Source: Psammoneis japonica (lineage: Eukaryota). Taken from it: a stretch of 61,940 nucleotides of DNA. The DNA is taken from positions 124,001 to 185,940 of the forward strand of contig QPGO01000149.1 of assembly GCA_008632985.1 (NCBI GenBank), read 5' to 3'. A program made the translations under genes and the position numbers. Shown here piece after piece: positions 1 through 61,940 of the stretch. How positions within the stretch are numbered: position 1 is the first letter of the stretch; each line of letters opens with the position of its first letter. A model generated the notes under the pieces. It made no database searches. It had not been told where the DNA came from and saw only the letters and a list, made by a program, of their open reading frames with translations.

Positions 1-25
1 CTGGATTGGCTCTTGTCCTCATCCT

Positions 26-1873
26 CTACCTTCCCGTGTAGCCATATTCGCGTCCCTTTGTTTTCTTGAGCTCTTCTTCATCAATACCCTGATAGGCTTC
101 GCCGGCATTGTACCCATGAAACACCTTGGCGGTGATTTCCACCTGAGCGTCATCCGGAACAAGCTCCTTGGGGATTTCCACACGATTGACAATTTTGATT
201 CCGGTATTGACAATGGCATTGTACTTCATGTCCGACATGCTGATAAAGTTGTGAATTTTGGTAACTCCCAAAAAGTGAAGCGGATCCGGCATGAGTGCCT
301 GAAAGCGAGTGTCTTGGACACCGGCAACTTGTTCGGTGCACGAAAAGTACTTTTCCGCCGAGTCACCACCTTCTTGGCGTTTGCGAGTATTGTACACCAG
401 ATACTTGGTCACTTCGCCAAGACTCCGTCCCTCCTTGCGAAAGTAAATGACAATGCCACATCCACCACGCTGGGCCGTCTTGATGCACTCCTCAATGGCA
501 TGAGTCAGGTAGGGACGACAGGTGCAAATGTCGGATCCAAACACGTCACTGCCATTGCACTCGTCGTGAACGCGGCACGTGAGTTCAATGTCCTCGTCGG
601 GAATGGTGTCGGGATCACCCCTGACACACACACACACACAAAAGGTAGCACAGGCAGAGTGAGTGACAATAAATTGAATACACAACATAACTGACAAACG
701 TGAGTTCCGTTGCATTTACCATATATAAATCGTCAATCCTCCGATTGGCGGAAGAAAGATTTTGATATCCGGCCTAGTAATGAGTTCTGGATACATGCCG
801 TTCGTTTGGCTAGCAGCGGAAGCAACAATCACACAGCGTGAAAAACAAAAACGGAGAATCGCACAAAAAGATTATCCCAAAACTAGCCGGAAACTTACCG
901 AAAGATGCTTTGACGAAGAAACGGTTCGGTCGTTCCAAAACGACGGGCCACCTCGGGCAAGTACCACACTGGTTCAATCGCCGCCTTGGCAACAATCGAC
1001 TGACCACTCGCCAACAAAATCTTTCCATCCGGCACGAGCCGCCCCGCAGCAACAGCCTCACGGCATTCCGGCAAATCGATATGAGCCTTGGTCACGGCAA
1101 TGGTGGGACGAATGTCCCAACCCTTCTTGAGATAGGCGCCGTACTTTTCCGTAATCAAATGCCCAAACGGATCAATCGTTGCCACCTTTTTCGGATCGGC
1201 CCATGCGGGATGAGGACCAATGTTAAAGACAGGCGACGTCAGCGACAAGTCGGGCAGATAATCGGGATTGAGTTTGCCCGCCGCCACGGCCAAGCCCGTG
1301 TAAATGCAATACGACCCCGAGTGTGCCCCAATGGCGTTGCGCTGATTGGCATGACGCACCGTGCAAATCACGGGACCACGGACATTGGGGTCTGGGTGGC
1401 CCCAACTAATTGGAACCGGGTCGACACCAAATGTGTCAGCGTGGGACGTGAGATTGACACAGTCCATTTCTGTTGTAATTTCGGGAGCTGGAACGTCCTT
1501 ATCGACTGAGAAAGAAACAAAACGAGCAAGACAGAATCAGATGAGGAACAAAAAGTCATTATGAACAACATCGTAAGCACCGAATCAGACGAGAGAAACA
1601 GAGAGAGAGAGAGCCATTGTGATCAAGGAGCTGCAGAGGCTTGTCGCATGGTTTATTCCTTTGGCTCATTCCATGGCATGTGACTTTCTGAAAGTGAGTG
1701 CACACGCACCCGCAACATGCGTGTGCGTGGTCGCTGAAAAATTTGAACAAAGCAGAACTGAACGGTCTCTTGGCTCCACTGCATCGCTCACACTCACCAT
1801 CTTCTGAGTTTGATGTCAGACGAATCTTCTTTCGAGCGCTTCCGGAATGCGGTGACGGTTTTAGGGCTTCCAT
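26..1873 (-). CDS. GTP cyclohydrolase II family / uracil-regulated protein 1 (URG1)-like, spliced; exons approx. 1873-1798, 1505-899, 809-720, 620-26
   Basis: Joining at GT..AG sites gives one frame with RNAIGAHSGSYCIY, AAIEPVWYLPEVARRFG, YPELITRPDIKIFLPPIGG, RVHDECNGSDVFGSDICTCRPYL, YFRKEGRSLGEVTK and ISMSDMKY. These motifs are typical of the URG1/GCH-II group. The first exon is least certain. Confidence 0.88.
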
Positions 1874-2038
1874 GTTGGTCGTTGGGGGACAAGCAACAAT
1901 GTTTTGTGTTTGTTGATTGTTGACGTCGTTGCGATCGGCATCGGAATCGAAATTCGAATTCTGCCGAATCTTCCAATCAGATCGCAAGCTTCAACCTTTA
2001 CGTAGTTTCTGGTACAACTGCTACGTAGCCTACGTCAC

Positions 2039-2075
2039 CAAAAGCGCGGGAATAAACTAAAAACCCGCGCTTTTG
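2039..2075. repeat. Perfect 12-bp inverted repeat (CAAAAGCGCGGG / CCCGCGCTTTTG), 13-nt loop
   Basis: Arms read directly at 2039-2050 and 2064-2075. Confidence 0.9.
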
Positions 2076-2089
2076 ATCGATACAACACA

Positions 2090-2890
2090 TGGGAACCTGT
2101 GTGGTTTGGAAATTGACAAGAACACAAACAGGCAAACAAGAGAAACGAAACACGAGTCCGTGTCCGATGCTCACTCAATGGGCATTACATCCATTGCCGC
2201 AAATGATGACCATTGTGAAGAAACAATCCATGCCTCCAGCACCATTTTTGGTGTTGTGCAGCAGAGAGCAAAAAACCGGTCAACGTTGTTTTTCAAAGCC
2301 CAGAAAACCCAGCTTGAGACCAGAAAAGGATTTCTTCCCAGGCGCGCAGATTCAGATGTGGCACAGCAACATTTGCATTTGCAACAACAACATTTGTTGC
2401 TGCCATAAGCAGCCACAGCTCATGATGCTTGTTCATGCCCTCGTGCTGTCATCTCAAGCAAAAAAGGAGCTGGGCTGCTCATTTTTCACATCGCCGCTGC
2501 TCTTTGTCTTGTCATGTGTCATGTCATCACCTGCAGCACATGTCCTCTGCTCTAAAATTTGTCATGTGTTTTGCCTCCCTCTCATTGTCGTTTGGCCTTG
2601 TCAGCTGTGAAAAAACTCCTGGCTCAAAGTCGTCGTTGTGACAAGGGTGCGAGCAGGTGCAAGGGGGGCAGTGCTGGCTGGTGTCTGCCTGTCAGGTGAG
2701 AGGCAAATTGTGTCAAATATTTGCAAAATGCTCTCCAACTCTCTAGCCTGATGGCTCTCTGCAAACAGACCTGAACCACCAAATCTGTGAACGAAGTTAG
2801 CTGCACTTGATTGATGTTCGAATGTTACAATGCCGTAAAACAAAGGAGCACGGACAAGCGCACAGCCAGCCACGCAAACCCGCTGACCCC
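2090..2890. repeat. Unclassified TpA-poor, TG/CA-rich segment, probable degenerate repeat
   Basis: TA is scarce relative to the flanks and there is no credible ORF. Composition resembles the identified TE remnants. Boundaries approximate. Confidence 0.5.
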
Positions 2891-3405
2891 TGTCAATAAT
2901 TGTTGCTCAACAGACATTTATTGGGGTGTATCAATACATCCTACGGTATGTAGGAATTTAAATGTTCTTTGTGACCTTCGATAGATGATCTCGTACGAGG
3001 ATTTATGGCAACGGAAAGAAGGTCAATCCGAACGGAGATTCTTCGGTTCACTTTTTCGATACACTCAAAGAATTGTATTATACTGAGCATAAGAAACAAA
3101 AACGGTTTCAGACACTTATGTCCTTCCGGTCTTACCGGGAATGGCTTCTATATATATAGGTGGGTTGGACAAAAGTCATACGAGACACTCGGTAGGACGG
3201 ACCGCTCGTGCAGGTTCACCGCAAAATGCAATCAAAGAATCTCTCTCGCAACATCGAGCATCAGAGGTCATTACTCAAGACCACCGCGAGGGAGGGTGAG
3301 ATTGGGACAGCCTCTTGTACTGTACCTCTTTGTCACTCCAACTCTTTCGAAGGCTAATTTGCATTCCATCATTTTGAAATTACAAGAAACCGTCGTTGAA
3401 GAATA

Positions 3406-5682
3406 ATGGCGACTTCAGTTGCGAGCAGTAGTAGCACAGAAGAGGCAAGATATGTTGTGAATCCTCGAGTTGATTGTTTGGTGGTACCGCAAGCACCTCT
3501 TGCATTACAAGCCAGACGCAGATTGAGTGGAGAGGAACGTGCGTCGAGACGCAAAACAATGGGCGACGAGCCTGCTTACTACCCTCCGGTGTTGAAGCAG
3601 AGCAAGAGCCAGAATGAACGGCGAACCAAGAAGAAGGAACATAGATCTAGCAGACACCACAGCATCAAACACAACAAGGAACGAAGGACACTTCGTGACG
3701 AATACAAGAAAATGGGTGATACCATGTTTCAATCAAAAGCATATACGGATGCCATTGAGCAGTACACGTATGCTCTGACGCTGGACCCCAAGAGTCACAT
3801 TATACTCTCGAATCGAAGTGCAGCTTACTACAAGCAGGGCGACAAGGAGAAGGCTCTTGAAGACGCACGAGCCGCGGTGGCAGCCAACCCGAAGTTCACT
3901 GTTGGCTATGGTCGGCTTGCCTGCACGCTTCAAAAGATGAAACAGTGGGAGGGTGCGTTGGACGCATTCTCCAAAATGCTAGAATTGGAACCAACGAACG
4001 CTGTGGCTCAACGAGGAATCGAGAGTTGTGCCAAGAAAGTCCAACATGTCGAACAACAAGTTGAAAGTGATACTACGCTCAATCGAAGGAGGTTATCTAG
4101 CGAATCAGAACAGACTGAACAAAGGAGATACAGCACTGGAAGCAATCGACGTCCAAAGTCAAATCTGAAACGCTGGCCTTCCACTCAAGCGGAAGGGCAG
4201 ACAAGCATTCCAGAGGAACCCGAAGCTGTTGTAATCCCGCCCTCCTCTTCTGATTTGTCGGAAATATCCAAGCAACTTCGTACGCTCCAGGCCATCAACA
4301 AGGCCCAAGCCGCCCAGAACGAGCGCCTCGAGCGTCAGCTTCAAATCATGTCGGAACTCAAGGGCATCTCGGTCGCCGACGTCCGGTGCGAGTTGCGAGA
4401 AGCTTGTCGAAACCAAGCCGACGCGGAAGTCCAAGCCCAGGTTGCATCGTTACGAGCCGAAATTGAAATGCACAACTATCAAGAAAACAACACCAGAAAG
4501 GATGCGGCAGCATTCGAAAAAGAGTCGGCCGAAAAGAAGATCGCGAACCTTCAGTTGAGAGTTGGCGAGCTGGAAGAAGTGGAGGCTGCTCTTCGAAAAG
4601 AAAACAATGGCTTGTATTATAGAGTGCGAGATGAAGCATCCAAGGTGTCTCTTCTCTCTGCAACATGTGGGCATCAGAAGGAGCATATCAAGGAACTTCT
4701 CGAGCGCAATGACGATGAAGAGACTGAAACGTATCAAGCGAAGAAGATTGAAGAATTAACTGAATTGTTGCGGAAAGCAGAAGTCACTGTTCGTATTGAA
4801 AGTGACCGTGCCGACCTTTTGGAAAGTGAATCAGAAGCTCGTGAAAAGATGAGTCAGCTACGGAAGGAACAGTTTGAATGCAGATTGAATATCCAAGACC
4901 AACGGATTAGGGATCTGGAACAGCAGCTATCCTCGCTCTATGCCGCTTGTGAAATACTTCGGGACGAAACTCCTCCTACTGTATCCACGGACGGAACGGG
5001 TTCCACACACTCACCGGCTTCTTCTCCTGTTTCGCGCAGCCAACAACAGGAAGATTCTGATTCTCAGGTTGCACGTCGAATGCAAGATGAGATTAATAGC
5101 GAGCACCATCGTCTCACCGGTGGGGGCGGAGGAGTTGGCGCCTCGTTAGCATCCATGATGACGCCAGTTCCTCATTTTTCGGGTGCGATGGGTAACGGCA
5201 CGGACGGTGCCATGACGTCGGCATGGAACAATGCACGCGACGCTGTCCTTCCCGAAAAGGTAGTGTCTGGATTTCTATGGAAGCTGGATAGAGAGGCTCA
5301 GCATGGATGGTCGAAACAATATTTTGTCTTGCAAGGAAGCTATGGGAATTACCAGCTCAGCTACAGCGAAGGCCCTATGCAACGTGCTCGTTGCGAGCTA
5401 GGTTTGATCACCAACATGTCAACGGTGGCACAATGCGATGACTTTCGTGACGAGCAACCTCACGCACTCGTCTTACACATGGATTCTGGAGATTCGCGTG
5501 CACCCATTGTCTACGCGGCAGCCTCATCTCAGAGAAATCTGGATAAATGGCTCAACGCTCTACGAGAAGCATCTCAGGAAGGAGCAGCTTCTCCAAAATC
5601 TGCAACTTCTGATTTTGAAACAGCCATGAACTACCAGAGAATGCAGTTTGATGATATGGCAAGAAGACATAGCTGCAACTAG
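3406..5682 (+). CDS. TPR (STI1/SGT-like) + coiled-coil + C-terminal PH domain protein, paralogue 1
   Basis: 758-aa ORF. TPRs (YTDAIEQYTYALTLDPKSHIILSNRSAAY), long coiled coil, PH-like VSGFLWKLD...WSKQYFVL...LDKWLNAL. The start could instead be MGDEP at 3559. Confidence 0.88.
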   Translation: MATSVASSSSTEEARYVVNPRVDCLVVPQAPLALQARRRLSGEERASRRKTMGDEPAYYPPVLKQSKSQNERRTKKKEHRSSRHHSIKHNKERRTLRDEYKKMGDTMFQSKAYTDAIEQYTYALTLDPKSHIILSNRSAAYYKQGDKEKALEDARAAVAANPKFTVGYGRLACTLQKMKQWEGALDAFSKMLELEPTNAVAQRGIESCAKKVQHVEQQVESDTTLNRRRLSSESEQTEQRRYSTGSNRRPKSNLKRWPSTQAEGQTSIPEEPEAVVIPPSSSDLSEISKQLRTLQAINKAQAAQNERLERQLQIMSELKGISVADVRCELREACRNQADAEVQAQVASLRAEIEMHNYQENNTRKDAAAFEKESAEKKIANLQLRVGELEEVEAALRKENNGLYYRVRDEASKVSLLSATCGHQKEHIKELLERNDDEETETYQAKKIEELTELLRKAEVTVRIESDRADLLESESEAREKMSQLRKEQFECRLNIQDQRIRDLEQQLSSLYAACEILRDETPPTVSTDGTGSTHSPASSPVSRSQQQEDSDSQVARRMQDEINSEHHRLTGGGGGVGASLASMMTPVPHFSGAMGNGTDGAMTSAWNNARDAVLPEKVVSGFLWKLDREAQHGWSKQYFVLQGSYGNYQLSYSEGPMQRARCELGLITNMSTVAQCDDFRDEQPHALVLHMDSGDSRAPIVYAAASSQRNLDKWLNALREASQEGAASPKSATSDFETAMNYQRMQFDDMARRHSCN

Positions 5683-5828
5683 AGACCTAACGTTGATAGA
5701 CGGCAAATGCTTTTTCTCTATCTCTACACTAATAGCTTATTCTACCTTTTGTTTCAAGCTTCTTAGGCTAGAGCAGTAGTACCGACATATCCAGAAACTG
5801 TTGATCAGCAGGGCTGGTATCTTCCACA

Positions 5829-8327
5829 TTATCTGAACCAATTGGCCTTCTTCAACAGTTGTGAGACACGTGTACCAAAAGAACTGAAAAAAGTCTTGTT
5901 GTTCAAGGTCCTACGACGCTGTGGTAGTCCTTGCCCCACATCAATGTTGTGTTTTCTGGTGGAAAACGACTCTGCGTTTTCACAGCAAGCTTCAACAGCC
6001 ATGTAGCTACCCTGGTTCTCTCCGTCACACTCATATTTTAACTCGACTCCGTATTCACCAAAGCCAGAGGCACAACAGAGACCGTTTCCTAGCGAATCGG
6101 AGATTTGGAAGTCCAGAATGTCGTCAAAGGCTACCCTTCCACTCCACTCGTACCATTCCCCAGATGTGCGTCCTTGTCCACTTCCAGCATCCAGCGTTCG
6201 TCCGAGCCAGTCCTTCAACTCCCAAGACGTTTGTTCGGGAAAGTCATCAAAGATAATTAGGACTTGTACAGTTACACATTTCTCTGGAGTAGTCGATTCC
6301 GTTGGCATTTGTGACGGTCGCATTGTCGGCAATTCCGTTGGCAGCTGTGTCGGTTGCATTGTCGCAAAAGGTTGTGGTGTGGCTGGACGGGTAGTCGGAC
6401 GTTGTGTCGGTGTCGGTGTGGGACTTGGAGAGGTAGGGCGACCGGTAGTCGGACGTTGTGTCGGTGTTGGTGTGGGACTTGGAGTGGTGGGGCGACGGGT
6501 AGGTGGTGGTGTAGGCGGAGGAGTCGTTGGCCGTCGCGTTGGTGATGTTGTGGGGAGTGGAGTGGGCCGCCTTGTCGGTTGCGGCGTGGCGGGACGAGGA
6601 GTTGGCTGACGCGTCGTTACAACGGTTGGAGCCCAGGTTGGTGCCACAGTTGCAATCAGACTTGGTCTCGCAGTTGCGATCAGACTTGGTGCAAAGGTTT
6701 CGATTTGTTGACGAGTCTCGAAAGCAGAAGGCTTCTTACCACAAATCACGGGCACACAGACCTCCGTCGTGGGTGAGGATGAAGGCTCCGGCGTAGCACC
6801 GGGAACTGTCACCCCCGGGATGACGGAAAACGTCACGGAGGTTGGGCTCGTGAAATCTCCCGGAACGACCACAACAAGAGATGCCGAATCGGTGATGTCT
6901 TCACCCCGAAACACTTGAACGAAACCATTTTCAATCCCATCGTCTCCCGTGTCAATGACTGTTAGAGAACAAATACTCCCGTCCTCCACCTGAACGGGAA
7001 CCTGAACCAACGAATTGGGTTGTTGGTACACACCGGGTGGGAAGTTGACCAGTGTTTCCGACGCGCATTCTAGTTCCCAGCCGATTTCTTGTGGACGGGA
7101 ATCAAGCTGAATCACAACGGTCAAACGGATTGTCTCAGAGGAGGAGGAAGACGACTGTGACCGTAGGACAAGGGGCACGGTCACACCCACGACCACAACT
7201 GCAATCGCTAATAAAAGAAATGACAAAATGACAACCATCCGCCCTCTCTTGTTGCGTGGCATGACTGCTGCTTCGGCATAGGGAAGTTCTTCCCCTCCTC
7301 CTCCTGGAGGATTCGCTGGAACTGCTGCTGCTGACGGCGCCTGGTTTTCGGGTGGCACAAGGACGGCACTAAGCAGCACTGTACTTTGTTCTTCAGGTTG
7401 TGGAGGAGCAGCAACGGGTTCCTGTTGGGACGGTGCAATGGATTCGTAGGATCGACCGTGTTGCTGTTGTCCTCCAGGTCCACTTATGGCAACAGCACCA
7501 ATCGTCTCTTGAGCATCATGGTGTCCTTCCTCACGTGGAATTGAATCGTCCAAACCTTGATCCGTGGGAGAAACAGCCTCGGCTGTCGTTTCATCATTGG
7601 TAGAAACGGGCTTGGTTTTTTTGACCTTGATAGGTGGCTTCATCATCATTCCAGAATCGGCGGCAGCTCGTTGCTCTTCGGTTGGAAGCATCCACGGAAC
7701 CTCTTGCGGTTGGGATACCGGTGGTTGGAGAGAAGCATAGGCAGCAGCATCAGGCGGGCTCGTCATGCTTGCTATCATGGCACCTCTTGTTGTTTTGGTC
7801 TTTTTAAGCATTGCGGCGTCATGTTCATCTTGTGACATTCTATTACGTTCCTCGGTGCTGAGTTTCCAAGGAACTTCGTGGGGACCACTCTCGGCCGAGT
7901 TTAACGTTGGTGCACCTTCGTATTGTTGCTGGGCGTAAATGGCACTACGATACTCGTCAGGAGACATCCATGAAAATTCCTTTGGGACACCGACACTTGA
8001 ATCTACTTCCGAGGCAATCGTTTGCTGCTGCCCCTTGGAGGTCGTAGTATCTTTTTGTTGGCGGCCCACTTGATCGTAATGGACGGTAGTAGACGGTCGG
8101 TTCACAACACGGCCGGGTCGGCTGGGTGCATGTGGTCGTGCGATTGCAGCAGTGTCTTCTTGTTGTCGCATCATCACTCGCTGCTGTTGAGAAGTCCTTC
8201 TCGGTGGAGGCAGCGGTTGCGCGTCTTCCTCTTCTTCACGATTCCTCGTCCTTTGGGCATGATGACGAACCGCCGAGGAGGAGTAATGTCCTCGACTGTG
8301 ACTGTCTTGTACGCCATCGCCCTTCAT
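5829..8327 (-). CDS. Single-pass membrane protein: disordered N-terminus, TM helix, two copies of a small beta-rich extracellular domain separated by a Pro/Thr mucin-like stalk
   Basis: ~830-aa ORF. TM is VVILSFLLLAIAVVVVGVTVPLVL. Repeated domain reads TVVIQLDSRPQEIGWEL..IDTGDDG and TVQVLIIFDDFPEQTSWEL..ISDSLGNGLCC. PTxRPT repeats lie between them. Confidence 0.8.
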   Translation of the reverse strand: MKGDGVQDSHSRGHYSSSAVRHHAQRTRNREEEEDAQPLPPPRRTSQQQRVMMRQQEDTAAIARPHAPSRPGRVVNRPSTTVHYDQVGRQQKDTTTSKGQQQTIASEVDSSVGVPKEFSWMSPDEYRSAIYAQQQYEGAPTLNSAESGPHEVPWKLSTEERNRMSQDEHDAAMLKKTKTTRGAMIASMTSPPDAAAYASLQPPVSQPQEVPWMLPTEEQRAAADSGMMMKPPIKVKKTKPVSTNDETTAEAVSPTDQGLDDSIPREEGHHDAQETIGAVAISGPGGQQQHGRSYESIAPSQQEPVAAPPQPEEQSTVLLSAVLVPPENQAPSAAAVPANPPGGGGEELPYAEAAVMPRNKRGRMVVILSFLLLAIAVVVVGVTVPLVLRSQSSSSSSETIRLTVVIQLDSRPQEIGWELECASETLVNFPPGVYQQPNSLVQVPVQVEDGSICSLTVIDTGDDGIENGFVQVFRGEDITDSASLVVVVPGDFTSPTSVTFSVIPGVTVPGATPEPSSSPTTEVCVPVICGKKPSAFETRQQIETFAPSLIATARPSLIATVAPTWAPTVVTTRQPTPRPATPQPTRRPTPLPTTSPTRRPTTPPPTPPPTRRPTTPSPTPTPTQRPTTGRPTSPSPTPTPTQRPTTRPATPQPFATMQPTQLPTELPTMRPSQMPTESTTPEKCVTVQVLIIFDDFPEQTSWELKDWLGRTLDAGSGQGRTSGEWYEWSGRVAFDDILDFQISDSLGNGLCCASGFGEYGVELKYECDGENQGSYMAVEACCENAESFSTRKHNIDVGQGLPQRRRTLNNKTFFSSFGTRVSQLLKKANWFR
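6300..6690 (-). repeat. Coding tandem repeats (PTRRPT / SPTPTPTQRPT; PSLIAT x2)
   Basis: Near-identical units ggtagtcggacgttgtgtcggtgt at ~6390 and ~6444. Confidence 0.8.
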
Positions 8328-8599
8328 CAAGAGGGTGTTTGTGTTTGAAACAAAAAATAATGGACAACCGTACCCTTTTCTCTTTCCTCTCTACCTACCG
8401 GTACCTCGCTCTGTTCTTGTTTTTCGTTTCATTTTACACGAACTCACGACTGATCCGCGGGTGCGCTGGTAGGTCGCTGGTCGCGTGTCGCGTGTCGCGT
8501 TCTCATGTTGCGTCATGATTGCATCACCAAACAAACGCGGATGATACGTACAGTACGTTCGACATCCATCCTCGCTGAATCACAGTCTAGCAGTTAAGC

Positions 8600-11039
8600 C
8601 CATTGTTGCTGGCAGCTGCAGGATGTTTTTGTCCATCATTGTGCACAGAAGCATGTTTGAGCTGGCGTCTGATTGACAGGGTGTTTCTTCTCACCTGTGA
8701 TGAAAAGACACTGCTGATGACCAGCAGGTGTGGGAGCCTGCTCAAGCCCTCATCAAGCCACAGAAGGCAACAAAAACAAAACAAACAAGCACTTCTGAAA
8801 AAGGAGAGCAGCTTTTTTGATGCTGGCCTTGTGCTGGCAGCAGCAGACAGTGTTTTCATCAGCAGCAGGAGCCTCGCCTGTCACAGAATGCGCTGTGGTG
8901 GTCAAGGGCTCCCTTTTCCTTTTGATGGATGTGTTGTCACACTGTGACAGATGGCCAGTTGTGCAAAACATGATTTTTTTTGCAATCACAAAATGACCCC
9001 CTTGCCAGAGAACAAAGAGCTTGCGCTGCTGCAGGAAACTTTGCCCCTTCCTTCTTGTCGCTGCAAAGCTAGACAGACAAAAGCCTTTTGCACATCACAA
9101 GGTGCTTTCATTGTCAAATTCATTGGCTTGGTCAAGTTTGTTTGTTAAAATGTTTTCCTTCGCTGATCATCCCCAGCTTGTCATGATGCCAGCCACTGGC
9201 CAGGATCGGCTTGACCAGATGATGCAATTGCAAGAGTTGGCTGGGCCAGACTTTTGTTCTTTGTCATTTTCATCTGAGCTCCAACACTGGTGCTTGTGCT
9301 TTTGCCAGCTGCTGTGCTGGTTGCTTCCTGTCAGTCCAGTTCTTGCCCTTCTTTTGAGCCATTTTTCTTGTTGCTGCTGTGTTGCATGTGTCAAACTCCA
9401 CACCCTTTGTGCTCACCCTGCTGCCCTCTGTCACTGTTTTGTGCAGCTCCTCTGCCAAAAAGACAAAGAGAAAGAAGATGATGGGGGGTGCGGCAATGAC
9501 AAGAGCGATGATCATGATGCAGCTGGTGGTCAAAAGGTGATGAGGGTGACAACAACAAAGATGGAGAGTGCAACAACCCAGAAGATGTGCAAGCTCTAAC
9601 TTCATTTCCCCTCCTCCCATCATTGCGCCATCCAACTGAGCTGGCCACCCCTCCAAGCCAGTGCACATGGTGGGACCTTTCATTCACACACAAAATGGAA
9701 TCCTCCAACACACCTCTGTCGTGCCTCCATGTCACACTCAGACATGTTTTGCCTGCTGCAGGGACAACCATTGCATCCTGTAAAAAGGAGTGCTGGGGCT
9801 TCCCCACCCAAACATTTCTGAGCTGTGCTCCCACCTCAGGGATGCCATCACACTCCCCCTGCCACTCCTCAAGCCACCATGAACATGGCAGCCATCAGAG
9901 CCTCCTCCACTCAAGCCGCTGCAACCACACCAAGAAGAACTGTCACAACCACAGCCACTGCTCCCACCACTGCCAAGTCTGCCTCCTGAAGCTGACCCCC
10001 ACCCAGTTTCAACTGACAACCCAAGCAAGTTGCTTTCTTGCTTCATGACAATGACCTCGCATCCCACACCAACCCAGCCATGGTTGGGTGACCACACCCC
10101 ATTGGAAAAAGGACCTCTTTTCATTGCCCCAAAGGGAGGCTGTCCCACAACCCCCCTTGAGGAGGGCTGCAAAATGAGCCATGTTCCCTTGAATGTTGGC
10201 AGCAATTTGATGGAGGTGACCTGCAAGCTGCAAGGAGAGTGCTGACAAAACACCCTTCATTGATGAGAGACCAACAGTTGACACTGACTGAGCTGGGAAA
10301 CAACACAATGACAAGAATTTGGTTGTACACAAAATTGTGCCCCAGCCATTGTTGCTGACTGTGCATCATGGTGAATCTGGTCTTCACCCAAAACAATGGG
10401 TTTTTCACAGCCACTTCTCCTCCCAGCGCTGCTCCAACGTGACTGCTGGCTTGTGGCATCAGAGCAACTTGTGCTGTTTTGGCAAGTTCTGAAAAGACAG
10501 CCATCAATGATTGGCTGTGCCAATGTTTGTTCTTTGTTTGAGCTGGGATCATGGGCACAACAACATCAGCGTCATTTGCTGCTGCAACAAAATGTGCTGA
10601 CGAAAATGACTGGATGCTGACAGAAACATTGCCAGTCATTTGTTTCCCTGCCATTCCACATGTTGCTGGTTTCCTCCAACAGTTGTGCCCAGCCCCATTT
10701 CTGACATTGCTTGTCACACACATTTGGCACCCCAACTCCATGTTCATTCTCCACAAGAACATCGCAGCCACCTTCCTCCAAGCCAACCCAGCGCTGCCAC
10801 GCTGGAGCTTTTTCTTAGACTCCCTGCAAGTGGTGTGTCAGCTGTGCCATTGCATGCAACCAGCTTTTCATTTGCTGTCCAACAAGCATCTCACACAATG
10901 CCTTCCATGTGCACATTTTTTGTCGCAGCACTGGATCGCACATGCAAAAGAGTGCAGCACATCTGCCCATCATCTTTTTCTGCCTCCAGCAACACAGGCA
11001 ACCAATGGAACAATCTCAGTGCTGTGATGCTGCAAATCA
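8600..11039. mobile_element. Unclassified, heavily mutated repeat, depleted in both TpA and CpG
   Basis: Very few TA and few CG over ~2.4 kb. Many overlapping Cys/His/Gln-rich nonsense ORFs. Runs into an assembly gap. No family motif recognised. Confidence 0.55.
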
Positions 11040-11212
11040 NNNNNNNNNNNNNNNNNNNNNNNNNNNNNNNNNNNNNNNNNNNNNNNNNNNNNNNNNNNNN
11101 NNNNNNNNNNNNNNNNNNNNNNNNNNNNNNNNNNNNNNNNNNNNNNNNNNNNNNNNNNNNNNNNNNNNNNNNNNNNNNNNNNNNNNNNNNNNNNNNNNNN
11201 NNNNNNNNNNNN
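11040..11212. other. Assembly gap (N run)
   Basis: N characters. Confidence 1.
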
Positions 11213-11848
11213 CCCCCCCCCCTCCCTCCCTGAAGGGCTTGCACTTTATCTCTCTAGCAAGTCATTCTACTTTTCGTTGTTAGCAAGACTGGAGAAGCTC
11301 TGCCAGAGATGGACCAGTGTTGCGCTGGATGTCTGACAGTGACAGACGTCGTTTTTTTTTCGCGGAAAACAAGAATTTGAAATTGAATGACACTAATGAC
11401 AGCACCTTTCTGTCCATTGTACATTGACTTTCCTATGTAATTTTCAACGGACAGCTGCATTGTCATATAAACTTCATTCATGTGCCTTTAAACGCCATTG
11501 AAGGTATATCACACGAGAATGACTTATACATGATTCAAATAACTTCATCACTGGAGTCAAACATTTATAAGTGATCAATGACTATCAAGCTGTGAACAAA
11601 ACGTCGTTGTTCCAACGGACGGTTGCAAAGGTGAACTCAGCGACCCACGACTCCATTTTCGAGAGGGAAGGGCTTCTACAAAAAGCAATTTTGTTTCATA
11701 CCCCGTTGCTTATAATAACAAACGATTGATTTCCATTGTGGGATTCCAGCAACAACAAGGAACAAACTCTCATTGGAGATATTGAAAAAGCGAACTTTAG
11801 AGAAAGTGTGTGAGAGAGAGCGTTACTACAGAGAAAATAAACAACAAC

Positions 11849-14101
11849 ATGACGTTTGGAATAGCAAACATGGATCCGTGGAAGGATGTTCCGGGAGAGA
11901 TTGGCATTGGACCTGACGGGGATCAGCAAGGTGCGAATAGGAAAGCGAACCATTCATCTCGACACCGGAGGGAACGAAAAACAAAGTCCTCTCAAAAGGA
12001 CAATGTGCGTTCCAAAGAAGAATTGGAGGAGAAACGAGACAATTACAAACGCAAAGCAGATTACGCGTTTCGTTCTGGAGACTACAACAAGGCCATTTCC
12101 AGATATACCCGTGCTCTAGAGCTAGATCCGACGAACCATGTCTTGCTGTCGAATCGTAGTGCTGCTCATTTGGCACTGGGTCGTCCAGAAAAAGCCTTGG
12201 AGGATGCACGAGCATGCGTTGAAGCGTGTCCGAACGATTGCCGAGGGCATTCGCGGTTGGCTGTAGCTCTTCAAAAACTGGAATTATGGATACCTGCGAT
12301 TGAATCATATCAGCGTGTTTTAGAAATAGATCCAGAGAACCAAGTGGCAGAACGGGGCATTGAAGTTTGTGAAATGAACATGAAGGAAGAAGAAGAAAGA
12401 TCCGGAGAGTTGCAAGACGAGCACGATGATGACAGCGACAATGAGAAAGAGAAAGACTTGAACGAGCCTCTTCACGACACATTCGTTGGAAAATCATCTT
12501 TTCGTCAGCTTCGGAGACCGTCGACAGGTTCTGACTTGAGAGACCATTTGGAGTACCATCGAGAAAATGGAACACTAGCTTTTACAGATGATGTGAACCA
12601 TGCTCACGACCGCGATTTTACAACCGGCTCGTGTGGTAGCGGTTCAAACGCCTCTGGCATGTCTGTACTCTCCAAACAACTCCGAGTAATGCAAGGTACC
12701 ATCCAGTCGCAAGAAGATCAAATCGATCGACTCAACAGGCAGTTGCAACTCGTAACCAATCTCAAGGGAACGTCTCGGTCAGAACTCCGAGCCACCCTCG
12801 AGGAGGCATGCAATGACGAGGCTCATGCGGAACTTGTTGGGCAAATATCTTCTCTCCGCACTCAGCTCAGCGCCATGACATTACTCGGTAGCTCTTCGGG
12901 GAGCTGCTCTCAGAGTGGCTTGTTTTCCAGCAACAACTTTGAGAGGGAATCATACGAAAGCACAATTGCCAGCTTGGAATTACGAGTTGGGGAGCTGGAA
13001 GAGGTAGAGGAGGCTCTTCGCAAGGAGCTTGCCAAGTTGTACCGATCACTCAGCGATGAAACCTGCAAGGCATCGCAACTCAGCTCTACATGTGAATTCC
13101 AGAAGGATCAACTCGTGGAACTTATGAAGAACGTGACGCTCGTGCAAAAGTCTGGACAACAGGGCAAGTGGTCCGTTGTCTCAAACACGGGGAGCACAAA
13201 GACGCTTCAGACAGTCACTACCACTACTACAGACTCGGAAGAGTCGGTGGGGACACACAGCTCCCATGGCGATAGCAAGAGTCTTAATGATCGGCTTCGC
13301 AACTCTGAATTACAGCTGAAAATGGAACGTGACCGTGCCAAACTGCTTGAGATTCAAGTAGAAGCAAGAGAAATGGAGGCCCAACTCCAGAAGAAGCAGT
13401 ACAAAAGCCGAGTTCAATTCCAGGAAGAGCGCATTGCAGAACTCGAGCATCAACTTTCCACCATGCACGGGCAAAACACCACCCGCCCCATGCACGTGTC
13501 TGAGCACGGACGTTCAAGAATAAACAAGTTTCCGCTAGTTGTCGAGCGGTCAGATAAGGATGAAGATACCAAGGCAGCTACCAACAGGACTCCTCTGATG
13601 GACGTTTCGAGATCACTTCATGTGTTGGACTCGGAGAAGATAGCATCTGGTTACTTGCTCAAGCGTGATCAAGAGGGGCTTATCAAGGGTTGGAAGAAGC
13701 GATACTTTTGCTTGTACCAAAGTCTGGGCACTTACCAAATTACGTATAGCGATGGCCCTCACCAGAAAGTCAAGGGCACGATTGGTTCCATCACCACTGG
13801 TGTGTCAACCGTGTCTCAAACCACAGAATTCCCCAAGCACCCCTTTGCGTTCATCTTGCACGTGAATCCCAACGACAAGGACGCGGCTGTGTTGTACGCG
13901 GCAGCCGCAAGTCAAGACGACTTGAAAAAGTGGCTCATGGCTTTGCGAAATGCAACCAAGGGTAGTGGACAGTTGCAATCCTTCAAGCCAAAAACTCATC
14001 CTCCCGTTGCTGTGCAACTGCCCAAAACGAAGGAGCAAGATGAAGAGATCAAGAGAAGACAACGGTTGGAGCGCCTTTTACAGAAGTACGGAGACAACTA
14101 A
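11849..14101 (+). CDS. TPR + coiled-coil + PH domain protein, paralogue 2
   Basis: YNKAISRYTRALELDPTNHVLLSNRSAA; LSKQLRVMQ..LKGTS..EEACNDEAHAEL; PH IASGYLLKRD..GWKKRYFCL..DLKKWLMAL. First ATG is at 11849. Confidence 0.88.
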   Translation: MTFGIANMDPWKDVPGEIGIGPDGDQQGANRKANHSSRHRRERKTKSSQKDNVRSKEELEEKRDNYKRKADYAFRSGDYNKAISRYTRALELDPTNHVLLSNRSAAHLALGRPEKALEDARACVEACPNDCRGHSRLAVALQKLELWIPAIESYQRVLEIDPENQVAERGIEVCEMNMKEEEERSGELQDEHDDDSDNEKEKDLNEPLHDTFVGKSSFRQLRRPSTGSDLRDHLEYHRENGTLAFTDDVNHAHDRDFTTGSCGSGSNASGMSVLSKQLRVMQGTIQSQEDQIDRLNRQLQLVTNLKGTSRSELRATLEEACNDEAHAELVGQISSLRTQLSAMTLLGSSSGSCSQSGLFSSNNFERESYESTIASLELRVGELEEVEEALRKELAKLYRSLSDETCKASQLSSTCEFQKDQLVELMKNVTLVQKSGQQGKWSVVSNTGSTKTLQTVTTTTTDSEESVGTHSSHGDSKSLNDRLRNSELQLKMERDRAKLLEIQVEAREMEAQLQKKQYKSRVQFQEERIAELEHQLSTMHGQNTTRPMHVSEHGRSRINKFPLVVERSDKDEDTKAATNRTPLMDVSRSLHVLDSEKIASGYLLKRDQEGLIKGWKKRYFCLYQSLGTYQITYSDGPHQKVKGTIGSITTGVSTVSQTTEFPKHPFAFILHVNPNDKDAAVLYAAAASQDDLKKWLMALRNATKGSGQLQSFKPKTHPPVAVQLPKTKEQDEEIKRRQRLERLLQKYGDN

Positions 14102-14261
14102 CCACTTTAAAGTGTGGTCGGGACTGGGGTATATTATTTGCGGAAGTTAAAGCAAAGACGACTTAGTATAATGCATAACAATAGCTACTAGCTATATACG
14201 AATCTTGCAAATTCACGCTCACACTTGCAGTAACGTAACGGCTCTCAGAGCAGAACCGCCA

Positions 14262-14722
14262 TCATGGAATGCAGCATGAACCAGAGCGGAACAAGGCGAC
14301 GACTCTACAAGCCAGCCCCTCTCGCTCGTTCGTACACGTAGCGGCCTCCACCCACGCATCAGGATGTGCCAGACTCCACTTCTTGCCATAGTGAAGGGCT
14401 TGTTCGAGTACCTTCTTTCGAGCTTTAGTCCGCGAGGTTCTTGCAGTTTTCCCGGTTGCTTGGTTAAGAAACTTGGTCTCAACCACAAGATACTCTTCAA
14501 AACCAGGACGCTTAAACACAAGATCTCCACGACCAATGCACGAACTCATAAGGGGGTCAACCAAGCATTCCCTGGCAACGAGCTTTGTATATGGAAGATA
14601 GGATCATTAATCAAGTCAGACTGCAGCTCAGCCTCTTCATGCCAATGGCCATCATTGATCTGGATACTATGAGGTTCTCGGAAGTCTAACTTGATCTCAT
14701 GTGTAGAGTGTGGAAGCTTCAT
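14262..14722 (-). pseudogene. Small PD-(D/E)xK (NucS/EndoMS C-terminal-like) nuclease-fold ORF with one frameshift
   Basis: Frame A from ATG 14722 gives EEAELQSDLINDP. After a shift near 14605, frame B gives YLPYTKLVARECLVDP..GRGDLVFK..YLVVETK. Confidence 0.5.
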
Positions 14723-14838
14723 CGTTTCTTGCTAGCTAGATAAGAAGGTTTCGTTTCTCTACAGATCTGGGTACAAAGGGCAATCTATCTAGCCCTATGT
14801 TCTTAGGGTTCTCCCGTCGAGTAGCACATTTGCAAACT

Positions 14839-15759
14839 TCAAATATACTTCCACTTGTAGTCATTCCAATGGGCCTTCACGTCATTTCTAACACCAGCAA
14901 ATCTGCCTCGTTCTGCTTGGTCTATAAGGGTATCACGAATCTCACGCCGAGTCTGAGCAAAGTGCGAATTTTCCATGCACCTTTTGAACCATCTGGCAAG
15001 TTTTGGAAACTCCGAGGACGTCTCGCTTCCATCCGTGTCTACTAGAACAGAAAATATCGGCGTCCAATCAAACACCTTGGGGAGGAGCAGTTCCATAAAC
15101 ACGGCCGTTGGGAACCAAGTTAAATCGGCATGCGAAACTTGCTCGCCGCATAAATATGGCATGAACCTTGCCGTGTTTTCCAACCAACGCAGTTGCTGGT
15201 GTAGCTCGGCCAATTTGGCAGCTCGTGTTTTGGTGTCCATGATCCGTCTTGCGGGCGTAAAGGGTGTTGGCATGGGGTCAAGATACATGCATCCCTGGGT
15301 ATGTGAAAAGTTTGGTTGGGTACAGTTTGGACTTGAAACGTACAAATCATGACATCGAACAATCAAAGATAACAGTGCACGATCCTCGGGTGTTGAGTAG
15401 TTGTCCTCACTCATTTTGAGCACTGAATTTGGAACGATATCCTCAAGATATGTCATAATAACCGAGGCTTCAAATAGATGTAGATTGTTTTTCTTTGTAG
15501 TTTCGTCAGTATCTTCTTCCATCTCCACCACCAGCGCAGGAACCTTTTTCAGTGGATTGACTTGTTCGTAACTTTCAGCTTCAATGTCGGCATGAGTCAA
15601 CATTAATGTCTTTACCACCAAATCTCCAGAATCTTGACATGACTGAGTCGAATTTTGATTCATTCGAAGCCAGAGCCGTATCCTTGCCGCATTATTGGAG
15701 TGCTTCATGTCGTAAAAGGTGCAACAGCGCCGCCGACGACGACGAGAATGATTGTTCAT
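14839..15759 (-). CDS. Glutathione S-transferase family protein
   Basis: 306 aa. SNNAARIRLWL, VNPLKKVPAL, LFEASVIMTYLED, PYLCGEQVSHADL, FPKLARWFKR. Confidence 0.85.
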   Translation of the reverse strand: MNNHSRRRRRRCCTFYDMKHSNNAARIRLWLRMNQNSTQSCQDSGDLVVKTLMLTHADIEAESYEQVNPLKKVPALVVEMEEDTDETTKKNNLHLFEASVIMTYLEDIVPNSVLKMSEDNYSTPEDRALLSLIVRCHDLYVSSPNCTQPNFSHTQGCMYLDPMPTPFTPARRIMDTKTRAAKLAELHQQLRWLENTARFMPYLCGEQVSHADLTWFPTAVFMELLLPKVFDWTPIFSVLVDTDGSETSSEFPKLARWFKRCMENSHFAQTRREIRDTLIDQAERGRFAGVRNDVKAHWNDYKWKYI

Positions 15760-16413
15760 ACTGGGCTAAACGAGGTGGGCTGCAATATATATGACGGACA
15801 CTTCTTGATCTATCGCAGTAGCCTAAATTACAAAAATCCTTTAATCACTGGAAGGGTAATCGACTCACAAGCAGCTTGAGGAAATAGTACAACAACACTC
15901 TCTACCGGCAGAGCATGTGAAGAGGAAGAGGGAAGAGTGGCATCCATAGAAGGTAGAGTGCCGTTTGCGTTTGCCGTTCGGTACCTAGGGAGAAAACCCA
16001 AAAAAACGCAACCCCACGGAGCGGGGCCCCGCACTGCGCGATACTGCGCGTGAACGATTAGGTGTTTGGGCCATGGGTGTACATACGATCAGGAAAATTG
16101 CGGGTATCCAAAGCCCTCTACGGTAGAGCGGACTGGACTGTGGGAAACGACAATGGAGTCACCATTGGTGGCAGATGGATGGAAGGACTCAAAGAATCCT
16201 TGTGAGCGTGGCTGCTAAGCCATCATTATTTGGAAACAATTTCTGTGTCAAAAATTTGAAATGCACAGCGCAGATTGATGCAAACATCCCTCCAAAGGTG
16301 TCACGACTGAACGCCCAACACTGAAGGTTCTCGTTTATTTTGGTTCTTGACATCGACATCAAGTTGGCCATTATCAATCATATCACTGACTAAGAAGATT
16401 ATTGAAATTCATC

Positions 16414-17982
16414 ATGCCCCCGCCGACGAATCGTAGCTGTTTCTCCGACGTCATGCTCCAAGAGCCAGATTCACGATCGACCGAGGATTTGGACGAAGAA
16501 AGACTGGCAAGAAGCATTGCAAAGAAGTCTGCTGAGATCGACGAGTTAATCGATTTGATCAGTAGGCACCCCGAGATGAAAGCCTGGCAAAGTTCTGACC
16601 AGTCGATGCGCGTTGCAGGTCTAGACGCATATGACCTTTTTTTGAAGGCGGCAATAGACACTAAACCAGAACATTCAGACAAGGCTGTGCCTCTTTACGT
16701 CGAATGCATTAAGGAATTGAGAAAGGACGACCCACGCGTCCCGATTCACCAGCGGAGTGACGATGTGATAGATGCACCGGAAAACTGTAGCCCTGAGCAG
16801 GCACGCCAAGCGATGCGATCCCGATTAGAGCACAAATGGAAGAATGAAACGACCCAAATTCTCGCAATGACAAACCTTGCAATTCGTTTGATGACAGCTC
16901 TCAAGTACAGGAACGACGATGCTGCCATGCGCTTCCTCAAAATATGTGCAAACTGCAGTCCTCTGATGGTGCACGAGTGTGAATTGCTCCATGGCGAGGC
17001 GCTTGTGTATGGTAGGGGAGGAGTAGTGCGCAATGTCTCGAAAGGTATGCAGTTTCTCCACAGGGCAGCTTTTGGAGGCATGGGACTTCTAGCCTATTTT
17101 GTCATTGGCTCTGTCTATGAGCAAGGCTGTGATGACTGTAGTGAGAAGATAGATCAGAATCTTTCGGCGGCAAGACATTTCTATGAGCTCGCAACCAAGA
17201 CAGCAGGCGAAAACGGCTACATGGAGAAATTCTGGCATCCTGAGATTAGTACAGTCCGGATATTCCTTCGGACACCAGAATTCCATACTTTGAGCAGCGA
17301 ACTGAGCATCATGGTCGGCGAACGCTTCAATTGGGCGCTTGCCGCACAATCTTTTCTCTATGGTGCTACCGTGGGACTTGCAGCAGGTGTACAACCGGAC
17401 CATTACTCGCCTCTGCTGATTGTCCTCCCCATACTCGGCATCATCCTTGGTATTTTTTCTACACTGCAGATCTTTGAAACTCTCGTGCGAAATATGATCC
17501 GCGGCGACTCTTTTCATAAGCTGATCGACGCTAAGCTTGACGCTTATTTCCATATTCTAGAGAAAGTCGGGGGTAAGCCGTTTTGTAAGTTCTGCGCTCG
17601 AGAGATTGGGCGATGTCACTTCGGTGTGCATCGAAAAGGAAATCCATGGTTCACCCTTTGCTGGTTCCTGCGGTATTTGGCTGTTACGCCGGGTCACAAA
17701 ATCAAGCCAGGATCTGAAATCGAGAAGGAACGATGGAGATATGTCAAAGTCAACGGCTTCCACATAGTTATCAGGCGCCTTTCATTTTGGGTCGGGCTTT
17801 CATGTTTGCTTGTTGCTTTTGCATTTCTTGGAGCATGGATAGCTATTCTGATTAATGAGATCCGTTCCTTTGAAGTAGATTGTGGTGATTGGTGGTACAG
17901 TACATGTAGAGGAAGTGTCGCCTCATGCGAGACCGAGGTGCTGACCAAAAAATGTATTAACACTACCTGCTCTGCTCGGTAG
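16414..17982 (+). CDS. Sel1-like repeat protein with C-terminal transmembrane helices
   Basis: LVYGRGGVVRNVSKGMQFLHRAA and IGSVYEQG..DQNLSAARHFYELA. About three hydrophobic segments in the C-terminal half. Confidence 0.7.
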   Translation: MPPPTNRSCFSDVMLQEPDSRSTEDLDEERLARSIAKKSAEIDELIDLISRHPEMKAWQSSDQSMRVAGLDAYDLFLKAAIDTKPEHSDKAVPLYVECIKELRKDDPRVPIHQRSDDVIDAPENCSPEQARQAMRSRLEHKWKNETTQILAMTNLAIRLMTALKYRNDDAAMRFLKICANCSPLMVHECELLHGEALVYGRGGVVRNVSKGMQFLHRAAFGGMGLLAYFVIGSVYEQGCDDCSEKIDQNLSAARHFYELATKTAGENGYMEKFWHPEISTVRIFLRTPEFHTLSSELSIMVGERFNWALAAQSFLYGATVGLAAGVQPDHYSPLLIVLPILGIILGIFSTLQIFETLVRNMIRGDSFHKLIDAKLDAYFHILEKVGGKPFCKFCAREIGRCHFGVHRKGNPWFTLCWFLRYLAVTPGHKIKPGSEIEKERWRYVKVNGFHIVIRRLSFWVGLSCLLVAFAFLGAWIAILINEIRSFEVDCGDWWYSTCRGSVASCETEVLTKKCINTTCSAR

Positions 17983-18451
17983 GTCACATGTGTTAAAAAA
18001 AATTAGAGGTTCGAAGGCCCAGAGACGCTTATAACAGCAGTCGATGTGAGTTTGTGGCCATAATTTAAATTTCTCTTGAGGAGCCTTCTTTGCAGCATAA
18101 AGCCTATTACAACCACTGAACAACCGCTCTTGCATTACAAAGCTACATTATCGTATCTTTATTTTAACTCTATGTGATGGGCAATGGGCGGGCAATGGAG
18201 AGAGTCGCTCAGACTGCACCACATTGCAGATGCCGATTTCCTGGAGACTACAGCAGAAAAGACAAACAAAATAAATTCTCACGCTTGCAAACTATTTTTC
18301 GAAACTTATTGGCTGTGTAACAACAGCCGCCACTGCTGGTACCTAGTAGGTAGGGTCTTGTGGATTCTTCGTGCTACACGGTTTAATTTTGCGGCCAACA
18401 AATCACTCCAAACAGTCCCACTGAGTTGTCTTGAGCGGGTGTGTTGCTCTA

Positions 18452-19789
18452 TCATCTGATAACGATTGCGAAGCCTCCTGCCATCGACCTAGTAAGGTTT
18501 CGCCTTTTCTCCCACAGGAGATGTAGGAGGACACTCCTGATAATTTCCAAGCACGTCCTTGGTTTCGTCGCATACGCAGTTGGATATCGCCGCGGCAAGG
18601 CACTGGCTATTTCTGCAATAATTTTGTGAATGTCAATCAGTGGCTCAATCTTCCTTCCACCCATTTTGCTCACAAAGGGATCATCGACAAGAAAGACAAA
18701 CGTGATCATACCATCCAAGAACCAAAAGTAAATAGTGGCAACAAGAATCATACAGTATCCAAGATGACCCATCGAGGCCCATGGAAGCACCGCGAACTCC
18801 AGATAAATATTGCAAATGATGAGATGGGAAAAGGGAAAGGGTAGCATGGCATCGTCCAGGCTATCCGTTAAACTTCCAACAGTTGCTCGCAGAGTTTCCA
18901 GGCACCGAGCGATCTGAAATCCCAGTGTACCGTTTGTATCTTGAAAGAGAGGCTCTTGGCCGTCGCTGCAATCTGCATTGATTGCGGATTCACAAAGAGA
19001 GAGTATCCAAGTCATGACTGCATGAGCTCGATCTGACGGCTTCTTGATGTTTCTGATCGTTTCGTACTCTTCCGGTTCCAGTATCTTTGATACCAATGGC
19101 AAGAATTCGCCATTGACGGGACCGTAGACTGGATCGTCAAACAAGAGATATACCATGGCCAACATGTATCGGCGAATCACAACAAGCGTATGCCTGGCGG
19201 GTGGTAGTGCATGCGAATGCAAGAGTAATCCCAACTCGTGATACCGGCCCTGCACGCGACGAACAAGAGTCAACGTTTTGTCAAATCGCCTTAAACCGGC
19301 ATTGACAAAACTCTGAAAGAGAAATGCGGAAAATGCAAACCAAATCAGAACCGATTCACCGATAAAGTCTGTGTATTCGTACCCAATCCGACATCGAAAC
19401 GGGGCATCATAAGGATCCGCTAGTTGCTCCTCCTCGGGACAATTGACAATCGCTATAATGCAAACGATCGCAACGTAAATGGCATACAGAATGAGCTTGG
19501 GCCAACTGTACTGAGTTACAGTCCCTTTCCAATGAAATATATAACCGGCCACAGAATGAAATCTCCACGTGACAGAATCACGAAACTCGTCTTTGTCGTC
19601 TGCGTATTGAATGTGAGGCGGCAACAATTGCTCTGGCAAGAAGAAACTTTCAGTGGTGTCTTCAGTCGGTGCCAATTGCAGAGCTGTCAGATCGGTCTTG
19701 ACGGCATTCCGAGCTGCTGCTTGTTTCTTACGCTCCTTTTTTGTCGATGGTTGACTAGAGTCAGAGGCCGTAGCGTTTTGGGATCCCAT
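18452..19789 (-). CDS. Bestrophin-family anion channel-like protein
   Basis: N-terminal TM pair, FVNAGLRRF, LPFPFSHL, and VDDPF after a C-terminal TM pair. Likely start MGSQNAT at 19789. Confidence 0.72.
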   Translation of the reverse strand: MGSQNATASDSSQPSTKKERKKQAAARNAVKTDLTALQLAPTEDTTESFFLPEQLLPPHIQYADDKDEFRDSVTWRFHSVAGYIFHWKGTVTQYSWPKLILYAIYVAIVCIIAIVNCPEEEQLADPYDAPFRCRIGYEYTDFIGESVLIWFAFSAFLFQSFVNAGLRRFDKTLTLVRRVQGRYHELGLLLHSHALPPARHTLVVIRRYMLAMVYLLFDDPVYGPVNGEFLPLVSKILEPEEYETIRNIKKPSDRAHAVMTWILSLCESAINADCSDGQEPLFQDTNGTLGFQIARCLETLRATVGSLTDSLDDAMLPFPFSHLIICNIYLEFAVLPWASMGHLGYCMILVATIYFWFLDGMITFVFLVDDPFVSKMGGRKIEPLIDIHKIIAEIASALPRRYPTAYATKPRTCLEIIRSVLLHLLWEKRRNLTRSMAGGFAIVIR

Positions 19790-20170
19790 CGCGACGGCTA
19801 CAGCATGTTTTGTTGTCGCTGTATCTTTGCTCTTGTTTTCTGGGATGAGAGTGATGAGGCATCGCTTCGCGTTTCGCGTTGCGTGTGTGTGTGTGTGCGT
19901 GCGAACTGTGAGTGCGTGCAACAATGCCACGTCGTCGGACTGACCGCCCCACGTGTTCCGGAGGAATGACAGACGGTAAAGTACGGTACAACATTGTTGT
20001 TGATCGATCGCTCGATAGATCTACGCGAAGGGGTGTGGGGCAGGCAGGAAGTGTTGAGGATGAAGCTTAAGAATCAACGAGTGGTCGCATTTGATGTTTC
20101 AAAAGTCCTTGTAAACTTAAACGTACCACTCTTTCTCCACGGTATCGCCCTCTGCCCCATTGCAGCATGC

Positions 20171-20848
20171 TCACGTTGGGTTTGAACCGTTGTTGGGTGG
20201 TGGTCGCCGCCGTGCCCGTTCTTCTTCCACATGATTCGACATGGATGTAAGTAGTCGCGAAACTAGCATTATGGATTCTCCCAGGGGTGTTTGCATTTCC
20301 TCCAATGTCAAGGTTGGAATCTGTACGGTTGGATTATTATGATTGGTGGCGTGAAGAATTGTGCCCTGTTGTTGTTGCTGTGGATGATGACGTTGCTGCG
20401 TGGGTTGAGTAGGATGATTTCTTTGTTGTTGTTCATACAGGGTCATGTACGTCAAGAAACCAGCGCGCTCACCACTGGACAGGTTTTCTCGTGTCGATTT
20501 GGGTATAAAGGGTGCATTGACATGCTGATCGATCCATGTTTGATAGGAATCCACAAATTCCTCCTCGGTCTTGTTTTTGCGCTTTCGGTATTTTTGCAAA
20601 TGAGACTTGATTCGTTCCGTCGTCAATTCGTTCTTGTGTTCATTCGTCATGTTTTCCAAAATGACAGCTGGAGAACAGTGTTTCATGCCCGCATCGTAAA
20701 TGCCCCTTACAAACTCTCGATGGATATCGAGAGACCAAGGGGTGTCAGGTTCAGACTCGGCGGAACTGGTTGCGTCCACACGCCTCTTTTTCTCGGGACT
20801 ACCATCATCATTGTCTTGGTCGCGCTTTCTCGTGCCGGATTCACTCAT
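20171..20848 (-). CDS. Myb-like SHAQKYF-class (GARP/G2-like) transcription factor
   Basis: PWSLDIHREFVRGI...SPAVILENM...LTTERIKSHLQKYR. Confidence 0.9.
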   Translation of the reverse strand: MSESGTRKRDQDNDDGSPEKKRRVDATSSAESEPDTPWSLDIHREFVRGIYDAGMKHCSPAVILENMTNEHKNELTTERIKSHLQKYRKRKNKTEEEFVDSYQTWIDQHVNAPFIPKSTRENLSSGERAGFLTYMTLYEQQQRNHPTQPTQQRHHPQQQQQGTILHATNHNNPTVQIPTLTLEEMQTPLGESIMLVSRLLTSMSNHVEEERARRRPPPNNGSNPT

Positions 20849-21466
20849 GGGGACGGTTGAAGGTGATACACTTTCCGTGAATGGCGTTCCTGGGCTCCTG
20901 CGTGTACTATATCACCACAAAAATGTTGTGATGTGAGCGAAGGGGCAAGAAGGGTCGTCGTTCCGTGCCGTCGCACTCCCAACTGGGAGGTCTGTAAGTG
21001 GTACGGCGTGTCAGGTGCGTTGTCCGGCGTTCACCGATTCCATCGACGGGAGAAAACGCGCGAGAAAAGTTTGGGAAAGGCGGGCTTCTGTGGGGCGTGG
21101 CACAAATTCTACGCAAAGGAGCAGATGGCGGGAACACCCCCCATGATGTTCCATAAAATATATTCAGTCATTAGGATATATCAAAATTTGATGACGAAAG
21201 CATCGCAAAAAAAGATTTTCGCGCGGGAAACAGTGTAGATTCTACGCAATCCTGGTACCAAAAATTTAGCGATAACGGTGTGGCATCCGTTGAAGCCGTG
21301 ATGGGTTGTTCTGTTTACACATCATCACGTTGTTTACGTTCTTGCTCATGGGCGAAAGCCGTCATTAGAACAACAAAACAACACGCCATACAAGCAGCAG
21401 CAAAACGCTTTCTGTAGTTTATCCGATTGAGAAAAAGGCAGCTCGAAAAAAATCCAGTACAAAAAG

Positions 21467-24385
21467 ATGGGTCGGTGGTCGTACGCACTCTCAGTCCTCC
21501 TTCTGCTTCCGACATCACACGCTTTTGTACCGTCATCGCTATCATGCCGTACAAGGAGCTGTTTCTTTCTCGGAACCTACGCCGATTCTCTTTCGGGAAA
21601 TCATCCTCAACCAGAGGGTGAAGACATTCCCGATTGGATTCAGAGAATGGCTGCCGATTATGTTTCGAAAGCCGACGATATTGAAAAGCAAAACCATGAT
21701 GTGTTGTCTGCCGATCCTCCTCCGCGCCATGACATTGAGATTAACGGCGGCACCGCGATAATCTCTGAAGAAGACAAGGGTAATAAGGTTCCAGTTATGC
21801 CTGAAATTGATCCCAACCTGCCTGAGTGGGTTCAAATGGCCATGGCGGAAGACGCACAAATGTCTGTGATTTCAGGCGAGGATGACCCTCCGCTTACGGT
21901 CGAGTACACGCCTCCTCCGGCACCCGCACCCGTGCCGATACCCGTCATGAGAGAAGACGACGAAGACGAAGACATTCCCGAGCCACCAAAGGTGGAAGCC
22001 GAGTACAAGGTTCCCGAATGGGCGCACAAGGCTGGTGACGCCATGTACAATCGGTGGAATCAGTTGCACCGCAATGGCACGGGTGGTGGCGGACGCAACT
22101 TGCCAAAGACCCCCACGATTCAACACGATGAACCAAGGCTCTTGAGGGATGAAGACGAGCCAATTCATCCGAACGTTGTACCAGCTCGAAAGCACTGGGC
22201 CGAGTCACAGTCGCCGTACCGACCCGAGAATGGTAAGGACTACCATGTTGTACCAGAAGAGTGGATGCCTCACGAGGCACATCGGACTCCCGAACCTCGT
22301 CAGAATCAAGAGCGATTCTCTTCGACGCAAGCACAACGGTCGATACCACCCGACGCACCCAAAATTGACCGGTCGGACTTTATTACTCAGCCAAAGCAAA
22401 GCAGGGTGCCCACGACTCTATGGCGTGATCCTTCTCGAGTGGACCATTCGGTCTATGCCCGAGGCATACAGTCACAACAACAGGCGCACGATCCGCGCTT
22501 TGACGGAGCCTACCATTCTCAACCACCGCAGCCGCCCATGCAGCCGCCAATGCAGCCTCCACGTCCACCTGAAATGCCGTCTGGGCTGTCGGCCGATTTG
22601 CCCATGTGCGATCAAAAGGAGCACATTAATGGGCCGCCAACCACTGCCAAGAGGTATAGGCCTACCATGCCAGTGTCTCTAACACCAGATGCTCCCAAAA
22701 TGGGTGACAATTTGTCTGCTCAACAAATATATCAGCAATACACGCGCGCGCCGCCGCCACAGCAGTTTCAGCAGCAACAGTTCTACCAGCAGCAACAGTA
22801 TCATCAGCAACAGCAATACCAACAGCAGCGCCTGCAAGAAGAGCAGGAATGGATACCCGAGTTTCCTCCGGATCCTCAAATGTACGGCGTGGTGTATGAA
22901 CCACAGGATGTGGCTGGACCAGAGTACGGAATACCGCACACGGTGCAAACGCCCAGATTTGGCGATGGCTTGCAGATTGCGGCGTCGCTTAGGCCGGACC
23001 CACCACTTTGTGACGTTCCTGAACATTTGTTGCAACGGCCTCCAGCAAGAGAGCGCAAGTTGCCCATGTCCCTTTCGGCGGATGCACCAAGGTTGGACGT
23101 CCCTACGGTAAAACCTCCCCCGCCGGTACGACACAAGCTTCCCGTGTCGCTCTCTCCTGATGCACCATCCTTTGACGACACTATTGACACTCCAAAATCG
23201 CCACCACCCAAGCACCACAATCTTGCATCCTCTTTACCAGCCGATCCTCCAAAGTTTGATGCCTCACAAGCGCCGCCCCAACAACGTGTACAACATGTCT
23301 ATGGACAGGTTGATGTCCCAGACGACGAGCTGGCTGCCGCGTTGGATTTAATGAAGCTAATGGCAGAGGACGGTAGATTCCAGCAAATGAGTTTTGAGCA
23401 GCGCGTTGCCTATGCTGCCAACGCGGTGCGTCAACGGATTGCGTCGCACGAGGCAAGAAACGGAAGACGCGGTGAACCAAGATATCTACCTGGGAATGAT
23501 GACGCTTCGGACGATGAGGTTTCGGCGGCTTTGGACTTTTTCATGCAGAAAATGGCAAACAATGCCGAGTTTCAGCGGCTCCCGTTTGATCAGCGGGTTG
23601 CCTATGCCGCTGCGGCGGTGCGCCGAGGTAGTAGTGTGCCGACGGGTTTGATGCAGCCTAATCATGTCATGGATCGTCGACGCTTGAGCGCGTCGCCGCA
23701 GCCAGAGGCGTTTGTGGTTGACACGAATGAACATACAGGACCACCCCCTCATATTACAAGACAAAACGAGAAAAAGGCTTCATCTTTGAAACCCGACGAT
23801 CCTTTGGAAGGAAGAACAGGACAGGCGCTGTTGACACCACGAATGCCAGATAATACCGGCCAGGACTCATTGGTGCCACACACTCCCCTCGATGAAAAGG
23901 AAAAGCAGGAAGAGGTTGCGGCAGCTTTGAAGCTATTTATGGAGAAAATGGCGGACAATGAGGAGTTTCGGCAAATGAGCACGGAGGAACGTGTTGCTGC
24001 CGCGGTGGCCTCTGTGCGAATGTCCAAGAATGTTAATCCGTTTCCGCAGGTGGTAGAGAAAGCCGAACCAGACGCGTTGACTCCAGAGTTTGGTGCCGAG
24101 AGCCCCATTTATGGAGCTGAAACCTTCTGGAGAGAGCCACCTCAGAAAAAGGAAACTGCGAAGCCAGAGAATCCGTCAAAGCTAGACGAAGCTGCAAAAG
24201 CAAATGCAGTGGCCATTAATGGCACTCCAGAACCAAAGTCTCCTTCGTCAAACGACGCGACTGCCAAATCCCATAAGCAAACAAACAGTATCGAGACTAA
24301 AGGAATGGCGTCTCGAATCTCAAAGTTTCTCAAGAAACGTCACGATGATGATATGAAGGGCGGCATGAAGGATGTTGCGCCGTAG
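21467..24385 (+). CDS. Pro-rich low-complexity repeat protein with signal peptide + AFV motif (putative plastid targeting)
   Basis: 972-aa ORF starting MGRWSYALSVLLLLPTSHA-FVP. About 9 SLxxD(A/P)P motifs and 3 helical repeats. Confidence 0.85.
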   Translation: MGRWSYALSVLLLLPTSHAFVPSSLSCRTRSCFFLGTYADSLSGNHPQPEGEDIPDWIQRMAADYVSKADDIEKQNHDVLSADPPPRHDIEINGGTAIISEEDKGNKVPVMPEIDPNLPEWVQMAMAEDAQMSVISGEDDPPLTVEYTPPPAPAPVPIPVMREDDEDEDIPEPPKVEAEYKVPEWAHKAGDAMYNRWNQLHRNGTGGGGRNLPKTPTIQHDEPRLLRDEDEPIHPNVVPARKHWAESQSPYRPENGKDYHVVPEEWMPHEAHRTPEPRQNQERFSSTQAQRSIPPDAPKIDRSDFITQPKQSRVPTTLWRDPSRVDHSVYARGIQSQQQAHDPRFDGAYHSQPPQPPMQPPMQPPRPPEMPSGLSADLPMCDQKEHINGPPTTAKRYRPTMPVSLTPDAPKMGDNLSAQQIYQQYTRAPPPQQFQQQQFYQQQQYHQQQQYQQQRLQEEQEWIPEFPPDPQMYGVVYEPQDVAGPEYGIPHTVQTPRFGDGLQIAASLRPDPPLCDVPEHLLQRPPARERKLPMSLSADAPRLDVPTVKPPPPVRHKLPVSLSPDAPSFDDTIDTPKSPPPKHHNLASSLPADPPKFDASQAPPQQRVQHVYGQVDVPDDELAAALDLMKLMAEDGRFQQMSFEQRVAYAANAVRQRIASHEARNGRRGEPRYLPGNDDASDDEVSAALDFFMQKMANNAEFQRLPFDQRVAYAAAAVRRGSSVPTGLMQPNHVMDRRRLSASPQPEAFVVDTNEHTGPPPHITRQNEKKASSLKPDDPLEGRTGQALLTPRMPDNTGQDSLVPHTPLDEKEKQEEVAAALKLFMEKMADNEEFRQMSTEERVAAAVASVRMSKNVNPFPQVVEKAEPDALTPEFGAESPIYGAETFWREPPQKKETAKPENPSKLDEAAKANAVAINGTPEPKSPSSNDATAKSHKQTNSIETKGMASRISKFLKKRHDDDMKGGMKDVAP

Positions 24386-25242
24386 TTGATGTCCTGGTGG
24401 TGGGGTGTCTGACCCTTTTATTGCACTACTGGACCCTTTTTGCCAATGGTACCACCCAAAATTGAAATTTAGAGTGGAGACTCGATAGGCGTACATGGTA
24501 ATCACAGGACAGTTGTTACGAAACCACGCGGGATTGGGATTTGTGTAGTCACTTTTTAAATCGTGAAGTTGACTCTTGCAGCAGGCTTTTGGGACGAAAT
24601 GAAGATCAGTGTGTTTGTGTGCGGTGTTCAATGTGAAATGTGTGAGTATATTGACAAGAGGGCTTTTCGCTCGTCAGCCAACCGTTCAGAGTGGGACAGT
24701 TATTGGCGTTCACACGCTTTGCAAATGAGTAGAACGTAGAGTATATGCAGTAGCGACCAGCGATGCGGGAACTACGACTAGTCGGTTTTATAATACATAT
24801 TATGTTGCGTCACTTGATTGCTTCCATTGCACTCTTACCATATAAAGGTATCATACCGTAGGTACTTTAGGTGAGGTTCAAGGTCGTTTGGTCCTCGAAG
24901 ATCTGTCCGTCATCCGTTGAGATTTCGTGGGCATGAGTTGCAGGGGCAATTGCAGTGATGTCTTTGTTTCTGTATGTGACGTATTTCAATTTTTTTAGCC
25001 AATCAGTTGAAGTATCGCCAAAATTCCTCGCTAACGTCATTCCTCTTTTTCCGACACGTTATTAATTTATATTCATTCACGATGCACATATGAACGTTAA
25101 CACATGCAACGGTGCGCACCGTGGATTTGCCGCGTAAAAAAAGAAACGATCAACTGCCGTCGTCAGCCGTCAGCAACAACGAGACATCGAAAAGAATCGT
25201 GTTCTGTGAAACCAAACTGTACTGTAGCAACAGCAATACGAG

Positions 25243-28200
25243 ATGGGTCGGTGGTCATATGCACTCTCAGTAATGCTGATGACTTATTCATCACAGTCAT
25301 CAGATGCTTTTGTGCCGGCAGGGAAATTGAGCAGATTCTGGACGCGATGCTTCATCTCGAATTTCGCTGATTCGCTTTCCACAAACAATCAGGAAGATCC
25401 GGAGAATTACGCAGGAGCCGATCAGAGCCAAAGCACCTCGTTTGAATCATTATATAGTAATGCTGCATGGGCTCAGGAGGGGCAAAGTAGTGATATGGGG
25501 GATCACATTAGCAGCAACATGGGGGATCAAAATACTGCTTCCGAAGAATTTTATGGAGGTGGAGATCAATTTTATGGAGGTGAGGAACAAAGTGTTCCCG
25601 ATCTGGACGAGCCAAAGGACTATGGTGGTGTAAAATACAGGATGCCATCATGGGCGAAACCGGGTGGGGCGGATAAGAACTGGCATACGAAGTCGGCAGA
25701 GGATCGAGATTTCATCGCGAAGGGGGGCACGAGCGAAGATATTCAATCCGGTGAAGCCGTTCATCCGATCCAAGGGGCGAATTATCCACAGCATCGGACT
25801 CAGTCTGCTACAAGTACACCGGTCTTTACCACCTCATCCTCGGAGCCGCCCGTGATACCAACAGGGTTGCCCCCTCCTAGACAGGAATCAGGCAATCTGC
25901 CCCCACCGAAACATTCTTTGAACGGTTTGGGAGCAGGTTTGTTTACTGCTGATGAGGAAGAAATCCCGTGGTGGTCAATCTCAAAGGGAGGAAATAAGTA
26001 TGCAGATTACAAAAAGCCACCGGCGTTGTCGCCTGAAGCGTCACTCATATCAGAGGCTATCACTGTTGAAGCGGTCAGGGACGAAGACGAAGAAGTATTG
26101 AAAGCGCTCCAGTACATGGATAAAATGGCCCAGGATGTTGAATTTCAAAAGCTCAGTCCCAAGGAGCAGATTGCAGTAGCGGCAAAAGCCGTTTCGGATG
26201 AGGCTATGATTGGGAAGCCCACTCCAATGTCTACCGAAGATGATATCGTTAAGGTAGCCGCGGCACTAGCATCGAGACTTGCGGAGGAAAAAGCAAGGAG
26301 GCTTGGTCCTTCCAAAGAAGCAAAGATTTATGCCGTTAAAATGGGGATGAAAAAGGCAAGAGAAGCAGCAATGATAGCGAAACATCCAGTAAAGAAAGCA
26401 CCGCCGAAGCCTCCGCCCCCACCTATACCTTCACAGTTGGGAAAGGAGAGGAATGATGTTGATATGGAAATGATGATGAAAATGGCAAAGGAAATGGCCA
26501 CACAAATGACAGAGCACGCTGTAAAGACCATGGCGCAGCAACAACCAAATAATATGCAGCCAAGTCTTCCGTCTCAAAGTCAGACTTCCAATCCAGCACA
26601 GCCTCCGCCTAAACCGAGAAATCCTTTTGAAAAGTTTAACGCCCGATTGCCTGGTGAACCCGAAGAGAAACGGCCTCCGTCTGGAATTCCAAATCAGGTT
26701 GGCGGCGGAATACCAAATAGCGCACAACTACCTAATGCGGGAGTGGCGACGCCACCATCCGCCATACAGAATCAACCTGGTGGTGGAATTCCGAACAATG
26801 CGCAATCGTCTAATGCCGTGCAGACAACACCTCTAACCGCAATGCAAAGTCAAGCAGGCACTGGAATGCGGAGCAACACGCAATCGCCTAATACTGGAGC
26901 GACGACGCCTCCAAAAGAAACGCAAAATCGATCTTTTAGTGGATTACCAAACAGCGCCCAAGCGCCGAATACTGGAGCGCCTCCGAGTGCAATGCAGAAT
27001 CAAACCGGCGGCGGAATATCGAACAACGCGCAATCGCCCAACCCCGTACAGAAATCGCCTCCGTCTAGAATGCAGAATCAAGCAGGTGGAGGAATACCTA
27101 AGAACTCGCAACCGTCAAGTACCATACGGCCAACAAATCCCACTGCAATGCAAAATCAAGCAGGTGGTGGAATACCACTGCAAACGACCGGGTCTCCTGT
27201 GGCGACCATAGGAAAGGAAAATCGGAATGGGTCTTTAGATCCACTGAGTTCAACTAATGTTGGAAGAGCTAGAAATCCGAGCTTTCCATCCACTACGACC
27301 GGGAAAGCCGCACCTTTTCCTTCACCGACAAATCAGCCAGGTGCTCTCAATGGGGAGATGTTGAATAATAAATCGACCGAGACACCGGATGTATCATTAC
27401 GGAACGAAAAGGCCAAACCAGGGGAGTTAGGTACTGGCATACCGGGCGCATTTAATAGTGGAGCATCGAACGCTGGCGGGGAGAAACAACCTCTAAAGCA
27501 AGGTTCGTTCGGCGGAAATACTCTGAAGAGCCCGTTTGATTCAACAAGTACGAACGGGAAGACGGATCCGTCGAATTCGACAAAAGATGGATTAGGCTCA
27601 CTCGGTCCTAGCAGCGCGCAAAAGATGCCATTTGAGTCAGGAACGACTCAGCCGTCAAAGCCAGGTTCCTTCGGGAGTAGCATGTCGAATAGTCCGTTTG
27701 AGTCACCGGCTTTGAACGGGAAGACACAGCCATTGAGCTCCATTGAGAACAAGCCAAGTTCTTTCCCAAGTAGTACGCAAAAGAATCCTTTTGAGACACC
27801 GGTTAAGAACGGGAAGACAGAGCCACTGAACTCGTTTACGCAGAAGCCAAGTACATTCGGTAGTAACATGCTGAAGAAGCCGATTCAAACGTTTGATAAG
27901 AACGGAAAGTCAGAACCGAAGGCTAGCGCGTCGGACAAGCCAGGTGCGCTGGGTGGTGGCATGTTTCAAAAGACGACTGAGTCACAACTTTCCGGCGCTA
28001 CCGAAAAAGGAGAGAAATCGACCACTTCATTTCCGAGTTCGTTTTCCTCGAACGATCATCCTGCAAAGAATGCGATGAAGGTAGCAAAGGAAAAGTCAAG
28101 TAGCTTCCCTGGACTCAAAAAGGCAGAAGGGGTGAAGCAGTTTCCATCCCAGCCAGGTGCACTTGGCGGAGGTATGTTTCAAAAGACGGCCGAGTCGCGA

Positions 28201-28911
28201 CTTTCCGGCTCTGGCGAGACTGAAGGAGGAGAGGAGTCGGCCACCTCGTTTCCGAGCTCGTTTTCCTCCATCGATCCCGCAAAGGACACGCTAAACCTAG
28301 CAAAAGAAAAAGCAACTGGCCTGCCTGATCTTAAAAAGGCAGAGGGAGTGACGCAGTTTCCATCCCAGCCAGGTGCGCTCGGAGGAGGAATGCTCAATAG
28401 CGAGACTGATCAAAGAGATGAGACGAAAGATACTCCGTTTGGTGCAGGTATGATGAGAAATCCAAACGAGAGATTACGTGGGGAAACAGGCCATTCTCTA
28501 AGACCTGATAGCCAACTCAACCTTGGTTCCGAGAAAATAAAGAGCGCCCGGGCTGAAAGCTTGGAATCATTGAGAATGATATCACGCAAGTTGGATCCAG
28601 TTGAAAATTCTAAACAGGTGTTGAATGGAAGTGATGCCCGCGCTCCACGCTCCCCTCGGTCAGACACTGGATCTGTAACTCTTGATAGAGGTTCTCGGAA
28701 GCGATTAGTTGGTCGTTTGGCATCTTTGAAATCCAAATCATCCGAGACGCATGATATAGAGGATTCCAGCTCGTTTGAGAACGATGAAAACGCCTCCAAC
28801 TCCGAGAAGAACGAAGATGCCGAGTCCAACGAACAGAGTAGATTGAAGTCATTCGGTAGCAAGGCTGCTATCGTCTGTAATATTGTCGCCCGTGCTGCGT
28901 TTCATATATAG
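25243..28911 (+). CDS. Low-complexity repeat protein, tandem paralogue of 21467-24385
   Basis: 1222-aa ORF with the same MGRWSYALSV..AFVP..CF..ADSLS N-terminus. Contains QNQxGGGIP, PF..NGKT and PGALGGGM repeats. Confidence 0.85.
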   Translation: MGRWSYALSVMLMTYSSQSSDAFVPAGKLSRFWTRCFISNFADSLSTNNQEDPENYAGADQSQSTSFESLYSNAAWAQEGQSSDMGDHISSNMGDQNTASEEFYGGGDQFYGGEEQSVPDLDEPKDYGGVKYRMPSWAKPGGADKNWHTKSAEDRDFIAKGGTSEDIQSGEAVHPIQGANYPQHRTQSATSTPVFTTSSSEPPVIPTGLPPPRQESGNLPPPKHSLNGLGAGLFTADEEEIPWWSISKGGNKYADYKKPPALSPEASLISEAITVEAVRDEDEEVLKALQYMDKMAQDVEFQKLSPKEQIAVAAKAVSDEAMIGKPTPMSTEDDIVKVAAALASRLAEEKARRLGPSKEAKIYAVKMGMKKAREAAMIAKHPVKKAPPKPPPPPIPSQLGKERNDVDMEMMMKMAKEMATQMTEHAVKTMAQQQPNNMQPSLPSQSQTSNPAQPPPKPRNPFEKFNARLPGEPEEKRPPSGIPNQVGGGIPNSAQLPNAGVATPPSAIQNQPGGGIPNNAQSSNAVQTTPLTAMQSQAGTGMRSNTQSPNTGATTPPKETQNRSFSGLPNSAQAPNTGAPPSAMQNQTGGGISNNAQSPNPVQKSPPSRMQNQAGGGIPKNSQPSSTIRPTNPTAMQNQAGGGIPLQTTGSPVATIGKENRNGSLDPLSSTNVGRARNPSFPSTTTGKAAPFPSPTNQPGALNGEMLNNKSTETPDVSLRNEKAKPGELGTGIPGAFNSGASNAGGEKQPLKQGSFGGNTLKSPFDSTSTNGKTDPSNSTKDGLGSLGPSSAQKMPFESGTTQPSKPGSFGSSMSNSPFESPALNGKTQPLSSIENKPSSFPSSTQKNPFETPVKNGKTEPLNSFTQKPSTFGSNMLKKPIQTFDKNGKSEPKASASDKPGALGGGMFQKTTESQLSGATEKGEKSTTSFPSSFSSNDHPAKNAMKVAKEKSSSFPGLKKAEGVKQFPSQPGALGGGMFQKTAESRLSGSGETEGGEESATSFPSSFSSIDPAKDTLNLAKEKATGLPDLKKAEGVTQFPSQPGALGGGMLNSETDQRDETKDTPFGAGMMRNPNERLRGETGHSLRPDSQLNLGSEKIKSARAESLESLRMISRKLDPVENSKQVLNGSDARAPRSPRSDTGSVTLDRGSRKRLVGRLASLKSKSSETHDIEDSSSFENDENASNSEKNEDAESNEQSRLKSFGSKAAIVCNIVARAAFHI

Positions 28912-29419
28912 CGGGGCATGTTCAATCGACAAACTCGGCGTCGCCTTGGGGACGCCAACGGCAGATTCGCAACATCTTTGAAGGGTTGCCGTTCTGAATT
29001 CATACAGTGTGGCTGACTGCAACGAGATCAAGGCCACTGCCAACATGGACTAATAATGTCCAGCGGGGATCATGTTACCTTTCATAAATCAACTCTTCAC
29101 TTTATACAATTCACATTTTTTGGTGGGTATCCAATGTCAGAGGCATGGGATAAGAATGCAACCATACACACGTCGGGAACGACGTTCTCGCAGACGAAAG
29201 GATCACCTCGTACTACAGTAATTAACTTTCATTTGAACACTGTCTATCTTATGTTCTGGAAACTCTCTACTCTAGAGTAGACCTTATTTTTTATCCACTG
29301 TTGCATGTTACATCATGTTCTCGAATCTCAAATCATCGAAAAGACCAAGAAAAGGAAGCGACTAAAGACGGACGTAGGACTGACCAAGCCACGTCGTCGA
29401 AAAATAAAAAACGTTACGT

Positions 29420-29484
29420 TGACGTCACTCTGACGTGTGAAAGTACCACGGTTCCCCTTCCGCGAACGTGCTGTGCTGACGTCA
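29420..29484. promoter_or_regulatory. Cluster of bZIP-type sites (TGACGTCA x2, TGACGTG)
   Basis: TGACGTCA at 29420 and 29477 and TGACGT at 29431, 75-140 bp upstream of ATG 29558. Confidence 0.5.
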
Positions 29485-29557
29485 CCCAACCGCCAATGAA
29501 AATGAAAATGCCTTCCAAACGTGATCCTCACAAAATCGACAAAATTGCTTTCACACC

Positions 29558-30780
29558 ATGATCTCCTCGCTCTCCCGAGTGGCGTCGTCTCGCCTCCCCA
29601 AGACAGCTATCAAGGCTACCACAGAATGTCTTGCGACCAAGACGGCAACATCGTCACGTTTTTTCTCAAGTCTTCCCCTTCCAGGAGCTCTGCAAGGGAG
29701 CCAATCGAAATGGAAGTGGGCGTTGGGCAGCGGCATTGTCGCTACCACTGCTCTCCAAGCCATGTATGGTAATACTTCTGATTTCTATGAATATCGCTTC
29801 ATCACTGATAAGGATCCTGATGATATCGCCAGTTTCTACGGTGGCGAAGAATTCATGGAGCTATTTTGCGTCATGCCCATTGTTGGTCAAATCATGATGC
29901 GAGGTGGTACGTTTGACGAAGAGGGCACCGTTCATACCCAAGGCCTTCCTGGCACTCTTCAAGTGTCAATGGTCTTCTCTGATGAGTTTGATTCAGAAAA
30001 TGACCGCACTCTTTGGTTCAACAAGCGTGAGCGCTTTAAGGATGTCTTTTACGAGAAAAAGATGTGGGACATGGTACGTTTAAGTGACTGTCACTCTCCC
30101 TTTTTCTGATCCTATAGTTTGGAGATTTGTCTTGCTAATCCTCTGGCTTCTTTGATTATTCGTAGGTGACAAACTTTGGTTTCCAAACTCTCCCAGATGG
30201 TCGCGTCGAGTGCTACCACACGGGCGAGTACTTTCACGGTAACATCCCGCCACTCTCGCTTCTGCTGCGCCTGGTTTTCCAGATCCACGCTCAGTACGTT
30301 GGCTGGGCTACCGAAAACTTTATCAACAGCGTGGCCTTCACCAGTGAAACCGACGAAGAGGAAGTCATCGAAGAAGAAGCACGCACCTTCTTCCTCTGGC
30401 ATCTTGTCAAGAACGTCTACTGGGCCAATGCCAAAGCCAAGGTGCTTGGAACCGGCGAGCAGAAGCGCGCGCGAAGAGATACCGCCCATGAGGATGATGA
30501 GGTTGAAGAGAAGGATCTCTCCGCCATTCTCAACAGGCCACCCCTTGCTCACTCCACGACTGTGGCAATCCAGCCCATGTTGACTATTCAGCGTCACTCT
30601 ACCTTGTCTAAAATTGACGAAGATATTCGCGCGGACCGTGCCTTGTTGAGACAGAACAGTATGAAGGGAGTCGAGGTCAAATCGGGTGTCGACGCCTACC
30701 GTCGTGCGACTGCTGCTGCCCGCCAGCGATTCGAGACTCGTCGTCGCATGTCTTCTGTGAACATGTCCAAGAAGGACTAA
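29558..30780 (+). CDS. Hypothetical protein, 2 exons (29558-30073, 30166-30780), mitochondrial-type presequence
   Basis: The ATG|GTACGT...CGTAG|GTG phase-0 intron joins the 183-aa and 204-aa ORFs. The N-terminus is S/R/A-rich. Confidence 0.8.
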
Positions 30781-31182
30781 GCTACCATTACACACTACCA
30801 GCCACTTTTTTAAAGAAGGATCTAACTAAGACTATAGATCTGTAACTATTTTGTACAGAATGCTGAATTGTATCTGACTCATCCTTCGCAGAAGCTACAG
30901 TATTGTGTGTCCGGACCGCGAAACACCGCGAAGTGCGAGGCGCGAACGCATCAGTCATGCGAATCGATGCGAAACGGGACTCAAATTTTGGAAAATTTCG
31001 CAGAGAGCGTTCGCGCGAAGCGGAGCTGACAGCTTGAAAGAAGAGCTGACGATGAGAGCCGTAGCAAAAAGAGGGTGTACTGTATCCAAACTTAGCTCTC
31101 ACTTCGCTCTCCCCTTGTTTCATCTCCCGTCGATCGCTTCTCTTTGCACTAAAGGTTTTCACATAGGTTATTTGTTTCAATC

Positions 31183-33771
31183 ATGATGGCGGAGCGCACC
31201 CCAACCGCGAGCACGAATCAGCAGCAAAAGATGTCAAGCGCACCGACAGTTTCTGCCGACAGTGAATCCTCAAGAGCATCGATATCAAAAGGTGCTCAAG
31301 CCAAACGAGATCAGCATAAGCGTCGCGGTGATTCCGAATTTCGGTCCAGCAATTACGAACAGGCCTCCAAGGAGTACACGTTGGCCTTGTCTGTCGATCC
31401 AAACAACCCTCTCATTTTGTCGAACCGTAGTGCGGCCTTTATGCAAATGGGTCAGCCTCAAAAGGCACTCGAGGATGCCAGAATCTGTATTTTGCTTGAC
31501 AACAAATCTGCACGTGGGTATGCTAGGCTAGCAGCTGCGCACCATGCCTTGAAACAATGGGAGCCAGCAATAGAGGCTTATGAGAAGACCTTGCAGAAAA
31601 GCCCAGACAATACAGTAGCTCAGCGAGACTTGAAAAAATGTCGCGAGCAACTGGCTAAACAGAAAAGCGGAGGGTTCGCCGCCACAGCTACAGCAAATAA
31701 CAGTAATGTCAATGAGCAGAAAGTCGAGTCAGAACCGAAAACAAAGGAGAAAGTCAAACCAGAACCAGAAAAGGCAGATGCGTCGAAGCAACACACGGCT
31801 TCTCAAATTACTCCGATACCTGAGGCAGAAGCAGTCGCGGCGACTGATTCGACTTTGTTATCTACTAATAATGATCACAAACAGGCACCAAAAAACGTAT
31901 CACCTACCCGAGACGATGATGATTCCCTCAAACCCAAGCCCACAGTCAAGACACAAGCGGCGACTTCACCTGCCGCCGTGGTAACTCCCGAATCGACGCC
32001 ATCAACACCAAGTTCTACAAAGGTCGAGAGACAGAGTGTAAACAGCTCTTTGTCGGAGCCCAAGCCCGCTTCACCAGGGCTCCAAGTCAAACATCTCGAC
32101 TCAACACCTTCAACACCCAGCACTGAAAAGGACGGGAGAGGTGTAAACAGCTCGTTTTCAACATCCACTCCCGTTTCTCCAGGGATTAGCGCCAATACTC
32201 CTGCAACGCCGATAACCCCTGTTTTGGCCTCTCGTAGGAATACGGGTTTATCAGAACTCTCGAAACAATTGCGATTGTTGCAGGCCACAAACGAGGCACA
32301 GAATAATGAGATTGATCGACTGGAACGACAACTACGCATTCTGGCAGAGCTCAAGGGTATATCCGTCGATGACTTGAGAAGGGCGTTGCATATTGCCTGT
32401 GAGGATGAGGCCCACGCCGAGCTGCGAAACCAAGTTGCTATTCTACGGTCACGACTTGAAGCTTCCACTCTTGCTAGTTCCAAAAAGAGCAAAGATTCAT
32501 TTGAAAAGGAAGCTACAGACAAGGCCATGGCGAATATGCAGTTGCGTGTTGGAGAACTCGAAGAAGTAGCAGAGACGTTGCGAGGAGAGATTCACGAATT
32601 GTACCAAGACTTGTGTGAGGAGAAGTCTAAATCGACAAAGCTTCAACATACGTGTGATCAACAAAAGAAGAAGCTGGACGAATTGACACGAGAAGCCTTG
32701 GTAGTCAAGGAGAACAATGAAGCGCAATCTCAATGGAGTCTTTCACAGCAGCAGCTAGTTGTAAGAGGACAAACCGACAGCGTTGACAAGGAAGCACACG
32801 AAGCGGAGGTCCGACAAGCGCGGCTCGAAACGCAGCTGGAACGGGACAGAGCCAATCTTTTGGAGCAACAGACTCACGCGAGAGAAAACGAGGTGAAGTT
32901 GCTCAACGACCAATACAAGAGTCGCTTTCAAGTACAGGACCAACGAATTATGGATTTGGAGCAGCAGCTTTCTTCGCTTTACGCAGCTTTTGAAATGGTT
33001 GAAGAGGAACATGAGGGAGTGCACGAGCGACACAGAACGCTTACTAGCAATCTTCAGGAGGCCGATGAGCAGGTGGTCCGTCAGTTGACCAAAATGGAGA
33101 GTAGTCCGGGCCTTTCCGCGACGAATGATGACCCAGTAGTTTATGCAACACCTGTTCCCACCCATGCTGTTGCAACTCCGGAGCAAACAAGGTCAGTAGT
33201 GACAGAGACATATTCACCATCGACACATTCGCTAAGCAGTAGTCACGCCACACCATTCCCATCACCACCACTGCACCACCATCGGAGCTTTCGCAACAAG
33301 AAATCGCCCGTGAAGCAGAACTCGATCGTTGCGCTTGACTCGCAGCATGTAATTTCTGGCTGGTTGCTAAAACGTGACAAGAATATTCTAAAAGGTGCAT
33401 GGAAGAAGAGGTATTTCATTCTTCACGGAAGCAATGGTAACTACCAAATGTCTTACAGTGAAAAGCCAAAGGAAAAGGTGAAGGGAACTGTTGGCTACAT
33501 CACGACCGGCCTGTCTACGGTGTCTCCAAGCATTGGATTTCCAAAGCGACCGTTTGTCTTTGTGCTTCGTTCGAACCCACAAGATTTGCATGCCCCCGTC
33601 TTTCATGCTGCGGCTGAAGATTGTGAGGAGTATGATCGGTGGATATCTGCCCTCACTCTTGTCACCACCGGCAAGGACAGTACATATTCTGTGGGAGCAA
33701 GATCCGCGCAGGAGCAGGAAGCGGCCGATCACGAAGTGGCTCTTCGAATGCAAATGGAGTACATGGATTAA
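31183..33771 (+). CDS. TPR + coiled-coil + PH domain protein, paralogue 3
   Basis: 862 aa with TPRs, LSELSKQLRLLQ..LKGISVDDLRRAL..ACEDEAHAEL, and PH VISGWLLKRD..AWKKRYFIL..YDRWISAL. Confidence 0.9.
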   Translation: MMAERTPTASTNQQQKMSSAPTVSADSESSRASISKGAQAKRDQHKRRGDSEFRSSNYEQASKEYTLALSVDPNNPLILSNRSAAFMQMGQPQKALEDARICILLDNKSARGYARLAAAHHALKQWEPAIEAYEKTLQKSPDNTVAQRDLKKCREQLAKQKSGGFAATATANNSNVNEQKVESEPKTKEKVKPEPEKADASKQHTASQITPIPEAEAVAATDSTLLSTNNDHKQAPKNVSPTRDDDDSLKPKPTVKTQAATSPAAVVTPESTPSTPSSTKVERQSVNSSLSEPKPASPGLQVKHLDSTPSTPSTEKDGRGVNSSFSTSTPVSPGISANTPATPITPVLASRRNTGLSELSKQLRLLQATNEAQNNEIDRLERQLRILAELKGISVDDLRRALHIACEDEAHAELRNQVAILRSRLEASTLASSKKSKDSFEKEATDKAMANMQLRVGELEEVAETLRGEIHELYQDLCEEKSKSTKLQHTCDQQKKKLDELTREALVVKENNEAQSQWSLSQQQLVVRGQTDSVDKEAHEAEVRQARLETQLERDRANLLEQQTHARENEVKLLNDQYKSRFQVQDQRIMDLEQQLSSLYAAFEMVEEEHEGVHERHRTLTSNLQEADEQVVRQLTKMESSPGLSATNDDPVVYATPVPTHAVATPEQTRSVVTETYSPSTHSLSSSHATPFPSPPLHHHRSFRNKKSPVKQNSIVALDSQHVISGWLLKRDKNILKGAWKKRYFILHGSNGNYQMSYSEKPKEKVKGTVGYITTGLSTVSPSIGFPKRPFVFVLRSNPQDLHAPVFHAAAEDCEEYDRWISALTLVTTGKDSTYSVGARSAQEQEAADHEVALRMQMEYMD

Positions 33772-34826
33772 AAGGAAATGTTTGCGTGCGCTTTTTAGAG
33801 ATTGCTAAATTAGTGGGCTACCGGCATTGCAAGGCTTTACTTCGATTCTTTTTCGTTCAGCTATGCTCGTTTGCTATCCTGTGCCCTGAAGCTTCACGCA
33901 CTCATATTCGAAAGGAATGCGATGCTTGCCCTTGGGTTGACAAAATTGTGGAAACTCGGGATTGGTCACTCCCGATTGTTTCTTGCGCAGACAAACCAAA
34001 GAAATAACGGGTGGAGCGATTTCTTCTATCGAAGTAGGTATTCATGACTGTTTTGCTTTCTTTAGCATCGTGCAAATTGGAAGTCTCGCTTGTGTATGAG
34101 AAAATCAATTTCAAATTGATCGGACAACGTGCCACGGGTAGCGTGCACGAGTTCTCGCAAAAATGATGCGCACTAGCTAGACCTATGTTGCTACTGTGGG
34201 TTTTCAGCATCTTGATACTGGGATAGCTGGGGGTGTAGTGGCGACTAATTGAATTACGATTGCACAATTCCAACTGTGTGAATCAGCCGCCTCGAACGCC
34301 GAAACAAAACCCATCCCTTCCTTGTTGTAGCGAAAAAGGATTAAGGCTGGATCGATGTTTAGCACTATTTTTTTAAATAGCTCGTGATTTTCGAATTTCC
34401 CCGTACTTCGCCCGTGTTATTTTGCGAAGCCTCTGAGCACCCCTGAACACATATTATGAGTGTGTCCAGCCCCCATCAGGGCTGTTAGACCTTTATGTGA
34501 ACTACACATATTCACCTTCCAACGCCAATTATCGTACTTGCCTCGGTTGTTATATGCGATAAATCGCCATTTTCCGCCAAAATCGGACTGTTACGGTAGA
34601 TAAGCCACAACTTTCCAGGAAATGCCGATAATTGGCGTTTGACCGGCTATAGACATATCTACAGTCGTTAAGCTACACATCGCCCATGGTCGCAATCGTC
34701 ATATGTGCATTCTATGTTGTCTTACAAACAGACAAAGTTCGACCTATCGCTGATTTTTTTTTTGGCGAACGCGCGCATTATTAGTACGACAAATCCGGGT
34801 TATTTTTAAATGTTTACGAGCTCTAA

Positions 34827-35259
34827 TGCAGCATGCCTCGCTACTGGACAACACGGCGAGACCGTGCATAAGCCTCTTGTACGTGGCAACGTAGTGTTGT
34901 TAACACGTACCTGGGAAGCACGACCACAGGAGGGCGTGGCTCTAGGTCTCAGGCAATTCCAGAAGGATGCCAAGAGAGCACCCGTGTGAAGCACACCAGC
35001 CCGTCGTCTGGCCCACGATGGTGGCGTGATTCCACACGATGACATCACTCGTGCATGGCATGTGATGGCTTGATTCGCACGATCCACAACGCGAACGCAC
35101 GATCGATTTGATGCGATCCAAATGTGAACGAACAGGGATTTGGCAAGATTCCCTGTTCGCACGATCCCATTTTCTCCACTCTAAACTGGCTCACAATTTT
35201 CACAACGACAAAGTCGCAACACATCTTCTTTTTTCAGCGCCTGGTGCATGCACAGGGCA
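34827..35259 (+). repeat. Gypsy 5' LTR
   Basis: Direct repeat of 39226-39658, same length. Confidence 0.92.
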
Positions 35260-35320
35260 CAGCAACATTGCTCCCGCATGTTGTGCGAGGTGTCGAAATC
35301 TACAGAAACGAAACTACGAA

Positions 35321-38300
35321 ATGTTGGCAGGACCGACAAATCTTAAAACGACCATGAAGAAGCGGATTGAGCCGCCGATTCTGTTCGCACGGACGGAGAA
35401 GAAAGAGCTGCAGCAGGGCGAGTGCCAGACGTTCAAGTTGCATGACAACCCCACTGATCCGGACAGTCCAACGCACGAGATGGGCATCCCGTGCCTTTCT
35501 GCGGCTACATGCGAGACACTCCCAATCTTTCTGCGCAACGTGGATCGCGTGCACGAAGGACAAAACATCACGACCGGGCCAGCGAAATTTGCCCTTGTGC
35601 GTGACCTGCTGCAGGGCGATGCTCTGACATCATTTGACAATGCCGCTGACAAGCAGGCATCCCAAACCAACGCTGCGCACGCAGCATGCATCGCGAAGCT
35701 AAAGGAAAGTGTCTTCCCACACAGGGCGGTGCCATTGCAGAAGCGTCATCTGCGGCACTTCATGCGCAAGCCCGCAGAGGTTTCCACTCGTGACTGCGTT
35801 GTGAGGGCTGTTGAAATTAATGGCCATGTCTCTCAGTTTCCACCCGTGACGGAGGATGGAGAAACACCGGCACCATTGCCCAATGACGAACCATGCGACA
35901 TGTTCGAGTGCAGCGTGCCGAACGCATGGCAGAAGTTCATGACGCTACAGAATTTTGACCCGTTGGCGCATGCTGTCGCCGAATTTATGCAGTTCTGCGA
36001 GCGCACCGAGCAGGTCGAGCTTGCCGAAGGTAACCGCAACCAACACATTGAGGTTCCACGCAAGCGGGGACGTAGAACGGACAATCCTGAGTCGTTGATC
36101 ACGACCCAACGGAACACCCAGAAGTCGTGTGTGCTGCACGGGATTAACTGTGGACATCACACGGAGGATTGCCGTCAGCTCAAGCACCACGTGAAACGTG
36201 TCAAGACTGGACATTCCAACAACGGAGGCGGCAAGCCCAATGTAAAACCTCGGAATGAGGAAGATGTCAATGCTCTCATCGGATCGAAGGTCGAGGAGTT
36301 CTTTGCCAATGCTCAGAAAAAGCGCAAGGCACGCGAGGAGGAAATTGATCACTTCCGCGACCTCAATTTAAGTGATTCCGAAGACTCGGACACTTGCCGA
36401 CACGATGCAGGCAATTTTAACACATTGGATGAATGCACAAATGAACAACTGAACTGCCATCGTGCACGTGTTGCAGGCCAATCCCGCAAACAAGTTAAAA
36501 AGACTCATCTTGCTCCAATCTTGTTTGTGGCTGTGAATGCCAAACATGGCAAGGGCAAGACTCAAACCATTGAGGCACTGCCAGACAGTGGCGCCAGCAG
36601 CACTCTACTCGACAGTCAATGCTGCAAACGTCTGCGAAGCCATTCAACGGCTGAGACAAACTGGGCTGCGGCAGCAGGCTCGTTCAGCACGTCCAACGAC
36701 TGTGCCACGCTCGTCCGTGTGAAGCACCTCGTGCGTACGAAGCTACGCTGCATAAAGAAGTAGAATGCCTGGCACGCATCGGTGTTCTCAAACGCATTGA
36801 CCGATCCCAATGGGCAGCTCCATCATTTGTCATGCCGAAGAAAGATTTGATGGCACGCTTTGTTGATGATTTCAGAGAGCTGAACAAACGGATCAAGCGA
36901 TTGCCTCATCCGATTCCTCACATCCAAGATGTGCTGCTTGAGCTTGAAGGCTTTGTGTGGGCTGCGTCGCTGGATTTAAACATGGGCCATTGTCACATCC
37001 GATTGGATGCTGACAGCAAGAAGCTCTGCATGCTCATCTTCCCGTGGGGCAAGCATGAGATGCAGGCATTGCCCATGGGATCATGCAATTCGCCAGACAT
37101 TTTCCAAGAACGCATGTCAGGCTTGTTTGAAGATCTGTCGTTCGTTCGAACGCACTTAGATGACCTTCTCGTCGTGACGAAAGGCACCTGTGAAGATCAC
37201 CTCAACAAACTTGAAGAAGCTTCATTGAGGGTCCAGAAAGCAGGACTAAAAGTTAACGCAACTGAATCTCATTTCTGTCAAACCCAATTAGAGTGCTTGG
37301 GTTGTCTGGCCAACAGAGACGGAATGCGACCAATGCCCAACAAAGTCGACGCCATTAAGCGAATCGCGACCCCAACCAATGAACGCGACCTGCGTTCATT
37401 TGTTGGCATGGTGAACCACTGCCGCGACACGTGGATTGGACGTTCTGAAGTCTTGGCTCCGCTAACATGACTCGCAAGCGAGACTGTTGAGTGGGAGTGG
37501 ACGTCCGTTGAAAACGAGGCGTTCGAAACCGTCAAACGGGTGACATTGGATGATGTTTTATCATCACATCCTGATTTTAACAAACCCTTTGAGGTGCATG
37601 CCGATGCCTCTAAATGTCAATTGGGAGCAGTTGCATCCCAAGATGACAAACCCATCGCCTTTCACAGCAGAAAGCTCAACAGTGTGCAATCAAATTGCAC
37701 AACAACGGAGAGAGAATCACTCGCCATTGTGGAGACGTTGAAAGAATTTCGAACGATTCTCCTTGGTCATCGTGCAATTACATGTGCTGATCATAAAAAT
37801 CTTACGTGCAAAGCATTCAATGCCGAGCGCGTCATGCGCTGGCGGCCAACATGCGAAGAACACGGTCCCGAATTACGCCATGTTAAGGGCACCCATGACC
37901 CAGTCGCTGACGCTCTTAGTCGCCTTCGACTGGCACCCAGCTTGCCTTCCGAGGCTAATCCGGATGCAAAAGACACTCCATCGAGTCGTCCTTTGCATGA
38001 AGCCTTTAATGCAGACGCTCAAGATGAGCCATCTCTGCCTGTCAGCTTCAAGCGCATTCAAAAAGCACAACAAAAGGACAAGCGCCCACTCTCACGAGCC
38101 AAGGACTCGTCCGACTGCTCCATTCGCGCGCATCGTGGGGGAGGGTCATCACGACAGTTAATCTGTCATGAGGACAAAATCGCAGTGCCACAGTCATTGC
38201 AGGTTCCACTGACTGAATGGTGCCACGAGACACTGTGTCATCCAGGTGAGACACGCACGGAAACATCTGTTGCCCAGCACTTCCATTGGCCCAGCATGAG

Positions 38301-39270
38301 GTCTACGGTGCATTCTACGTGCGTTGGGTGCGATCGATGCCAGAAGACAAAACGCCGAACGCAGCGTTGTGGGAAGCTGCCAGAAAAGGTCGCAGAGACA
38401 ATTCCATGGGAGACTCTGTGCATGGATGTGATGGGGCCACACAAAATTCAAAGACGCGGAAAGGACACCTTGCAATTGTGGGCAGTCACAATGATTGACC
38501 CAGCAACCGGGTGGTTCGAGATTAAAGAAGTGTCTGCGAAACGCGCAGACGTCGCAGCAAACGTCGTGGAACAAACGTGGCTGTGCAGATGTCCGTGGCC
38601 AACCCAGGCAGTTCATGACCGTGGGACAGAATTTGTGGCAGAATTTAGCCAGATGATTAAAAATGACTGTGGGATTTTGAAGAAACCCATGAGTGAACGG
38701 AATCCACAGGCAAATGCCACAGTGGAACGTGCACACCAGACACTTGGCAACATGGTGCGTTCCTTTTCAGCACAGGACATGGAACTGGATGAAGATGACC
38801 CATGGAGTGGCATCCTCTCCGCAGTGGCCTTCGCTGTTAGAGCTGCGGTGCATGCGACCACGCGTGCAAGTCCCATGCAATTGGTCTTCGGACGCGATGC
38901 GGTTTTGTCCATTGCCCATCGTGCCAAGTGGAAGCACACAGAAACCAGAAAGCAGAAGCTTGTCCACTTAAACAACAAGCGTGAAAATCAGAAACGCAAG
39001 GAGTGTCAACATGCCGCAGGGCAATTGGCACTTGTCAAACAGGAACAATCCTCTAAATGCGGTTCTGACAGCCACGCAGGACCCGCCAGAGTTGTCCGTG
39101 TGTGTGACAACGGCATGTTGCGCATCCAGAACGGAGCACTGACAGACACGTGTGATCTGCGGCAGATTGTGCCCTGTCACCAGCAAGACATTCTGTCACT
39201 TAACGGCCCTGATCATGGGGGAGTGTGCAGCATGCCTCGCCACTGGACAACACGGCGAGACCGTGCATGA
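35321..39270 (+). pseudogene. Gypsy gag-pol: gag, protease, RT, RNase H, integrase; apparent deletion/frameshift near 36710-36760, TGA at 37468
   Basis: CVLHGINCGHHTEDC; ALPDSGAS; WAAPSF..DFRELNK; LDLNMG; HLDD; ADAS; DHKNL; H..LCHPG..CDRCQ; DVMGP; HDRGTEF; PQANATVER. Confidence 0.93.
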
Positions 39271-39658
39271 GCCTCTTGTGCATGGCAACGTGGTGTTGTC
39301 AACACGCACCTGGGAAGCACGACCACAGGAGGGCGTGGCTCCAGGTCTCAGGCAATTCCAGAAGGATGCCAAGAGAGCATCCGTGTGAAGCACACTGGCC
39401 CGTCATCTGGCCCACGATGGCAGCGTGATTCCACACGATGACATCACTCGTGCATGGCGCATGATGGCTTGATTCGCACGATCCACAATGCGAACGCACG
39501 ATCGATTTGATGCGATCCAAATGTGAACGAACAGGGATTTGGCAAGATTCCCTGTTCGCACGATCCCATTTTCTCTGCTCTAAACCAGCTCACAATTTTC
39601 ACAACGACAAAGTCACAACACATCTTCTTTTTTCAGCGCCCAGTGCACACACAGGGCA
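39226..39658 (+). repeat. Gypsy 3' LTR
   Basis: Direct repeat of 34827-35259. Confidence 0.92.
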
Positions 39659-39697
39659 CTGAATAAAATCGACCGCTGAACAACGATCCATCCTCAA

Positions 39698-41585
39698 GCA
39701 CTGCCATCCTTCTTTTACAAGTTTCCTGCCTTGGGCGATGACAGTCAAGTGCGGATTGCTCAGATGGCAATGCACCATCTCTGCAGCACAGGCCCGTGGG
39801 GGCACGAAGAATCTCGGTAGATGAAAGGTCTCCCCATCTTCGTCTTCACTCTGCACCAGTCAGGATGTGAGCCAGCAACCTTGAGCTTTGATCCCCACAC
39901 TGCAAAAGGAAACCGTCTCTCGACAAGTGGAGTTTCTCTCATTTTTGAAGCCCCAGTGTGGATTGGTCTGTTCGCCTGCAACCTGCCCACATCTGCAAGG
40001 GCCAACAATTTTCTGGTTGGAAATCGCGGCATTCGTCAATTGCAGTGCTTGCGTGTTCGCCACTCTGTGCTGCTTGTTGGACCTTTTCAAAAATCTCTCC
40101 ATTTGCACACTGCCAAAATGCCTTTGTGCCATGAAAGGTTGGGCCATGGCAGCTTGTTGGTTGGTCCTCTCCTTGTTTGGTCGGTTGTCACGATGATGGA
40201 CAAACCAGCAGTGGTCAGCAGTGCCAGATTTGGTCTGCAATCTTGAATCAGTGAAGCACGTTGGGGAAGGAAGGACAGTTGCTTCATCTGAGACCTCGTT
40301 GATTGTGTTGGCTCCGGCACGCCAACACCCTCCCCTGATCAAAGCATCGGTTTGATCACAAAAAAAGAAGAGCCGCACAAATGGAGCAAATGATGCTGTC
40401 ATCAGAAAAACACATCCACAAATGCCGTGCCACAGTCCACCGGACAATCCGCTGCAAGGCAATGCAGCACAAGAAACCCTCCCCCAGTTGGAAGAAGAAG
40501 AGCAAGGGTCGTCATTGGACAGCTTCGACAAATCCAATGTTGGGTCATCAAACCAGGGAGCAGAACAACAAACAGCAAGGAAAGACGGCTTGGGTCATCA
40601 TCAGAAAGGGTCAAGACATCCAAGGAGAGGTTGGTCATCCACGTGACGGGGTGCGGGGCATCCTCGTTTGGGTCGTCGTCGGGCAGCTTGGATGGATCCA
40701 AAGTCACGGCAGAACCAAACCTGAGAGAAAAGCCAGCTGGGGCAATGGAAGAACCTTCAAAGCCAAGTCCATCAATCCAACCAAAGGAATGCAGTGGCAA
40801 CACAGCATTTGCAATGGGATGTAGCTGCAAAGACTGCAATCCAGGGGAAAATGGGTCGTCGTCGGGGAGTTTGGAAGGATCCAACGTGGCGTCTGTTCCA
40901 AAACAAAGAGACACGTCAGCATCATTCCCAGAAGCAGGAGCATCGCAAACACAACCGTCAACCCAATCAAAAGGATGCAAAGGGAAAGCAAAGGCCCTGG
41001 TTGATCTCTCAGTGGCAGAGAACCAGATCGACAAGATGCGGCAGGGCTGCACGGGCAACCCGCATCAGGGCATCGCTCAGGGGGCTGCACAGGCAAAATG
41101 GACTCATGCGCCACCTTGGAAGCTGCTTTGTCAATGTCCATGTCGATGACAAAGGGATCAGAAGTGGGAGAGGCAAGCTGTTCAAGCAGAAAATGCCGCC
41201 ACCAGTCAACATGCGAGCGGAGGCAAGGAAGTGACTCAAAAGAGCAGGGGGGCAAGAGCTCCTCTAGAACCGTCCTGGGATCCTGACTTGAAAACTTTGC
41301 AAACAGGAAAGTGTGCAGATAGAACGCATTCCAAGCATTGTCACAATCAGGCAGCTCAAAATTCTCTGGTTTCGTCAGCTCCAGAGCCAGTTGGAAAGAA
41401 TCTACCGGCGCCATGGGGTGACAGAAAAGAGCTCCCGACTGCTTGTCTGCAGAGAGCATTGACCGGCAAGAATCACATCCACAGCTGCTGGCACATTTCA
41501 CAAGAAGGAGAGAGGAAGGCTGAGAGGCAGGATCATCATCAGCTATCCCGGAGAGGTCATCACTGGTGCCGTAAGAGAGCGTCAT
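39698..41585 (-). pseudogene. Disrupted gene-like sequence with five D-x-x-x-(L/I)-x-(D/N)DDP motifs; 3' part probably continues at 34344 toward ~33900
   Basis: Minus-strand frames give DLSGIADDDP, DPSKLPDDDP x2, DVLTLSDDDP and DLSKLSNDDP across frameshifts. The frame reads through the empty TTAA site (KEGWQC-LILFRYNKEG). Confidence 0.5.
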
Positions 41586-42002
41586 GGTTCGCCGGGATAA
41601 AACAGTATCAACACGTAGAACTTGTACTAGAGGTCACGTAGAAGATGTCCGATTCGGAGGATGAAGGCTGGCAAGTCTTCGTAAGGCTTACGAGCATCAA
41701 CAACCACCGGCAACGGAGTAAAAAATAGCCAATATCAACAGAATGGATGCTTGTCAATGAATCACTGCAAAAAAAGCAGCAAAGCCTTGATGGATCGAAG
41801 GGTGCAGTGCCGTAAGTCGATTCGTCGCCGTGGTTGGATCCTGCGTAGAAACAATGCTGGTTCCCACGTAGAAAAAAACAAAGTCGTTGAAAAATAGTCG
41901 AAGTGGTTGGTGGCCAACGGGCTCTTCCATAAGACGAGTTGAGGTGCTCGAATGTAACGCATTGACGCTATGTGTCCCAAATAACGCAGAGGAGGCATTA
42001 AA

Positions 42003-42043
42003 GGTATCATTCAAGGGTTGATGAACAAAGACCCCGGACTTCT
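42003..42043 (+). repeat. 41-bp exact copy of 57378-57418
   Basis: GGTATCATTCAAGGGTTGATGAACAAAGACCCCGGACTTCT occurs at both positions. Confidence 0.92.
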
Positions 42044-42194
42044 GCAGTGCAGAGTTGCAGCGATGGAATGGAGAAGGAAGTAACTCAGGTTACAGCTTCC
42101 ACGTTGGAAACGGTACGGGTTCTTCACACAATGCGAACATAACACCCTAGCATGCTCAACCAAAGATAGATCGTCGATGAATCGTTCAAAATCA

Positions 42195-43754
42195 TCAAAG
42201 TTTTAAGATAGACTTCAGCGTTTCTACCTGATCTTGAAGCAGCCTATCATCATCCGTGAACTCAGAACGACCGAAATCAATAATCTTGGCGCGTTTCGGA
42301 TCCTCACTGCTCTGTACAATGTTTCGGAGATCCAGATCGTTGTGCACAAGACCAGCTCCACTCAAAAGACGTAAACTTTCTAATGCCGATACTCGAAGCT
42401 CAAGAGAAATGTTTTCGAGACCAATGTCCTCGAAACTAGGGCCTTCCTTTCCCAAGCACAACAAAGGAACTCCGAGATGGGTGCTGAATCCATAGAACTT
42501 AGCAATGGCGTCCTTTACATTGGAGTTCTGAGACAGCTTCTGGTATGCTGACGCCTCGTTTGTCATTTCTTCGGCAACATGTTCTGCCCGAGTATTGTAC
42601 TGCATTTTGATAAGGACAGAAGGGTTTTTGTTGCTGGAAAGAAGCTTGACATTGTCATTGTAATCGACAAGTTCACAGTCCCACATATAGACACGAGAAG
42701 CGAATCCAATCGCGTCTTCAGAGCAGGCCGATGTTGCTCCTGTCTCACTCTTTCCATCGTCAAGTTTCTTTCTGCTTTTATTTGGGAGACTGTTCTTATG
42801 TGTCGATTCTGGTGGGTCTCTTGTTTTCTTCTTCCGGTCTTTGTCGGGACTTTCTTCCAGACGACGGGCTTTTACAGCGGAAGCAGGGTGGCAAGGGGTC
42901 TCCTCTAGTTTGAAGTCACGAAACTCTATAATGGTCTTGATTGCCTGAAGCACTGATGGCGAGGTTTCTTCCTTCCGAAACGGGCGAGAGATCTTGAGCG
43001 TACCATTAGAATCGCGGCAGCAAAACCACCAAACTTCGTACAGATTGATCACGCCGTACCTAAGCCTCGAAGAAAGCATTTGACCGTAGACTTGACGAAT
43101 CAAGTGAAAAACTTTCTTTTTTCCTTTTGTCCACTCTTTTGGAAGAGGAGATTTGCTCTCCATATTTTCAGCCGTGAAGCCATTAGGATATTGAAATAGA
43201 GTTGTTAGCACTCTCGTACCGTCGCCGCGTAGGAGAAAGCGGAATTTCCAGAAAGGCTTGGTTTCGAAAGTACATAAGGGAACGGTGTTTTCAATGACAT
43301 GTCTCGACACTGCCTGGCGGCTCACTGGAGATTTATACTCAGACGGAGCAGATATTATCTCTTGCCCTTCTCGTCGTAGCGCAACCAAGTCTGGCTGTGA
43401 CAACGTGTATACATCGTTTTTCACAATGTCAAAGTCAGCCTGTACTATTCGAAATACCTTGAGTAACGCCCGTGTATTGTCTGTCACATCTTCTTCTCTC
43501 TCGACATAATCAAGCCCAGTTTGAAGGATGCTTGCACCAACATTGGTGTCAATTATGCGGGTGTTCTCGGGTCGTTGTGATGCCTCTTGAATCTTGGTTG
43601 GAAACTCGGGCCACTCTTCAACAGAGATGGGAGTGTGGGAATGAGCAGCCCACGTCGTTGATCCCTTTCCTTGCCTCTGTAATGAGCCATGTAAGTAAGT
43701 TAGATTCGGCAGTGCAACGTTAATATGGTCCCATACGCTTTGACGAGACGCCAT
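42195..43754 (-). CDS. Restriction-endonuclease-like domain fused to a protein-kinase-like domain (Crinkler-type REase+kinase architecture)
   Basis: 519 aa. QPDLV..CTFETK..IRQVYGQM..LRYGVI..WWF, then VLIKM..NEASAY..LVHNDLDLRNIV..KIIDFGRS. Confidence 0.78.
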   Translation of the reverse strand: MASRQSVWDHINVALPNLTYLHGSLQRQGKGSTTWAAHSHTPISVEEWPEFPTKIQEASQRPENTRIIDTNVGASILQTGLDYVEREEDVTDNTRALLKVFRIVQADFDIVKNDVYTLSQPDLVALRREGQEIISAPSEYKSPVSRQAVSRHVIENTVPLCTFETKPFWKFRFLLRGDGTRVLTTLFQYPNGFTAENMESKSPLPKEWTKGKKKVFHLIRQVYGQMLSSRLRYGVINLYEVWWFCCRDSNGTLKISRPFRKEETSPSVLQAIKTIIEFRDFKLEETPCHPASAVKARRLEESPDKDRKKKTRDPPESTHKNSLPNKSRKKLDDGKSETGATSACSEDAIGFASRVYMWDCELVDYNDNVKLLSSNKNPSVLIKMQYNTRAEHVAEEMTNEASAYQKLSQNSNVKDAIAKFYGFSTHLGVPLLCLGKEGPSFEDIGLENISLELRVSALESLRLLSGAGLVHNDLDLRNIVQSSEDPKRAKIIDFGRSEFTDDDRLLQDQVETLKSILKL

Positions 43755-44288
43755 GGCTTCACCGTCACTGTCGCGTACTTTTAGGTGAAAGCAAGACGAT
43801 TTGATTTGATTTTTCAGGATCGATTTTCTATCGGACCCCGCCAGAAGTTATCCGTACAAATGCCATGATGCCATATGGCATTTCTTTCTACGCCGGACCT
43901 GGTACTGATTCTACGGAATGCCATAAAGCGCGTGAAAAAGGCGTGCCGGCGTTGATGATTCGTGTGAATGAGATAGGCACATGTACTTTATGACCGAGTG
44001 TGCCCTCTCTGATGTATGTATGTTAACTAACGTATTTTAGATATACCGGGAACCGTTAGGTTTGCCCCACATCAGCGATGATGGGGTCTCTCCTCGGTTC
44101 TCGCACAACTTTTATCAAGTCATCTCAAGCTAGATCTTGCACTGCAATTGCAGTTGTTGTCATGGCTTGTTCATTGCATCATCTGTTTTATGACAACGCG
44201 AAGAGTGTTGTCGAGAAGAGAGAAAATTTGTTTGCGAGCTCGTGCAGAAAATTTCATTCAAAATCGATCAGAAGCGCAGCGCAACTTT

Positions 44289-44564
44289 TGACAGGATTTG
44301 AACAGGATTTGGGTGCGCGCGAAATGTCACGCACTGTTTAGTTTACCGTGCACAGTTTTGTGTGCTTTAGTTCCGCGCGTTCGCGCGCGATGCAGTTTGC
44401 TTTCGAGCCACAAGGCTCACAAGAACAATGACAGCAGCCCGATTGTGCCGACTCACACGTCTTTCGGCTCCTGTGACGGTCTCTGAGCGGAGACTCATCT
44501 GCTGTTTAGACAGCAGTGAGGAGTTGTTGTTTGAATTCTTGCCATTTGCCGTCAATTTCTGTCA
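44289..44564 (+). repeat. Copia 5' LTR
   Basis: Direct repeat of 51016-51291. Confidence 0.95.
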
Positions 44565-45500
44565 GATCAACAGTCTTGCTCATTGTCAACCCATTGAGCA
44601 ACCGCCATCGTCGTCGTTGATTTGCCGACGACGCTGTTTCAATTCTGCGTGGATCTCCGCATGTGTTCTACATGCATCGGCAAGTCCATGCGCATTCAAC
44701 ACCAGGCACTGGCAGGAAGTTAACGTCACCGTCAAGTCTCCTCACCACTGGATGTCTGGATTGACCACACTGCCTTTCATCGCTGAAGACATGCGTTCAA
44801 CGGTCACACCCAAGTCTGTCCTTGATCCTCATCCCTTGATTTGCCCATTCAACGGTTAACGGTCAAGAACCCTGCATGTTCAAGGATCTTCGTCGCTGAA
44901 GACATGTGTGTGTGCACATCTTCATGGCCAAGGACTTGCACCCACTCTTTGGACTGCGGCTTTGCTGCCACTCTGCAAGCACGCCGAGTCCACTGCACCT
45001 GATCTAGCCTGGACTGCTGGTGCTCCACAGTTCTGCTGGGTCCACGAGGACGACTGTGAGAGCAAGCAGCCGTGATTGCAGCCTGCGTTGGGGTGAGGGT
45101 GTTTTCCCGTGTTTGTTCGTTTGTCCACAGTGCCCAACGCCTGCGTCAACTGGCCAGCCTGATCGGGAAATCCAACCGACATGTGATGGGAATGGTTCAG
45201 GGGTCTTGTCCACCTCTGGTCAGCTTGCCTGCAGGGGTTTACAACCCGCTGCTCTGCTCGCAAGCAACCCAAAGCGCCACCAGCTGCGGGTTCGGACGTG
45301 CCGGCACAACTCTGCGGACCGGATGGGAAGTTTAGCACTCAACAACGAACGGGATGGCACAGCCCGGCGTCTTCTGATTTTAAGGCAGTTCAAGATTTCA
45401 AGTCAAGTCCATTTCAAGTCAAGTCCATTCTCACCCAAGTTTCAAGTCCACCTTCGCTTCCCAACAAGAATTGCTTGTCCTGGCACCACTTTTGTCTGCC

Positions 45501-48500
45501 ATGGTTCTCACTCATCAGCAACAAACCGATGGTTTCGAGCACATTGTTGGAACCGTGCTTGCCCAAGGTGCTGGGAGCCCTCTTCGTTTGGCTTTGACCC
45601 AAGACAGCACGGACTCGCATCAAGAAATGTTCACGTTCATGCCGTCCCAAATCGACTCGCTTGAGTGCGACAATGGCACTGATGTGATCCCTTTGCCCCG
45701 CGGTTGTAAGAACATGTTAGCAGCTCTGACCAGTCTGTGCGTTGTCAAAGCACACAAAGGTCTTGACGTTGCCAATGACTTCTCGTTGTTCACGCATGAC
45801 GAGTTCCTTGCCTGCTGCCTCAGCCCCGACTGCATGTCTTCTGTGTCCATCGGCAGTTCGCCCCTTGCACCTCCGCATGTCACCAACCCGACCAAGGCAC
45901 GCGACCCGGTGCGAGACTTCAAGTGAGGCATCAAGCGTGACCCCACCGCTTTCACGGCTCTCAAATCCAACAAGCAGTGGCACACTTGGCACACCTCACT
46001 TGTGGCACAAGCCCGTGCCCAAGACGTCGAGTGCATTCTAGACTCGTCGTACAAACCGACCAGCCCCGAAGACAAACTGCTCTTTGCTGAACAGCAAAAG
46101 TGCATGTTCGCCGTCTTCGAACGCATCCTTCTCACCGACAAGGGCAAGGCTCTCATTTGCGAAAATGTGGGGTCTTCTGATGCCCAGACCGTCTGCCGTG
46201 CCTTGTCTGAGCATGCGCTCGCCTCCACCTGCGCATCTGTCGAGTCCTCCACCTTGCTCACGCACCTTGCCACCGCACGTCTTGGTGATGGCACTTGGAA
46301 AGGTCCAACCCATGGGTTCATCCTTCATTGGCAAGATCAGTTGCGCAAGTGCAAGGCACTCATCCCGGCCACTGACCACTTCTCTGAAGGACAGAAGTGC
46401 GTCATGCTCGAGAATGCCGCACATCCTGTCGAGGAACTCCGTGCTGTCAAGAACCAAGCTGATCAGCATCGCACACAGAGTGGCAAGAGCCTCACATGCG
46501 ATCAACACTGTGGCTCACTCCTCTCCGCGGTGGCTCAATGCAACAGCACGTTTCAACCCAAGATGACACCTCAAGCTCCCCGACGTGCCACACACGCACA
46601 CGACGTCTGCTCCGAGGAACCGTCCGATGATGTGTTCTGTGACATTGACAGCGACATTGACGTCCTTCAGGCTGATGCTGCCTGCACCCGTGGTCCCAGC
46701 CTCACCGGTGACCAATGGAAACGTCTCCCTCCCGACCACCAACGGATTTGGGATTCGTCGCCCCATTCCTCCAAGGCGATCATCCTTGAGCATTCTCGTC
46801 CGCCTCCCCGCAACCCGCGAGCCAGCAACTGCCATGAGTCCGTTGCGGCCAACCTTCACGACCAACGCCTTGGGAGTGACGGTGCTGTCAACTTGTCCAA
46901 CACGACTCCTGCTGACTCTGGTGACCCCACTCCAAATGTGGGTGCCACTTCGGATGATCCCATCCTGGCGCACCTCACCAAGCGCAAGCCACTGCCACCC
47001 GGTGATCTGCAACGTCTGTTGTCTCCTAACCAAGCCCCCAACGCCAGTCGACCGGGGCCATCCGCCGCTCCCTCTGCCTCGCCAGCTCCTGCCGATGACA
47101 TGGAACTTGACGGCCGCACTTGCCGCCGCGTCAATGACCACAATGTCATTTGCTCTGCCTCTGCTCATCGCTCCACACGCACTGGTGCTCTGGTTGATCG
47201 TGGGGCCAACGGCGGCATTGCTGGCGACGACGTTCGCGTCATTGCACGCACCTCTCGCCAAGTCGACGTTCAGGGCATTGACGACCATCAATTGGTGGAC
47301 ATCCCTGTTGTCACCGCTGGTGCCGTCATTGAGACCCAGCGTGGTCCCGTCATCGCCATCCTCCATCAGCACGCATGCACGGGAAAGGGCAAGACCATTC
47401 ATTCCTGCGGCCAGCTCGAATGGCACAAACAGGATGTCAACGATCGCTCTGTCAAGGTGCCCAACGGCTTGCAATGCATTGCCACTCCTGATGGCTGTGT
47501 CATCCCCATTGACATCAAGGGTGGCCTGCCTCATGTTGCTGTGCGACCTTGCACTGACGCCGAATGGGACACCCTGCCCCATGTCATCCTCACCGGTGAT
47601 GACACATGGGATCCTTCCGTCCTCGATCACTCTGTCACTGATGACGACCAGTGGTGCGACGCGATCTCTGACCCACAGGACGATCCCACTGCCAACCTGT
47701 TTGACGAATGCGGCAACTGCCGTCATCATGTCGTTGTCAACAAGACCATCATGTCCGCTTCCTTGTCTGCCGATCACGCGTCCGCCCTCGATGATCACCT
47801 CATTCCGAACGACGACGTGTTCCACGAGTGTCATCTGCACGCGATTGACCCCAAGGACGACGACGTTCCGCCCCCGGAGCGCACTGTGCAGCCCAAGGAC
47901 CCCCCCTTCGAGTCTCTTCGGCCTTGCTTTGGCTTCCCACCTGCCGACACGGTCCGTCGTACTTTTGACTGCACCGCGCAGTGCGCCCGCATGCCCGCCG
48001 GCACACACCTTAGGAAGGCCCACAAATCACCCAACCCCGCCCTTAATGTGCACCGCCGCAACGAGCCCATCGCCACTGACACCGTTCACGCCGACACCCC
48101 GGCCGTCGACTCTGGTTGCACCAGCGCCCAACTGTTTGTTGGCACCGAGTCTGCTGTCACTGACGTCTGCGGCACCAAGACGGACAAGGAGTTTGTCAAC
48201 ACACTTGAGGATCAGATCCGTGAGCGTGGTGCCCCATCCAAACTCATTGGCGACCATGCTCAAGTTGAGATCAGCAACAAGGTGCTCGGGATCCTGCGAG
48301 CCCTCTTCATCTCCAGCTGGCAAAGTGAGCCTCACCAGCAACACCAAAACTTTGCCGAGCATTGACACCAGACCGTGAAGCACATGGCGAACACTGTCAT
48401 GGATCGTTTCGGTTCACCTGCCCACACATGGCTGCTGGTGCTCATGCACGTGTGCTTCACACTCAACCATGCAGCGTCCCCACGTCTCCACTGGCGCACG

Positions 48501-51015
48501 CCCCTCGAGACTCTCACTGGCTCCACCCCAGACATCAGCCCATTGCTTCACTTTCACTGGTGGGAACCCGTGTGCTTCCACCTCGATGACTCCGATTGGC
48601 CGTCCGAATCCCGTGAGTTGCGTGGACGCTTTGTTGGCATTGCTGAGCACGTCGGCCACCAGATGACCTTCAAGATTCTCTCTGACGAGACTCAGAAGAT
48701 CCGCCATGACGACAACCCCGTCGATTCTCCTGATGGGGAGATCAGGACACCCAAGATGCCCGTTTTCGATCCGCAAGACATCATCGGACGCACCTTCCTC
48801 ATGCAGCCACAAGAGGACGGACAACGCCACAGAGCTCGCATCGTCAAGGCCGTCAAAGACCACGAATGGAAAGTGAACGGCAATCCCGAGCTCACTAAGT
48901 TCGTCTGCTCTGTCAACAACGACGAATGCGAGGAAGTCCTTGCCTGCAACGACATCATGAATCACATTGAGCAAGAAGGCGAAGACACTGCTGTTTGGAA
49001 ATTTCGACGCATTGTGTCACACGAAGGACCTCTGAAGCCTCATGACCCAACCTGGAAAGGCTCAAGCTACAACATTGTGCTTGAATGGGAAAGTGGGGAG
49101 ATCACGTCCAAGCCTCTTGCCATCATCGCCAAGGACGATCCCATCACCTGCGCCATCTGTGCACGAGAGAACGGACTTCTCGACACTGATGGCTGGAAGC
49201 AGTTCCGCACCATCGCGAGGCGCCAGAAGAAGCCATTCTGCATGGCCAACCAAGCCAAGCTTCGCTCCTTCTGCACTGCACCTCGCTGCAAGTGCGGGTG
49301 CGAAGTTCCCCGGAACTACAAACACGCCATGTCACCAGACGAATGCAACAGCAACCGCAAATGGGGAGACGCAACTAATCTCGAGATGGACCAACTAGAG
49401 GAATGTGAAGTCTTCCATGACTGTGGGCCCTTCGAGTCTTCCACTCCTCCTGCGGGACACAAGAAGATCCGAGTGCACCCAGCGCACGACGTGAAACACG
49501 ACGGTCACCACAAGGCACGACTCGTGGCCGATGGGCACCTCACGGACGCACCCATCAACAGTGTCCACTCCGGAGCAGTCTCCCTCCGTGGCCTTCGGCT
49601 GATGATTTTCCTGGCCGAACTCAACGAGTTGGAGACATGGGCCACCGACATTGGCAATGCCTGCCTTGAAGCCACCACCAAGGAGAAGCTCTACATTGTA
49701 GCCGGACCCGAATTTGGCAAACTCGAAGGACACATCCTTGTCATCCACAAGGCCCTGCATGGACTGCGCAGCTCCGGTCTCCGCTGGCACGAGCGCTTCG
49801 CCGACTGCCTGCGAGCTGAAGGCTTCTTCCCCTGCCGCGCCGAACCCGACATTTGGATGCGCAGGAACGGCAACCACTGTGAATGCATTGCCGTTTATGT
49901 GGATGACCTCGCCATTGCCATGAAGGACCCTCAATCTTTCGTCGACACTCTCACAGAAAAGCACAAGTTCAAGCTCAAGGGTGCGGGACCCATTGAGTTC
50001 CATCTGGGCTGCGACTTTTCCCGGGATCCCGACGGCACCTTGTGCCTGTCTCCGTGCAAGTGCATTGAGCGCATGGTCGACAGCTGCACCCAACTGTTTG
50101 GGGAGAAACCTGCCACCAACGCCCTGTCACCTCTGGAGAAGGGTGACCACCCCGAACTGGACACTTCCGAACTGCTGGGGCCCGATGGCATTCACAAGTT
50201 CCAGTCTCTTGTTGGTTCACTCCAATGGGCAGTGTCCCTTGGTCGAATTGACATTGCCACGGCCGTCATGTCACTCTCTAGCTTCCGAGCTGCGCCCCGT
50301 CAAGGCCACTTGGATCATGCCAAACGCGTCTGTGGGCACCTCTCCAAGATGCGACACGGCGCTCTCCGCATTTGCACGGAAGAGCCCGACTGTTCGGATC
50401 TCCCTGCTCCGGCCCATGAATGGATGCATTCCGTGTACGGCGAAGCAGAAGAGATGATCCGGAAGGACGCTCCACCACCCCTTGGCAAGTTCGTCACTGC
50501 CACCCACTATGTTGATGCAAACTTGCACCATTGCATGCTCACCGGACGCTCTGTCATGGGAATGCTCCACTTCCTCAACAAATTCCCGGCTGATTGGTTC
50601 TCTAAGAAACAAGCCACCGTGGAGACTGCGACCTGCGGGTCTGAATTTGTTGCCGCAAGGACTTGTGTCGAGCAGATTGTCAACCTGCGCATCACCCTGC
50701 GCCACCTTGGCGTCCCGATCCGCAATGTCAGTTGCATGTTCGGTGACAACAAGTCGGTTGTAGACAGTGCCACCATCCTGCACTCCAAGTTACACAAGCG
50801 ACACACCGCACTGTCGTTCCACCGTGTGCATGAGGCAATTGCCTCTGGTTGCCTTGAGCTCCACTTCATCGAAGGCTCCCGCAACCCTGCTGACATTCTC
50901 AGCAAGCATTGGGGTCACTCCCAAGTCTGGGACCTTCTCCGCCCCCTCATGTTCTGGAACTTCATTCCATCCAAAGTCGAATCTGTTTCTGTGGCTCCTC
51001 AAGCAAACTGGGGAG
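45501..51015 (+). pseudogene. Copia polyprotein with in-frame TGA at 45924 and 48363
   Basis: DFK*GIKRD; LVDRGANGG protease; IATDT..GDHAQVE..SEPHQQHQNFAE integrase; KARLVADG, DIGNA, YVDD RT; YVDA, GSEFVA, GDNKSV, NPADILSK RNase H. Confidence 0.93.
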
Positions 51016-51291
51016 TGACAGGATTTGAACAGGATTTGGGTGCGCGCAAAATGTCGCGCGCTGTTTAGTTTGCCGCGCACAGTTTTGTGTGCTTCAGTTC
51101 CGCGCGTTCGCGCGCGATGCAGTTTGCTTTCGAGCCACAAGGCTCACAAGAATGACAACAGCAGCCTGATCGTGCCGACTTACACGTCTTTTGGCTCCTG
51201 CAACGGTCTCTGAGCGGAGACTCATCTGCCATTTAGACAGCAGCAAGGAGTTGTTGTTTGAATTCTTGCCATTTGCCATCAATTTCTGTCA
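51016..51291 (+). repeat. Copia 3' LTR
   Basis: Direct repeat of 44289-44564. Confidence 0.95.
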
Positions 51292-51474
51292 ACTTTACTC
51301 GTGAAATTGGCGATGCGGAGCAGCGTTTTTTTGAACTCAAAGCACGTGTTGCTGCCATTGAATTTGTTCTTGTTTGGTCATTGGTTGTTCTTGTTGTGTG
51401 GATCAAATGGGAACGCCTTGTTTCGTTTGTCTTGTGGGTTGTTGATCATTTGATCGCTGAAATTGTTCATCGCC

Positions 51475-54400
51475 ATGTGTCAAGAAGCCTTGGAGAAAGC
51501 GTGCATTGAATGTAAGACCAAATTCGTAGATTCAGAATTGCAGGAAGTGAAGCTCACTCAAACCTTTGATGATGGCACTAAACTTTCGAAAATGTGTCCT
51601 GTTTTCACAGGAGAGCATGGAATTGAATCATTGTTGCACGTGGAGGATGGGTTCCGGAAGGTGGCAAGACAGCTCGACTACGATGCTGGAACAGAATTGT
51701 TTGATGCTTTCGAGGATTGTCTCCAAGGCACTGCAGAGACCAAATGGCAGAATGTTGCCGCGGGTGTCCAACAGAATCAACGAACGGCAGCTCGATTCAA
51801 TCAGGCTGTCTCGGCTTGCTGTTTGCGCTGCGTAAAACCGACAGCTCGCGACACGATGAAGATGCATTTGCCTGCTTGCAAAAAGCCTCATTCAGTGGAA
51901 TTGGAAACTCACATTCATCATGTGGAAACCTTGTTTCGTTGTGCCAACCATTTGCCTGGAACCGTTCCTGAACTTGCAGAGCAGGAGCAGAAGAACATCA
52001 TCTTTTGCACCTTTCCTTTGACCTGGCAACAGTCCCACATTCGTGCGGGCAAGAACCTTGTTGCGGATTTGATGGTGGATGTCCAAGCCCACATGAGCAA
52101 CGAGAAGGTGTTCGCCAGTGGTCAAGACAACAAGAAATGCAAGTCCAACAATGGCAACGGAGGGAACTCCAGTGACAAAAAGGGCAACCGAGACAAGAAG
52201 GATGACAAGGGCCAGCCGAAGGCGAGTGATCCGTGTCCGGTCCCGTGGCACCATGGAAGGCATGTGTGGGGCCAGTGTCATGACAATCCAAACAACCCCA
52301 ACTGTCGTGGGCCTCAAAACCGTGGCGGTCAAGGAGGAGGCCGTGGCGGTGGAGGTCGAGGCGGAGGTCGTTTCCAAGGAGGCCGTGGACAAGGCCGTGG
52401 AGGCGGTGGATGCTTTGGTGGTCGTGGCAACCAGAACCAAGGAGGTCGTGGTGCCTGTTGTGACAACAACAACAACAATGGACACCAGAACAACAATGGC
52501 AACCAAGGTGGTGGTCAACATTGTTGCAATGAAAACAACAACCGTGGAGGCCAAGGTCAGGCCGACAGATGTGCTGCTCAAGCAGACAATGTGAACAATG
52601 ACAACCAGGCTTGAGAAGCTCCTCGTGGTGATGTGCACCATTTCAATGTGATCGGACGAGGCCCTCCATGTTGTGGAGGTGTGGTGAGGTTTCAGCCAGA
52701 TGGGCAGTTTCCTTGGCAGTTCTGAAAAGAAGGAGCTGAATGCTCCGGAGCTGAATGCTCCCAATTGCCTGTGAGAGAAGCACTTGTTGATGAAAGTGAT
52801 TGTGCTCCACCTGAATGAAATGATGGATGTTTTGCTTTTGACTGCTTTGAAAATCCTGACAAATTGTTGCCTGTTGAATTTGAAAATGCTGCAGAAAATT
52901 ACATGAATGAAGAGGGGGATGTGTTTGATCAAGATGCATTTGAACACAACATTCCTCTCCCCAAAATGAACTCGCAAGTCTCGCGCACCGCGTTGGTCCC
53001 ATCTACACTGCTTGTTGCAAAATTGATCCAACAGCATGAGTCGAATCACGTGATGCGTGTTTTGTTTGACTGAGGTGGTTCTCACACTATGATCTTGTCT
53101 CAAGTTTTACCTCGAGGAGCTGTGCCATCCATTGACAAACATGGAGTCCAAGCTTTTCAAACCATTGCAGGTCCTTTCCAGTCTGGCCGTTGGGTGGCCT
53201 TGAGCAACATCGCATTGCCAGAATTCAACAAGACCAGGAGGATTGACGGCTGTGTGGCTCACGCATTCGATGCTCTGTGTGTGCATGATGTCATTTTGGG
53301 TTGAGATTTCTTGGACAAGATTGGTCTCAATTTGAACTGTGATGCGAGAACGCTGCATTGGCTAGACCGTGTGATCCCAATGAAGGAACCTCGTCATGGG
53401 TCCAAGTCCTGCAATTGGCACGTTGCTTTAGACCGAATGGATGAATTTGATGAAGATCACGAAGACGAGTCGGGCTACGGATGCGACGACAGATGTGACA
53501 CCCACATGCTTGATGCCAAGTACGAAGCGACGGATCCGGCGGAGGCAGTTCGGAATTTAGACCATCTCACGGAAGAACAAAAGAAGAAGCCACCAGCGGT
53601 GTTGGAAAAGCACTTGACTTTATTTGACGGGACGTTGGGCCACTGTCCTCATGAAAAGGTGCACCTTGAAGTGGATGAAAACGCTGTTCCTTGTCACTCA
53701 AAACCGTTTCCTGTTGCTCAAGTTAATGAAGAAGTGTTCAAGAAGGAATTGAAGCATCTGGTGAATCTTGGCGTGCTGCGACCATGTGGACCTGTGGAAT
53801 GGGCAGCTGGCACCTTCATTGCTCCAAAGAAAGATGGTCGAGTACGATGGGTGTCAGATTTTTGGGAGCTCAACAAGGTCCTCAAGCGGAAAGTGCATCC
53901 TCTGCCAGTCATTCAAGATGTGCTGCAGCGGAGAGCGGGCTACAAATTCTTCACGAAATTGGATCTCACCATGTTCTGCTGCAGTTTGGAATTGGATGAT
54001 GAAAGCAAGGAGCTCGCTACAATTGCAACTCCCTGCGGAAAGTTCCAGTGCTGTCGCATGGCTGTGGGATTGAAGCCAGCTCCAGACATTGCTCAGTCCA
54101 TTGTTGAAAAGATTCTTCATGGTTTGGATGTTGAAACTTGTGTTGATGATGTTGGCGCATTTGATGCTGACTTTGATTGCCATCTCTCTCGTCTTGACAA
54201 GGTGCTGCATCGTCTCGAGGAGAATGGTTTGAAAGCCAACCCATTGAAGTGCGAGTGGTGTGTTCAAGAAACCAATTTCCTGGGGCATTGGCTTGCTCCG
54301 ACTGGTGTTAAACCGTGGAAGAAAAAGGTCAAAGCGATTCCACGAATGCAACCCACACGGAACACCACTCAACTCCGATCGTTTCTCGGTGCAGTGACTC

Positions 54401-54848
54401 ACTGTCGCAACGTGTGGCCTCACCGTTCTCACCTGCTTGCACCTCTGACTGAATTGACAGGCAAGAGTCAGTTCCAATGGATGGAATCATGCCAGAAAGC
54501 GTTCAACGAGATGAAAGCAGCAATCACGATGGAAGCATTGATGGCCTGCCCTAACCACAACCTGCCATTCCATGTCTGCGCCAATGCATCAGACTGCCAG
54601 ATGGGCGCCGCTGTCATTCAAGATGGCAAACCGGCGGCGCATTGGTCTAAGAAGCTTTCGGCGGCTCAACGGAACCAGTCAACAATGGAAAAGGAACTCC
54701 TGGTCGTCATCATGTGCTTCAAGGAATTTTGCTCAATGACACTCGGTGCTGAAATCACTGTTCACACTGATCACAAAAATCTCACCTTTCGCACTTTGAA
54801 CACACAGCGCGTCCTTCGTTGGTGACTGTTCCTCAAAGATTTTGCGCA
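51475..54848 (+). pseudogene. Gypsy gag (RGG-rich tail), protease, RT, RNase H; multiple TGA stops
   Basis: CPVPWHHGRHVWGQC; LFD*GGSHT; DVILG*DFL; PKKDGRVRWVSDF; KLDL; CVDD; LRSFLG; EKELL; TDHKNL. Confidence 0.9.
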
Positions 54849-55400
54849 AACAAACAAAAATGCAGAGAACCGCAATTGCCAAGTGCTCTCCATGGATTTT
54901 TTCCTCGACACTTTGTGAGAGACTCAACACACATCCTTGCAAAACATCAAGTCATGATTGCTGCAGCAGCAAACATGTCCACAGCCGCTCCGACTCCCTG
55001 CCAGTTGAGAAGGTGAAAACTGAAGTGCCCATTTGCCTCAAAACTGCAAACAATGAGAACCACACCTGTGGACTGCTTTTCATGAAGAATTGAAGCTGTT
55101 TGCTGATGCAAAGGGACTGAAAGAGAAGCATGTGGTTTGCCAAGAGAACCGCGGGGCCAAGGTGCTCTCACCCATTCTCATCAATGGACACCGTGGAAGA
55201 GGGTGGGAAAATCGAAAGCGTCATCCTTCCTTGGTGCATGGAGGGTGGCATTTCAAGAAGACATGCCCTGTCCCAGGAAAGCACCGTGGGTGTGATGGAC
55301 CTGAAGATGAGACGACAATGGAAGTCTGGCAGGCCGCGCAACGAGCATGAGTCATCAGGACAGGCACACGCACACGCACATCTTCTTGTTGTTCCTCGTT
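54849..55400. repeat. Unclassified TpA-depleted fragment abutting the truncated Gypsy
   Basis: TA almost absent until ~55420. The sequence does not continue the integrase. Confidence 0.45.
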
Positions 55401-55582
55401 CCTCGTCTCCTTGCTTGGTTTATCGCGATGACGGACAAACCGAAATTTTGAATTTTGAATGACTATCCATTGACGATGTTGTATAATATATTTAATTTTT
55501 ATTAGACTGCGCTACTGTATTGAGCTTTCCTGCTTTTTCTATCTGCAGTTGCAGACTCTAGACGTGCGTTTTGGTTTCCACG

Positions 55583-58156
55583 ATGAGACGGAGCTGTTCT
55601 TTACGATGTACTTTGCGGTTCGTCACGGTACTTCTATTGATCAATGGTATTGACTGCCGATGGAAGCCCCGACTGGGAAGAAGAAGCAGCAGCAAAGATG
55701 CAACAATAGCTCTAGACCAAAAATGTGACGTTGATCCTTTCACTCCTCCACCAACAATGGTTCAAGACAAAAAGCCCGAGCTGTGGTGGTCCAGCCTTGA
55801 ACGCTATGTCCCAGACTGGGCAATGGAGTATGTGGAACGATTCGATGAGATCGTCATGTACAAGCTCCTGTGGGAATCGTGACAATGTACGTATTTCTGC
55901 GGTTGATATGGACCGGTCGAATTTTTACGGTCTACAAAACACGTGTCGGGTCTGTGGAGGGAGTTTTGAAGCAGGAAGGAAAGAAGAAGCGACGCACAAG
56001 ACGGTATGCTCTCACTATGGATTCTGATGATCAATCGTACGATGTGTATGGAGGTGTCGAGCGAACTAGACGGAGACTGTGTATATCCGCTCTATCGCGA
56101 CTATCGAAACAGCATGAACTACCACAACAAGCAGATGCCGCAATGGAAGCCCTGTCAGTCTCATATAAGCCCGGAAACCCAAGGTATAACTTCGTCGAGG
56201 AGATATCAGGGCCTCTCTCTAGATTAGAACAGGAACTCGTTCGAACTGACACAACTACGACTCTTGGAGAGGACGAGGCCTTTCAAGATACAGCGACGGA
56301 TCTAATTCTCAAGATGTCAGTCAAGACGGCAGAAATCAGAGCTCTAGATGCCCTGCTTCGATTAGCGCGAGACAACTTACTGACTACCTCACTACGTTTG
56401 AATAGAAACAGAAAGCACTGGCAGAGAAGAGTCGCTATCAATGACGACGTTGGGTGGATGTTTGAACGCCTCATGAGTGCGACGATTGAAGGTGATCGTA
56501 TGCGTCATTCCTTTGCCAGCGCCGCATACAAGGGAGAAATTGCTCGACTTGGCTCTATTCAGCAAATTCTTATGGAGGTATGTACCTCGTCAGGGATCAC
56601 TAGCCCTTGGCATCTTGATTCTTCTGATTCTAAAGTACTTCTAATTTTCGTTTTTCCCCGTAGCGACCAGACGACATGACGGATAAAACACTGCTGGATT
56701 CTATCATCAAGAGTCGAAACATGACAGCTGCTGAATTGGCTGAGCAGCGAAAGGAAGCCAGAGCTCGAAGCTGAAACTGCCCAAACTTTCAAGATACAGC
56801 CTTCGGTACAATGCAGAAGGTCGTGGAAGATTCTCCCTTCGTGTACATGACGGTGACACGACGATTCGCGATGATGTAGCTTGGGATGCTCTTGTAAAAA
56901 ACAAAGATTTTGATCCAGACGCCTGGCTTGGAAGAAGCTCAGAACTGGACAGAAGAAGCTCGCTTAAGGCTTTGCAACGTACTCAGAGACGCGATCGAAA
57001 CCAGCATGACAAATTCCAATAACGACAAGACCAGAGACAACCAGGAGATTATTGAAAGTTGGTGCAGTTTTGACAGCGAGACGTCTAGAGACCTTCACAA
57101 GCAGTGGCTAGCAGTACTAGATTTGGTCGATAATCTTGAATCAGTGAAGCACGTTGGGGAAGGGAGGACAGTTACTTTGTCTGAGACCTCGTTGATAAAG
57201 TTCTGGGCTCAGCGAGTTAACGTTTTTGGGATCCCTTCAGCTTTGCTCATGATTTCATTTGCCAACATTGTTCATAATGTGGTTGTGCCGTATTGGCCGA
57301 AACTCAACAAGATGCGAATTGAGTCATCCCAAATTTTGTGGACCATATTTAAGCAGCGTTTCTGGATTCCCTTTTATGGTATCATTCAAGGGTTGATGAA
57401 CAAAGACCCCGGACTTCTTGAAGCTTTCGACATTGACAACGAAGAACAGAGTCTCGATAATATGCTGAAGAATTGCGGTTTTGGTGCGGCACGGCGGCTA
57501 CCCGAAAGGATGCATTACAGAAAGCTTCACGACACTACGAAAATTACATCAAGAGTGGAATATTCTCTGGGGTCGTAAAGGGTGGTTTGCCTCGCCTCAT
57601 GTTAGTTCAGGTGCAGCAGCTGAAAGCGGGCCTTCTACACGCAATGGCAAGCATTGATGTGCTCATAGATGCCAATCGACTCAACATGCAAATCCTAGCA
57701 GCAATTCCAGCTGTGTTGATTGTCTTGATTGGCACACGGTTAATATATCGGTCTCTCTTCACCATAAAAACGAAGACAATTCGATCAGTTAAGGGCGTCC
57801 ATGCAGAGATGGCTGAATACCTTGACGAATGGAGATAGATTTTCTGCTTGCCGCTCCCCCGGTGAATGCGACGGTTGGACAAGATGTGAACGAGTCGCAG
57901 GTGGAATCAGTGACAACTATCGCAACGATTCTACCTTCTACCCAACTTGGTGAATTCGTTCTTCACGTGCACTCCTATCTGACGCTCTTGGATTACTGCT
58001 CGCCGCTTCTTCCAAGAAGAGCTACAAGAGCGAATCCACAAGGCAGTCCAGGAAATGGTGGCATCTCATACATTGGGGATCGACCGACAAATTGCACTAC
58101 TTCGTCTTGTCAAGCAGAAGCACATGGACCTGCTGAAGTACCTAAAGTCATATTGA
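55583..58156 (+). CDS. NCA2 (nuclear control of ATPase 2)-like protein; intron 56578-56663; about six single-base frameshifts as assembled
   Basis: C-terminal FWIPFYGI..EEQSLDNML..YENYIKSGIFSGVVKGGLPRLMLVQVQQLKAGLLHAMASIDVLIDANRLNMQILAAIPA resembles the NCA2 family. Pieces join only via indels. Confidence 0.7.
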
Positions 58157-58286
58157 GTTTTCACTCACATACCGGGGAGCGTAGTGGAAAGCTATCATGG
58201 GAGAACTATTTTATGAGTTATTAAACTTTTTTTCATATGTACACGTACAACGTTTGCAGCATGATTGAGCCAATTTAACTTTGACG

Positions 58287-60128
58287 TCAGCGAAACCGCT
58301 TCATAAGACGCTGTCGTGACGTGGTTGCTGCCTTCTTCTTCTTGGTTGGCGACCCAAACTGTCGTGACACGCTTGACGTTTTACGAGGCGGGGCGCCCGA
58401 CGCACGGCGTTTGCCACTTCCACCCGATGGCTTCCATTCCTCGTCATCACCAAACACAGTCATCCCATCCACATCTTCCCTTTGTTTGCGCTTTGTCGGT
58501 GCGGCGGCGAGTGCGTAGCTAGAGCTCTGGGCAATGACAATTCGAAACTTATTGTCTTTTGGAATCGTATCTTCGTCTTTCTCCTCCATTTTCATGATTG
58601 TGGGAGTATCTTTATCATCAATGTCACCAATCAATGAAGAGCTTCCTGCACTTTTTAATTTCAAGCGCAATTTTGGAGATGCTGCCATGGCCGGCTTTGC
58701 AGTCACCGGGGCGGCACTTATCCCCTCTTTCACGCTTCGATCATATTCCGACTGCAAAGCATCCAGCATATTCTCCACAGTAGCACACTTGCAGTGCTTT
58801 GCTGCAAACATTGCCGCCCCAGCCGGCGAGATGTTGCCAATGGCATCCTGTTTGGAGTGCATTTTCCACCACGTCTTTAATGCCTTCAAGAGCGTAGGTA
58901 TTCCCTCGAGTTCAGTCTTGGATATGGTTCCCTCGCGCATCTTACACAAGTAGTTCCCACCAGCATGGTATTGGAGCGCACAAAAGTGTGGAAAGCGGAA
59001 GCGCTCCTGCACCTTGGCACGTGTTTCAATGCAATACACTTGAAGCTGCAACTCCATTTGAAGACCATGCAAAAAGTTGCCACCAATTACGACAGAGTCA
59101 ACCGGCGTGTAAACAGCGTGAATCCAGCCAGTTGGAATAATTAGAGTCTGATTTGCCTCTAACGTCACCTTGAAGACACTTTCAGGAGATACCATGTCTG
59201 CAAAGAACAGTTGAGCCTGATTGGCATGGCATAGCCATTCTTCGTATGCTTGAAGGTTTTCATTTGTAGGCGGGATCAAGATGAACTGCTTTTGTCCATT
59301 CAAAACATGATACCAAACGGACGAACCTCCAAAGTCGATATGAAAGTCGGTATAGCAACCCGCGGTTGACGTCAAACAATAGTATTGCACAACAGGATAT
59401 TGTCCCTTTTTCTTTTCAGAAACAGGCCAAGCCTGATCGATCCAATCTAAATCACGAACAAACTGTGGAGAAGAAACCATACGTTGTAGAGGCGTTTTGG
59501 AAAATTCCATGGAGATTTGGTTCAAAACCTTGGGTCGCCCAGCTGCTTGAGTATTAGCGGCGCGAGCCGCGGCAGCGCGTTGTGGGCGATTCGTGTTTTG
59601 TTTTTGTTCTGTACTAGCACCTTTGTTGCGTGTTTCATCTTCAAAATAATCCACCAAGTCCTGAATCGTCCAGCCACTCAGTTCTTCTTGAAGTGCCACG
59701 TCAATGACAGATAAGGGATAATGCGGACCAACGACATTCATCACGTCTCGCACGGTAAAGACCTCGTTTTTCTTTTTCGAGCTTGGCACCTGCATTCCAA
59801 TCGACCTTGCCGTGTCCGTACGAGTATGGTTTCGATAATGTAAGCGGTACATTTTCATCTAAGAGAGCAGATGCGGTTAACTTTGATCCGTCCGAAACAT
59901 GTTGAAGAACAAAGGCTGTCTGTGCCGATGATTTGCGTTCCAGAAATCGAGGAATGTGCTGATTGGCATAAGTCGTGTTTTGGTGTTCTTTGGGCGCATC
60001 GTGTAACATCTTTGCAACAAAAATGACTTAACATGAGATATGTCACTTAACTTAGGCATATTCACAAGCTTTCAGTGATAAACAATCACGTTTTTCTTAC
60101 CGCCATTGTCCTCCTCGTTGTCTCTGGC
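58287..60128 (-). CDS. JmjC-domain histone demethylase, KDM2/KDM7 (JHDM1)-like; 5' end frameshifted and probably running into the gap
   Basis: VLNQISMEFS, PQFVRDLDWID, YPVVQYYCL..YTDFHIDFGGSSVWYH..K..PTGWIHAVYTP.DS.VIGGNFLH. Confidence 0.88.
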
Positions 60129-60268
60129 NNNNNNNNNNNNNNNNNNNNNNNNNNNNNNNNNNNNNNNNNNNNNNNNNNNNNNNNNNNNNNNNNNNNNNNN
60201 NNNNNNNNNNNNNNNNNNNNNNNNNNNNNNNNNNNNNNNNNNNNNNNNNNNNNNNNNNNNNNNNNNNN
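60129..60268. other. Assembly gap (N run)
   Basis: N characters. Confidence 1.
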
Positions 60269-61940
60269 GCTGGAAGCGTGACTGCAGACTGACAACCATC
60301 ATGAGCGAGTGCATGCGCTACCATGCTCATGCTTGCTTGCGGTGCATGCACAATGACCGACACTGCGACTGTCCAACACACAACATTTGGCACCACAGCA
60401 ATCAACGGAAAACCTTTGTGCTTTAGCTTGTCCATGGGATTCGTGACACCAAGGACTTCATTTGTTGAGGAAAACAAAGCAGTGCACTCTGTCCAGCTTC
60501 AGCTGGGCTTGAGGTCATCACACAAAAATCTCAAAGCGCGCACTTTGGGAATGACCAACACAGGTGTGGCACAGCTGGCATGCATGAAAACACATCATCT
60601 GGTTTGAGAGTGTGCAGATGACAGATCTTCTGAGCTTAGCCTTGCTTGCCAAAAGCCTGCCCAGCTGATGTCCAGCACAGACCTGCCATGGCTGACACTC
60701 AAGCCCTTCCTCCCAACTTTGCTCCCTTGTGCTTGACCTCTGATTCTTGCACAAATGTTCACAGATTCTTTCAACAAACTCTTCATGCACTTGGCTCGGG
60801 TTGCACAAAAAACAAGGGTGCTGATGTGTGGCCACAGCAAGCTTTGGGCAGTGTGCCAGGTCAGCAGATTGATTGCTGCACCTTTGGGCAGCTCAAGCAG
60901 GCCCAGCACCCGCCGCAGGCTTCACAGCTCCACTGTCAATGCCATGTGTGGGGGCTTGCCCCCTTGGGGGGGATGCACTGCCCTTGGTGCCTTCAAAAAT
61001 CAATCCAGCACCTTTTAACTTCAATTTGCTTGACATGCAACAACTTGCAGCTCAGATTGCAAAGCCCCAAGTGACTTCCGAGGCTTGGCAGCTGCCACTG
61101 TTGTCTCTGTTGTTGCGCCCACATTGTTGCAGCAACTGAAAACAAATGAAAGAAGACCATGGCAGTCCTTTGCACAATGTGACAGTGTTTCACATGTTTT
61201 TGACAGCTGGGAGAGTGCACATCTCCAACACAGCCGATGAGCGCAGTTTGCACCAGAGGCAAAAGACAAAGAGGACAACCGAGCTTGTCATGGAGTTGCC
61301 ACATGGAAGGAACAGAAGTTGTGGCAACAAGGGAAACATGAAAAAATGATTGAAGAAGCTCCAAATAGAGCAGCAAAGTGATGAAAAATCTGTGGTGCAC
61401 TCAAGAACAAGAAGATTGCCAAGATTGTCATGAACACCTGAGATGAGTCACCAGATGAGGCATCATCTTGTTTCAAGCAATTCCTTGCTTCATGATGTCA
61501 TGAATGCAGCAGGATGCAGCAATGAAAAGCACCCTTCCATGGGGTCAAAATTGACCTGGCTCCAAGACAAGATGCATGGTGCAACACATTTCTGCAATGA
61601 CCCCCAGTCCTCAAAGCCTTGACATGTTTTGTGGGTTGCACAGATTTTCACAATGAGATTGTCATGTGAGAGGTGGAGCCACCACCATCTCATTCTGAGC
61701 TGGTTGTGGCTCTTTTGGAAGGAAGGGGGTGACAGGAGTTGGCACCATCTCAGACAATGAGGATGTGCCTGGAAAGCATGCAAGCAAACCACACTTTCTG
61801 CTTCAAACAGAGATGAGGAAGAAAGCATGATGGCGCAAGACTCAGACTCACATCAGCCTGCAAGCTCAGCCGGGAAACATGAAGCCTCAGTCCCTGAAAA
61901 AGGGGCTGTCACCAAGAAAAGAAGAGGGGCACCAGATAAA
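60269..61940. mobile_element. Unclassified, heavily mutated repeat, depleted in both TpA and CpG
   Basis: Few TA or CG and strong TG/CA excess. No family motif recognised. Confidence 0.55.

Follow-up and report, generated by a model that had tools for sequence, protein, structure and literature searches.

The window that we analysed, a stretch of 61,940 nucleotides from the diatom Psammoneis japonica (contig QPGO01000149.1), contains a tract poor in TA dinucleotides that was very probably made in place by TpA-specific mutation. Two-state segmentation places the tract at 34944–41543, where 57 TA remain in 6600 bp (TA o/e 0.15) and where CA and TG are raised to 1.48 and 1.53, as compared with a TA o/e of 0.58 in the adjacent normal segments. 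It is one of four discrete tracts in the window with low TpA (TA o/e 0.04–0.15) and raised CpA and TpG (CA 1.41–1.85, TG 1.53–2.13), the normal segments of the window having a TA o/e of 0.46–0.58. The edges are sharp, falling within ∼30–55 bp, and the left edge lies 117–170 bp inside the 5′ LTR of a Gypsy element rather than at the left end of that element.

The tract overlies a nested locus in which a Gypsy retrotransposon lies within a MITE and the MITE in turn interrupts a decayed minus-strand orphan gene. This nesting had been described in a first-pass annotation of the sequence and is borne out in position with small corrections only. To the left is an unmutated plus-strand host gene with TPR and PH domains (31153–33771; Pfam TPR_1/TPR_2/PH; TA o/e 0.52, CG o/e 0.91), followed by a left flank (33772–34342) with 25 TA at an o/e of 0.58, the same value as in the normal segments of the window. 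Beyond the tract, 41571–42194 contains 28 TA (o/e 0.66). A kinase-like gene at 42195–43847 was considered as a candidate for extending into the right flank of the MITE; it was ruled out, as 48 relatives have about the same length with ∼94% coverage and the gene is thus complete. The contigs to which we compared the window come from three sequencing runs of one sample, including runs X1 and X2. A contig of run X1 is identical to the window over 33000–34370, and among the pieces listed no single contig crosses the whole stretch.

The Gypsy element (34827–39658, plus strand) comprises a 5′ LTR at 34827–35259, an interior at 35260–39225 encoding gag-PR, RT, RNase H and integrase (Pfam RVT_1, RT_RNaseH_2, Integrase_H2C2 and rve, in Gypsy order) and a 3′ LTR at 39226–39658. 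Its LTR pair, its target site duplication (TSD; CTAA at 34823–34826 and CTGA at 39659–39662), the purine-rich tract immediately 5′ of the 3′ LTR and the order PR-RT-RNase H-IN are those of a Ty3/Gypsy element. The interior is disrupted by stops at 36761–36763 and 37468–37470 and has a TA o/e of 0.22 with 17 TTAA sites remaining, and its ORFs contain 0–0.4% Tyr together with elevated His and Cys. The LTRs have the highest summed depth (28311–43854) and are more TA-depleted than the interior.

Comparison of the two LTRs reveals 27 differences at 432 compared positions. At seven of these the 5′ copy has TA where the 3′ copy has CA or TG, 12 constitute six CA-versus-TG double differences and three form one complex TATA-like site, so that TA-site changes account for 22 of the 27 differing positions. 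Four more are CpG versus CpA or TpG, with the CpA or TpG in the 3′ LTR, and one is of another kind. The double differences indicate that both LTR copies were hit, on opposite strands. No strand bias is visible either within the 3′ LTR, where four sites changed to CA and three to TG, or among the differences listed for run X1 (A>G 109, T>C 113, G>A 118, C>T 105). The 5′ LTR is spared over 34827–34943 and mutated from 34997 on, whereas the 3′ LTR is mutated end to end with 1 TA left. As a result the first 117 bp of the LTR keep TA at 7/7 sites in the 5′ copy versus 0/7 in the 3′ copy, all of the latter being CA or TG (Fisher p = 0.0006). Since the LTRs were identical at insertion, these opposite fates reflect position. 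The earlier proposal that mutation follows position and not element identity is thus upheld by the LTRs, and also by the MITE, in which the body is spared and the tail altered. These data show that mutation took place after integration and hit the two LTRs independently and on both strands.

The MITE has a total length of 513 bp, made up of 34345–34826 and 39663–39693, and is flanked by TTAA (34341–34344) and TCAA (39694–39697). Its terminal inverted repeat (TIR) aligns over ∼45–65 bp and crosses the Gypsy insertion site, in agreement with the claim that removing the Gypsy restores a TIR element of ∼510 bp. The TTAA duplication, the TIRs, the many copies and the lack of coding capacity are features of a TTAA-targeting (piggyBac-like) non-autonomous TIR element. 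The termini are GG..CC, and the likeness to piggyBac is one of target and structure. Among other copies of the MITE, at least three contigs in run X1 and at least one in run X2 place 34825 next to 39662, precisely as predicted for the empty Gypsy site, and the end of another copy shows TTAA followed by the same terminus. A metagenome scan with the MITE terminus motif returned 119 loci. By BLAST, none of them resembles the MITE, the MITE tail or the flank, and these loci are taken as chance matches.

The left 482 bp of the MITE (34345–34826), whose final 4 bp are the left CTAA copy of the Gypsy TSD, are unmutated as judged by TA content. The MITE body contains 38 TA (o/e 0.97), so the normal TA content first noted to the left of the Gypsy holds for body and left flank alike, and its summed contig depth of 2341–7774 versus 58 for unique DNA marks it as high-copy. 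On the other side of the Gypsy, 39659–39697 consists of the right Gypsy TSD CTGA (39659–39662), the last 31 bp of the MITE (39663–39693) and the right MITE TSD TCAA (39694–39697). Three of the four inferred TA sites in this segment are changed (39660–61, 39677–78 and 39694–95) and the TA at 39664 is retained, which agrees with the changes from CTAA to CTGA, TTAA to TCAA and TTAG to TCAG reported previously. The CTGA of the right Gypsy TSD contrasts with CTAA in the left copy and at the empty sites in other copies of the MITE. Mutation after insertion and outside the LTR is proven for this TSD copy only; two further sites in the MITE tail, ≤40 bp from the LTR, were apparently also mutated after insertion.

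Deaminases that edit retroelements ahead of integration include ADAR, which acts on RNA and favours U before the edited A, and APOBEC, which acts on cDNA. The changes observed here resemble their editing in being clustered transitions with a preference for neighbouring bases. Unlike such editing, they include independent hits on the two LTRs and extend to host DNA, namely the TSD copy and the MITE tail, which places the events on chromosomal DNA after integration. Pre-integration editing is therefore ruled out.

To the right of the MITE, the decayed orphan gene extends over 39698–41585 on the minus strand, with an ATG at 41585, ORFs in three frames (309, 220, 244 and 54 codons) and DDDP-type repeats. 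It is erased of TA and poor in CpG, with 7 TA (o/e 0.07) and a CG o/e of 0.49 in 39698–41570. The first 160 bp near the LTR keep 3 TA (39664, 39716 and 39818) and the following 1 kb has none. The TA-poor stretch of ∼1.9 kb previously noted here thus stands, with a segmented end at 41543, as the right-hand part of a tract that starts inside the 5′ LTR. To the left of the MITE, a 46-codon open tail on the minus strand (34207–34344), ending with the left TTAA, continues the frame of the right flank once the MITE and Gypsy are removed. In silico excision of both elements yields a minus-strand ORF of 100 codons, with 54 codons contributed by the right side and 46 by the left, that joins KEGWQC to LILFRYNKEG as had been predicted, and the remaining two frames are 6 and 69 codons long. 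We regard this rejoined frame as genuine yet weak evidence for a split gene.

A homologue of the split gene was sought, and 41079–41396 was found to resemble the metagenomic protein P0049 (phmmer E = 1.9e-6; tblastn E = 3e-12), an unnamed protein from two metagenome contigs that was the sole match from an exhaustive phmmer search. Pfam assigned no family to the six flank ORFs submitted, the 309-aa and 244-aa ORFs gave no match in word-based searches, an Atlas search for homologues of the flank ORFs gave no usable match, and a metagenome scan with the 309-aa ORF gave 534 pattern matches with 0 relatives. Codon log-odds did not separate the flank ORFs from TE ORFs or from opposite-strand frames. 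The summed depth of the flank is low (57–218 versus 58 for unique DNA, or 1–4x), which answers the concern that 39698–41585 might be a high-copy repeat, and no further copy of the flank was found within the window. The homology to P0049, the low summed depth and the lack of another copy in the window together mark the right flank as the relic of a gene rather than a high-copy repeat. Contigs over 39943–40270 and 40739–40997 differ from the window, and the letters of the window are absent at the differing places listed. A second version of 39943–40270 in run X1, which may represent an allele, a paralogue or a change between samples, has CA-versus-TG double differences at 40100–01 and 40140–41. 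The TA that survives at 40822 in the window is CA in run X1. Beyond those listed, the contig comparisons gave a further 477 differences and 23 joints. Mutation has been shown to pass over the MITE body despite its high copy number, as well as one LTR segment whose identical counterpart was hit. Because high-copy MITE DNA is spared and gene-like DNA of low copy number has been erased, the tract is not set by copy number or homology alone, and the original argument that strict homology guidance is insufficient is sustained.

The window contains further cases for comparison. A 100-bp fragment of the host gene at 56898–57575 lies inside the tract (40204–40303, plus strand; 88% identity to 57097–57196), and 5/5 TA sites of the gene copy are now CA or TG in the fragment. 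A second fragment of the same gene (41998–42047, plus strand) lies outside the tract and is unmutated, with 42003–42043 identical to 57378–57418 at 41/41 positions and TA retained. A Copia element (44289–51291, plus strand; RVT_2) with a perfect TSD, ACTTT, and LTRs at 44289–44564 and 51016–51291 retains TA at 44339, 44344 and 44368 in its 5′ LTR and has CA-versus-TG double differences from 44426 on. With a segmentation edge at 44369, the Copia tract begins 80–138 bp inside its own 5′ LTR. The left flank of Copia is normal and its right flank, a retroelement relic, is TA-poor.

The 125 TA that survive in all tracts show a strong context preference, with TTAA enriched 3.85x, CTAA/TTAG enriched 3.07x and 0/125 in ATAT or ATAC/GTAT (chi-square p = 8e-21). 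Sites in the resistant contexts (TTAA, CTAA and TTAG) number 28 in the 3967 bp of the Gypsy interior and 0 in 1846 bp of the right flank, where 7.6 would be expected (Poisson estimate, P ∼5e-4), the yardstick being the density of normal DNA and not the flank's own starting composition in TA, TTAA and CpG. CpG per kb is 33 in the right flank, 63 in the Gypsy interior and 57 in normal DNA. In the young 3′ LTR and MITE tail, 4/5 resistant-context sites are changed, two of them certainly after insertion. A flank devoid of TTAA, CTAA and TTAG and with its CpG halved was probably targeted earlier or in its own right rather than by mere overflow from the Gypsy. The inference in the first-pass annotation that the mutagenic domain had spread from the retrotransposon into the flank is accordingly not shown, as mutation has gone further in the flank than in the interior of the Gypsy and the flank has half the CpG of that interior.

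Only one printed counterpart of this process came to our notice, the preprint of Mettrop et al. (2026; bioRxiv 10.64898/2026.01.13.699255) on Bigelowiella natans, which describes TpA-restricted hypermutation of integrated giant-virus and virophage DNA. Nearly all changes there are A-to-G or T-to-C at TpA, giving TpG or CpA, in blocks of tens of kilobases or less whose lasting signature is reduced TpA with elevated CpA+TpG; its TpA-poor coding sequences are enriched in reverse-transcriptase and DDE domains. The hypermutated region is single-copy and described as transcriptionally silent, mutation-accumulation lines gave a raised per-generation rate and the viral region was extended by ∼21 kb on the basis of mutation rate. 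An ADAT2-like adenosine deaminase is proposed in the preprint as the agent, though not established. The changes from TpA to TpG/CpA on either strand, the discrete regions with low TpA and raised CpA+TpG, and a trigger other than copy number are common to that system and the locus described here. The two differ in host, a chlorarachniophyte there and a diatom (stramenopile) here, in target, viral DNA there and LTR retrotransposons plus a gene relic here, and in degree, as depletion is near saturation here (o/e 0.07–0.22) versus 0.45 in the Bigelowiella viral region. The terms "diatom", "flanking" and "boundar..." do not occur in the main text of the preprint, and its Results and Discussion give no flanking-base preference.

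We see roughly even chances that the tract at 34944–41543 is a composite of an older orphan-pseudogene tract and a younger Gypsy tract, both produced by in-place hypermutation of TpA to TpG/CpA. The older part would be the deeply mutated, CpG-decayed pseudogene from 39698 to ∼41545, with the tract ending ≤∼40 bp from the start codon of the gene. The younger part would be the Gypsy tract, starting 117–170 bp inside the 5′ LTR and joining the older tract rightward across the 39-bp MITE tail. The change, A:T to G:C, would mark silent DNA, and its chemistry may be the adenine deamination at TpA proposed in the Bigelowiella preprint. The mutator would take aim at a silent domain defined in cis, whether a domain of chromatin or a transcription unit of aberrant kind, rather than at homologous sequence. 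DNA of promoter-like character, for instance the U3 of the 5′ LTR and the upstream region of the orphan gene, may lie outside this domain or block it. The silence described for the hypermutated Bigelowiella region lends no support to a simple transcription-coupled version.

The composite reading comes at the cost of a coincidence: since the left flank was contiguous with the right before insertion and is normal, a flank tract that predates the insertion must have had its left edge ≤∼120 bp from the MITE site. That a TTAA-targeting element lands only where TTAA survives eases this coincidence and does not remove it. Downstream spreading would explain the Gypsy and Copia flank patterns with no coincidence, and we consider it a possible, if doubtful, alternative that the orphan gene was normal until first the MITE and then the Gypsy inserted, after which a domain arose over the Gypsy and grew ∼1.9 kb rightward but not leftward, by one-sided heterochromatin spread or by read-through from the start site in the 5′ LTR through the 3′ LTR. 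It would account for the switch in TA density exactly at the insertion between flanks that were contiguous before the MITE (TSD TTAA/TCAA), for the mutation of the Gypsy TSD copy and MITE tail after insertion, and for a tract that starts inside the 5′ LTR as if from a U3/R transcription start, the corresponding segment of the 3′ LTR being mutated. Copia is likewise normal on the left and TA-poor on the right, but its right flank is a retroelement relic and so a target in any case. The loss of 4/5 resistant-context sites in the 3′ LTR and tail points to high intensity there, which could also have driven the flank; mutation depth need not equal age, and the depletion of the flank is gauged by normal DNA. 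However, the flank is more depleted than its supposed source (0 versus 28 resistant-context sites), and its CpG density is roughly half that of either the Gypsy or normal DNA, whereas no more than 4 CpG sites distinguish the two LTRs. Moreover, the 3 TA in the nearest 160 bp and none in the next 1 kb are the opposite of a decay with distance.

An edge rule without asymmetry, in which tracts stop about one nucleosome (80–170 bp) short of ends that face active DNA and older tracts happen to abut both LTR elements on the right, fits the two free edges 80–170 bp within an LTR and the TA-poor, CpG-poor DNA that adjoins both right ends, and the window contains no element with a free 3′ end. We think this improbable, as it is drawn from two cases in the same orientation and leaves unexplained why both insertions coincide precisely with the left boundary of an older tract. 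Repeat mutation guided by homology or copy number, as in RIP, has also to be weighed. RIP in Neurospora and other ascomycetes is triggered by duplication and changes C to T, mainly at CpA, thereby creating TpA. Like RIP, the process at this locus produces dense dinucleotide-specific transitions in repeats and transposons, in place, and can reach adjacent non-repeat DNA and genes. Under a RIP-like process with leakage, the right flank would have been hit because it was itself duplicated; the second version of 39943–40270 in run X1, a paralogue or other allele, carries double differences that indicate independent hits, and the LTRs combine the highest summed depth with stronger depletion than the interior. 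RIP leakage into single-copy genes has been discussed for Leptosphaeria (PMC3105345), and DIM-2-dependent RIP of adjacent non-repeat DNA has been described (bioRxiv 10.1101/2021.04.05.438447). In contrast to RIP, TpA is destroyed here rather than created, with TA present in the spared segment of the 5′ LTR and in the intact copy of the host gene where the mutated copies have CA or TG. Duplication does not ensure mutation either: the high-copy MITE body is untouched, and identical LTR segments, which RIP would hit alike as sufficiently long copies, meet opposite fates. Together with the single-copy state of the hypermutated viral region in the Bigelowiella preprint, this makes a RIP-like process very improbable.

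If the process is real, the locus constrains how a TpA mutator is aimed, as it acts on chromosomal DNA after integration, on both strands and irrespective of copy number, and tells apart two identical LTR segments by their location, with sharp edges. Disregard for copy number and discrimination between identical LTR segments argue against RIP-like homology sensing, and the evidence appears to point to guidance by chromatin or by a transcription unit. A context preference with staged loss of contexts would allow tracts to be ordered by exposure. We tentatively suggest, as a proposal that is less probable than its alternatives taken together, that diatoms may possess a genome-defence mutator that deaminates adenine at TpA and whose target is a silent unit bounded in cis, running from the LTR promoter boundary (U3/R) through the element and able to swallow adjacent host genes. 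If this were true, targeting would be guided by chromatin or nascent transcripts and not by homology, and the tract edges, the context preference (with ATA/TAT sensitive and TTAA/CTAA resistant) and the order in which contexts are lost would jointly provide a built-in clock of silencing history. This locus also shows that the process is able to destroy sequence from host genes.

The TA observed/expected ratio (o/e) of the whole window, which is diatom DNA, is 0.41, with a bimodal distribution. Two-state segmentation of the whole window separated normal segments (TA o/e 0.46–0.58, CG o/e 0.96–1.03) from four depleted tracts in which TA o/e falls to 0.04–0.15 and CA and TG are raised, located at 8596–11246, 34944–41543 (the tract under study), 44369–55420 and 60099–61940. 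The tracts at 8596–11246 and 60099–61940 are the most decayed (TA o/e 0.04–0.06, CG o/e 0.15–0.23); assembly gaps adjoin both (N runs at 11040–11212 and 60129–60268), and the ORFs tested from these two tracts gave no match in Pfam. Three plus-strand paralogues with TPR and PH domains (3400–5679, 11801–14098 and 31153–33771) lie in a 30-kb span and, although duplicated, all have a normal TA content. Between the second and third tracts, a kinase-like gene at 42195–43847 is complete and has 48 relatives of equal length, the named ones being from Bacillariaceae and Amphora.

The tract under study covers most of a Ty3/Gypsy element at 34827–39658, recognized by its LTR pair (34827–35259 and 39226–39658), target site duplication (TSD) and Pfam domains, which occur in the order RVT_1, RNase H, integrase zinc domain and rve. 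A purine-rich tract directly precedes the 3′ LTR, and the TSD copies are CTAA (34823–34826) and CTGA (39659–39662). The first-pass annotation had claimed that removal of the Gypsy restores a terminal inverted repeat element of ~510 bp. We found a MITE of 513 bp (34345–34826 plus 39663–39693), flanked by TTAA on the left and TCAA on the right, whose terminal inverted repeat aligns over ~45–65 bp and spans the Gypsy site. Empty sites exist in other copies of this element: in contigs from two sequencing runs of the same sample (three in run X1, one in run X2) position 34825 is joined straight to 39662, exactly the joint that would be left if the Gypsy were deleted along with one copy of its TSD. 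CTAA was therefore the ancestral Gypsy target. The end of another MITE copy in X2 has the same terminus and is preceded by TTAA. The unique gene to the left has a summed contig depth of 58, the MITE one of 2341–7774 and the Gypsy one of 12853–43854; at 57–218 over 39657–42500, the segment to the right is not a high-copy repeat. Neither of the two outcomes that would have contradicted the first-pass annotation, a high-copy right flank or a lack of the inverted repeat element elsewhere, was thus observed. Within the Gypsy, four TAs are retained in 26 bp (36736–36761) at the gag-PR/RT frame break, the rest of the interior being depleted. Near 37150 (RT ORF 36655–37470) the reverse transcriptase motif reads H-L-D-D, where the conserved box is Y-x-D-D; a TA-to-CA type of change from Tyr to His would account for this.

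The two Gypsy LTRs mismatch at 27 of 432 compared positions. At seven of these the 5′ copy has TA and the 3′ copy CA (four) or TG (three), and 12 more make up six CA-versus-TG double differences, as is expected if an ancestral TA suffered separate hits in the two LTRs, on one strand here and on the opposite strand there. Four positions pair a CpG of the 5′ LTR with a CpA or TpG of the 3′ LTR, three belong to a single complex site that repeated hits on a TATA could explain, and one is of another kind. This pattern indicates that the Gypsy was TA-normal at integration and was then mutated in place. The complex site (35060–35062 versus 39459–39461) could reflect a TA that one LTR lost to CG through hits to both of its strands, in which case the mutator would be able to generate new CpG. 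Mutation in place also agrees with two fragments of a host gene at 56898–57575. In the 100-bp fragment inside the tract (40204–40303, plus strand; counterpart 57097–57196) all five TA sites of the intact gene have become CA or TG, while the fragment outside it (41998–42047, 46–50 bp; counterpart 57373–57418) is unchanged over 41 bp and retains its TA. The two fragments are collinear, 1.7 kb apart, on opposite sides of the right tract edge. The composition of the Gypsy ORFs agrees as well, with Tyr nearly absent (0–0.4%) and His and Cys elevated.

The left tract edge does not coincide with the end of the Gypsy but lies inside its 5′ LTR. In 5′ LTR coordinates, all seven single differences fall at 34842–34943 and every double difference lies from 34997 onward. 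Over the first 117 bp the 5′ LTR retains 7/7 TA while the identical segment of the 3′ LTR has lost 7/7 (p = 0.0006), and within the 5′ LTR TA is kept at 7/7 sites at the start versus 1/10 in the remainder (p = 0.0004). The tract of a Copia element (44289–51291; perfect 5-bp TSD ACTTT, RVT_2) likewise starts within the 5′ LTR, between 44368 and 44426: TA is retained at 44339, 44344 and 44368, and doubles start at 44426. The 21 differing positions of the Copia LTRs comprise five CA/TG doubles (10 positions), three single TA differences and eight of CpG type. As the first-pass annotation had described, the MITE body left of the Gypsy is normal (38 TA, o/e 0.97) and the right-hand side is altered, with three of four inferred TA sites changed in the MITE tail and two right-hand TSD copies (39659–39697); TA poverty continues for ~1.9 kb, and the right edge, which had been placed at ~41570, lies between 41544 and 41572, at most ~40 bp from the ATG (41585) of the first ORF of the flank. 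What is spared is high-copy MITE and what is erased is low-copy gene-like DNA. With identical LTR segments meeting opposite fates, the proposal that mutation follows position rather than element identity is well supported.

The right flank (39698–41585) looks like a dead gene from its sequence. On its minus strand three frames hold ORFs (309, 220 and 244 codons) despite a total of 58 stop triplets over 1.9 kb, and DDDP-type motifs are repeated in it. The segment 41079–41396 resembles a 265-aa metagenomic protein (phmmer E = 1.9e-6, tblastn E = 3e-12) that also has DDDP repeats; Pfam, protein and metagenome searches returned no other relatives. When the MITE is removed in silico together with one copy of its TSD, the minus-strand frame that had been noted across this junction is 100 codons long (54 from the right, 46 from the left) as against 6 and 69 codons in the other two frames; by itself this is weak, with an estimated chance of roughly one in ten.

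The 125 TA sites that survive across the four tracts, the first and last of which were here taken as 8596–11039 and 60269–61940, are non-random in context compared with 1213 sites in normal DNA (chi-square p = 8e-21). TTAA is enriched 3.85-fold and CTAA/TTAG 3.07-fold, and neither ATAT nor ATAC/GTAT occurs among the survivors. If these contexts are read as a sensitivity order, the tracts can be staged. In the Gypsy interior ATAN/NTAT has fallen from 14.4 to 1.0 per kb but TTAA and CTAA/TTAG remain intact at 4.3 and 2.8 per kb, which would place it at an early stage; the Copia and the relic at 51292–55420 would be further along. The order of context loss parallels CpG loss. This order could serve as an exposure clock.

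The first-pass annotation had explained the asymmetry by a domain spreading from the Gypsy rightwards into its flank. The observation and the role of position hold, but the evidence is against the spreading itself. Resistant sites are missing altogether from 1846 bp of the right flank, against 7.6 expected from their density in normal DNA, and the TTAA and CTAA/TTAG sites of the supposed source are intact. Normal DNA has 57 CpG per kb and the interior of the Gypsy 63, as against 33 in the flank, whereas the LTR pair differs at just four CpG sites. Furthermore, the 160 bp adjoining the 3′ LTR retain three TAs (39664, 39716 and 39818) and the following 1000 bp none, the opposite of a decay with distance. 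Because the flank lacks resistant sites, is CpG-poor and shows this reversed retention, a composite tract fits. In it, a gene relic that was targeted earlier or in its own right would be joined to a younger tract over the Gypsy by a short post-insertion seam.

We consider downstream spreading, for example by read-through from the LTR start site, rather unlikely, though several features speak for it. Until the MITE came in, the two flanks formed one continuous sequence, and TA density switches exactly at the insertion, so a tract predating it needs an edge at just that point; this is eased in part since a TTAA-targeting element lands only at an existing TTAA. The Copia has the same geometry (left flank normal, right flank TA-poor), and in the 3′ LTR and tail four of five resistant-context sites are changed, so that intensity rather than age could explain the flank. 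A third reading would have tracts end roughly a nucleosome before any end that faces active DNA; both LTR elements lack the free 3′ terminus at which its prediction would differ.

Run X1 contains a second version of this flank. Compared with the window, its sole contig over 39943–40270 has 12 differences and two gaps, with CA/TG doubles at 40100–40101 and 40140–40141 and TA at 40225 against CA in the window; an X1 contig over 40739–40997 has CA at 40822, where the window retains one of its few TAs. Differences inside the tract are of TA type and CpG type; over the unique genes on either side the contigs are identical to the window. This shows independent hits in the two versions, and the second may represent the other allele, a paralogue or change between DNA preparations (ongoing mutation).

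The same signature has been reported for viral DNA integrated in Bigelowiella natans, which undergoes TpA-only A:T-to-G:C hypermutation. In that 2026 preprint (bioRxiv 10.64898/2026.01.13.699255) rates are measured in mutation-accumulation lines, the main target is single-copy and transcriptionally silent, and an ADAT2-like deaminase is proposed as agent; the words "diatom", "flanking" and "boundar..." are absent from its main text. The best-ranked matches of our full-text literature searches, which were not exhaustive, included no diatom counterpart. RIP is a functional analogue that differs in chemistry and in its duplication trigger. The closest parallels to the damage to adjacent genes are its DIM-2 branch, reported to mutate non-repeat DNA beside repeats (bioRxiv 10.1101/2021.04.05.438447), and the leakage of RIP into single-copy genes (PMC3105345). 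The TpA process itself was very recently reported, and this locus is a variant of that kind. What this locus adds is a tract edge internal to the LTR in each of two elements, a high-copy MITE that was spared, a preference for flanking bases with the staging derived from it, and evidence against simple overflow as the origin of the mutated host-like flank. The locus is informative on how the mutator is aimed.

Follow-up and report, generated by a model that had tools for sequence, protein, structure and literature searches.

Hypermutation restricted to the dinucleotide TpA is known from Bigelowiella natans, where integrated giant-virus and virophage DNA undergoes A/T to G/C changes at TpA only (Mettrop et al., bioRxiv 10.64898/2026.01.13.699255). 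There it was seen de novo in mutation-accumulation lines, and the foreign-DNA domains show a rate contrast of about a thousand-fold. In this organism, reverse-transcriptase and DDE Pfam families are over-represented among TpA-poor coding sequences. The same preprint proposes an ADAT2-like protein as the enzyme, without proof, and its Discussion describes the ADAR/ADAT lineage as preferring U before the edited A (10.64898/2026.01.13.699255). Fungal RIP acts on DNA after integration. It makes CpA to TpA (C to T) transitions confined to repeat domains, leaves an AT-rich product, and destroys transposon reading frames while neighbouring genes are spared. In animals APOBEC3 (on cDNA) and ADAR (on double-stranded RNA) act before integration and with strand asymmetry, and the genome retains their transitions as clusters in retroelement copies. 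Decay of 5-methylcytosine turns CpG into TpG/CpA and depletes CpG.

We analysed a window of 61,940 nucleotides from the diatom Psammoneis japonica (contig QPGO01000149.1), which holds the LTR retrotransposons Gypsy-1, Copia and Gypsy-2 (Table 1). In-situ TpA-specific hypermutation in the diatom nuclear genome is very probably the phenomenon at work. The original prediction argued for a mutator that acts on DNA, converts A:T to G:C at TpA only, stays within repeat domains and works in the direction opposite to RIP, and our analysis supports this. It knew of no described system of this kind, which no longer holds given the B. natans preprint. The same kind of process has been reported once before, in that 2026 preprint on an unrelated alga, and the diatom case is new. 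The host is a stramenopile here and a rhizarian (a chlorarachniophyte) there, and the available text of the preprint has no mention of diatoms or stramenopiles. Here LTR retrotransposons and unclassified stretches are hit, where in B. natans the targets are viral. In both, A/T changes at TpA give TpG or CpA by strand.

Table 1. Features of the window. Coordinates count from its first letter.
Feature	Position	Strand	Remarks
TA-poor and CpG-poor domain, unclassified	8596..11039	.	right end is an assembly gap (N run 11040-11212)
Gypsy-1 putative 4-bp target-site duplication, left copy CTAA	34823..34826	+	
Gypsy-1 5' LTR	34827..35260	+	self-BLAST 434 bp, 93.8% identity to 39226-39659
Gypsy-1 internal region	35261..39225	+	Pfam RVT_1, RT_RNaseH_2, RT_RNaseH, Integrase_H2C2; weak Asp_protease_2
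Gypsy-1 gag/protease ORF	35066-36763		
Gypsy-1 RT	36655-37470		HLDD replaces YxDD
Gypsy-1 RNase H-integrase	37471-39270		
Gypsy-1 3' LTR	39226..39658	+	1 TA vs 8 in 5' LTR
Gypsy-1 putative target-site duplication, right copy now CTGA	39659..39662	+	TA to TG in host-derived DNA
TA-poor stretch, unclassified, possibly low-copy	39663..41500	.	
Probable left end of Gypsy-2, split by Copia insertion	44190..44288	+	TA sparse past 44189
Copia target-site duplication ACTTT	left 44284-44288; right 51292-51296		
Copia 5' LTR, TG...CA	44289..44564	+	276 bp, 92.4% identity to 51016-51291
Copia internal region	44565..51015	+	Pfam RVT_2
Copia gag-protease-integrase ORF	45927-48365		
Copia integrase-RT-RNase H ORF	48366-51068		
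Copia 3' LTR	51016..51291	+	followed by ACTTT right copy
Gypsy-2, truncated	51297..55460	+	Pfam RVT_1, RT_RNaseH_2, RT_RNaseH
Gypsy-2 gag-like ORF	51454-52614		
Gypsy-2 RT-RNase H ORF	53305-54825		CVDD replaces YxDD
TA-poor and CpG-poor domain, unclassified	60269..61940	.	left end is an assembly gap; right end lies beyond the window

TA is depleted in four sharply bounded domains (about 8.6-11.0, 34.95-41.5, 44.2-55.46 and 60.3-61.9 kb). They contain 137 TA in 21,864 bp, where the density of the background and flanking genes, 36.4 per kb, predicts 795.6 (Poisson P ~1e-183 for the deficit summed over the four domains). That the retroelements are TA-poor and the neighbouring genes are not is thus borne out, and the effect is stronger than first stated. 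In 2-kb windows TA obs/exp is 0.05-0.24 in repeat domains and 0.5-0.7 in genes, so that genes too are slightly below expectation. Bins of 500 bp hold 0-10 TA in the domains and 10-35 elsewhere, and the longest run in the domains without any TA is 1,067 bp. By domain, obs/exp is 0.06-0.16, compared with 0.45 in the giant-virus region of B. natans, and 83-95% of TA has been lost, which is near saturation. The domains have 6.3 TA per kb, and CA+TG reaches 194 per kb vs 146 in the background. The mass balance per kb is -30 for TA, -10 for CG and +48 for CA+TG. This long-term TpA depletion with CpA+TpG enrichment is shared with B. natans. GC rises from 0.485 to 0.524, the opposite of the RIP outcome.

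The domain edges are sharp to 40-140 bp, and there is no spill-over into adjoining genes. The final dense TA before the first domain is at 8595, and dense TA returns at 55464, past Gypsy-2. The original prediction gave one span, 34827..55400. It is depleted, but TA is normal in an island at 41,544-44,189, where a host gene lies. The depletion begins at ~34,943, some 116 bp into the Gypsy-1 5' LTR and not at 34,827, and two more domains lie outside. There are 11 TA in 8500-11039 vs 160 expected from base composition (obs/exp 0.069; CG obs/exp 0.19), and 6 in 60269-61940 vs 105.6 (0.057; CG 0.20). No Pfam match at E<=0.001 was found for the 17 ORFs (>=80 aa) of 8596-11039, where one weak match (E 0.039) is far under the cut-off, or for the 10 ORFs of 60269-61940, where two (E ~0.04) are also far under the cut-offs.

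The direction of change can be read from proteins. Copia is ~55-62% identical to its homologues (at least 120, among the matches listed). It keeps 5 of 24 conserved Tyr columns, with 10 now Cys and 6 His. Gypsy-1 keeps none of 12 (7 Cys, 5 His) and Gypsy-2 keeps 1 of 8 (5 Cys). Other columns changed far less often than conserved Tyr, both in Copia (38/441 vs 19/24, P 6.5e-15) and in Gypsy-1 (36/241 vs 12/12, P 6.3e-10). Further replacements are Ile to Val/Met/Thr, Thr to Ala, Asn to Asp and Leu to Ser/Pro. By codon logic the Copia substitutions are 22 TA-type, 13 CG-type and 22 other; those of Gypsy-1 are 32, 2 and 14. The codons erased are those of Tyr and ATA/TTA/CTA/GTA, plus the stops TAA/TAG. 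Where A became G at codon position 1, T precedes it in 11 of 13 cases vs 152 among all 717 conserved columns (Fisher P 2.7e-6), so A to G is enriched in TA context as the original prediction required. All the motif states it quoted are present in the translations (HLDD, CVDD, NCTTTERESL, CADHKNL, LPDSGAS, LPMGS, GPH). The Gypsy RT copies are dead because YxDD is now HLDD or CVDD. As with RIP, transposon reading frames are destroyed and neighbouring genes spared.

Tyr is nearly absent from the stop-to-stop ORFs of Gypsy-1 (1/565, 1/271 and 0/599 residues), Copia (1/812, 6/900) and Gypsy-2 (1/386, 3/506). The total is 13 in 4,039 aa for all TE ORFs vs 117 in 4,523 aa for seven host ORFs. This near-absence had been claimed already; the exact ORF lengths and Tyr counts given with it differ slightly from ours because other ORF limits were used.

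One can imagine that no mutational process acted here. The elements could have arrived TA-free, through ancestral composition or because transcripts were selected against UA, or TA could have been lost in assembly or base calling. TA is mildly low everywhere (0.5-0.7 in genes), the platform of the sequencing runs is not on record, and assembly gaps adjoin two domains. However, conserved catalytic and structural Tyr have been lost, and LTR twins differ at exactly the sites where TA or CG stands against CA/TG. The test for an assembly artefact, named beforehand, speaks against one: contigs built from public reads carry the same CA/TG states. Copies in the same organism (contigs from public reads) show TA, CA or TG at the same places, and their variant places comprise 1,031 transitions vs 159 transversions. 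Since other copies carry TA where this one has CA/TG, there is no single ancestral Cys/His state common to the copies. In metagenomes, 79 related Copia loci range from 0.49 to 1.02 in TA obs/exp. None of the 79 is TA-poor, so the process is not universal, in a sample that favours intact elements. Tyr-free Gypsy and Tyr-poor Copia proteins also occur in other public assemblies (P0364, P0412, P0411, P0187, P0218). A miscall of modified bases behind the TA loss is unlikely. If strand-mixed, it should also create CG, and CG is instead depleted. The artefact and ancestral-composition reading is already largely refuted, and we find it scarcely credible.

The mutation acts on chromosomal DNA, after integration. 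This follows because the LTR twins are discordant, the target site is CTAA to the left of Gypsy-1 but CTGA to its right, and a host-gene fragment has lost 5/5 TA. Among the 704 columns of the two LTR pairs 48 differ, none of them by an indel or a transversion. TA or CG stands against CA/TG in 47 of the 48 columns, where random transitions would give ~54% in these classes. The events are 10 TA vs CA/TG, 13 CG vs CA/TG, 12 adjacent CA-vs-TG doublets and 1 other transition. As in B. natans, the changes are almost only A-to-G/T-to-C transitions, to which transitions at CpG, no part of the B. natans signature, are added here. The outer ~116 bp of the Gypsy-1 5' LTR (34827-34943) retain 7 TA, all gone from the 3' LTR. 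Among read-derived contigs an empty site joins 34825 to 39662 with a single CTAA, and joints of 44283/44284 to 51297-51301 span the Copia element. The host-gene fragment (40204-40303, 100 bp) is from a paralogue of the gene at 56898-57578 and is 88% identical to 57097-57196; it lies inside the domain, and the 5 TA it has lost are those of the gene copy. Outside the domain the same paralogue has 41 bp at 100% identity. Reverse transcription might in principle produce discordant LTRs as well; the target-site duplication, the gene fragment and the stretches that are not retroelements, few sites in all, speak against this. In B. natans the process was seen de novo, whereas the timing here comes from LTR twins and the target-site duplication.

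Other substitutions at the same sites would be slower than the TpA process by a factor of about a thousand or more. The factor is an order of magnitude, estimated from most TA sites having changed vs 1 other change in 704 LTR columns, and not a measured rate. With that qualification, confinement to domains of foreign or mobile DNA is a further likeness to B. natans.

A scenario of editing before integration would have RNA A-to-I editing (ADAR/ADAT-like) or cDNA deamination in reverse transcription, as APOBEC3 does for C. All three annotated targets are retroelements, and Tyr-to-Cys (sense A-to-G) exceeds Tyr-to-His ~2:1 (10:6, 7:5, 5:0). However, RNA editing before integration predicts identical LTRs, and the 48 differing columns with their 12 CA-vs-TG doublets do not agree with this. 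CA and TG are about equal, and both strands are changed (CA 689 vs TG 540 in one large domain, 1,032 vs 1,027 in the other). The changes extend to the host-derived target-site duplication and the host-gene fragment, at few sites. Three TA-poor stretches have no retroelement domain, and the outer 116 bp of the Gypsy-1 5' LTR were spared while its 3' twin was not. We consider this scenario very improbable. The strand asymmetry and the unaffected LTR twins and host flanks of an APOBEC3/ADAR-type system are absent here. Neither is there the C-to-T change creating TpA that defines RIP; LTR twins and Tyr columns show the reverse.

The A-to-G errors of Pol eta fall at WA, more at TA than at AA. Error-prone synthesis of this kind during repair of repeat DNA, a candidate of the original prediction, fits poorly. 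AA obs/exp is 1.0-1.3 in the domains, the same as in genes, and the 48 LTR differences include no transversion or indel. To saturate one dinucleotide to 83-95% with 1 other change per 704 columns would be hard by patch synthesis. We give such synthesis very little chance.

A slower CpG to TpG/CpA decay acts in the same domains. The original prediction read every change as A to G at TA, which is correct for TA loss and missed this component. It accounts for 13 of the 36 events that separate the LTR twins, and in places Arg has become His/Cys/Gln in Copia. In younger elements TA obs/exp is 0.10-0.16 vs 0.77-0.81 for CG, so, site for site, the TA process has gone much further there. Decay of 5-methylcytosine resembles the CpG component only, and is unable to remove TA.

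TA survival depends on the flanks: 0.018 in ATAC/GTAT, 0.03 in ATAT, 0.12 in GTAC and 0.71 in TTAA. These ratios use two proxy baselines and not true ancestors, and the ranking is identical under both. The favoured flanks are A/G before TA and T/C after it; TTAA and TTAG are relatively resistant. Flank preference and CpG decay are documented here, and neither is in the abstract, Results or Discussion of the preprint. ADAR prefers a 3' G. The preference here (purine at -2, pyrimidine at +1) is unlike that of ADAR or of fungal mRNA editing.

These contexts bear on another scenario, in which a TpA base modification in silent chromatin mispairs at replication and gives T-to-C/A-to-G changes. One candidate is thymine oxidised by a TET/JBP-type enzyme to 5-hydroxymethyl- or 5-formyluracil; another is N6-methyladenine at symmetric R-TA-Y. 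Self-complementary R-TA-Y contexts survive least and TTAA most, and the strands are changed alike, as expected for recognition of double-stranded DNA. It must be noted that the counts are strand-symmetrised, so that a symmetric site and a single-strand preference look alike. In dinoflagellates 5-hydroxymethyluracil is enriched at TpA, for which a literature search found no paper, and 5-formyluracil pairs with G. On the other hand, the 15 host ORFs of the window, compared with Pfam, include no TET/JBP-type or methylating enzyme. The only described parallel, B. natans, favours an ADAT2-like deaminase, also without proof. We regard base modification as unlikely.

We argue that the probable full explanation is a TpA-directed A:T to G:C conversion of integrated LTR retrotransposons and adjoining unclassified sequence. 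A changed A on the top strand turns TA into TG, and one on the bottom strand turns it into CA. The target domains may be silenced, cytosine-methylated chromatin. The lesion would be adenine deaminated to inosine in DNA, and we put adenine-deaminase chemistry forward tentatively. Candidates for the enzyme are a TadA/ADAT2-type deaminase, whose 'TA' preference is U33-A34-like, and a toxin-derived deaminase, in either case presumably recruited to silenced chromatin. Such a process would serve as genome defence. As originally stated, there is no mutator gene in the window: its 15 host ORFs show no deaminase against Pfam. More speculatively, and with considerable doubt on our part, diatoms and chlorarachniophytes may share an old chromatin-targeted defence in which the adenine of double-stranded DNA is deaminated at symmetric R-TA-Y. 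If true, this shared defence mirrors RIP with A:T to G:C changes, LTR retrotransposons are killed in situ while the insertion is still polymorphic, and an as yet uncharacterised kind of natural DNA adenine deaminase exists.

The mutator was predicted to be aimed at repeats. The domains do hold retroelements; repetition itself is no more than a candidate for what is targeted. Families whose summed contig depth is very high are TA-poor, where depth is not copy number. The stretch at 39663-41500 is also TA-poor (TA-free runs of 1,004 and 443 bp), and its depth is near that of unique parts (~140 summed vs ~55-100), again not as copy number. Its 15 ORFs gave no Pfam match at E<=0.001 and one weak match at E 0.014. 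Diverged gene duplicates in the window (<=88% identity) keep TA. As a hint of de novo change in resident DNA, a second contig version of 39943-40270 exists, which differs from this one in CA vs TG.

The retroelements of the window are depleted of TA relative to the neighboring genes, as the original prediction held. TA observed/expected in 2-kb windows is 0.5-0.7 in genes and 0.05-0.24 in four blocks (8.6-11.0 kb, 34.95-41.5 kb, 44.2-55.46 kb and 60.3-61.9 kb), where CA and TG rise to 1.3-2.0. The blocks cover 21,864 bp and contain 137 TA, against 796 expected from the background density (Poisson P ~1e-183). There are 0-10 TA per 500-bp bin within them vs. 10-35 outside, and the longest TA-free run is 1,067 bp. 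The edges are sharp. The last dense TA is at 8,595, 34,943 and 44,189, and dense TA is back at 41,544 and 55,464. The prediction was placed at 34827..55400. Two TA-poor blocks are indeed inside this span, but they are split by an island of normal TA that carries a host gene, and the other two blocks lie outside. Those two are CpG-poor (CG observed/expected ~0.19) and adjoin assembly gaps. GC increases from 0.485 outside to 0.524 in the blocks. Per kb, TA falls by 30 and CG by 10 and CA+TG rises by 48, so losses and gain roughly balance, with CA and TG gaining about equally.

The elements and other features are listed in the table. The 39.66-41.5 kb stretch and the two outer blocks contain 47 ORFs, none of which matches Pfam at E<=0.001. 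The weak hits among them number four (E 0.014-0.045), each far under its cut-off.

Features of the window, with strand where assigned
Feature	Position	Strand	Description
Gypsy-1 LTRs	34827-35260 and 39226-39659		434 bp, 93.8% identity
Gypsy-1 domains			RT, RNase H, integrase
Copia LTRs	44289-44564 and 51016-51291		276 bp, 92.4% identity, TG...CA structure
Copia target-site duplication			5 bp, ACTTT
Gypsy-2			truncated, hosts the nested Copia; gag-like ORF and RT-RNase H
Gene fragment	40204-40303 (vs. 57097-57196)		100 bp, 88% identical
Gene piece	42003-42043 (vs. 57378-57418)		41 bp, 100% identical
TPR-PH paralogues	3400-5682, 11801-14101 and 31153-33771	+	TPR repeats, long coiled region, C-terminal PH
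Adjacent large ORFs	21431-24385 and 25228-28911	+	common N-terminal signal-like start MGRWSYALSV...; bodies low-complexity, internally repeated
GTP cyclohydrolase II and GTP_CH_N ORFs	26-715 and 895-1536	-	~180 bp between them

The direction of change can be polarized with conserved protein residues. Copia was aligned to 40 of 120 listed homologs; 80% or more of these agree at 465 columns, 24 of which are Tyr. At these 24 columns Copia has 5 Tyr, 10 Cys, 6 His, 2 Phe and 1 Trp. Only 38/441 of the other conserved columns are changed (Tyr enrichment P 6.5e-15). Seven Arg changes in Copia are of the CpG type (4 to His, 2 to Cys, 1 to Gln). Gypsy-1, aligned to all 120 listed homologs, kept 0/12 conserved Tyr (7 Cys, 5 His). 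Its Ile, Thr, Asn and Leu substitutions are those predicted by TA -> TG/CA, and Arg is kept at 18/18 columns. Gypsy-2 kept 1/8 conserved Tyr, with Cys at 5, when aligned to the 74 of 149 representatives shorter than 1,600 aa. Overall the transposon ORFs have 13 Tyr in 4,039 residues vs. 117 in 4,523 for the host ORFs. A TA that spans two codons should be hit as well, and this earlier claim stands. A-to-G changes at codon position 1 are preceded by T in 11/13 cases, compared to 152/717 columns overall (P 2.7e-6), and just 6/124 unchanged codons that start with A have a T before them.

The TA-free state is not ancestral. TA observed/expected in 79 metagenomic Copia relatives is 0.49-1.02, with none below 0.49. 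It must be noted that these are the best-scoring of 463 confirmed relatives, which favors intact elements and makes them a weak gauge of how widespread the process is. Five of these loci (L013, L003, L008, L048 and L031) have CG at 0.10-0.25 of expectation with CA/TG raised and ordinary TA (0.49-0.66). In this Copia family it is thus common for CpG to decay while TpA is retained. Public runs of the same organism gave 20,951 contigs on the 20 kb examined, so the element families are highly repeated. Summed contig depth, which is not a copy number, is 13,000-23,000 for Gypsy-1, 61,000-169,000 for Copia and ~55-140 for unique parts. Places where the contigs vary comprise 1,031 transitions and 159 transversions. 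Many of the 40 variant places listed have TA in other copies where the window has CA/TG, or the reverse; CG vs. TG/CA and CA-vs-TG doublets also occur among them. Nor is there an obvious artefact. One can imagine a scenario where modified TA is miscalled on a mixture of strands, and the platform of the runs is off record. However, miscalls of this kind should add CG as well, which is in fact depleted. The sized N gaps of the window also suggest a short-read scaffold.

We argue that the mutations came after insertion. Both LTRs of one element are identical at integration, so each pair is an internal clock. The pairs of Gypsy-1 and Copia differ at 48/704 columns, with 0 indels and 0 transversions. 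The differences are 10 TA vs. CA/TG, 13 CG vs. CA/TG, 12 adjacent CA-vs-TG doublets and 1 other transition. Random transitions would be expected to fall in those classes ~54% of the time. A CA-vs-TG doublet means that one ancestral palindromic dinucleotide was hit separately in each copy, on one strand in the first and on the other strand in the second, and such doublets cannot be produced by single random changes. In the Gypsy-1 5' LTR, 7 TA survive in the outer 116 bp, and the 3' LTR has CA or TG at every one of these. If loss is 0.85 per site the chance of retaining them is 1.7e-6. The target site is a second clock. The putative 4-bp duplication of Gypsy-1 reads CTAA where it borders TA-normal sequence and CTGA where it borders TA-poor sequence. 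In a contig built from reads, 34825 is joined to 39662, which gives an empty site with CTAA. The third is a fragment of a paralogue of the gene at 56898-57578 that lies in TA-poor sequence and has lost 5/5 TA; a piece of the same paralogue just beyond the domain is unchanged.

One can also imagine that RNA or cDNA was edited before integration. The LTR twins are discordant, a target-site duplicate and a gene fragment are affected, and CA and TG are up about equally, all of which argue against such editing. Taken together, the LTRs, the target site, the gene fragment and the near parity of CA and TG show that the process acts after insertion, on double-stranded DNA of the chromosome. Nearly every TA changed, compared to one other change in 704 columns, so we infer that the rate contrast is about a thousand-fold or more, an order of magnitude drawn from few events.

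Some further observations concern these same sites. The two paralogue fragments are 1.7 kb apart around TA-poor sequence. Contigs from reads bridge 34825/39662 at Gypsy-1 and 44283-44286/51297-51301 at Copia, as though the same sample also had empty sites. This points to polymorphic or heterozygous insertions or else to flanks that are themselves repeated; the flanks of Copia are Gypsy-2. A second contig version of 39943-40270 (326 bp, contig depth 43) has 12 other letters and 2 gaps, and it differs from the window by CA-vs-TG doublets and CpG-type changes. Two alleles or copies that mutated independently would fit this.

The surviving TA have a context. Relative to the window background, survival is 0.71 for TTAA, 0.50 for CTAA/TTAG, 0.22 for CTAG, 0.21 for CTAC/GTAG, 0.18 for GTAA/TTAC, 0.12 for GTAC, 0.09 for ATAA/TTAT, 0.06 for ATAG/CTAT, 0.03 for ATAT and 0.018 for ATAC/GTAT. 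The order is unchanged when the 79 metagenomic Copia loci are the baseline. TA loss is therefore favored by a purine before and a pyrimidine after, although the counts are strand-symmetrized and the baselines are proxies, so a symmetric four-base site and a single-strand context fit alike.

What is targeted is less straightforward. The 39.66-41.5 kb stretch is TA-poor, yet its summed depth is near that of the unique parts and it may be low-copy. The three TPR-PH paralogues, a kinase-like paralogue at 87% identity and the repeats within a large gene all have normal TA. Since a possibly low-copy stretch is affected and gene paralogues and repeats are spared, it is not established that repetition triggers the process. 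The domains also have CpG decay, as methylated DNA does, which suggests that the TA-poor domains may be silent chromatin.

RIP in fungi and APOBEC in animals are C-to-T, dinucleotide-specific defenses against mobile DNA, and were long the only kind known. RIP runs in the opposite direction to the TA -> CA/TG of the window. APOBEC and ADAR editing are pre-integration and strand-asymmetric, and the process here is neither. Decay of 5mC accounts for the CpG part of the changes only. The observation is real, and the prediction of a TpA-specific mutator of repeat domains was right in essence. It knew of no such system, and here a precedent exists. According to a 2026 bioRxiv preprint on the alga Bigelowiella natans (10.64898/2026.01.13.699255), two integrated viral regions received 231/302 nuclear single-nucleotide mutations in mutation-accumulation lines. 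Almost all of these were A-to-G or T-to-C, every one on TpA, at ~6e-7 per site per generation vs. 3.5e-10 elsewhere. Among its TpA-poor coding sequences, reverse-transcriptase and DDE families are over-represented, and the enzyme proposed is an ADAT2-like protein. The preprint does not mention diatoms. It was the sole match in the full-text literature searched, diatom transposon papers included, and no diatom report of TpA hypermutation was found there.

We argue that the diatom case would best be grouped with this just-described process. In the literature searched, the A-to-G counterpart at TpA had been reported once before (2026), in viral insertions of one rhizarian alga. The window differs in that it belongs to another supergroup-level lineage, its targets are LTR retrotransposons, it is saturated, it has a flank preference and it has internal proof of action in situ. 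The same signature, saturated, in diatom retrotransposons suggests a process that is widespread in SAR algae and aimed at transposons in general. Besides its clocks, the locus offers a flank motif and domain edges that do not reach the ends of the elements. Some diatoms are model species that can be transformed, and these would offer a route to the enzyme. Should that enzyme prove to be a natural DNA adenine deaminase, base editing could profit from it too.

TA-free DNA has a consequence for annotation. TAA+TAG stops number 4.4 per kb per strand in the TA-poor DNA vs. 15.5, and because they are erased there are long overlapping ORFs in all frames. At 45000-53100 and 39800-41650, several frames of both strands carry overlapping ORFs of 150-600 aa, and only TGA stops are left. 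Gene callers can be expected to report spurious Tyr-free proteins from such DNA, and such "proteins" are already in public collections. Predicted Gypsy and Copia proteins of other public assemblies carry the same signature of Tyr erasure. For 25 columns where Tyr is conserved, the counts are 8 Tyr, 5 His and 5 Cys in the homologous public protein P0187 and 12 Tyr, 5 Cys and 4 His in P0218. The Gypsy representative P0364 lacks Tyr entirely; at 8 such columns its residues are 3 Cys and 5 His. Two more Gypsy proteins have none (P0412) or 0.46% (P0411), and P0353 has a fainter trace. Viral contigs scanned with P0364 and the Copia ORF gave no relatives.

The host is a diatom. The best named matches of the JmjC gene of the window are at 43-48% identity, in Nitzschia, Cylindrotheca, Fragilaria, Fistulifera and Epithemia, with no near-identical protein in the collection searched. 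The prediction saw no mutator gene in the window, and a Pfam scan of its 15 host ORFs agrees. It found TPR-PH, GST, GTP cyclohydrolase and a weak bestrophin, and nothing in the remaining ORFs; neither of the adjacent large ORFs has a match. The two GTP cyclohydrolase ORFs are probably a single gene with an intron.

Follow-up and report, generated by a model that had tools for sequence, protein, structure and literature searches.

Post-integration loss of TpA from a chromosomal Ty3/gypsy retrotransposon copy, with a positional boundary inside its 5' LTR

The gypsy element and its surroundings

Within the window (the whole 61,940-bp stretch of DNA analysed), the feature under study is a single full-length Ty3/gypsy LTR retrotransposon, a member of a family with many copies, in the nuclear genome; all of its parts lie on the forward strand. 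It is bounded by two 433-bp LTRs that begin with TG and end with CA (5' LTR, 34827–35259; 3' LTR, 39226–39658). The gag-protease frame (35066–36760) carries a DSGA motif and has 1 Tyr in 565 residues, together with 30 His and 23 Cys, and its protease is a weak match to Pfam Asp_protease_2 (E = 0.0025, under the curated cut-off). This is followed by the reverse transcriptase (36655–37467; Pfam RVT_1, E = 3.8e-15), in which the YxDD catalytic motif reads HLDD (codon CAC at 37153), and by the RNase H and integrase region (37471–39267; Pfam RT_RNaseH_2, RT_RNaseH, and Integrase_H2C2), which contains no Tyr in 599 residues and whose homologues bear PF00665. The domain order, namely protease (weak), reverse transcriptase, RNase H, and integrase, is that of Ty3/gypsy elements. 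Directly before the 3' LTR, the purine run GGGGGAG (39217–39223) is probably the polypurine tract. Scans of the window for tRNA genes and against Rfam returned nothing, and a scan with the LTR pattern gave 0 matches in metagenome contigs and 0 in viral contigs.

The insertion is flanked by a 4-bp target-site duplication, CTAA on the left (34823–34826) and CTGA on the right (39659–39662), both given on the forward strand. The two copies agree at 3 of 4 bases, and the mismatch is itself a change of TA to TG in the right copy. For depth, joints, and variants we used the contigs of two public DNA runs (X1 and X2) from one sample. Here, three contigs of X1 and one of X2 join 34825 directly to 39662, reading CTAA and then ATAAAA, and the flanking repeat is hence present in other copies that have no interruption at that site. 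The left flank (34440–34826) is a multi-copy repeat without TpA depletion, with 32 TAs in 387 bp, contexts that are wholly lost elsewhere (e.g., ATAT, five times), and a summed depth of 1600–4400 over 19–23 contigs as against ~58 for single-copy contigs. The right flank (39700–41450) is low-copy (summed depth 144–196) and depleted of both TpA and CpG, with six TAs in 39660–41400 and a CpG observed/expected ratio of 0.4–0.65; on this side, the domain ends near 41400–41550. Reading frames of this flank and of the older depleted domains gave nothing meaningful against Pfam.

Across 35000–41400, the TA observed/expected ratio is 0.0–0.5 versus about 0.5–0.8 in host genes, and CA+TG reaches 1.4–1.6 in the elements. 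The TpA-depleted domains of the window (9000–11030, 34960–41400, 44400–55300, and 60300–61940) hold 5.9 TAs per kb, compared with 35.6 per kb elsewhere in the window, and the older ones (9000–11030 and 60300–61940) are also CpG-depleted (observed/expected 0.13–0.35). Host reading frames retain a Tyr content of 2–4%; a protein search with the JmjC host protein gave no indication of lineage. Within the window, the depletion is limited to stretches of mobile or foreign sequence, and host genes are spared.

Direction, strand, and timing of the changes

LTRs are identical when an element integrates. A gapless alignment of 34827–35260 with 39226–39659 gave 93.8% identity over 434 bp, of which the LTR proper is 433 bp, and all 27 of the mismatches in this pairwise alignment are transitions, just as the original prediction had held. 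The seven TAs that it had placed in the first ~120 bp of the 5' LTR (34842, 34869, 34880, 34892, 34901, 34908, and 34943; LTR positions 16–117) are all present, and the 3' LTR has lost every one of them, exactly as described, four to CA (39241, 39300, 39307, and 39342) and three to TG (39268, 39279, and 39291). Farther in, the two LTRs differ reciprocally at seven CA/TG sites (34997, 35022, 35061, 35177, 35187, 35242, and 35249; LTR positions 171–423), among which are the previously noted pairs CCAG/CTGG, GTGG/GCAG, and CCAC/CTGC; each such site reflects two independent changes to one ancestral dinucleotide. The 3' LTR keeps a single TA, at 39581 in the context CTAA. Five further differences set CpG against CpA/TpG, the CG being retained four times by the 5' LTR and once by the 3' LTR, and the sole other one is C/T at 34981. 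Altogether, TpA-derived positions make up 21 of the 27 differences, and 1/27 is neither TpA- nor CpG-derived. The raw LTR divergence is 6.2%, falling to 0.23% without the TpA and CpG sites and to 1.4% when CpG is included. By these values, an age taken from LTR divergence would be overestimated about 4- to 27-fold, as had been anticipated, and LTR dating would be inflated to the same extent in genomes of this sort.

Direction was assigned in pol on conserved columns compared with 40 homologues. None of the 28 conserved Tyr columns keeps its Tyr (11 read His, 14 Cys, and 3 other residues), with 0/10 kept in the reverse transcriptase and 0/18 in the RNase H–integrase region (7 His, 10 Cys, and 1 Ala). 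A single TpA change fits 41 of the 96 changed conserved columns, while CpG loss fits three, and the two strands are nearly in balance (18 changes of TA to CA versus 23 of TA to TG). Moreover, at least six interior sites read TA in other family copies, at 14–90% of the summed depth, and CA or TG in this copy. Among the variants listed, which are 40 of about 2190 and include none at the seven 5' LTR sites, those with TA elsewhere in the family are at 36061, 36160, 36238, 36266, 36268, and 36347, and the opposite case, with TA here and CA/TG in other copies, occurs at 36243 and 37956. A pair of paralogous fragments shows the same direction, having TA at five sites in a normal domain (57097–57196) and CA/TG in the depleted one (40204–40303). 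As for which strand is altered at a given site, the 3' neighbour is without effect (enrichment 0.92–1.08 relative to baseline, over 80 changes with inferred direction), and where a purine precedes the T on one strand only, that strand was mutated in 19/50 cases (p = 0.12); no strand-choice rule based on the 3' neighbour or the base before T emerged from 80–93 directed changes. TA has thus been changed to CA or TG, on both strands and after integration. The earlier proposal of changes to chromosomal DNA that took place after insertion, affected both strands, and were independent from copy to copy finds support in the target duplication, the reciprocal sites, the loss of Tyr, and the strand balance.

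A step within the 5' LTR

On its left, the TpA-depleted domain begins inside the 5' LTR. The first segment of this LTR (34827–34943, forward strand) retains the seven TAs that are all altered in the 3' LTR, and the boundary between unmutated and mutated sequence falls in 34944–34996 on the same strand, so that the step from the last retained TA (34943) to the first altered site (34997) spans 54 bp at most. Counting kept and changed TAs in the 5' LTR, we obtained 7/0 at positions 1–120 and 1/7 at positions 121–433 (Fisher p = 0.0014), and TA retention in positions 1–120 likewise differs between the 5' and 3' LTRs (Fisher p = 0.0006). In fact, not one of 2057 120-bp windows in the TpA-depleted domains has seven or more TAs (maximum 5, mean 0.70). 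The original prediction had the mutation fading at the domain edge; unmutated DNA does adjoin mutated DNA there, but the change is better taken as a step of no more than 54 bp, with no resolvable graded zone. Since the step lies within the 5' LTR, one and the same sequence is spared or mutated according to where it stands. The mutated domain is hence defined by position, not by sequence, and starts between 5' LTR positions 117 and 171.

This 5' edge effect was examined on two intact LTR elements, the other being a Ty1/copia element on the forward strand (44289–51291; LTRs 44289–44564 and 51016–51291; Pfam RVT_2). Its LTRs differ by transitions only (21/21) and have five reciprocal sites (LTR positions 138–229). 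The copia 5' LTR retains TAs at positions 56 and 80, both lost from its 3' LTR, so that 2/2 intact elements keep TAs near the 5' LTR start. For copia, the effect consists of these two sites; its 3' LTR retains a TA at 51181 that is gone from the 5' LTR, and the DNA to the left of the element is partly TpA-depleted too. At the other end, both the gypsy and the copia element abut other depleted DNA. Conserved Tyr columns in copia are kept in 2 of 17 cases (8 are Cys and 4 His), and, among 54 changed columns, a TpA change fits 16 and CpG loss 8. For a third element, with a reverse transcriptase at 53305–54822, an LTR search found none.

Alternative explanations were weighed against these data. 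By themselves, the two LTRs give no direction at the seven sites, and the left flank is rich in TA (observed/expected 0.94–1.11 at 34400–34799), which would suit a gain of TA, that is, a RIP-like C to T change at CpA/TpG that came from this flank into the first 120 bp of the 5' LTR and left the 3' LTR in its original state. However, the same stretch shows no depletion of CpA or TpG (CA 0.99–1.24; TG 0.86–1.25), and wherever direction can be assigned (pol, copia, and the target duplication) it is the opposite one. Moreover, the reciprocal sites imply at least seven TAs at positions 171–423 upon integration, and an ancestor without any in its first 120 bp would then be unlikely (about 0.075, by hand arithmetic on eight visible sites); a second, opposite process would also be required, of which the window shows no other sign. 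We regard TA gain as very improbable. A different possibility is that the whole LTR was mutated and its first 120–170 bp were later overwritten, through gene conversion or recombination, from an unmutated family copy. The boundary is sharp, a conversion tract would naturally stop at the element edge, where homology stops, and donors with TA do exist, as the interior sites of other family copies attest. Yet the copia element also retains TAs only near its 5' LTR start, and the segment lacks any mark of a foreign tract, the only non-TpA difference in positions 1–120 being one CpG loss (3' LTR). A later overwriting is therefore quite unlikely in our judgement.

Editing enzymes are known to act on retroelements, and ADAR has an established preference for U before the edited A (also cited in bioRxiv 10.64898/2026.01.13.699255). 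ADAR-like A to I changes in the RNA, or a deaminase working on single-stranded cDNA, might be proposed to have operated before integration. An editor of RNA or cDNA is not expected to yield near-equal CA and TG counts, though, and LTRs from one template would not differ at 21 TpA-derived positions, reciprocal sites included; the host-derived target duplication and the low-copy flank are altered as well. Contradicted by both the missing strand bias and the reciprocal LTR differences, this explanation has next to no chance of being right. The same is to be said of decay of methylated CpG (CG to TG/CA) as the cause of the CA/TG excess and of the reciprocal sites, a source that the original prediction had allowed for the latter. 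Although five LTR differences are CpG losses, the older domains are CpG-depleted, and 8/54 copia columns fit, CpG observed/expected stays at about 1.0 throughout the gypsy element and Tyr codons cannot be removed through CpG loss. Given that the two LTRs share 26 intact CpGs and show five single losses, 0.12 reciprocal sites would be expected from this decay as compared with the seven seen (P = 6e-11), and so the ancestral dinucleotide at these sites was TA.

Proposed explanation and relation to known systems

What very probably accounts for the locus is hypermutation of TpA to CpA/TpG in a chromosomal gypsy copy after its integration, over a domain set by position. The element would have inserted into another repeat, with duplication of CTAA, and have afterwards undergone A:T to G:C transitions at TpA on either strand. 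This mutation would be nearly saturating, far quicker than CpG decay or background substitution, and would have altered the two LTRs and the different family copies independently. The chemistry suggested by such changes is an enzymatic modification of DNA bases, for which deamination of adenine to hypoxanthine, as proposed for Bigelowiella natans, is the leading candidate. Targeting would seem to operate through a feature in cis, for instance a chromatin domain or a transcription unit with its start in the 5' LTR, and not through sequence homology.

The closest likeness is to B. natans, for which a preprint by Mettrop et al. (bioRxiv 10.64898/2026.01.13.699255), in its available text, describes a mutation-accumulation experiment. 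In two hypermutable regions of integrated virus, all but one of 231 mutations (230) were A to G or T to C, these mutations were reported at TpA, and TpA-depleted genes were enriched in reverse-transcriptase and DDE domains. As described there, both cases share the change of TpA to CpA/TpG on both strands and its confinement to kilobase-scale domains of foreign DNA that are poor in TpA and rich in CpA+TpG. They differ in that the host genes here are diatom-like, whereas B. natans is a chlorarachniophyte, and in the share of TA among dinucleotides (3.6% in normal DNA here versus the 6.0% given for B. natans in that text). Moreover, the targets reported there are integrated viruses and the mutations were directly observed in accumulation lines, whereas here LTR retrotransposons are near saturation and the changes are known from sequence comparison. 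The main text of the preprint, as available, does not mention LTRs, retrotransposons, boundaries or edges, sequence context, trinucleotides, or diatoms, and the available passages of Maumus et al. (2009; PMC2806351) do not refer to RIP, dinucleotides, deamination, or hypermutation. In our literature search for TpA-targeted hypermutation, the only printed account was the 2026 preprint, which deals with viruses integrated in a single chlorarachniophyte.

RIP of ascomycete fungi is likewise a DNA-level, dinucleotide-specific process of transitions that strikes transposon copies on both strands after integration, ruins their coding capacity, and inflates LTR divergence. But RIP converts CpA to TpA and hence enriches TpA and AT, whereas in the present case TpA is lost and the GC content goes up; RIP is directed at duplications, whereas here identical LTR sequence is spared or mutated by position and the multi-copy flank (34440–34826) is unmutated. 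Fungal RIP was accordingly rejected, the ratios for TpA (0.0–0.5) and CA+TG (1.4–1.6) being the opposite and duplications not being targeted. APOBEC3 and ADAR in animals resemble the present case in their deaminase-type transitions, preferred neighbour context, and inactivation of retroelements, but they act before integration on single-stranded cDNA or RNA, with strand bias and with LTRs left alike, none of which is found here. Deamination of 5-methylcytosine at CpG also leaves TpG/CpA in transposon domains and contributes a minor part here (5/27 LTR differences), though it concerns another dinucleotide and is far slower, each LTR having lost about 9% of its CpGs as against about 90% of the TpAs beyond LTR position 120.

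A broader reading, which we think doubtful, would join these observations into an old defence shared by algae of the SAR group, diatoms and chlorarachniophytes included. Here, a mobile element would attract a TpA mutator in cis, through its transcription unit or chromatin domain and not by homology, and mutation would begin at or just past the LTR promoter; from such a start, the untranscribed first 120–170 bp of the 5' LTR would escape while their counterpart in the 3' LTR is destroyed. The mutator would moreover spill over into adjoining low-copy DNA and have a tetranucleotide preference, with R-TA-Y erased and Y-TA-R mostly surviving, and, if true, that preference might be used as a fingerprint by which to search for the enzyme in a diatom amenable to genetics.

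Should the process that acts in B. natans also act on diatom retrotransposons, the defence would not be confined to one lineage, and the genetic tools available in diatoms could be used to find the enzyme. Comparison of sister LTRs is a simple proof, from sequence only, of action on chromosomal DNA after integration, and the step in the 5' LTR constrains target choice to position as opposed to sequence identity. In such genomes, repeat libraries built on similarity will split families, and Tyr-free, stop-poor transposon relics give rise to spurious reading frames that are long and occur in all six frames. Four Tyr-poor proteins of the window, when looked up in protein clusters, led to metagenome sources of ENA and JGI. 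As a separate observation, the Tyr-free protein P0361 has counterparts at four metagenome loci (35–39% identity), all of which have a normal TA content.

Sister LTRs of a Ty3/gypsy element

The gypsy element (34827-39659, 4.8 kb) is bounded by direct repeats that are 93.8% identical in a gapless alignment, namely two forward-strand LTRs of 433 bp (34827-35259 and 39226-39658), each with a TG start and a CA end. Between the LTRs, the same strand carries a gag-protease frame (35066-36760) with a DSGA motif and a weak protease match, a reverse transcriptase (RVT_1; 36655-37467), and an RNase H with an integrase zinc domain (37471-39267). This order of gag-protease, RT, RNase H, and integrase is that of Ty3/gypsy. 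Flanking the element, the target duplication reads CTAA on the left (34823-34826) and CTGA on the right (39659-39662). When contigs from two public DNA runs of the same organism (X1 and X2) were placed on 34001-54000 at 80% likeness, three contigs of X1 and one of X2 ran from 34825 straight to 39662, the empty site reading CTAA and then ATAAAA. The flanks thus belong to a repeat that lacks the insertion in its other copies, and these joints, together with the duplication, establish the two LTRs as sisters of one insertion; since then, a TA to TG change has occurred in the right-hand duplicate. The gypsy family is abundant, with a summed contig depth of 13,000-23,000 over the element versus about 58 for single-copy contigs, though summed depth does not equal copy number.

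The LTR pair differs at 27 positions, all 27 of them transitions. Seven TAs of the 5' LTR (34842, 34869, 34880, 34892, 34901, 34908, and 34943, or LTR positions 16-117) are CA (four) or TG (three) in the 3' LTR, and at seven reciprocal sites (positions 171-423) one LTR has CA and its sister TG. Five further sites are CpG in one LTR and CpA or TpG in the other (CG being retained four times by the 5' LTR and once by the 3' LTR), and the remaining difference is C/T at 34981. Only one TA is common to both LTRs (35182/39581, in the context CTAA). The original prediction had listed the seven TAs, their CA or TG counterparts, the reciprocal sites, and the restriction to transitions, and every observed detail proved correct. 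For a reciprocal site to arise, one ancestral dinucleotide (TA or CG) must have been hit twice, independently. Since 26 CpGs are still intact in both LTRs and five more have been lost from a single LTR, CpG decay is expected to give 0.24 double hits and 0.12 reciprocal sites, against the seven observed (P = 6e-11), which rules out CG ancestry and leaves TA as the ancestral dinucleotide.

The direction of change was also visible in the coding interior. For RNase H-integrase, we aligned the best 40 of 120 listed relatives (46-59% identity), and for RT, 40 of the 120 listed, each of at least 930 residues, taking as conserved any column with Tyr in at least 60% of homologues. Tyr is kept in none of the 18 RNase H-integrase and none of the 10 RT columns (11 His, 14 Cys, and 3 other), and the catalytic YxDD of RT has become HLDD. 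In RNase H-integrase, a single TA to CA (18) or TA to TG (23) change fits 41 of 96 changed conserved columns and CpG loss fits 3, while other conserved residues are retained (Trp 12/12, Gly 22/22, and Pro 20/21). Moreover, among the 40 variant rows listed for other family copies, the element has CA or TG at 36061, 36160, 36238, 36266, 36268, and 36347 where 14-90% of the family depth has TA, and it retains TA at 36243 and 37956 where 99-100% has CA. The change is therefore one of TA to CA or TG that affected both strands about equally and took place once the element had integrated, separately for each copy, as had been predicted. This excludes RNA or cDNA editing as the principal origin of the changes.

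Boundaries of the mutated domain and replication in other sequences

From 35000 to about 41400, TA observed/expected is 0.0-0.5 and that of CA+TG 1.4-1.6, the TA ratio in host genes being about 0.5-0.8. On the left, a TA occurs every 12-14 bp or so over 34400-34943, and the next is found only at 35182. Within the 5' LTR, seven TAs are kept and none changed at positions 1-120, versus one kept and seven changed beyond (Fisher p = 0.0014), and none of 2057 windows of 120 bp within the TpA-depleted domains holds seven or more TAs. An edge of mutation inside the 5' LTR, beside unmutated sequence, was thus correctly anticipated, but the fade expected there is better described as a step. The left flank (34440-34826) is itself multi-copy (19-23 contigs with a summed depth of 1600-4400; about 20 contigs in X1), yet its window copy is unmutated and not TpA-depleted, with 32 TAs that include five ATAT, so repetition alone is insufficient for targeting. 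At 34444-34445, this copy has TG where most other copies of the flank repeat have CA.

On the right, mutation extends through the 3' LTR to 10 bp or less from its end and has also hit the duplication, beyond which 57 bp retain two TAs. The low-copy DNA of about 39720-41400, in which we found no recognisable protein family, is depleted in both TpA and CpG, and the domain ends near 41400-41550, less sharply than on the left.

A second intact element, of Ty1/copia type (44289-51291; RVT_2), has 276-bp LTRs that differ at 21 positions, again all transitions. Its 5' LTR retains TAs at positions 56 and 80 that are lost in the 3' LTR, the 3' LTR retains one at 51181 that is lost in the 5' LTR, and there are five reciprocal sites (positions 138-229) versus 0.5 expected from CpG decay (P = 1.7e-4). 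Against 30 homologues chosen for long coverage among 150 listed, 17 Tyr columns are conserved, of which the element keeps 2 and has Cys at 8 and His at 4. The 3' ends of both elements adjoin other depleted DNA, which would hide any sparing at those ends.

An internal control is provided by a duplicated fragment, whose copy near 40 kb is TpA-mutated solely in the part inside the depleted domain. Here, 40204-40303 and its paralogue in normal DNA (57097-57196) show 12 differences per 100 bases, five of them CA or TG versus TA and one reciprocal, and the next piece, outside the domain, is identical (42003-42043 and 57378-57418). The paralogous fragment (57097-57418) falls within a reading frame at 56898-57575. 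The copy near 40 kb bears a 1.7-kb insert (40304-42002), its left 1.1 kb depleted and its right 0.5 kb normal.

Tetranucleotide preference, targeting, and a comparable process

The depleted domains (9000-11030, 34960-41400, 44400-55300, and 60300-61940) contain 124 TAs over 21,014 bp, compared with 1342 over 37,703 bp elsewhere in the window. When TA-tetranucleotide densities in the domains were expressed relative to normal DNA, TTAA (0.71) and CTAA/TTAG (0.54) ranked highest, followed by CTAC (0.21), CTAG (0.20), GTAA (0.19), GTAC (0.10), ATAA (0.08), and ATAG (0.05), with ATAT (0 versus 112 in normal DNA) and ATAC/GTAT (0 versus 196) at zero. R-TA-Y is wiped out and Y-TA-R mostly survives, a preference that may be an enzyme fingerprint. 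Every TA retained in both LTRs of the gypsy or copia element is in CTAA/TTAG. For changes whose direction could be inferred, the strand hit was predicted neither by the 3' neighbour nor by the base that precedes the T.

The process is fast, TpA-specific, strand-symmetric, and domain-confined, and it acts on post-integration DNA. Our observations confirm what the original prediction described and support its interpretation. An enzyme would modify a base within TpA, the favoured candidate being deamination of adenine to hypoxanthine, with modification of thymine (for instance by TET/JBP-type oxygenases) as an alternative chemistry, since the complement of TpA is again TpA. Recognition by homology alone, whether through RIP-like pairing or through small RNAs acting purely by sequence, is argued against by the opposite fates of the same LTR sequence, spared in the 5' copy and mutated in the 3' copy. 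A later gene-conversion patch over the 5' LTR is a minor and rather improbable explanation. Targets would be chosen by a feature in cis: the domain could track a transcription unit starting in the 5' LTR, or it could be a chromatin domain with its edge about one nucleosome inside the element.

In the full-text literature we found one account of such a signature, in which the chlorarachniophyte B. natans was followed in mutation-accumulation lines and two regions of integrated virus had a mutation rate about 1000-fold that of the remaining genome; of 231 mutations in these regions, 230 were A to G or T to C and are reported to fall on TpA (Mettrop et al., bioRxiv 2026). There, TpA-depleted genes are enriched in reverse transcriptase and DDE domains, and an ADAT2-like deaminase is the enzyme proposed. 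TA makes up 3.6% of dinucleotides in the window's normal DNA versus 6.0% reported for B. natans. The main text of that preprint does not mention LTR, retrotransposon, boundary or edge, context, trinucleotide, or diatom, though its supplements may hold site contexts. For diatoms, we found no report in the full-text literature, coverage of which stops short of subscription journals, and the relevant terms are absent from the accessible part of Maumus et al. (2009). The process belongs to a kind with a single, very recent description, from a different lineage and for different targets; to this we add its action on retrotransposons in what is probably a diatom, the proof from sister LTRs, the step within an LTR, and the tetranucleotide preference.

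Host genes, other depleted stretches, and environmental relatives

The host genes are long uninterrupted frames, among them three paralogues on the forward strand with TPR repeats and a C-terminal PH domain (3400-5679, 11801-14098, and 31153-33768), whose named relatives are mostly diatom proteins. For two host proteins, one TPR-PH and one JmjC, named relatives are almost exclusively from diatoms (including Nitzschia, Pseudo-nitzschia, Cylindrotheca, Fragilaria, Fistulifera, Epithemia, Cyclotella, Attheya, and a Bacillariaceae MAG), the single exception being a transcriptome record named for another protist. The JmjC protein is at most 48% identical to named relatives, over nearly its full length. 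Judged by the names of these homologues, the host is probably a diatom.

The copia element sits in another repeat, as several empty-site joints (44283/44284 to 51297-51301) show, and within this outer repeat (51292-55420) lies an RT/RNase H of gypsy type (53305-54822). At 55421 the depletion stops abruptly, 773 bp without a TA giving way to 10 TAs in about 100 bp. The stretches 9000-11030 and 60300-61940 both adjoin runs of N, with observed/expected values of 0.03-0.24 for TpA, 0.13-0.35 for CpG, and 1.8-2.1 for CA+TG. No protein family was found in either, and they are probably older mobile-element relics with added CpG decay. Another old relic may be 800-2600, partly TpA-depleted (0.27-0.37), with Tyr-free frames at 814-1506, 1562-1990, and 2077-2607. 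Since TAA and TAG stops are lost, several frames on either strand stay open over long distances in the depleted domains (e.g., 45927-51065 and 51454-53106). Such frames are nearly devoid of Tyr, are enriched in His and Cys, and constitute a trap for gene prediction.

Judging from protein sequences, the signature also seems to occur in other environmental sequences. Among 150 representative copia-pol relatives listed for 48366-51065, four (P0361, P0402, P0440, and P0338), all of them from metagenome assemblies in ENA and JGI, contain little Tyr (0-1.9%) and have His or Cys at conserved Tyr columns. At these columns, P0361 has 8 Cys, 3 His, 1 Val, and no Tyr, and two control relatives retain Tyr at 7 of 8 and 10 of 12.
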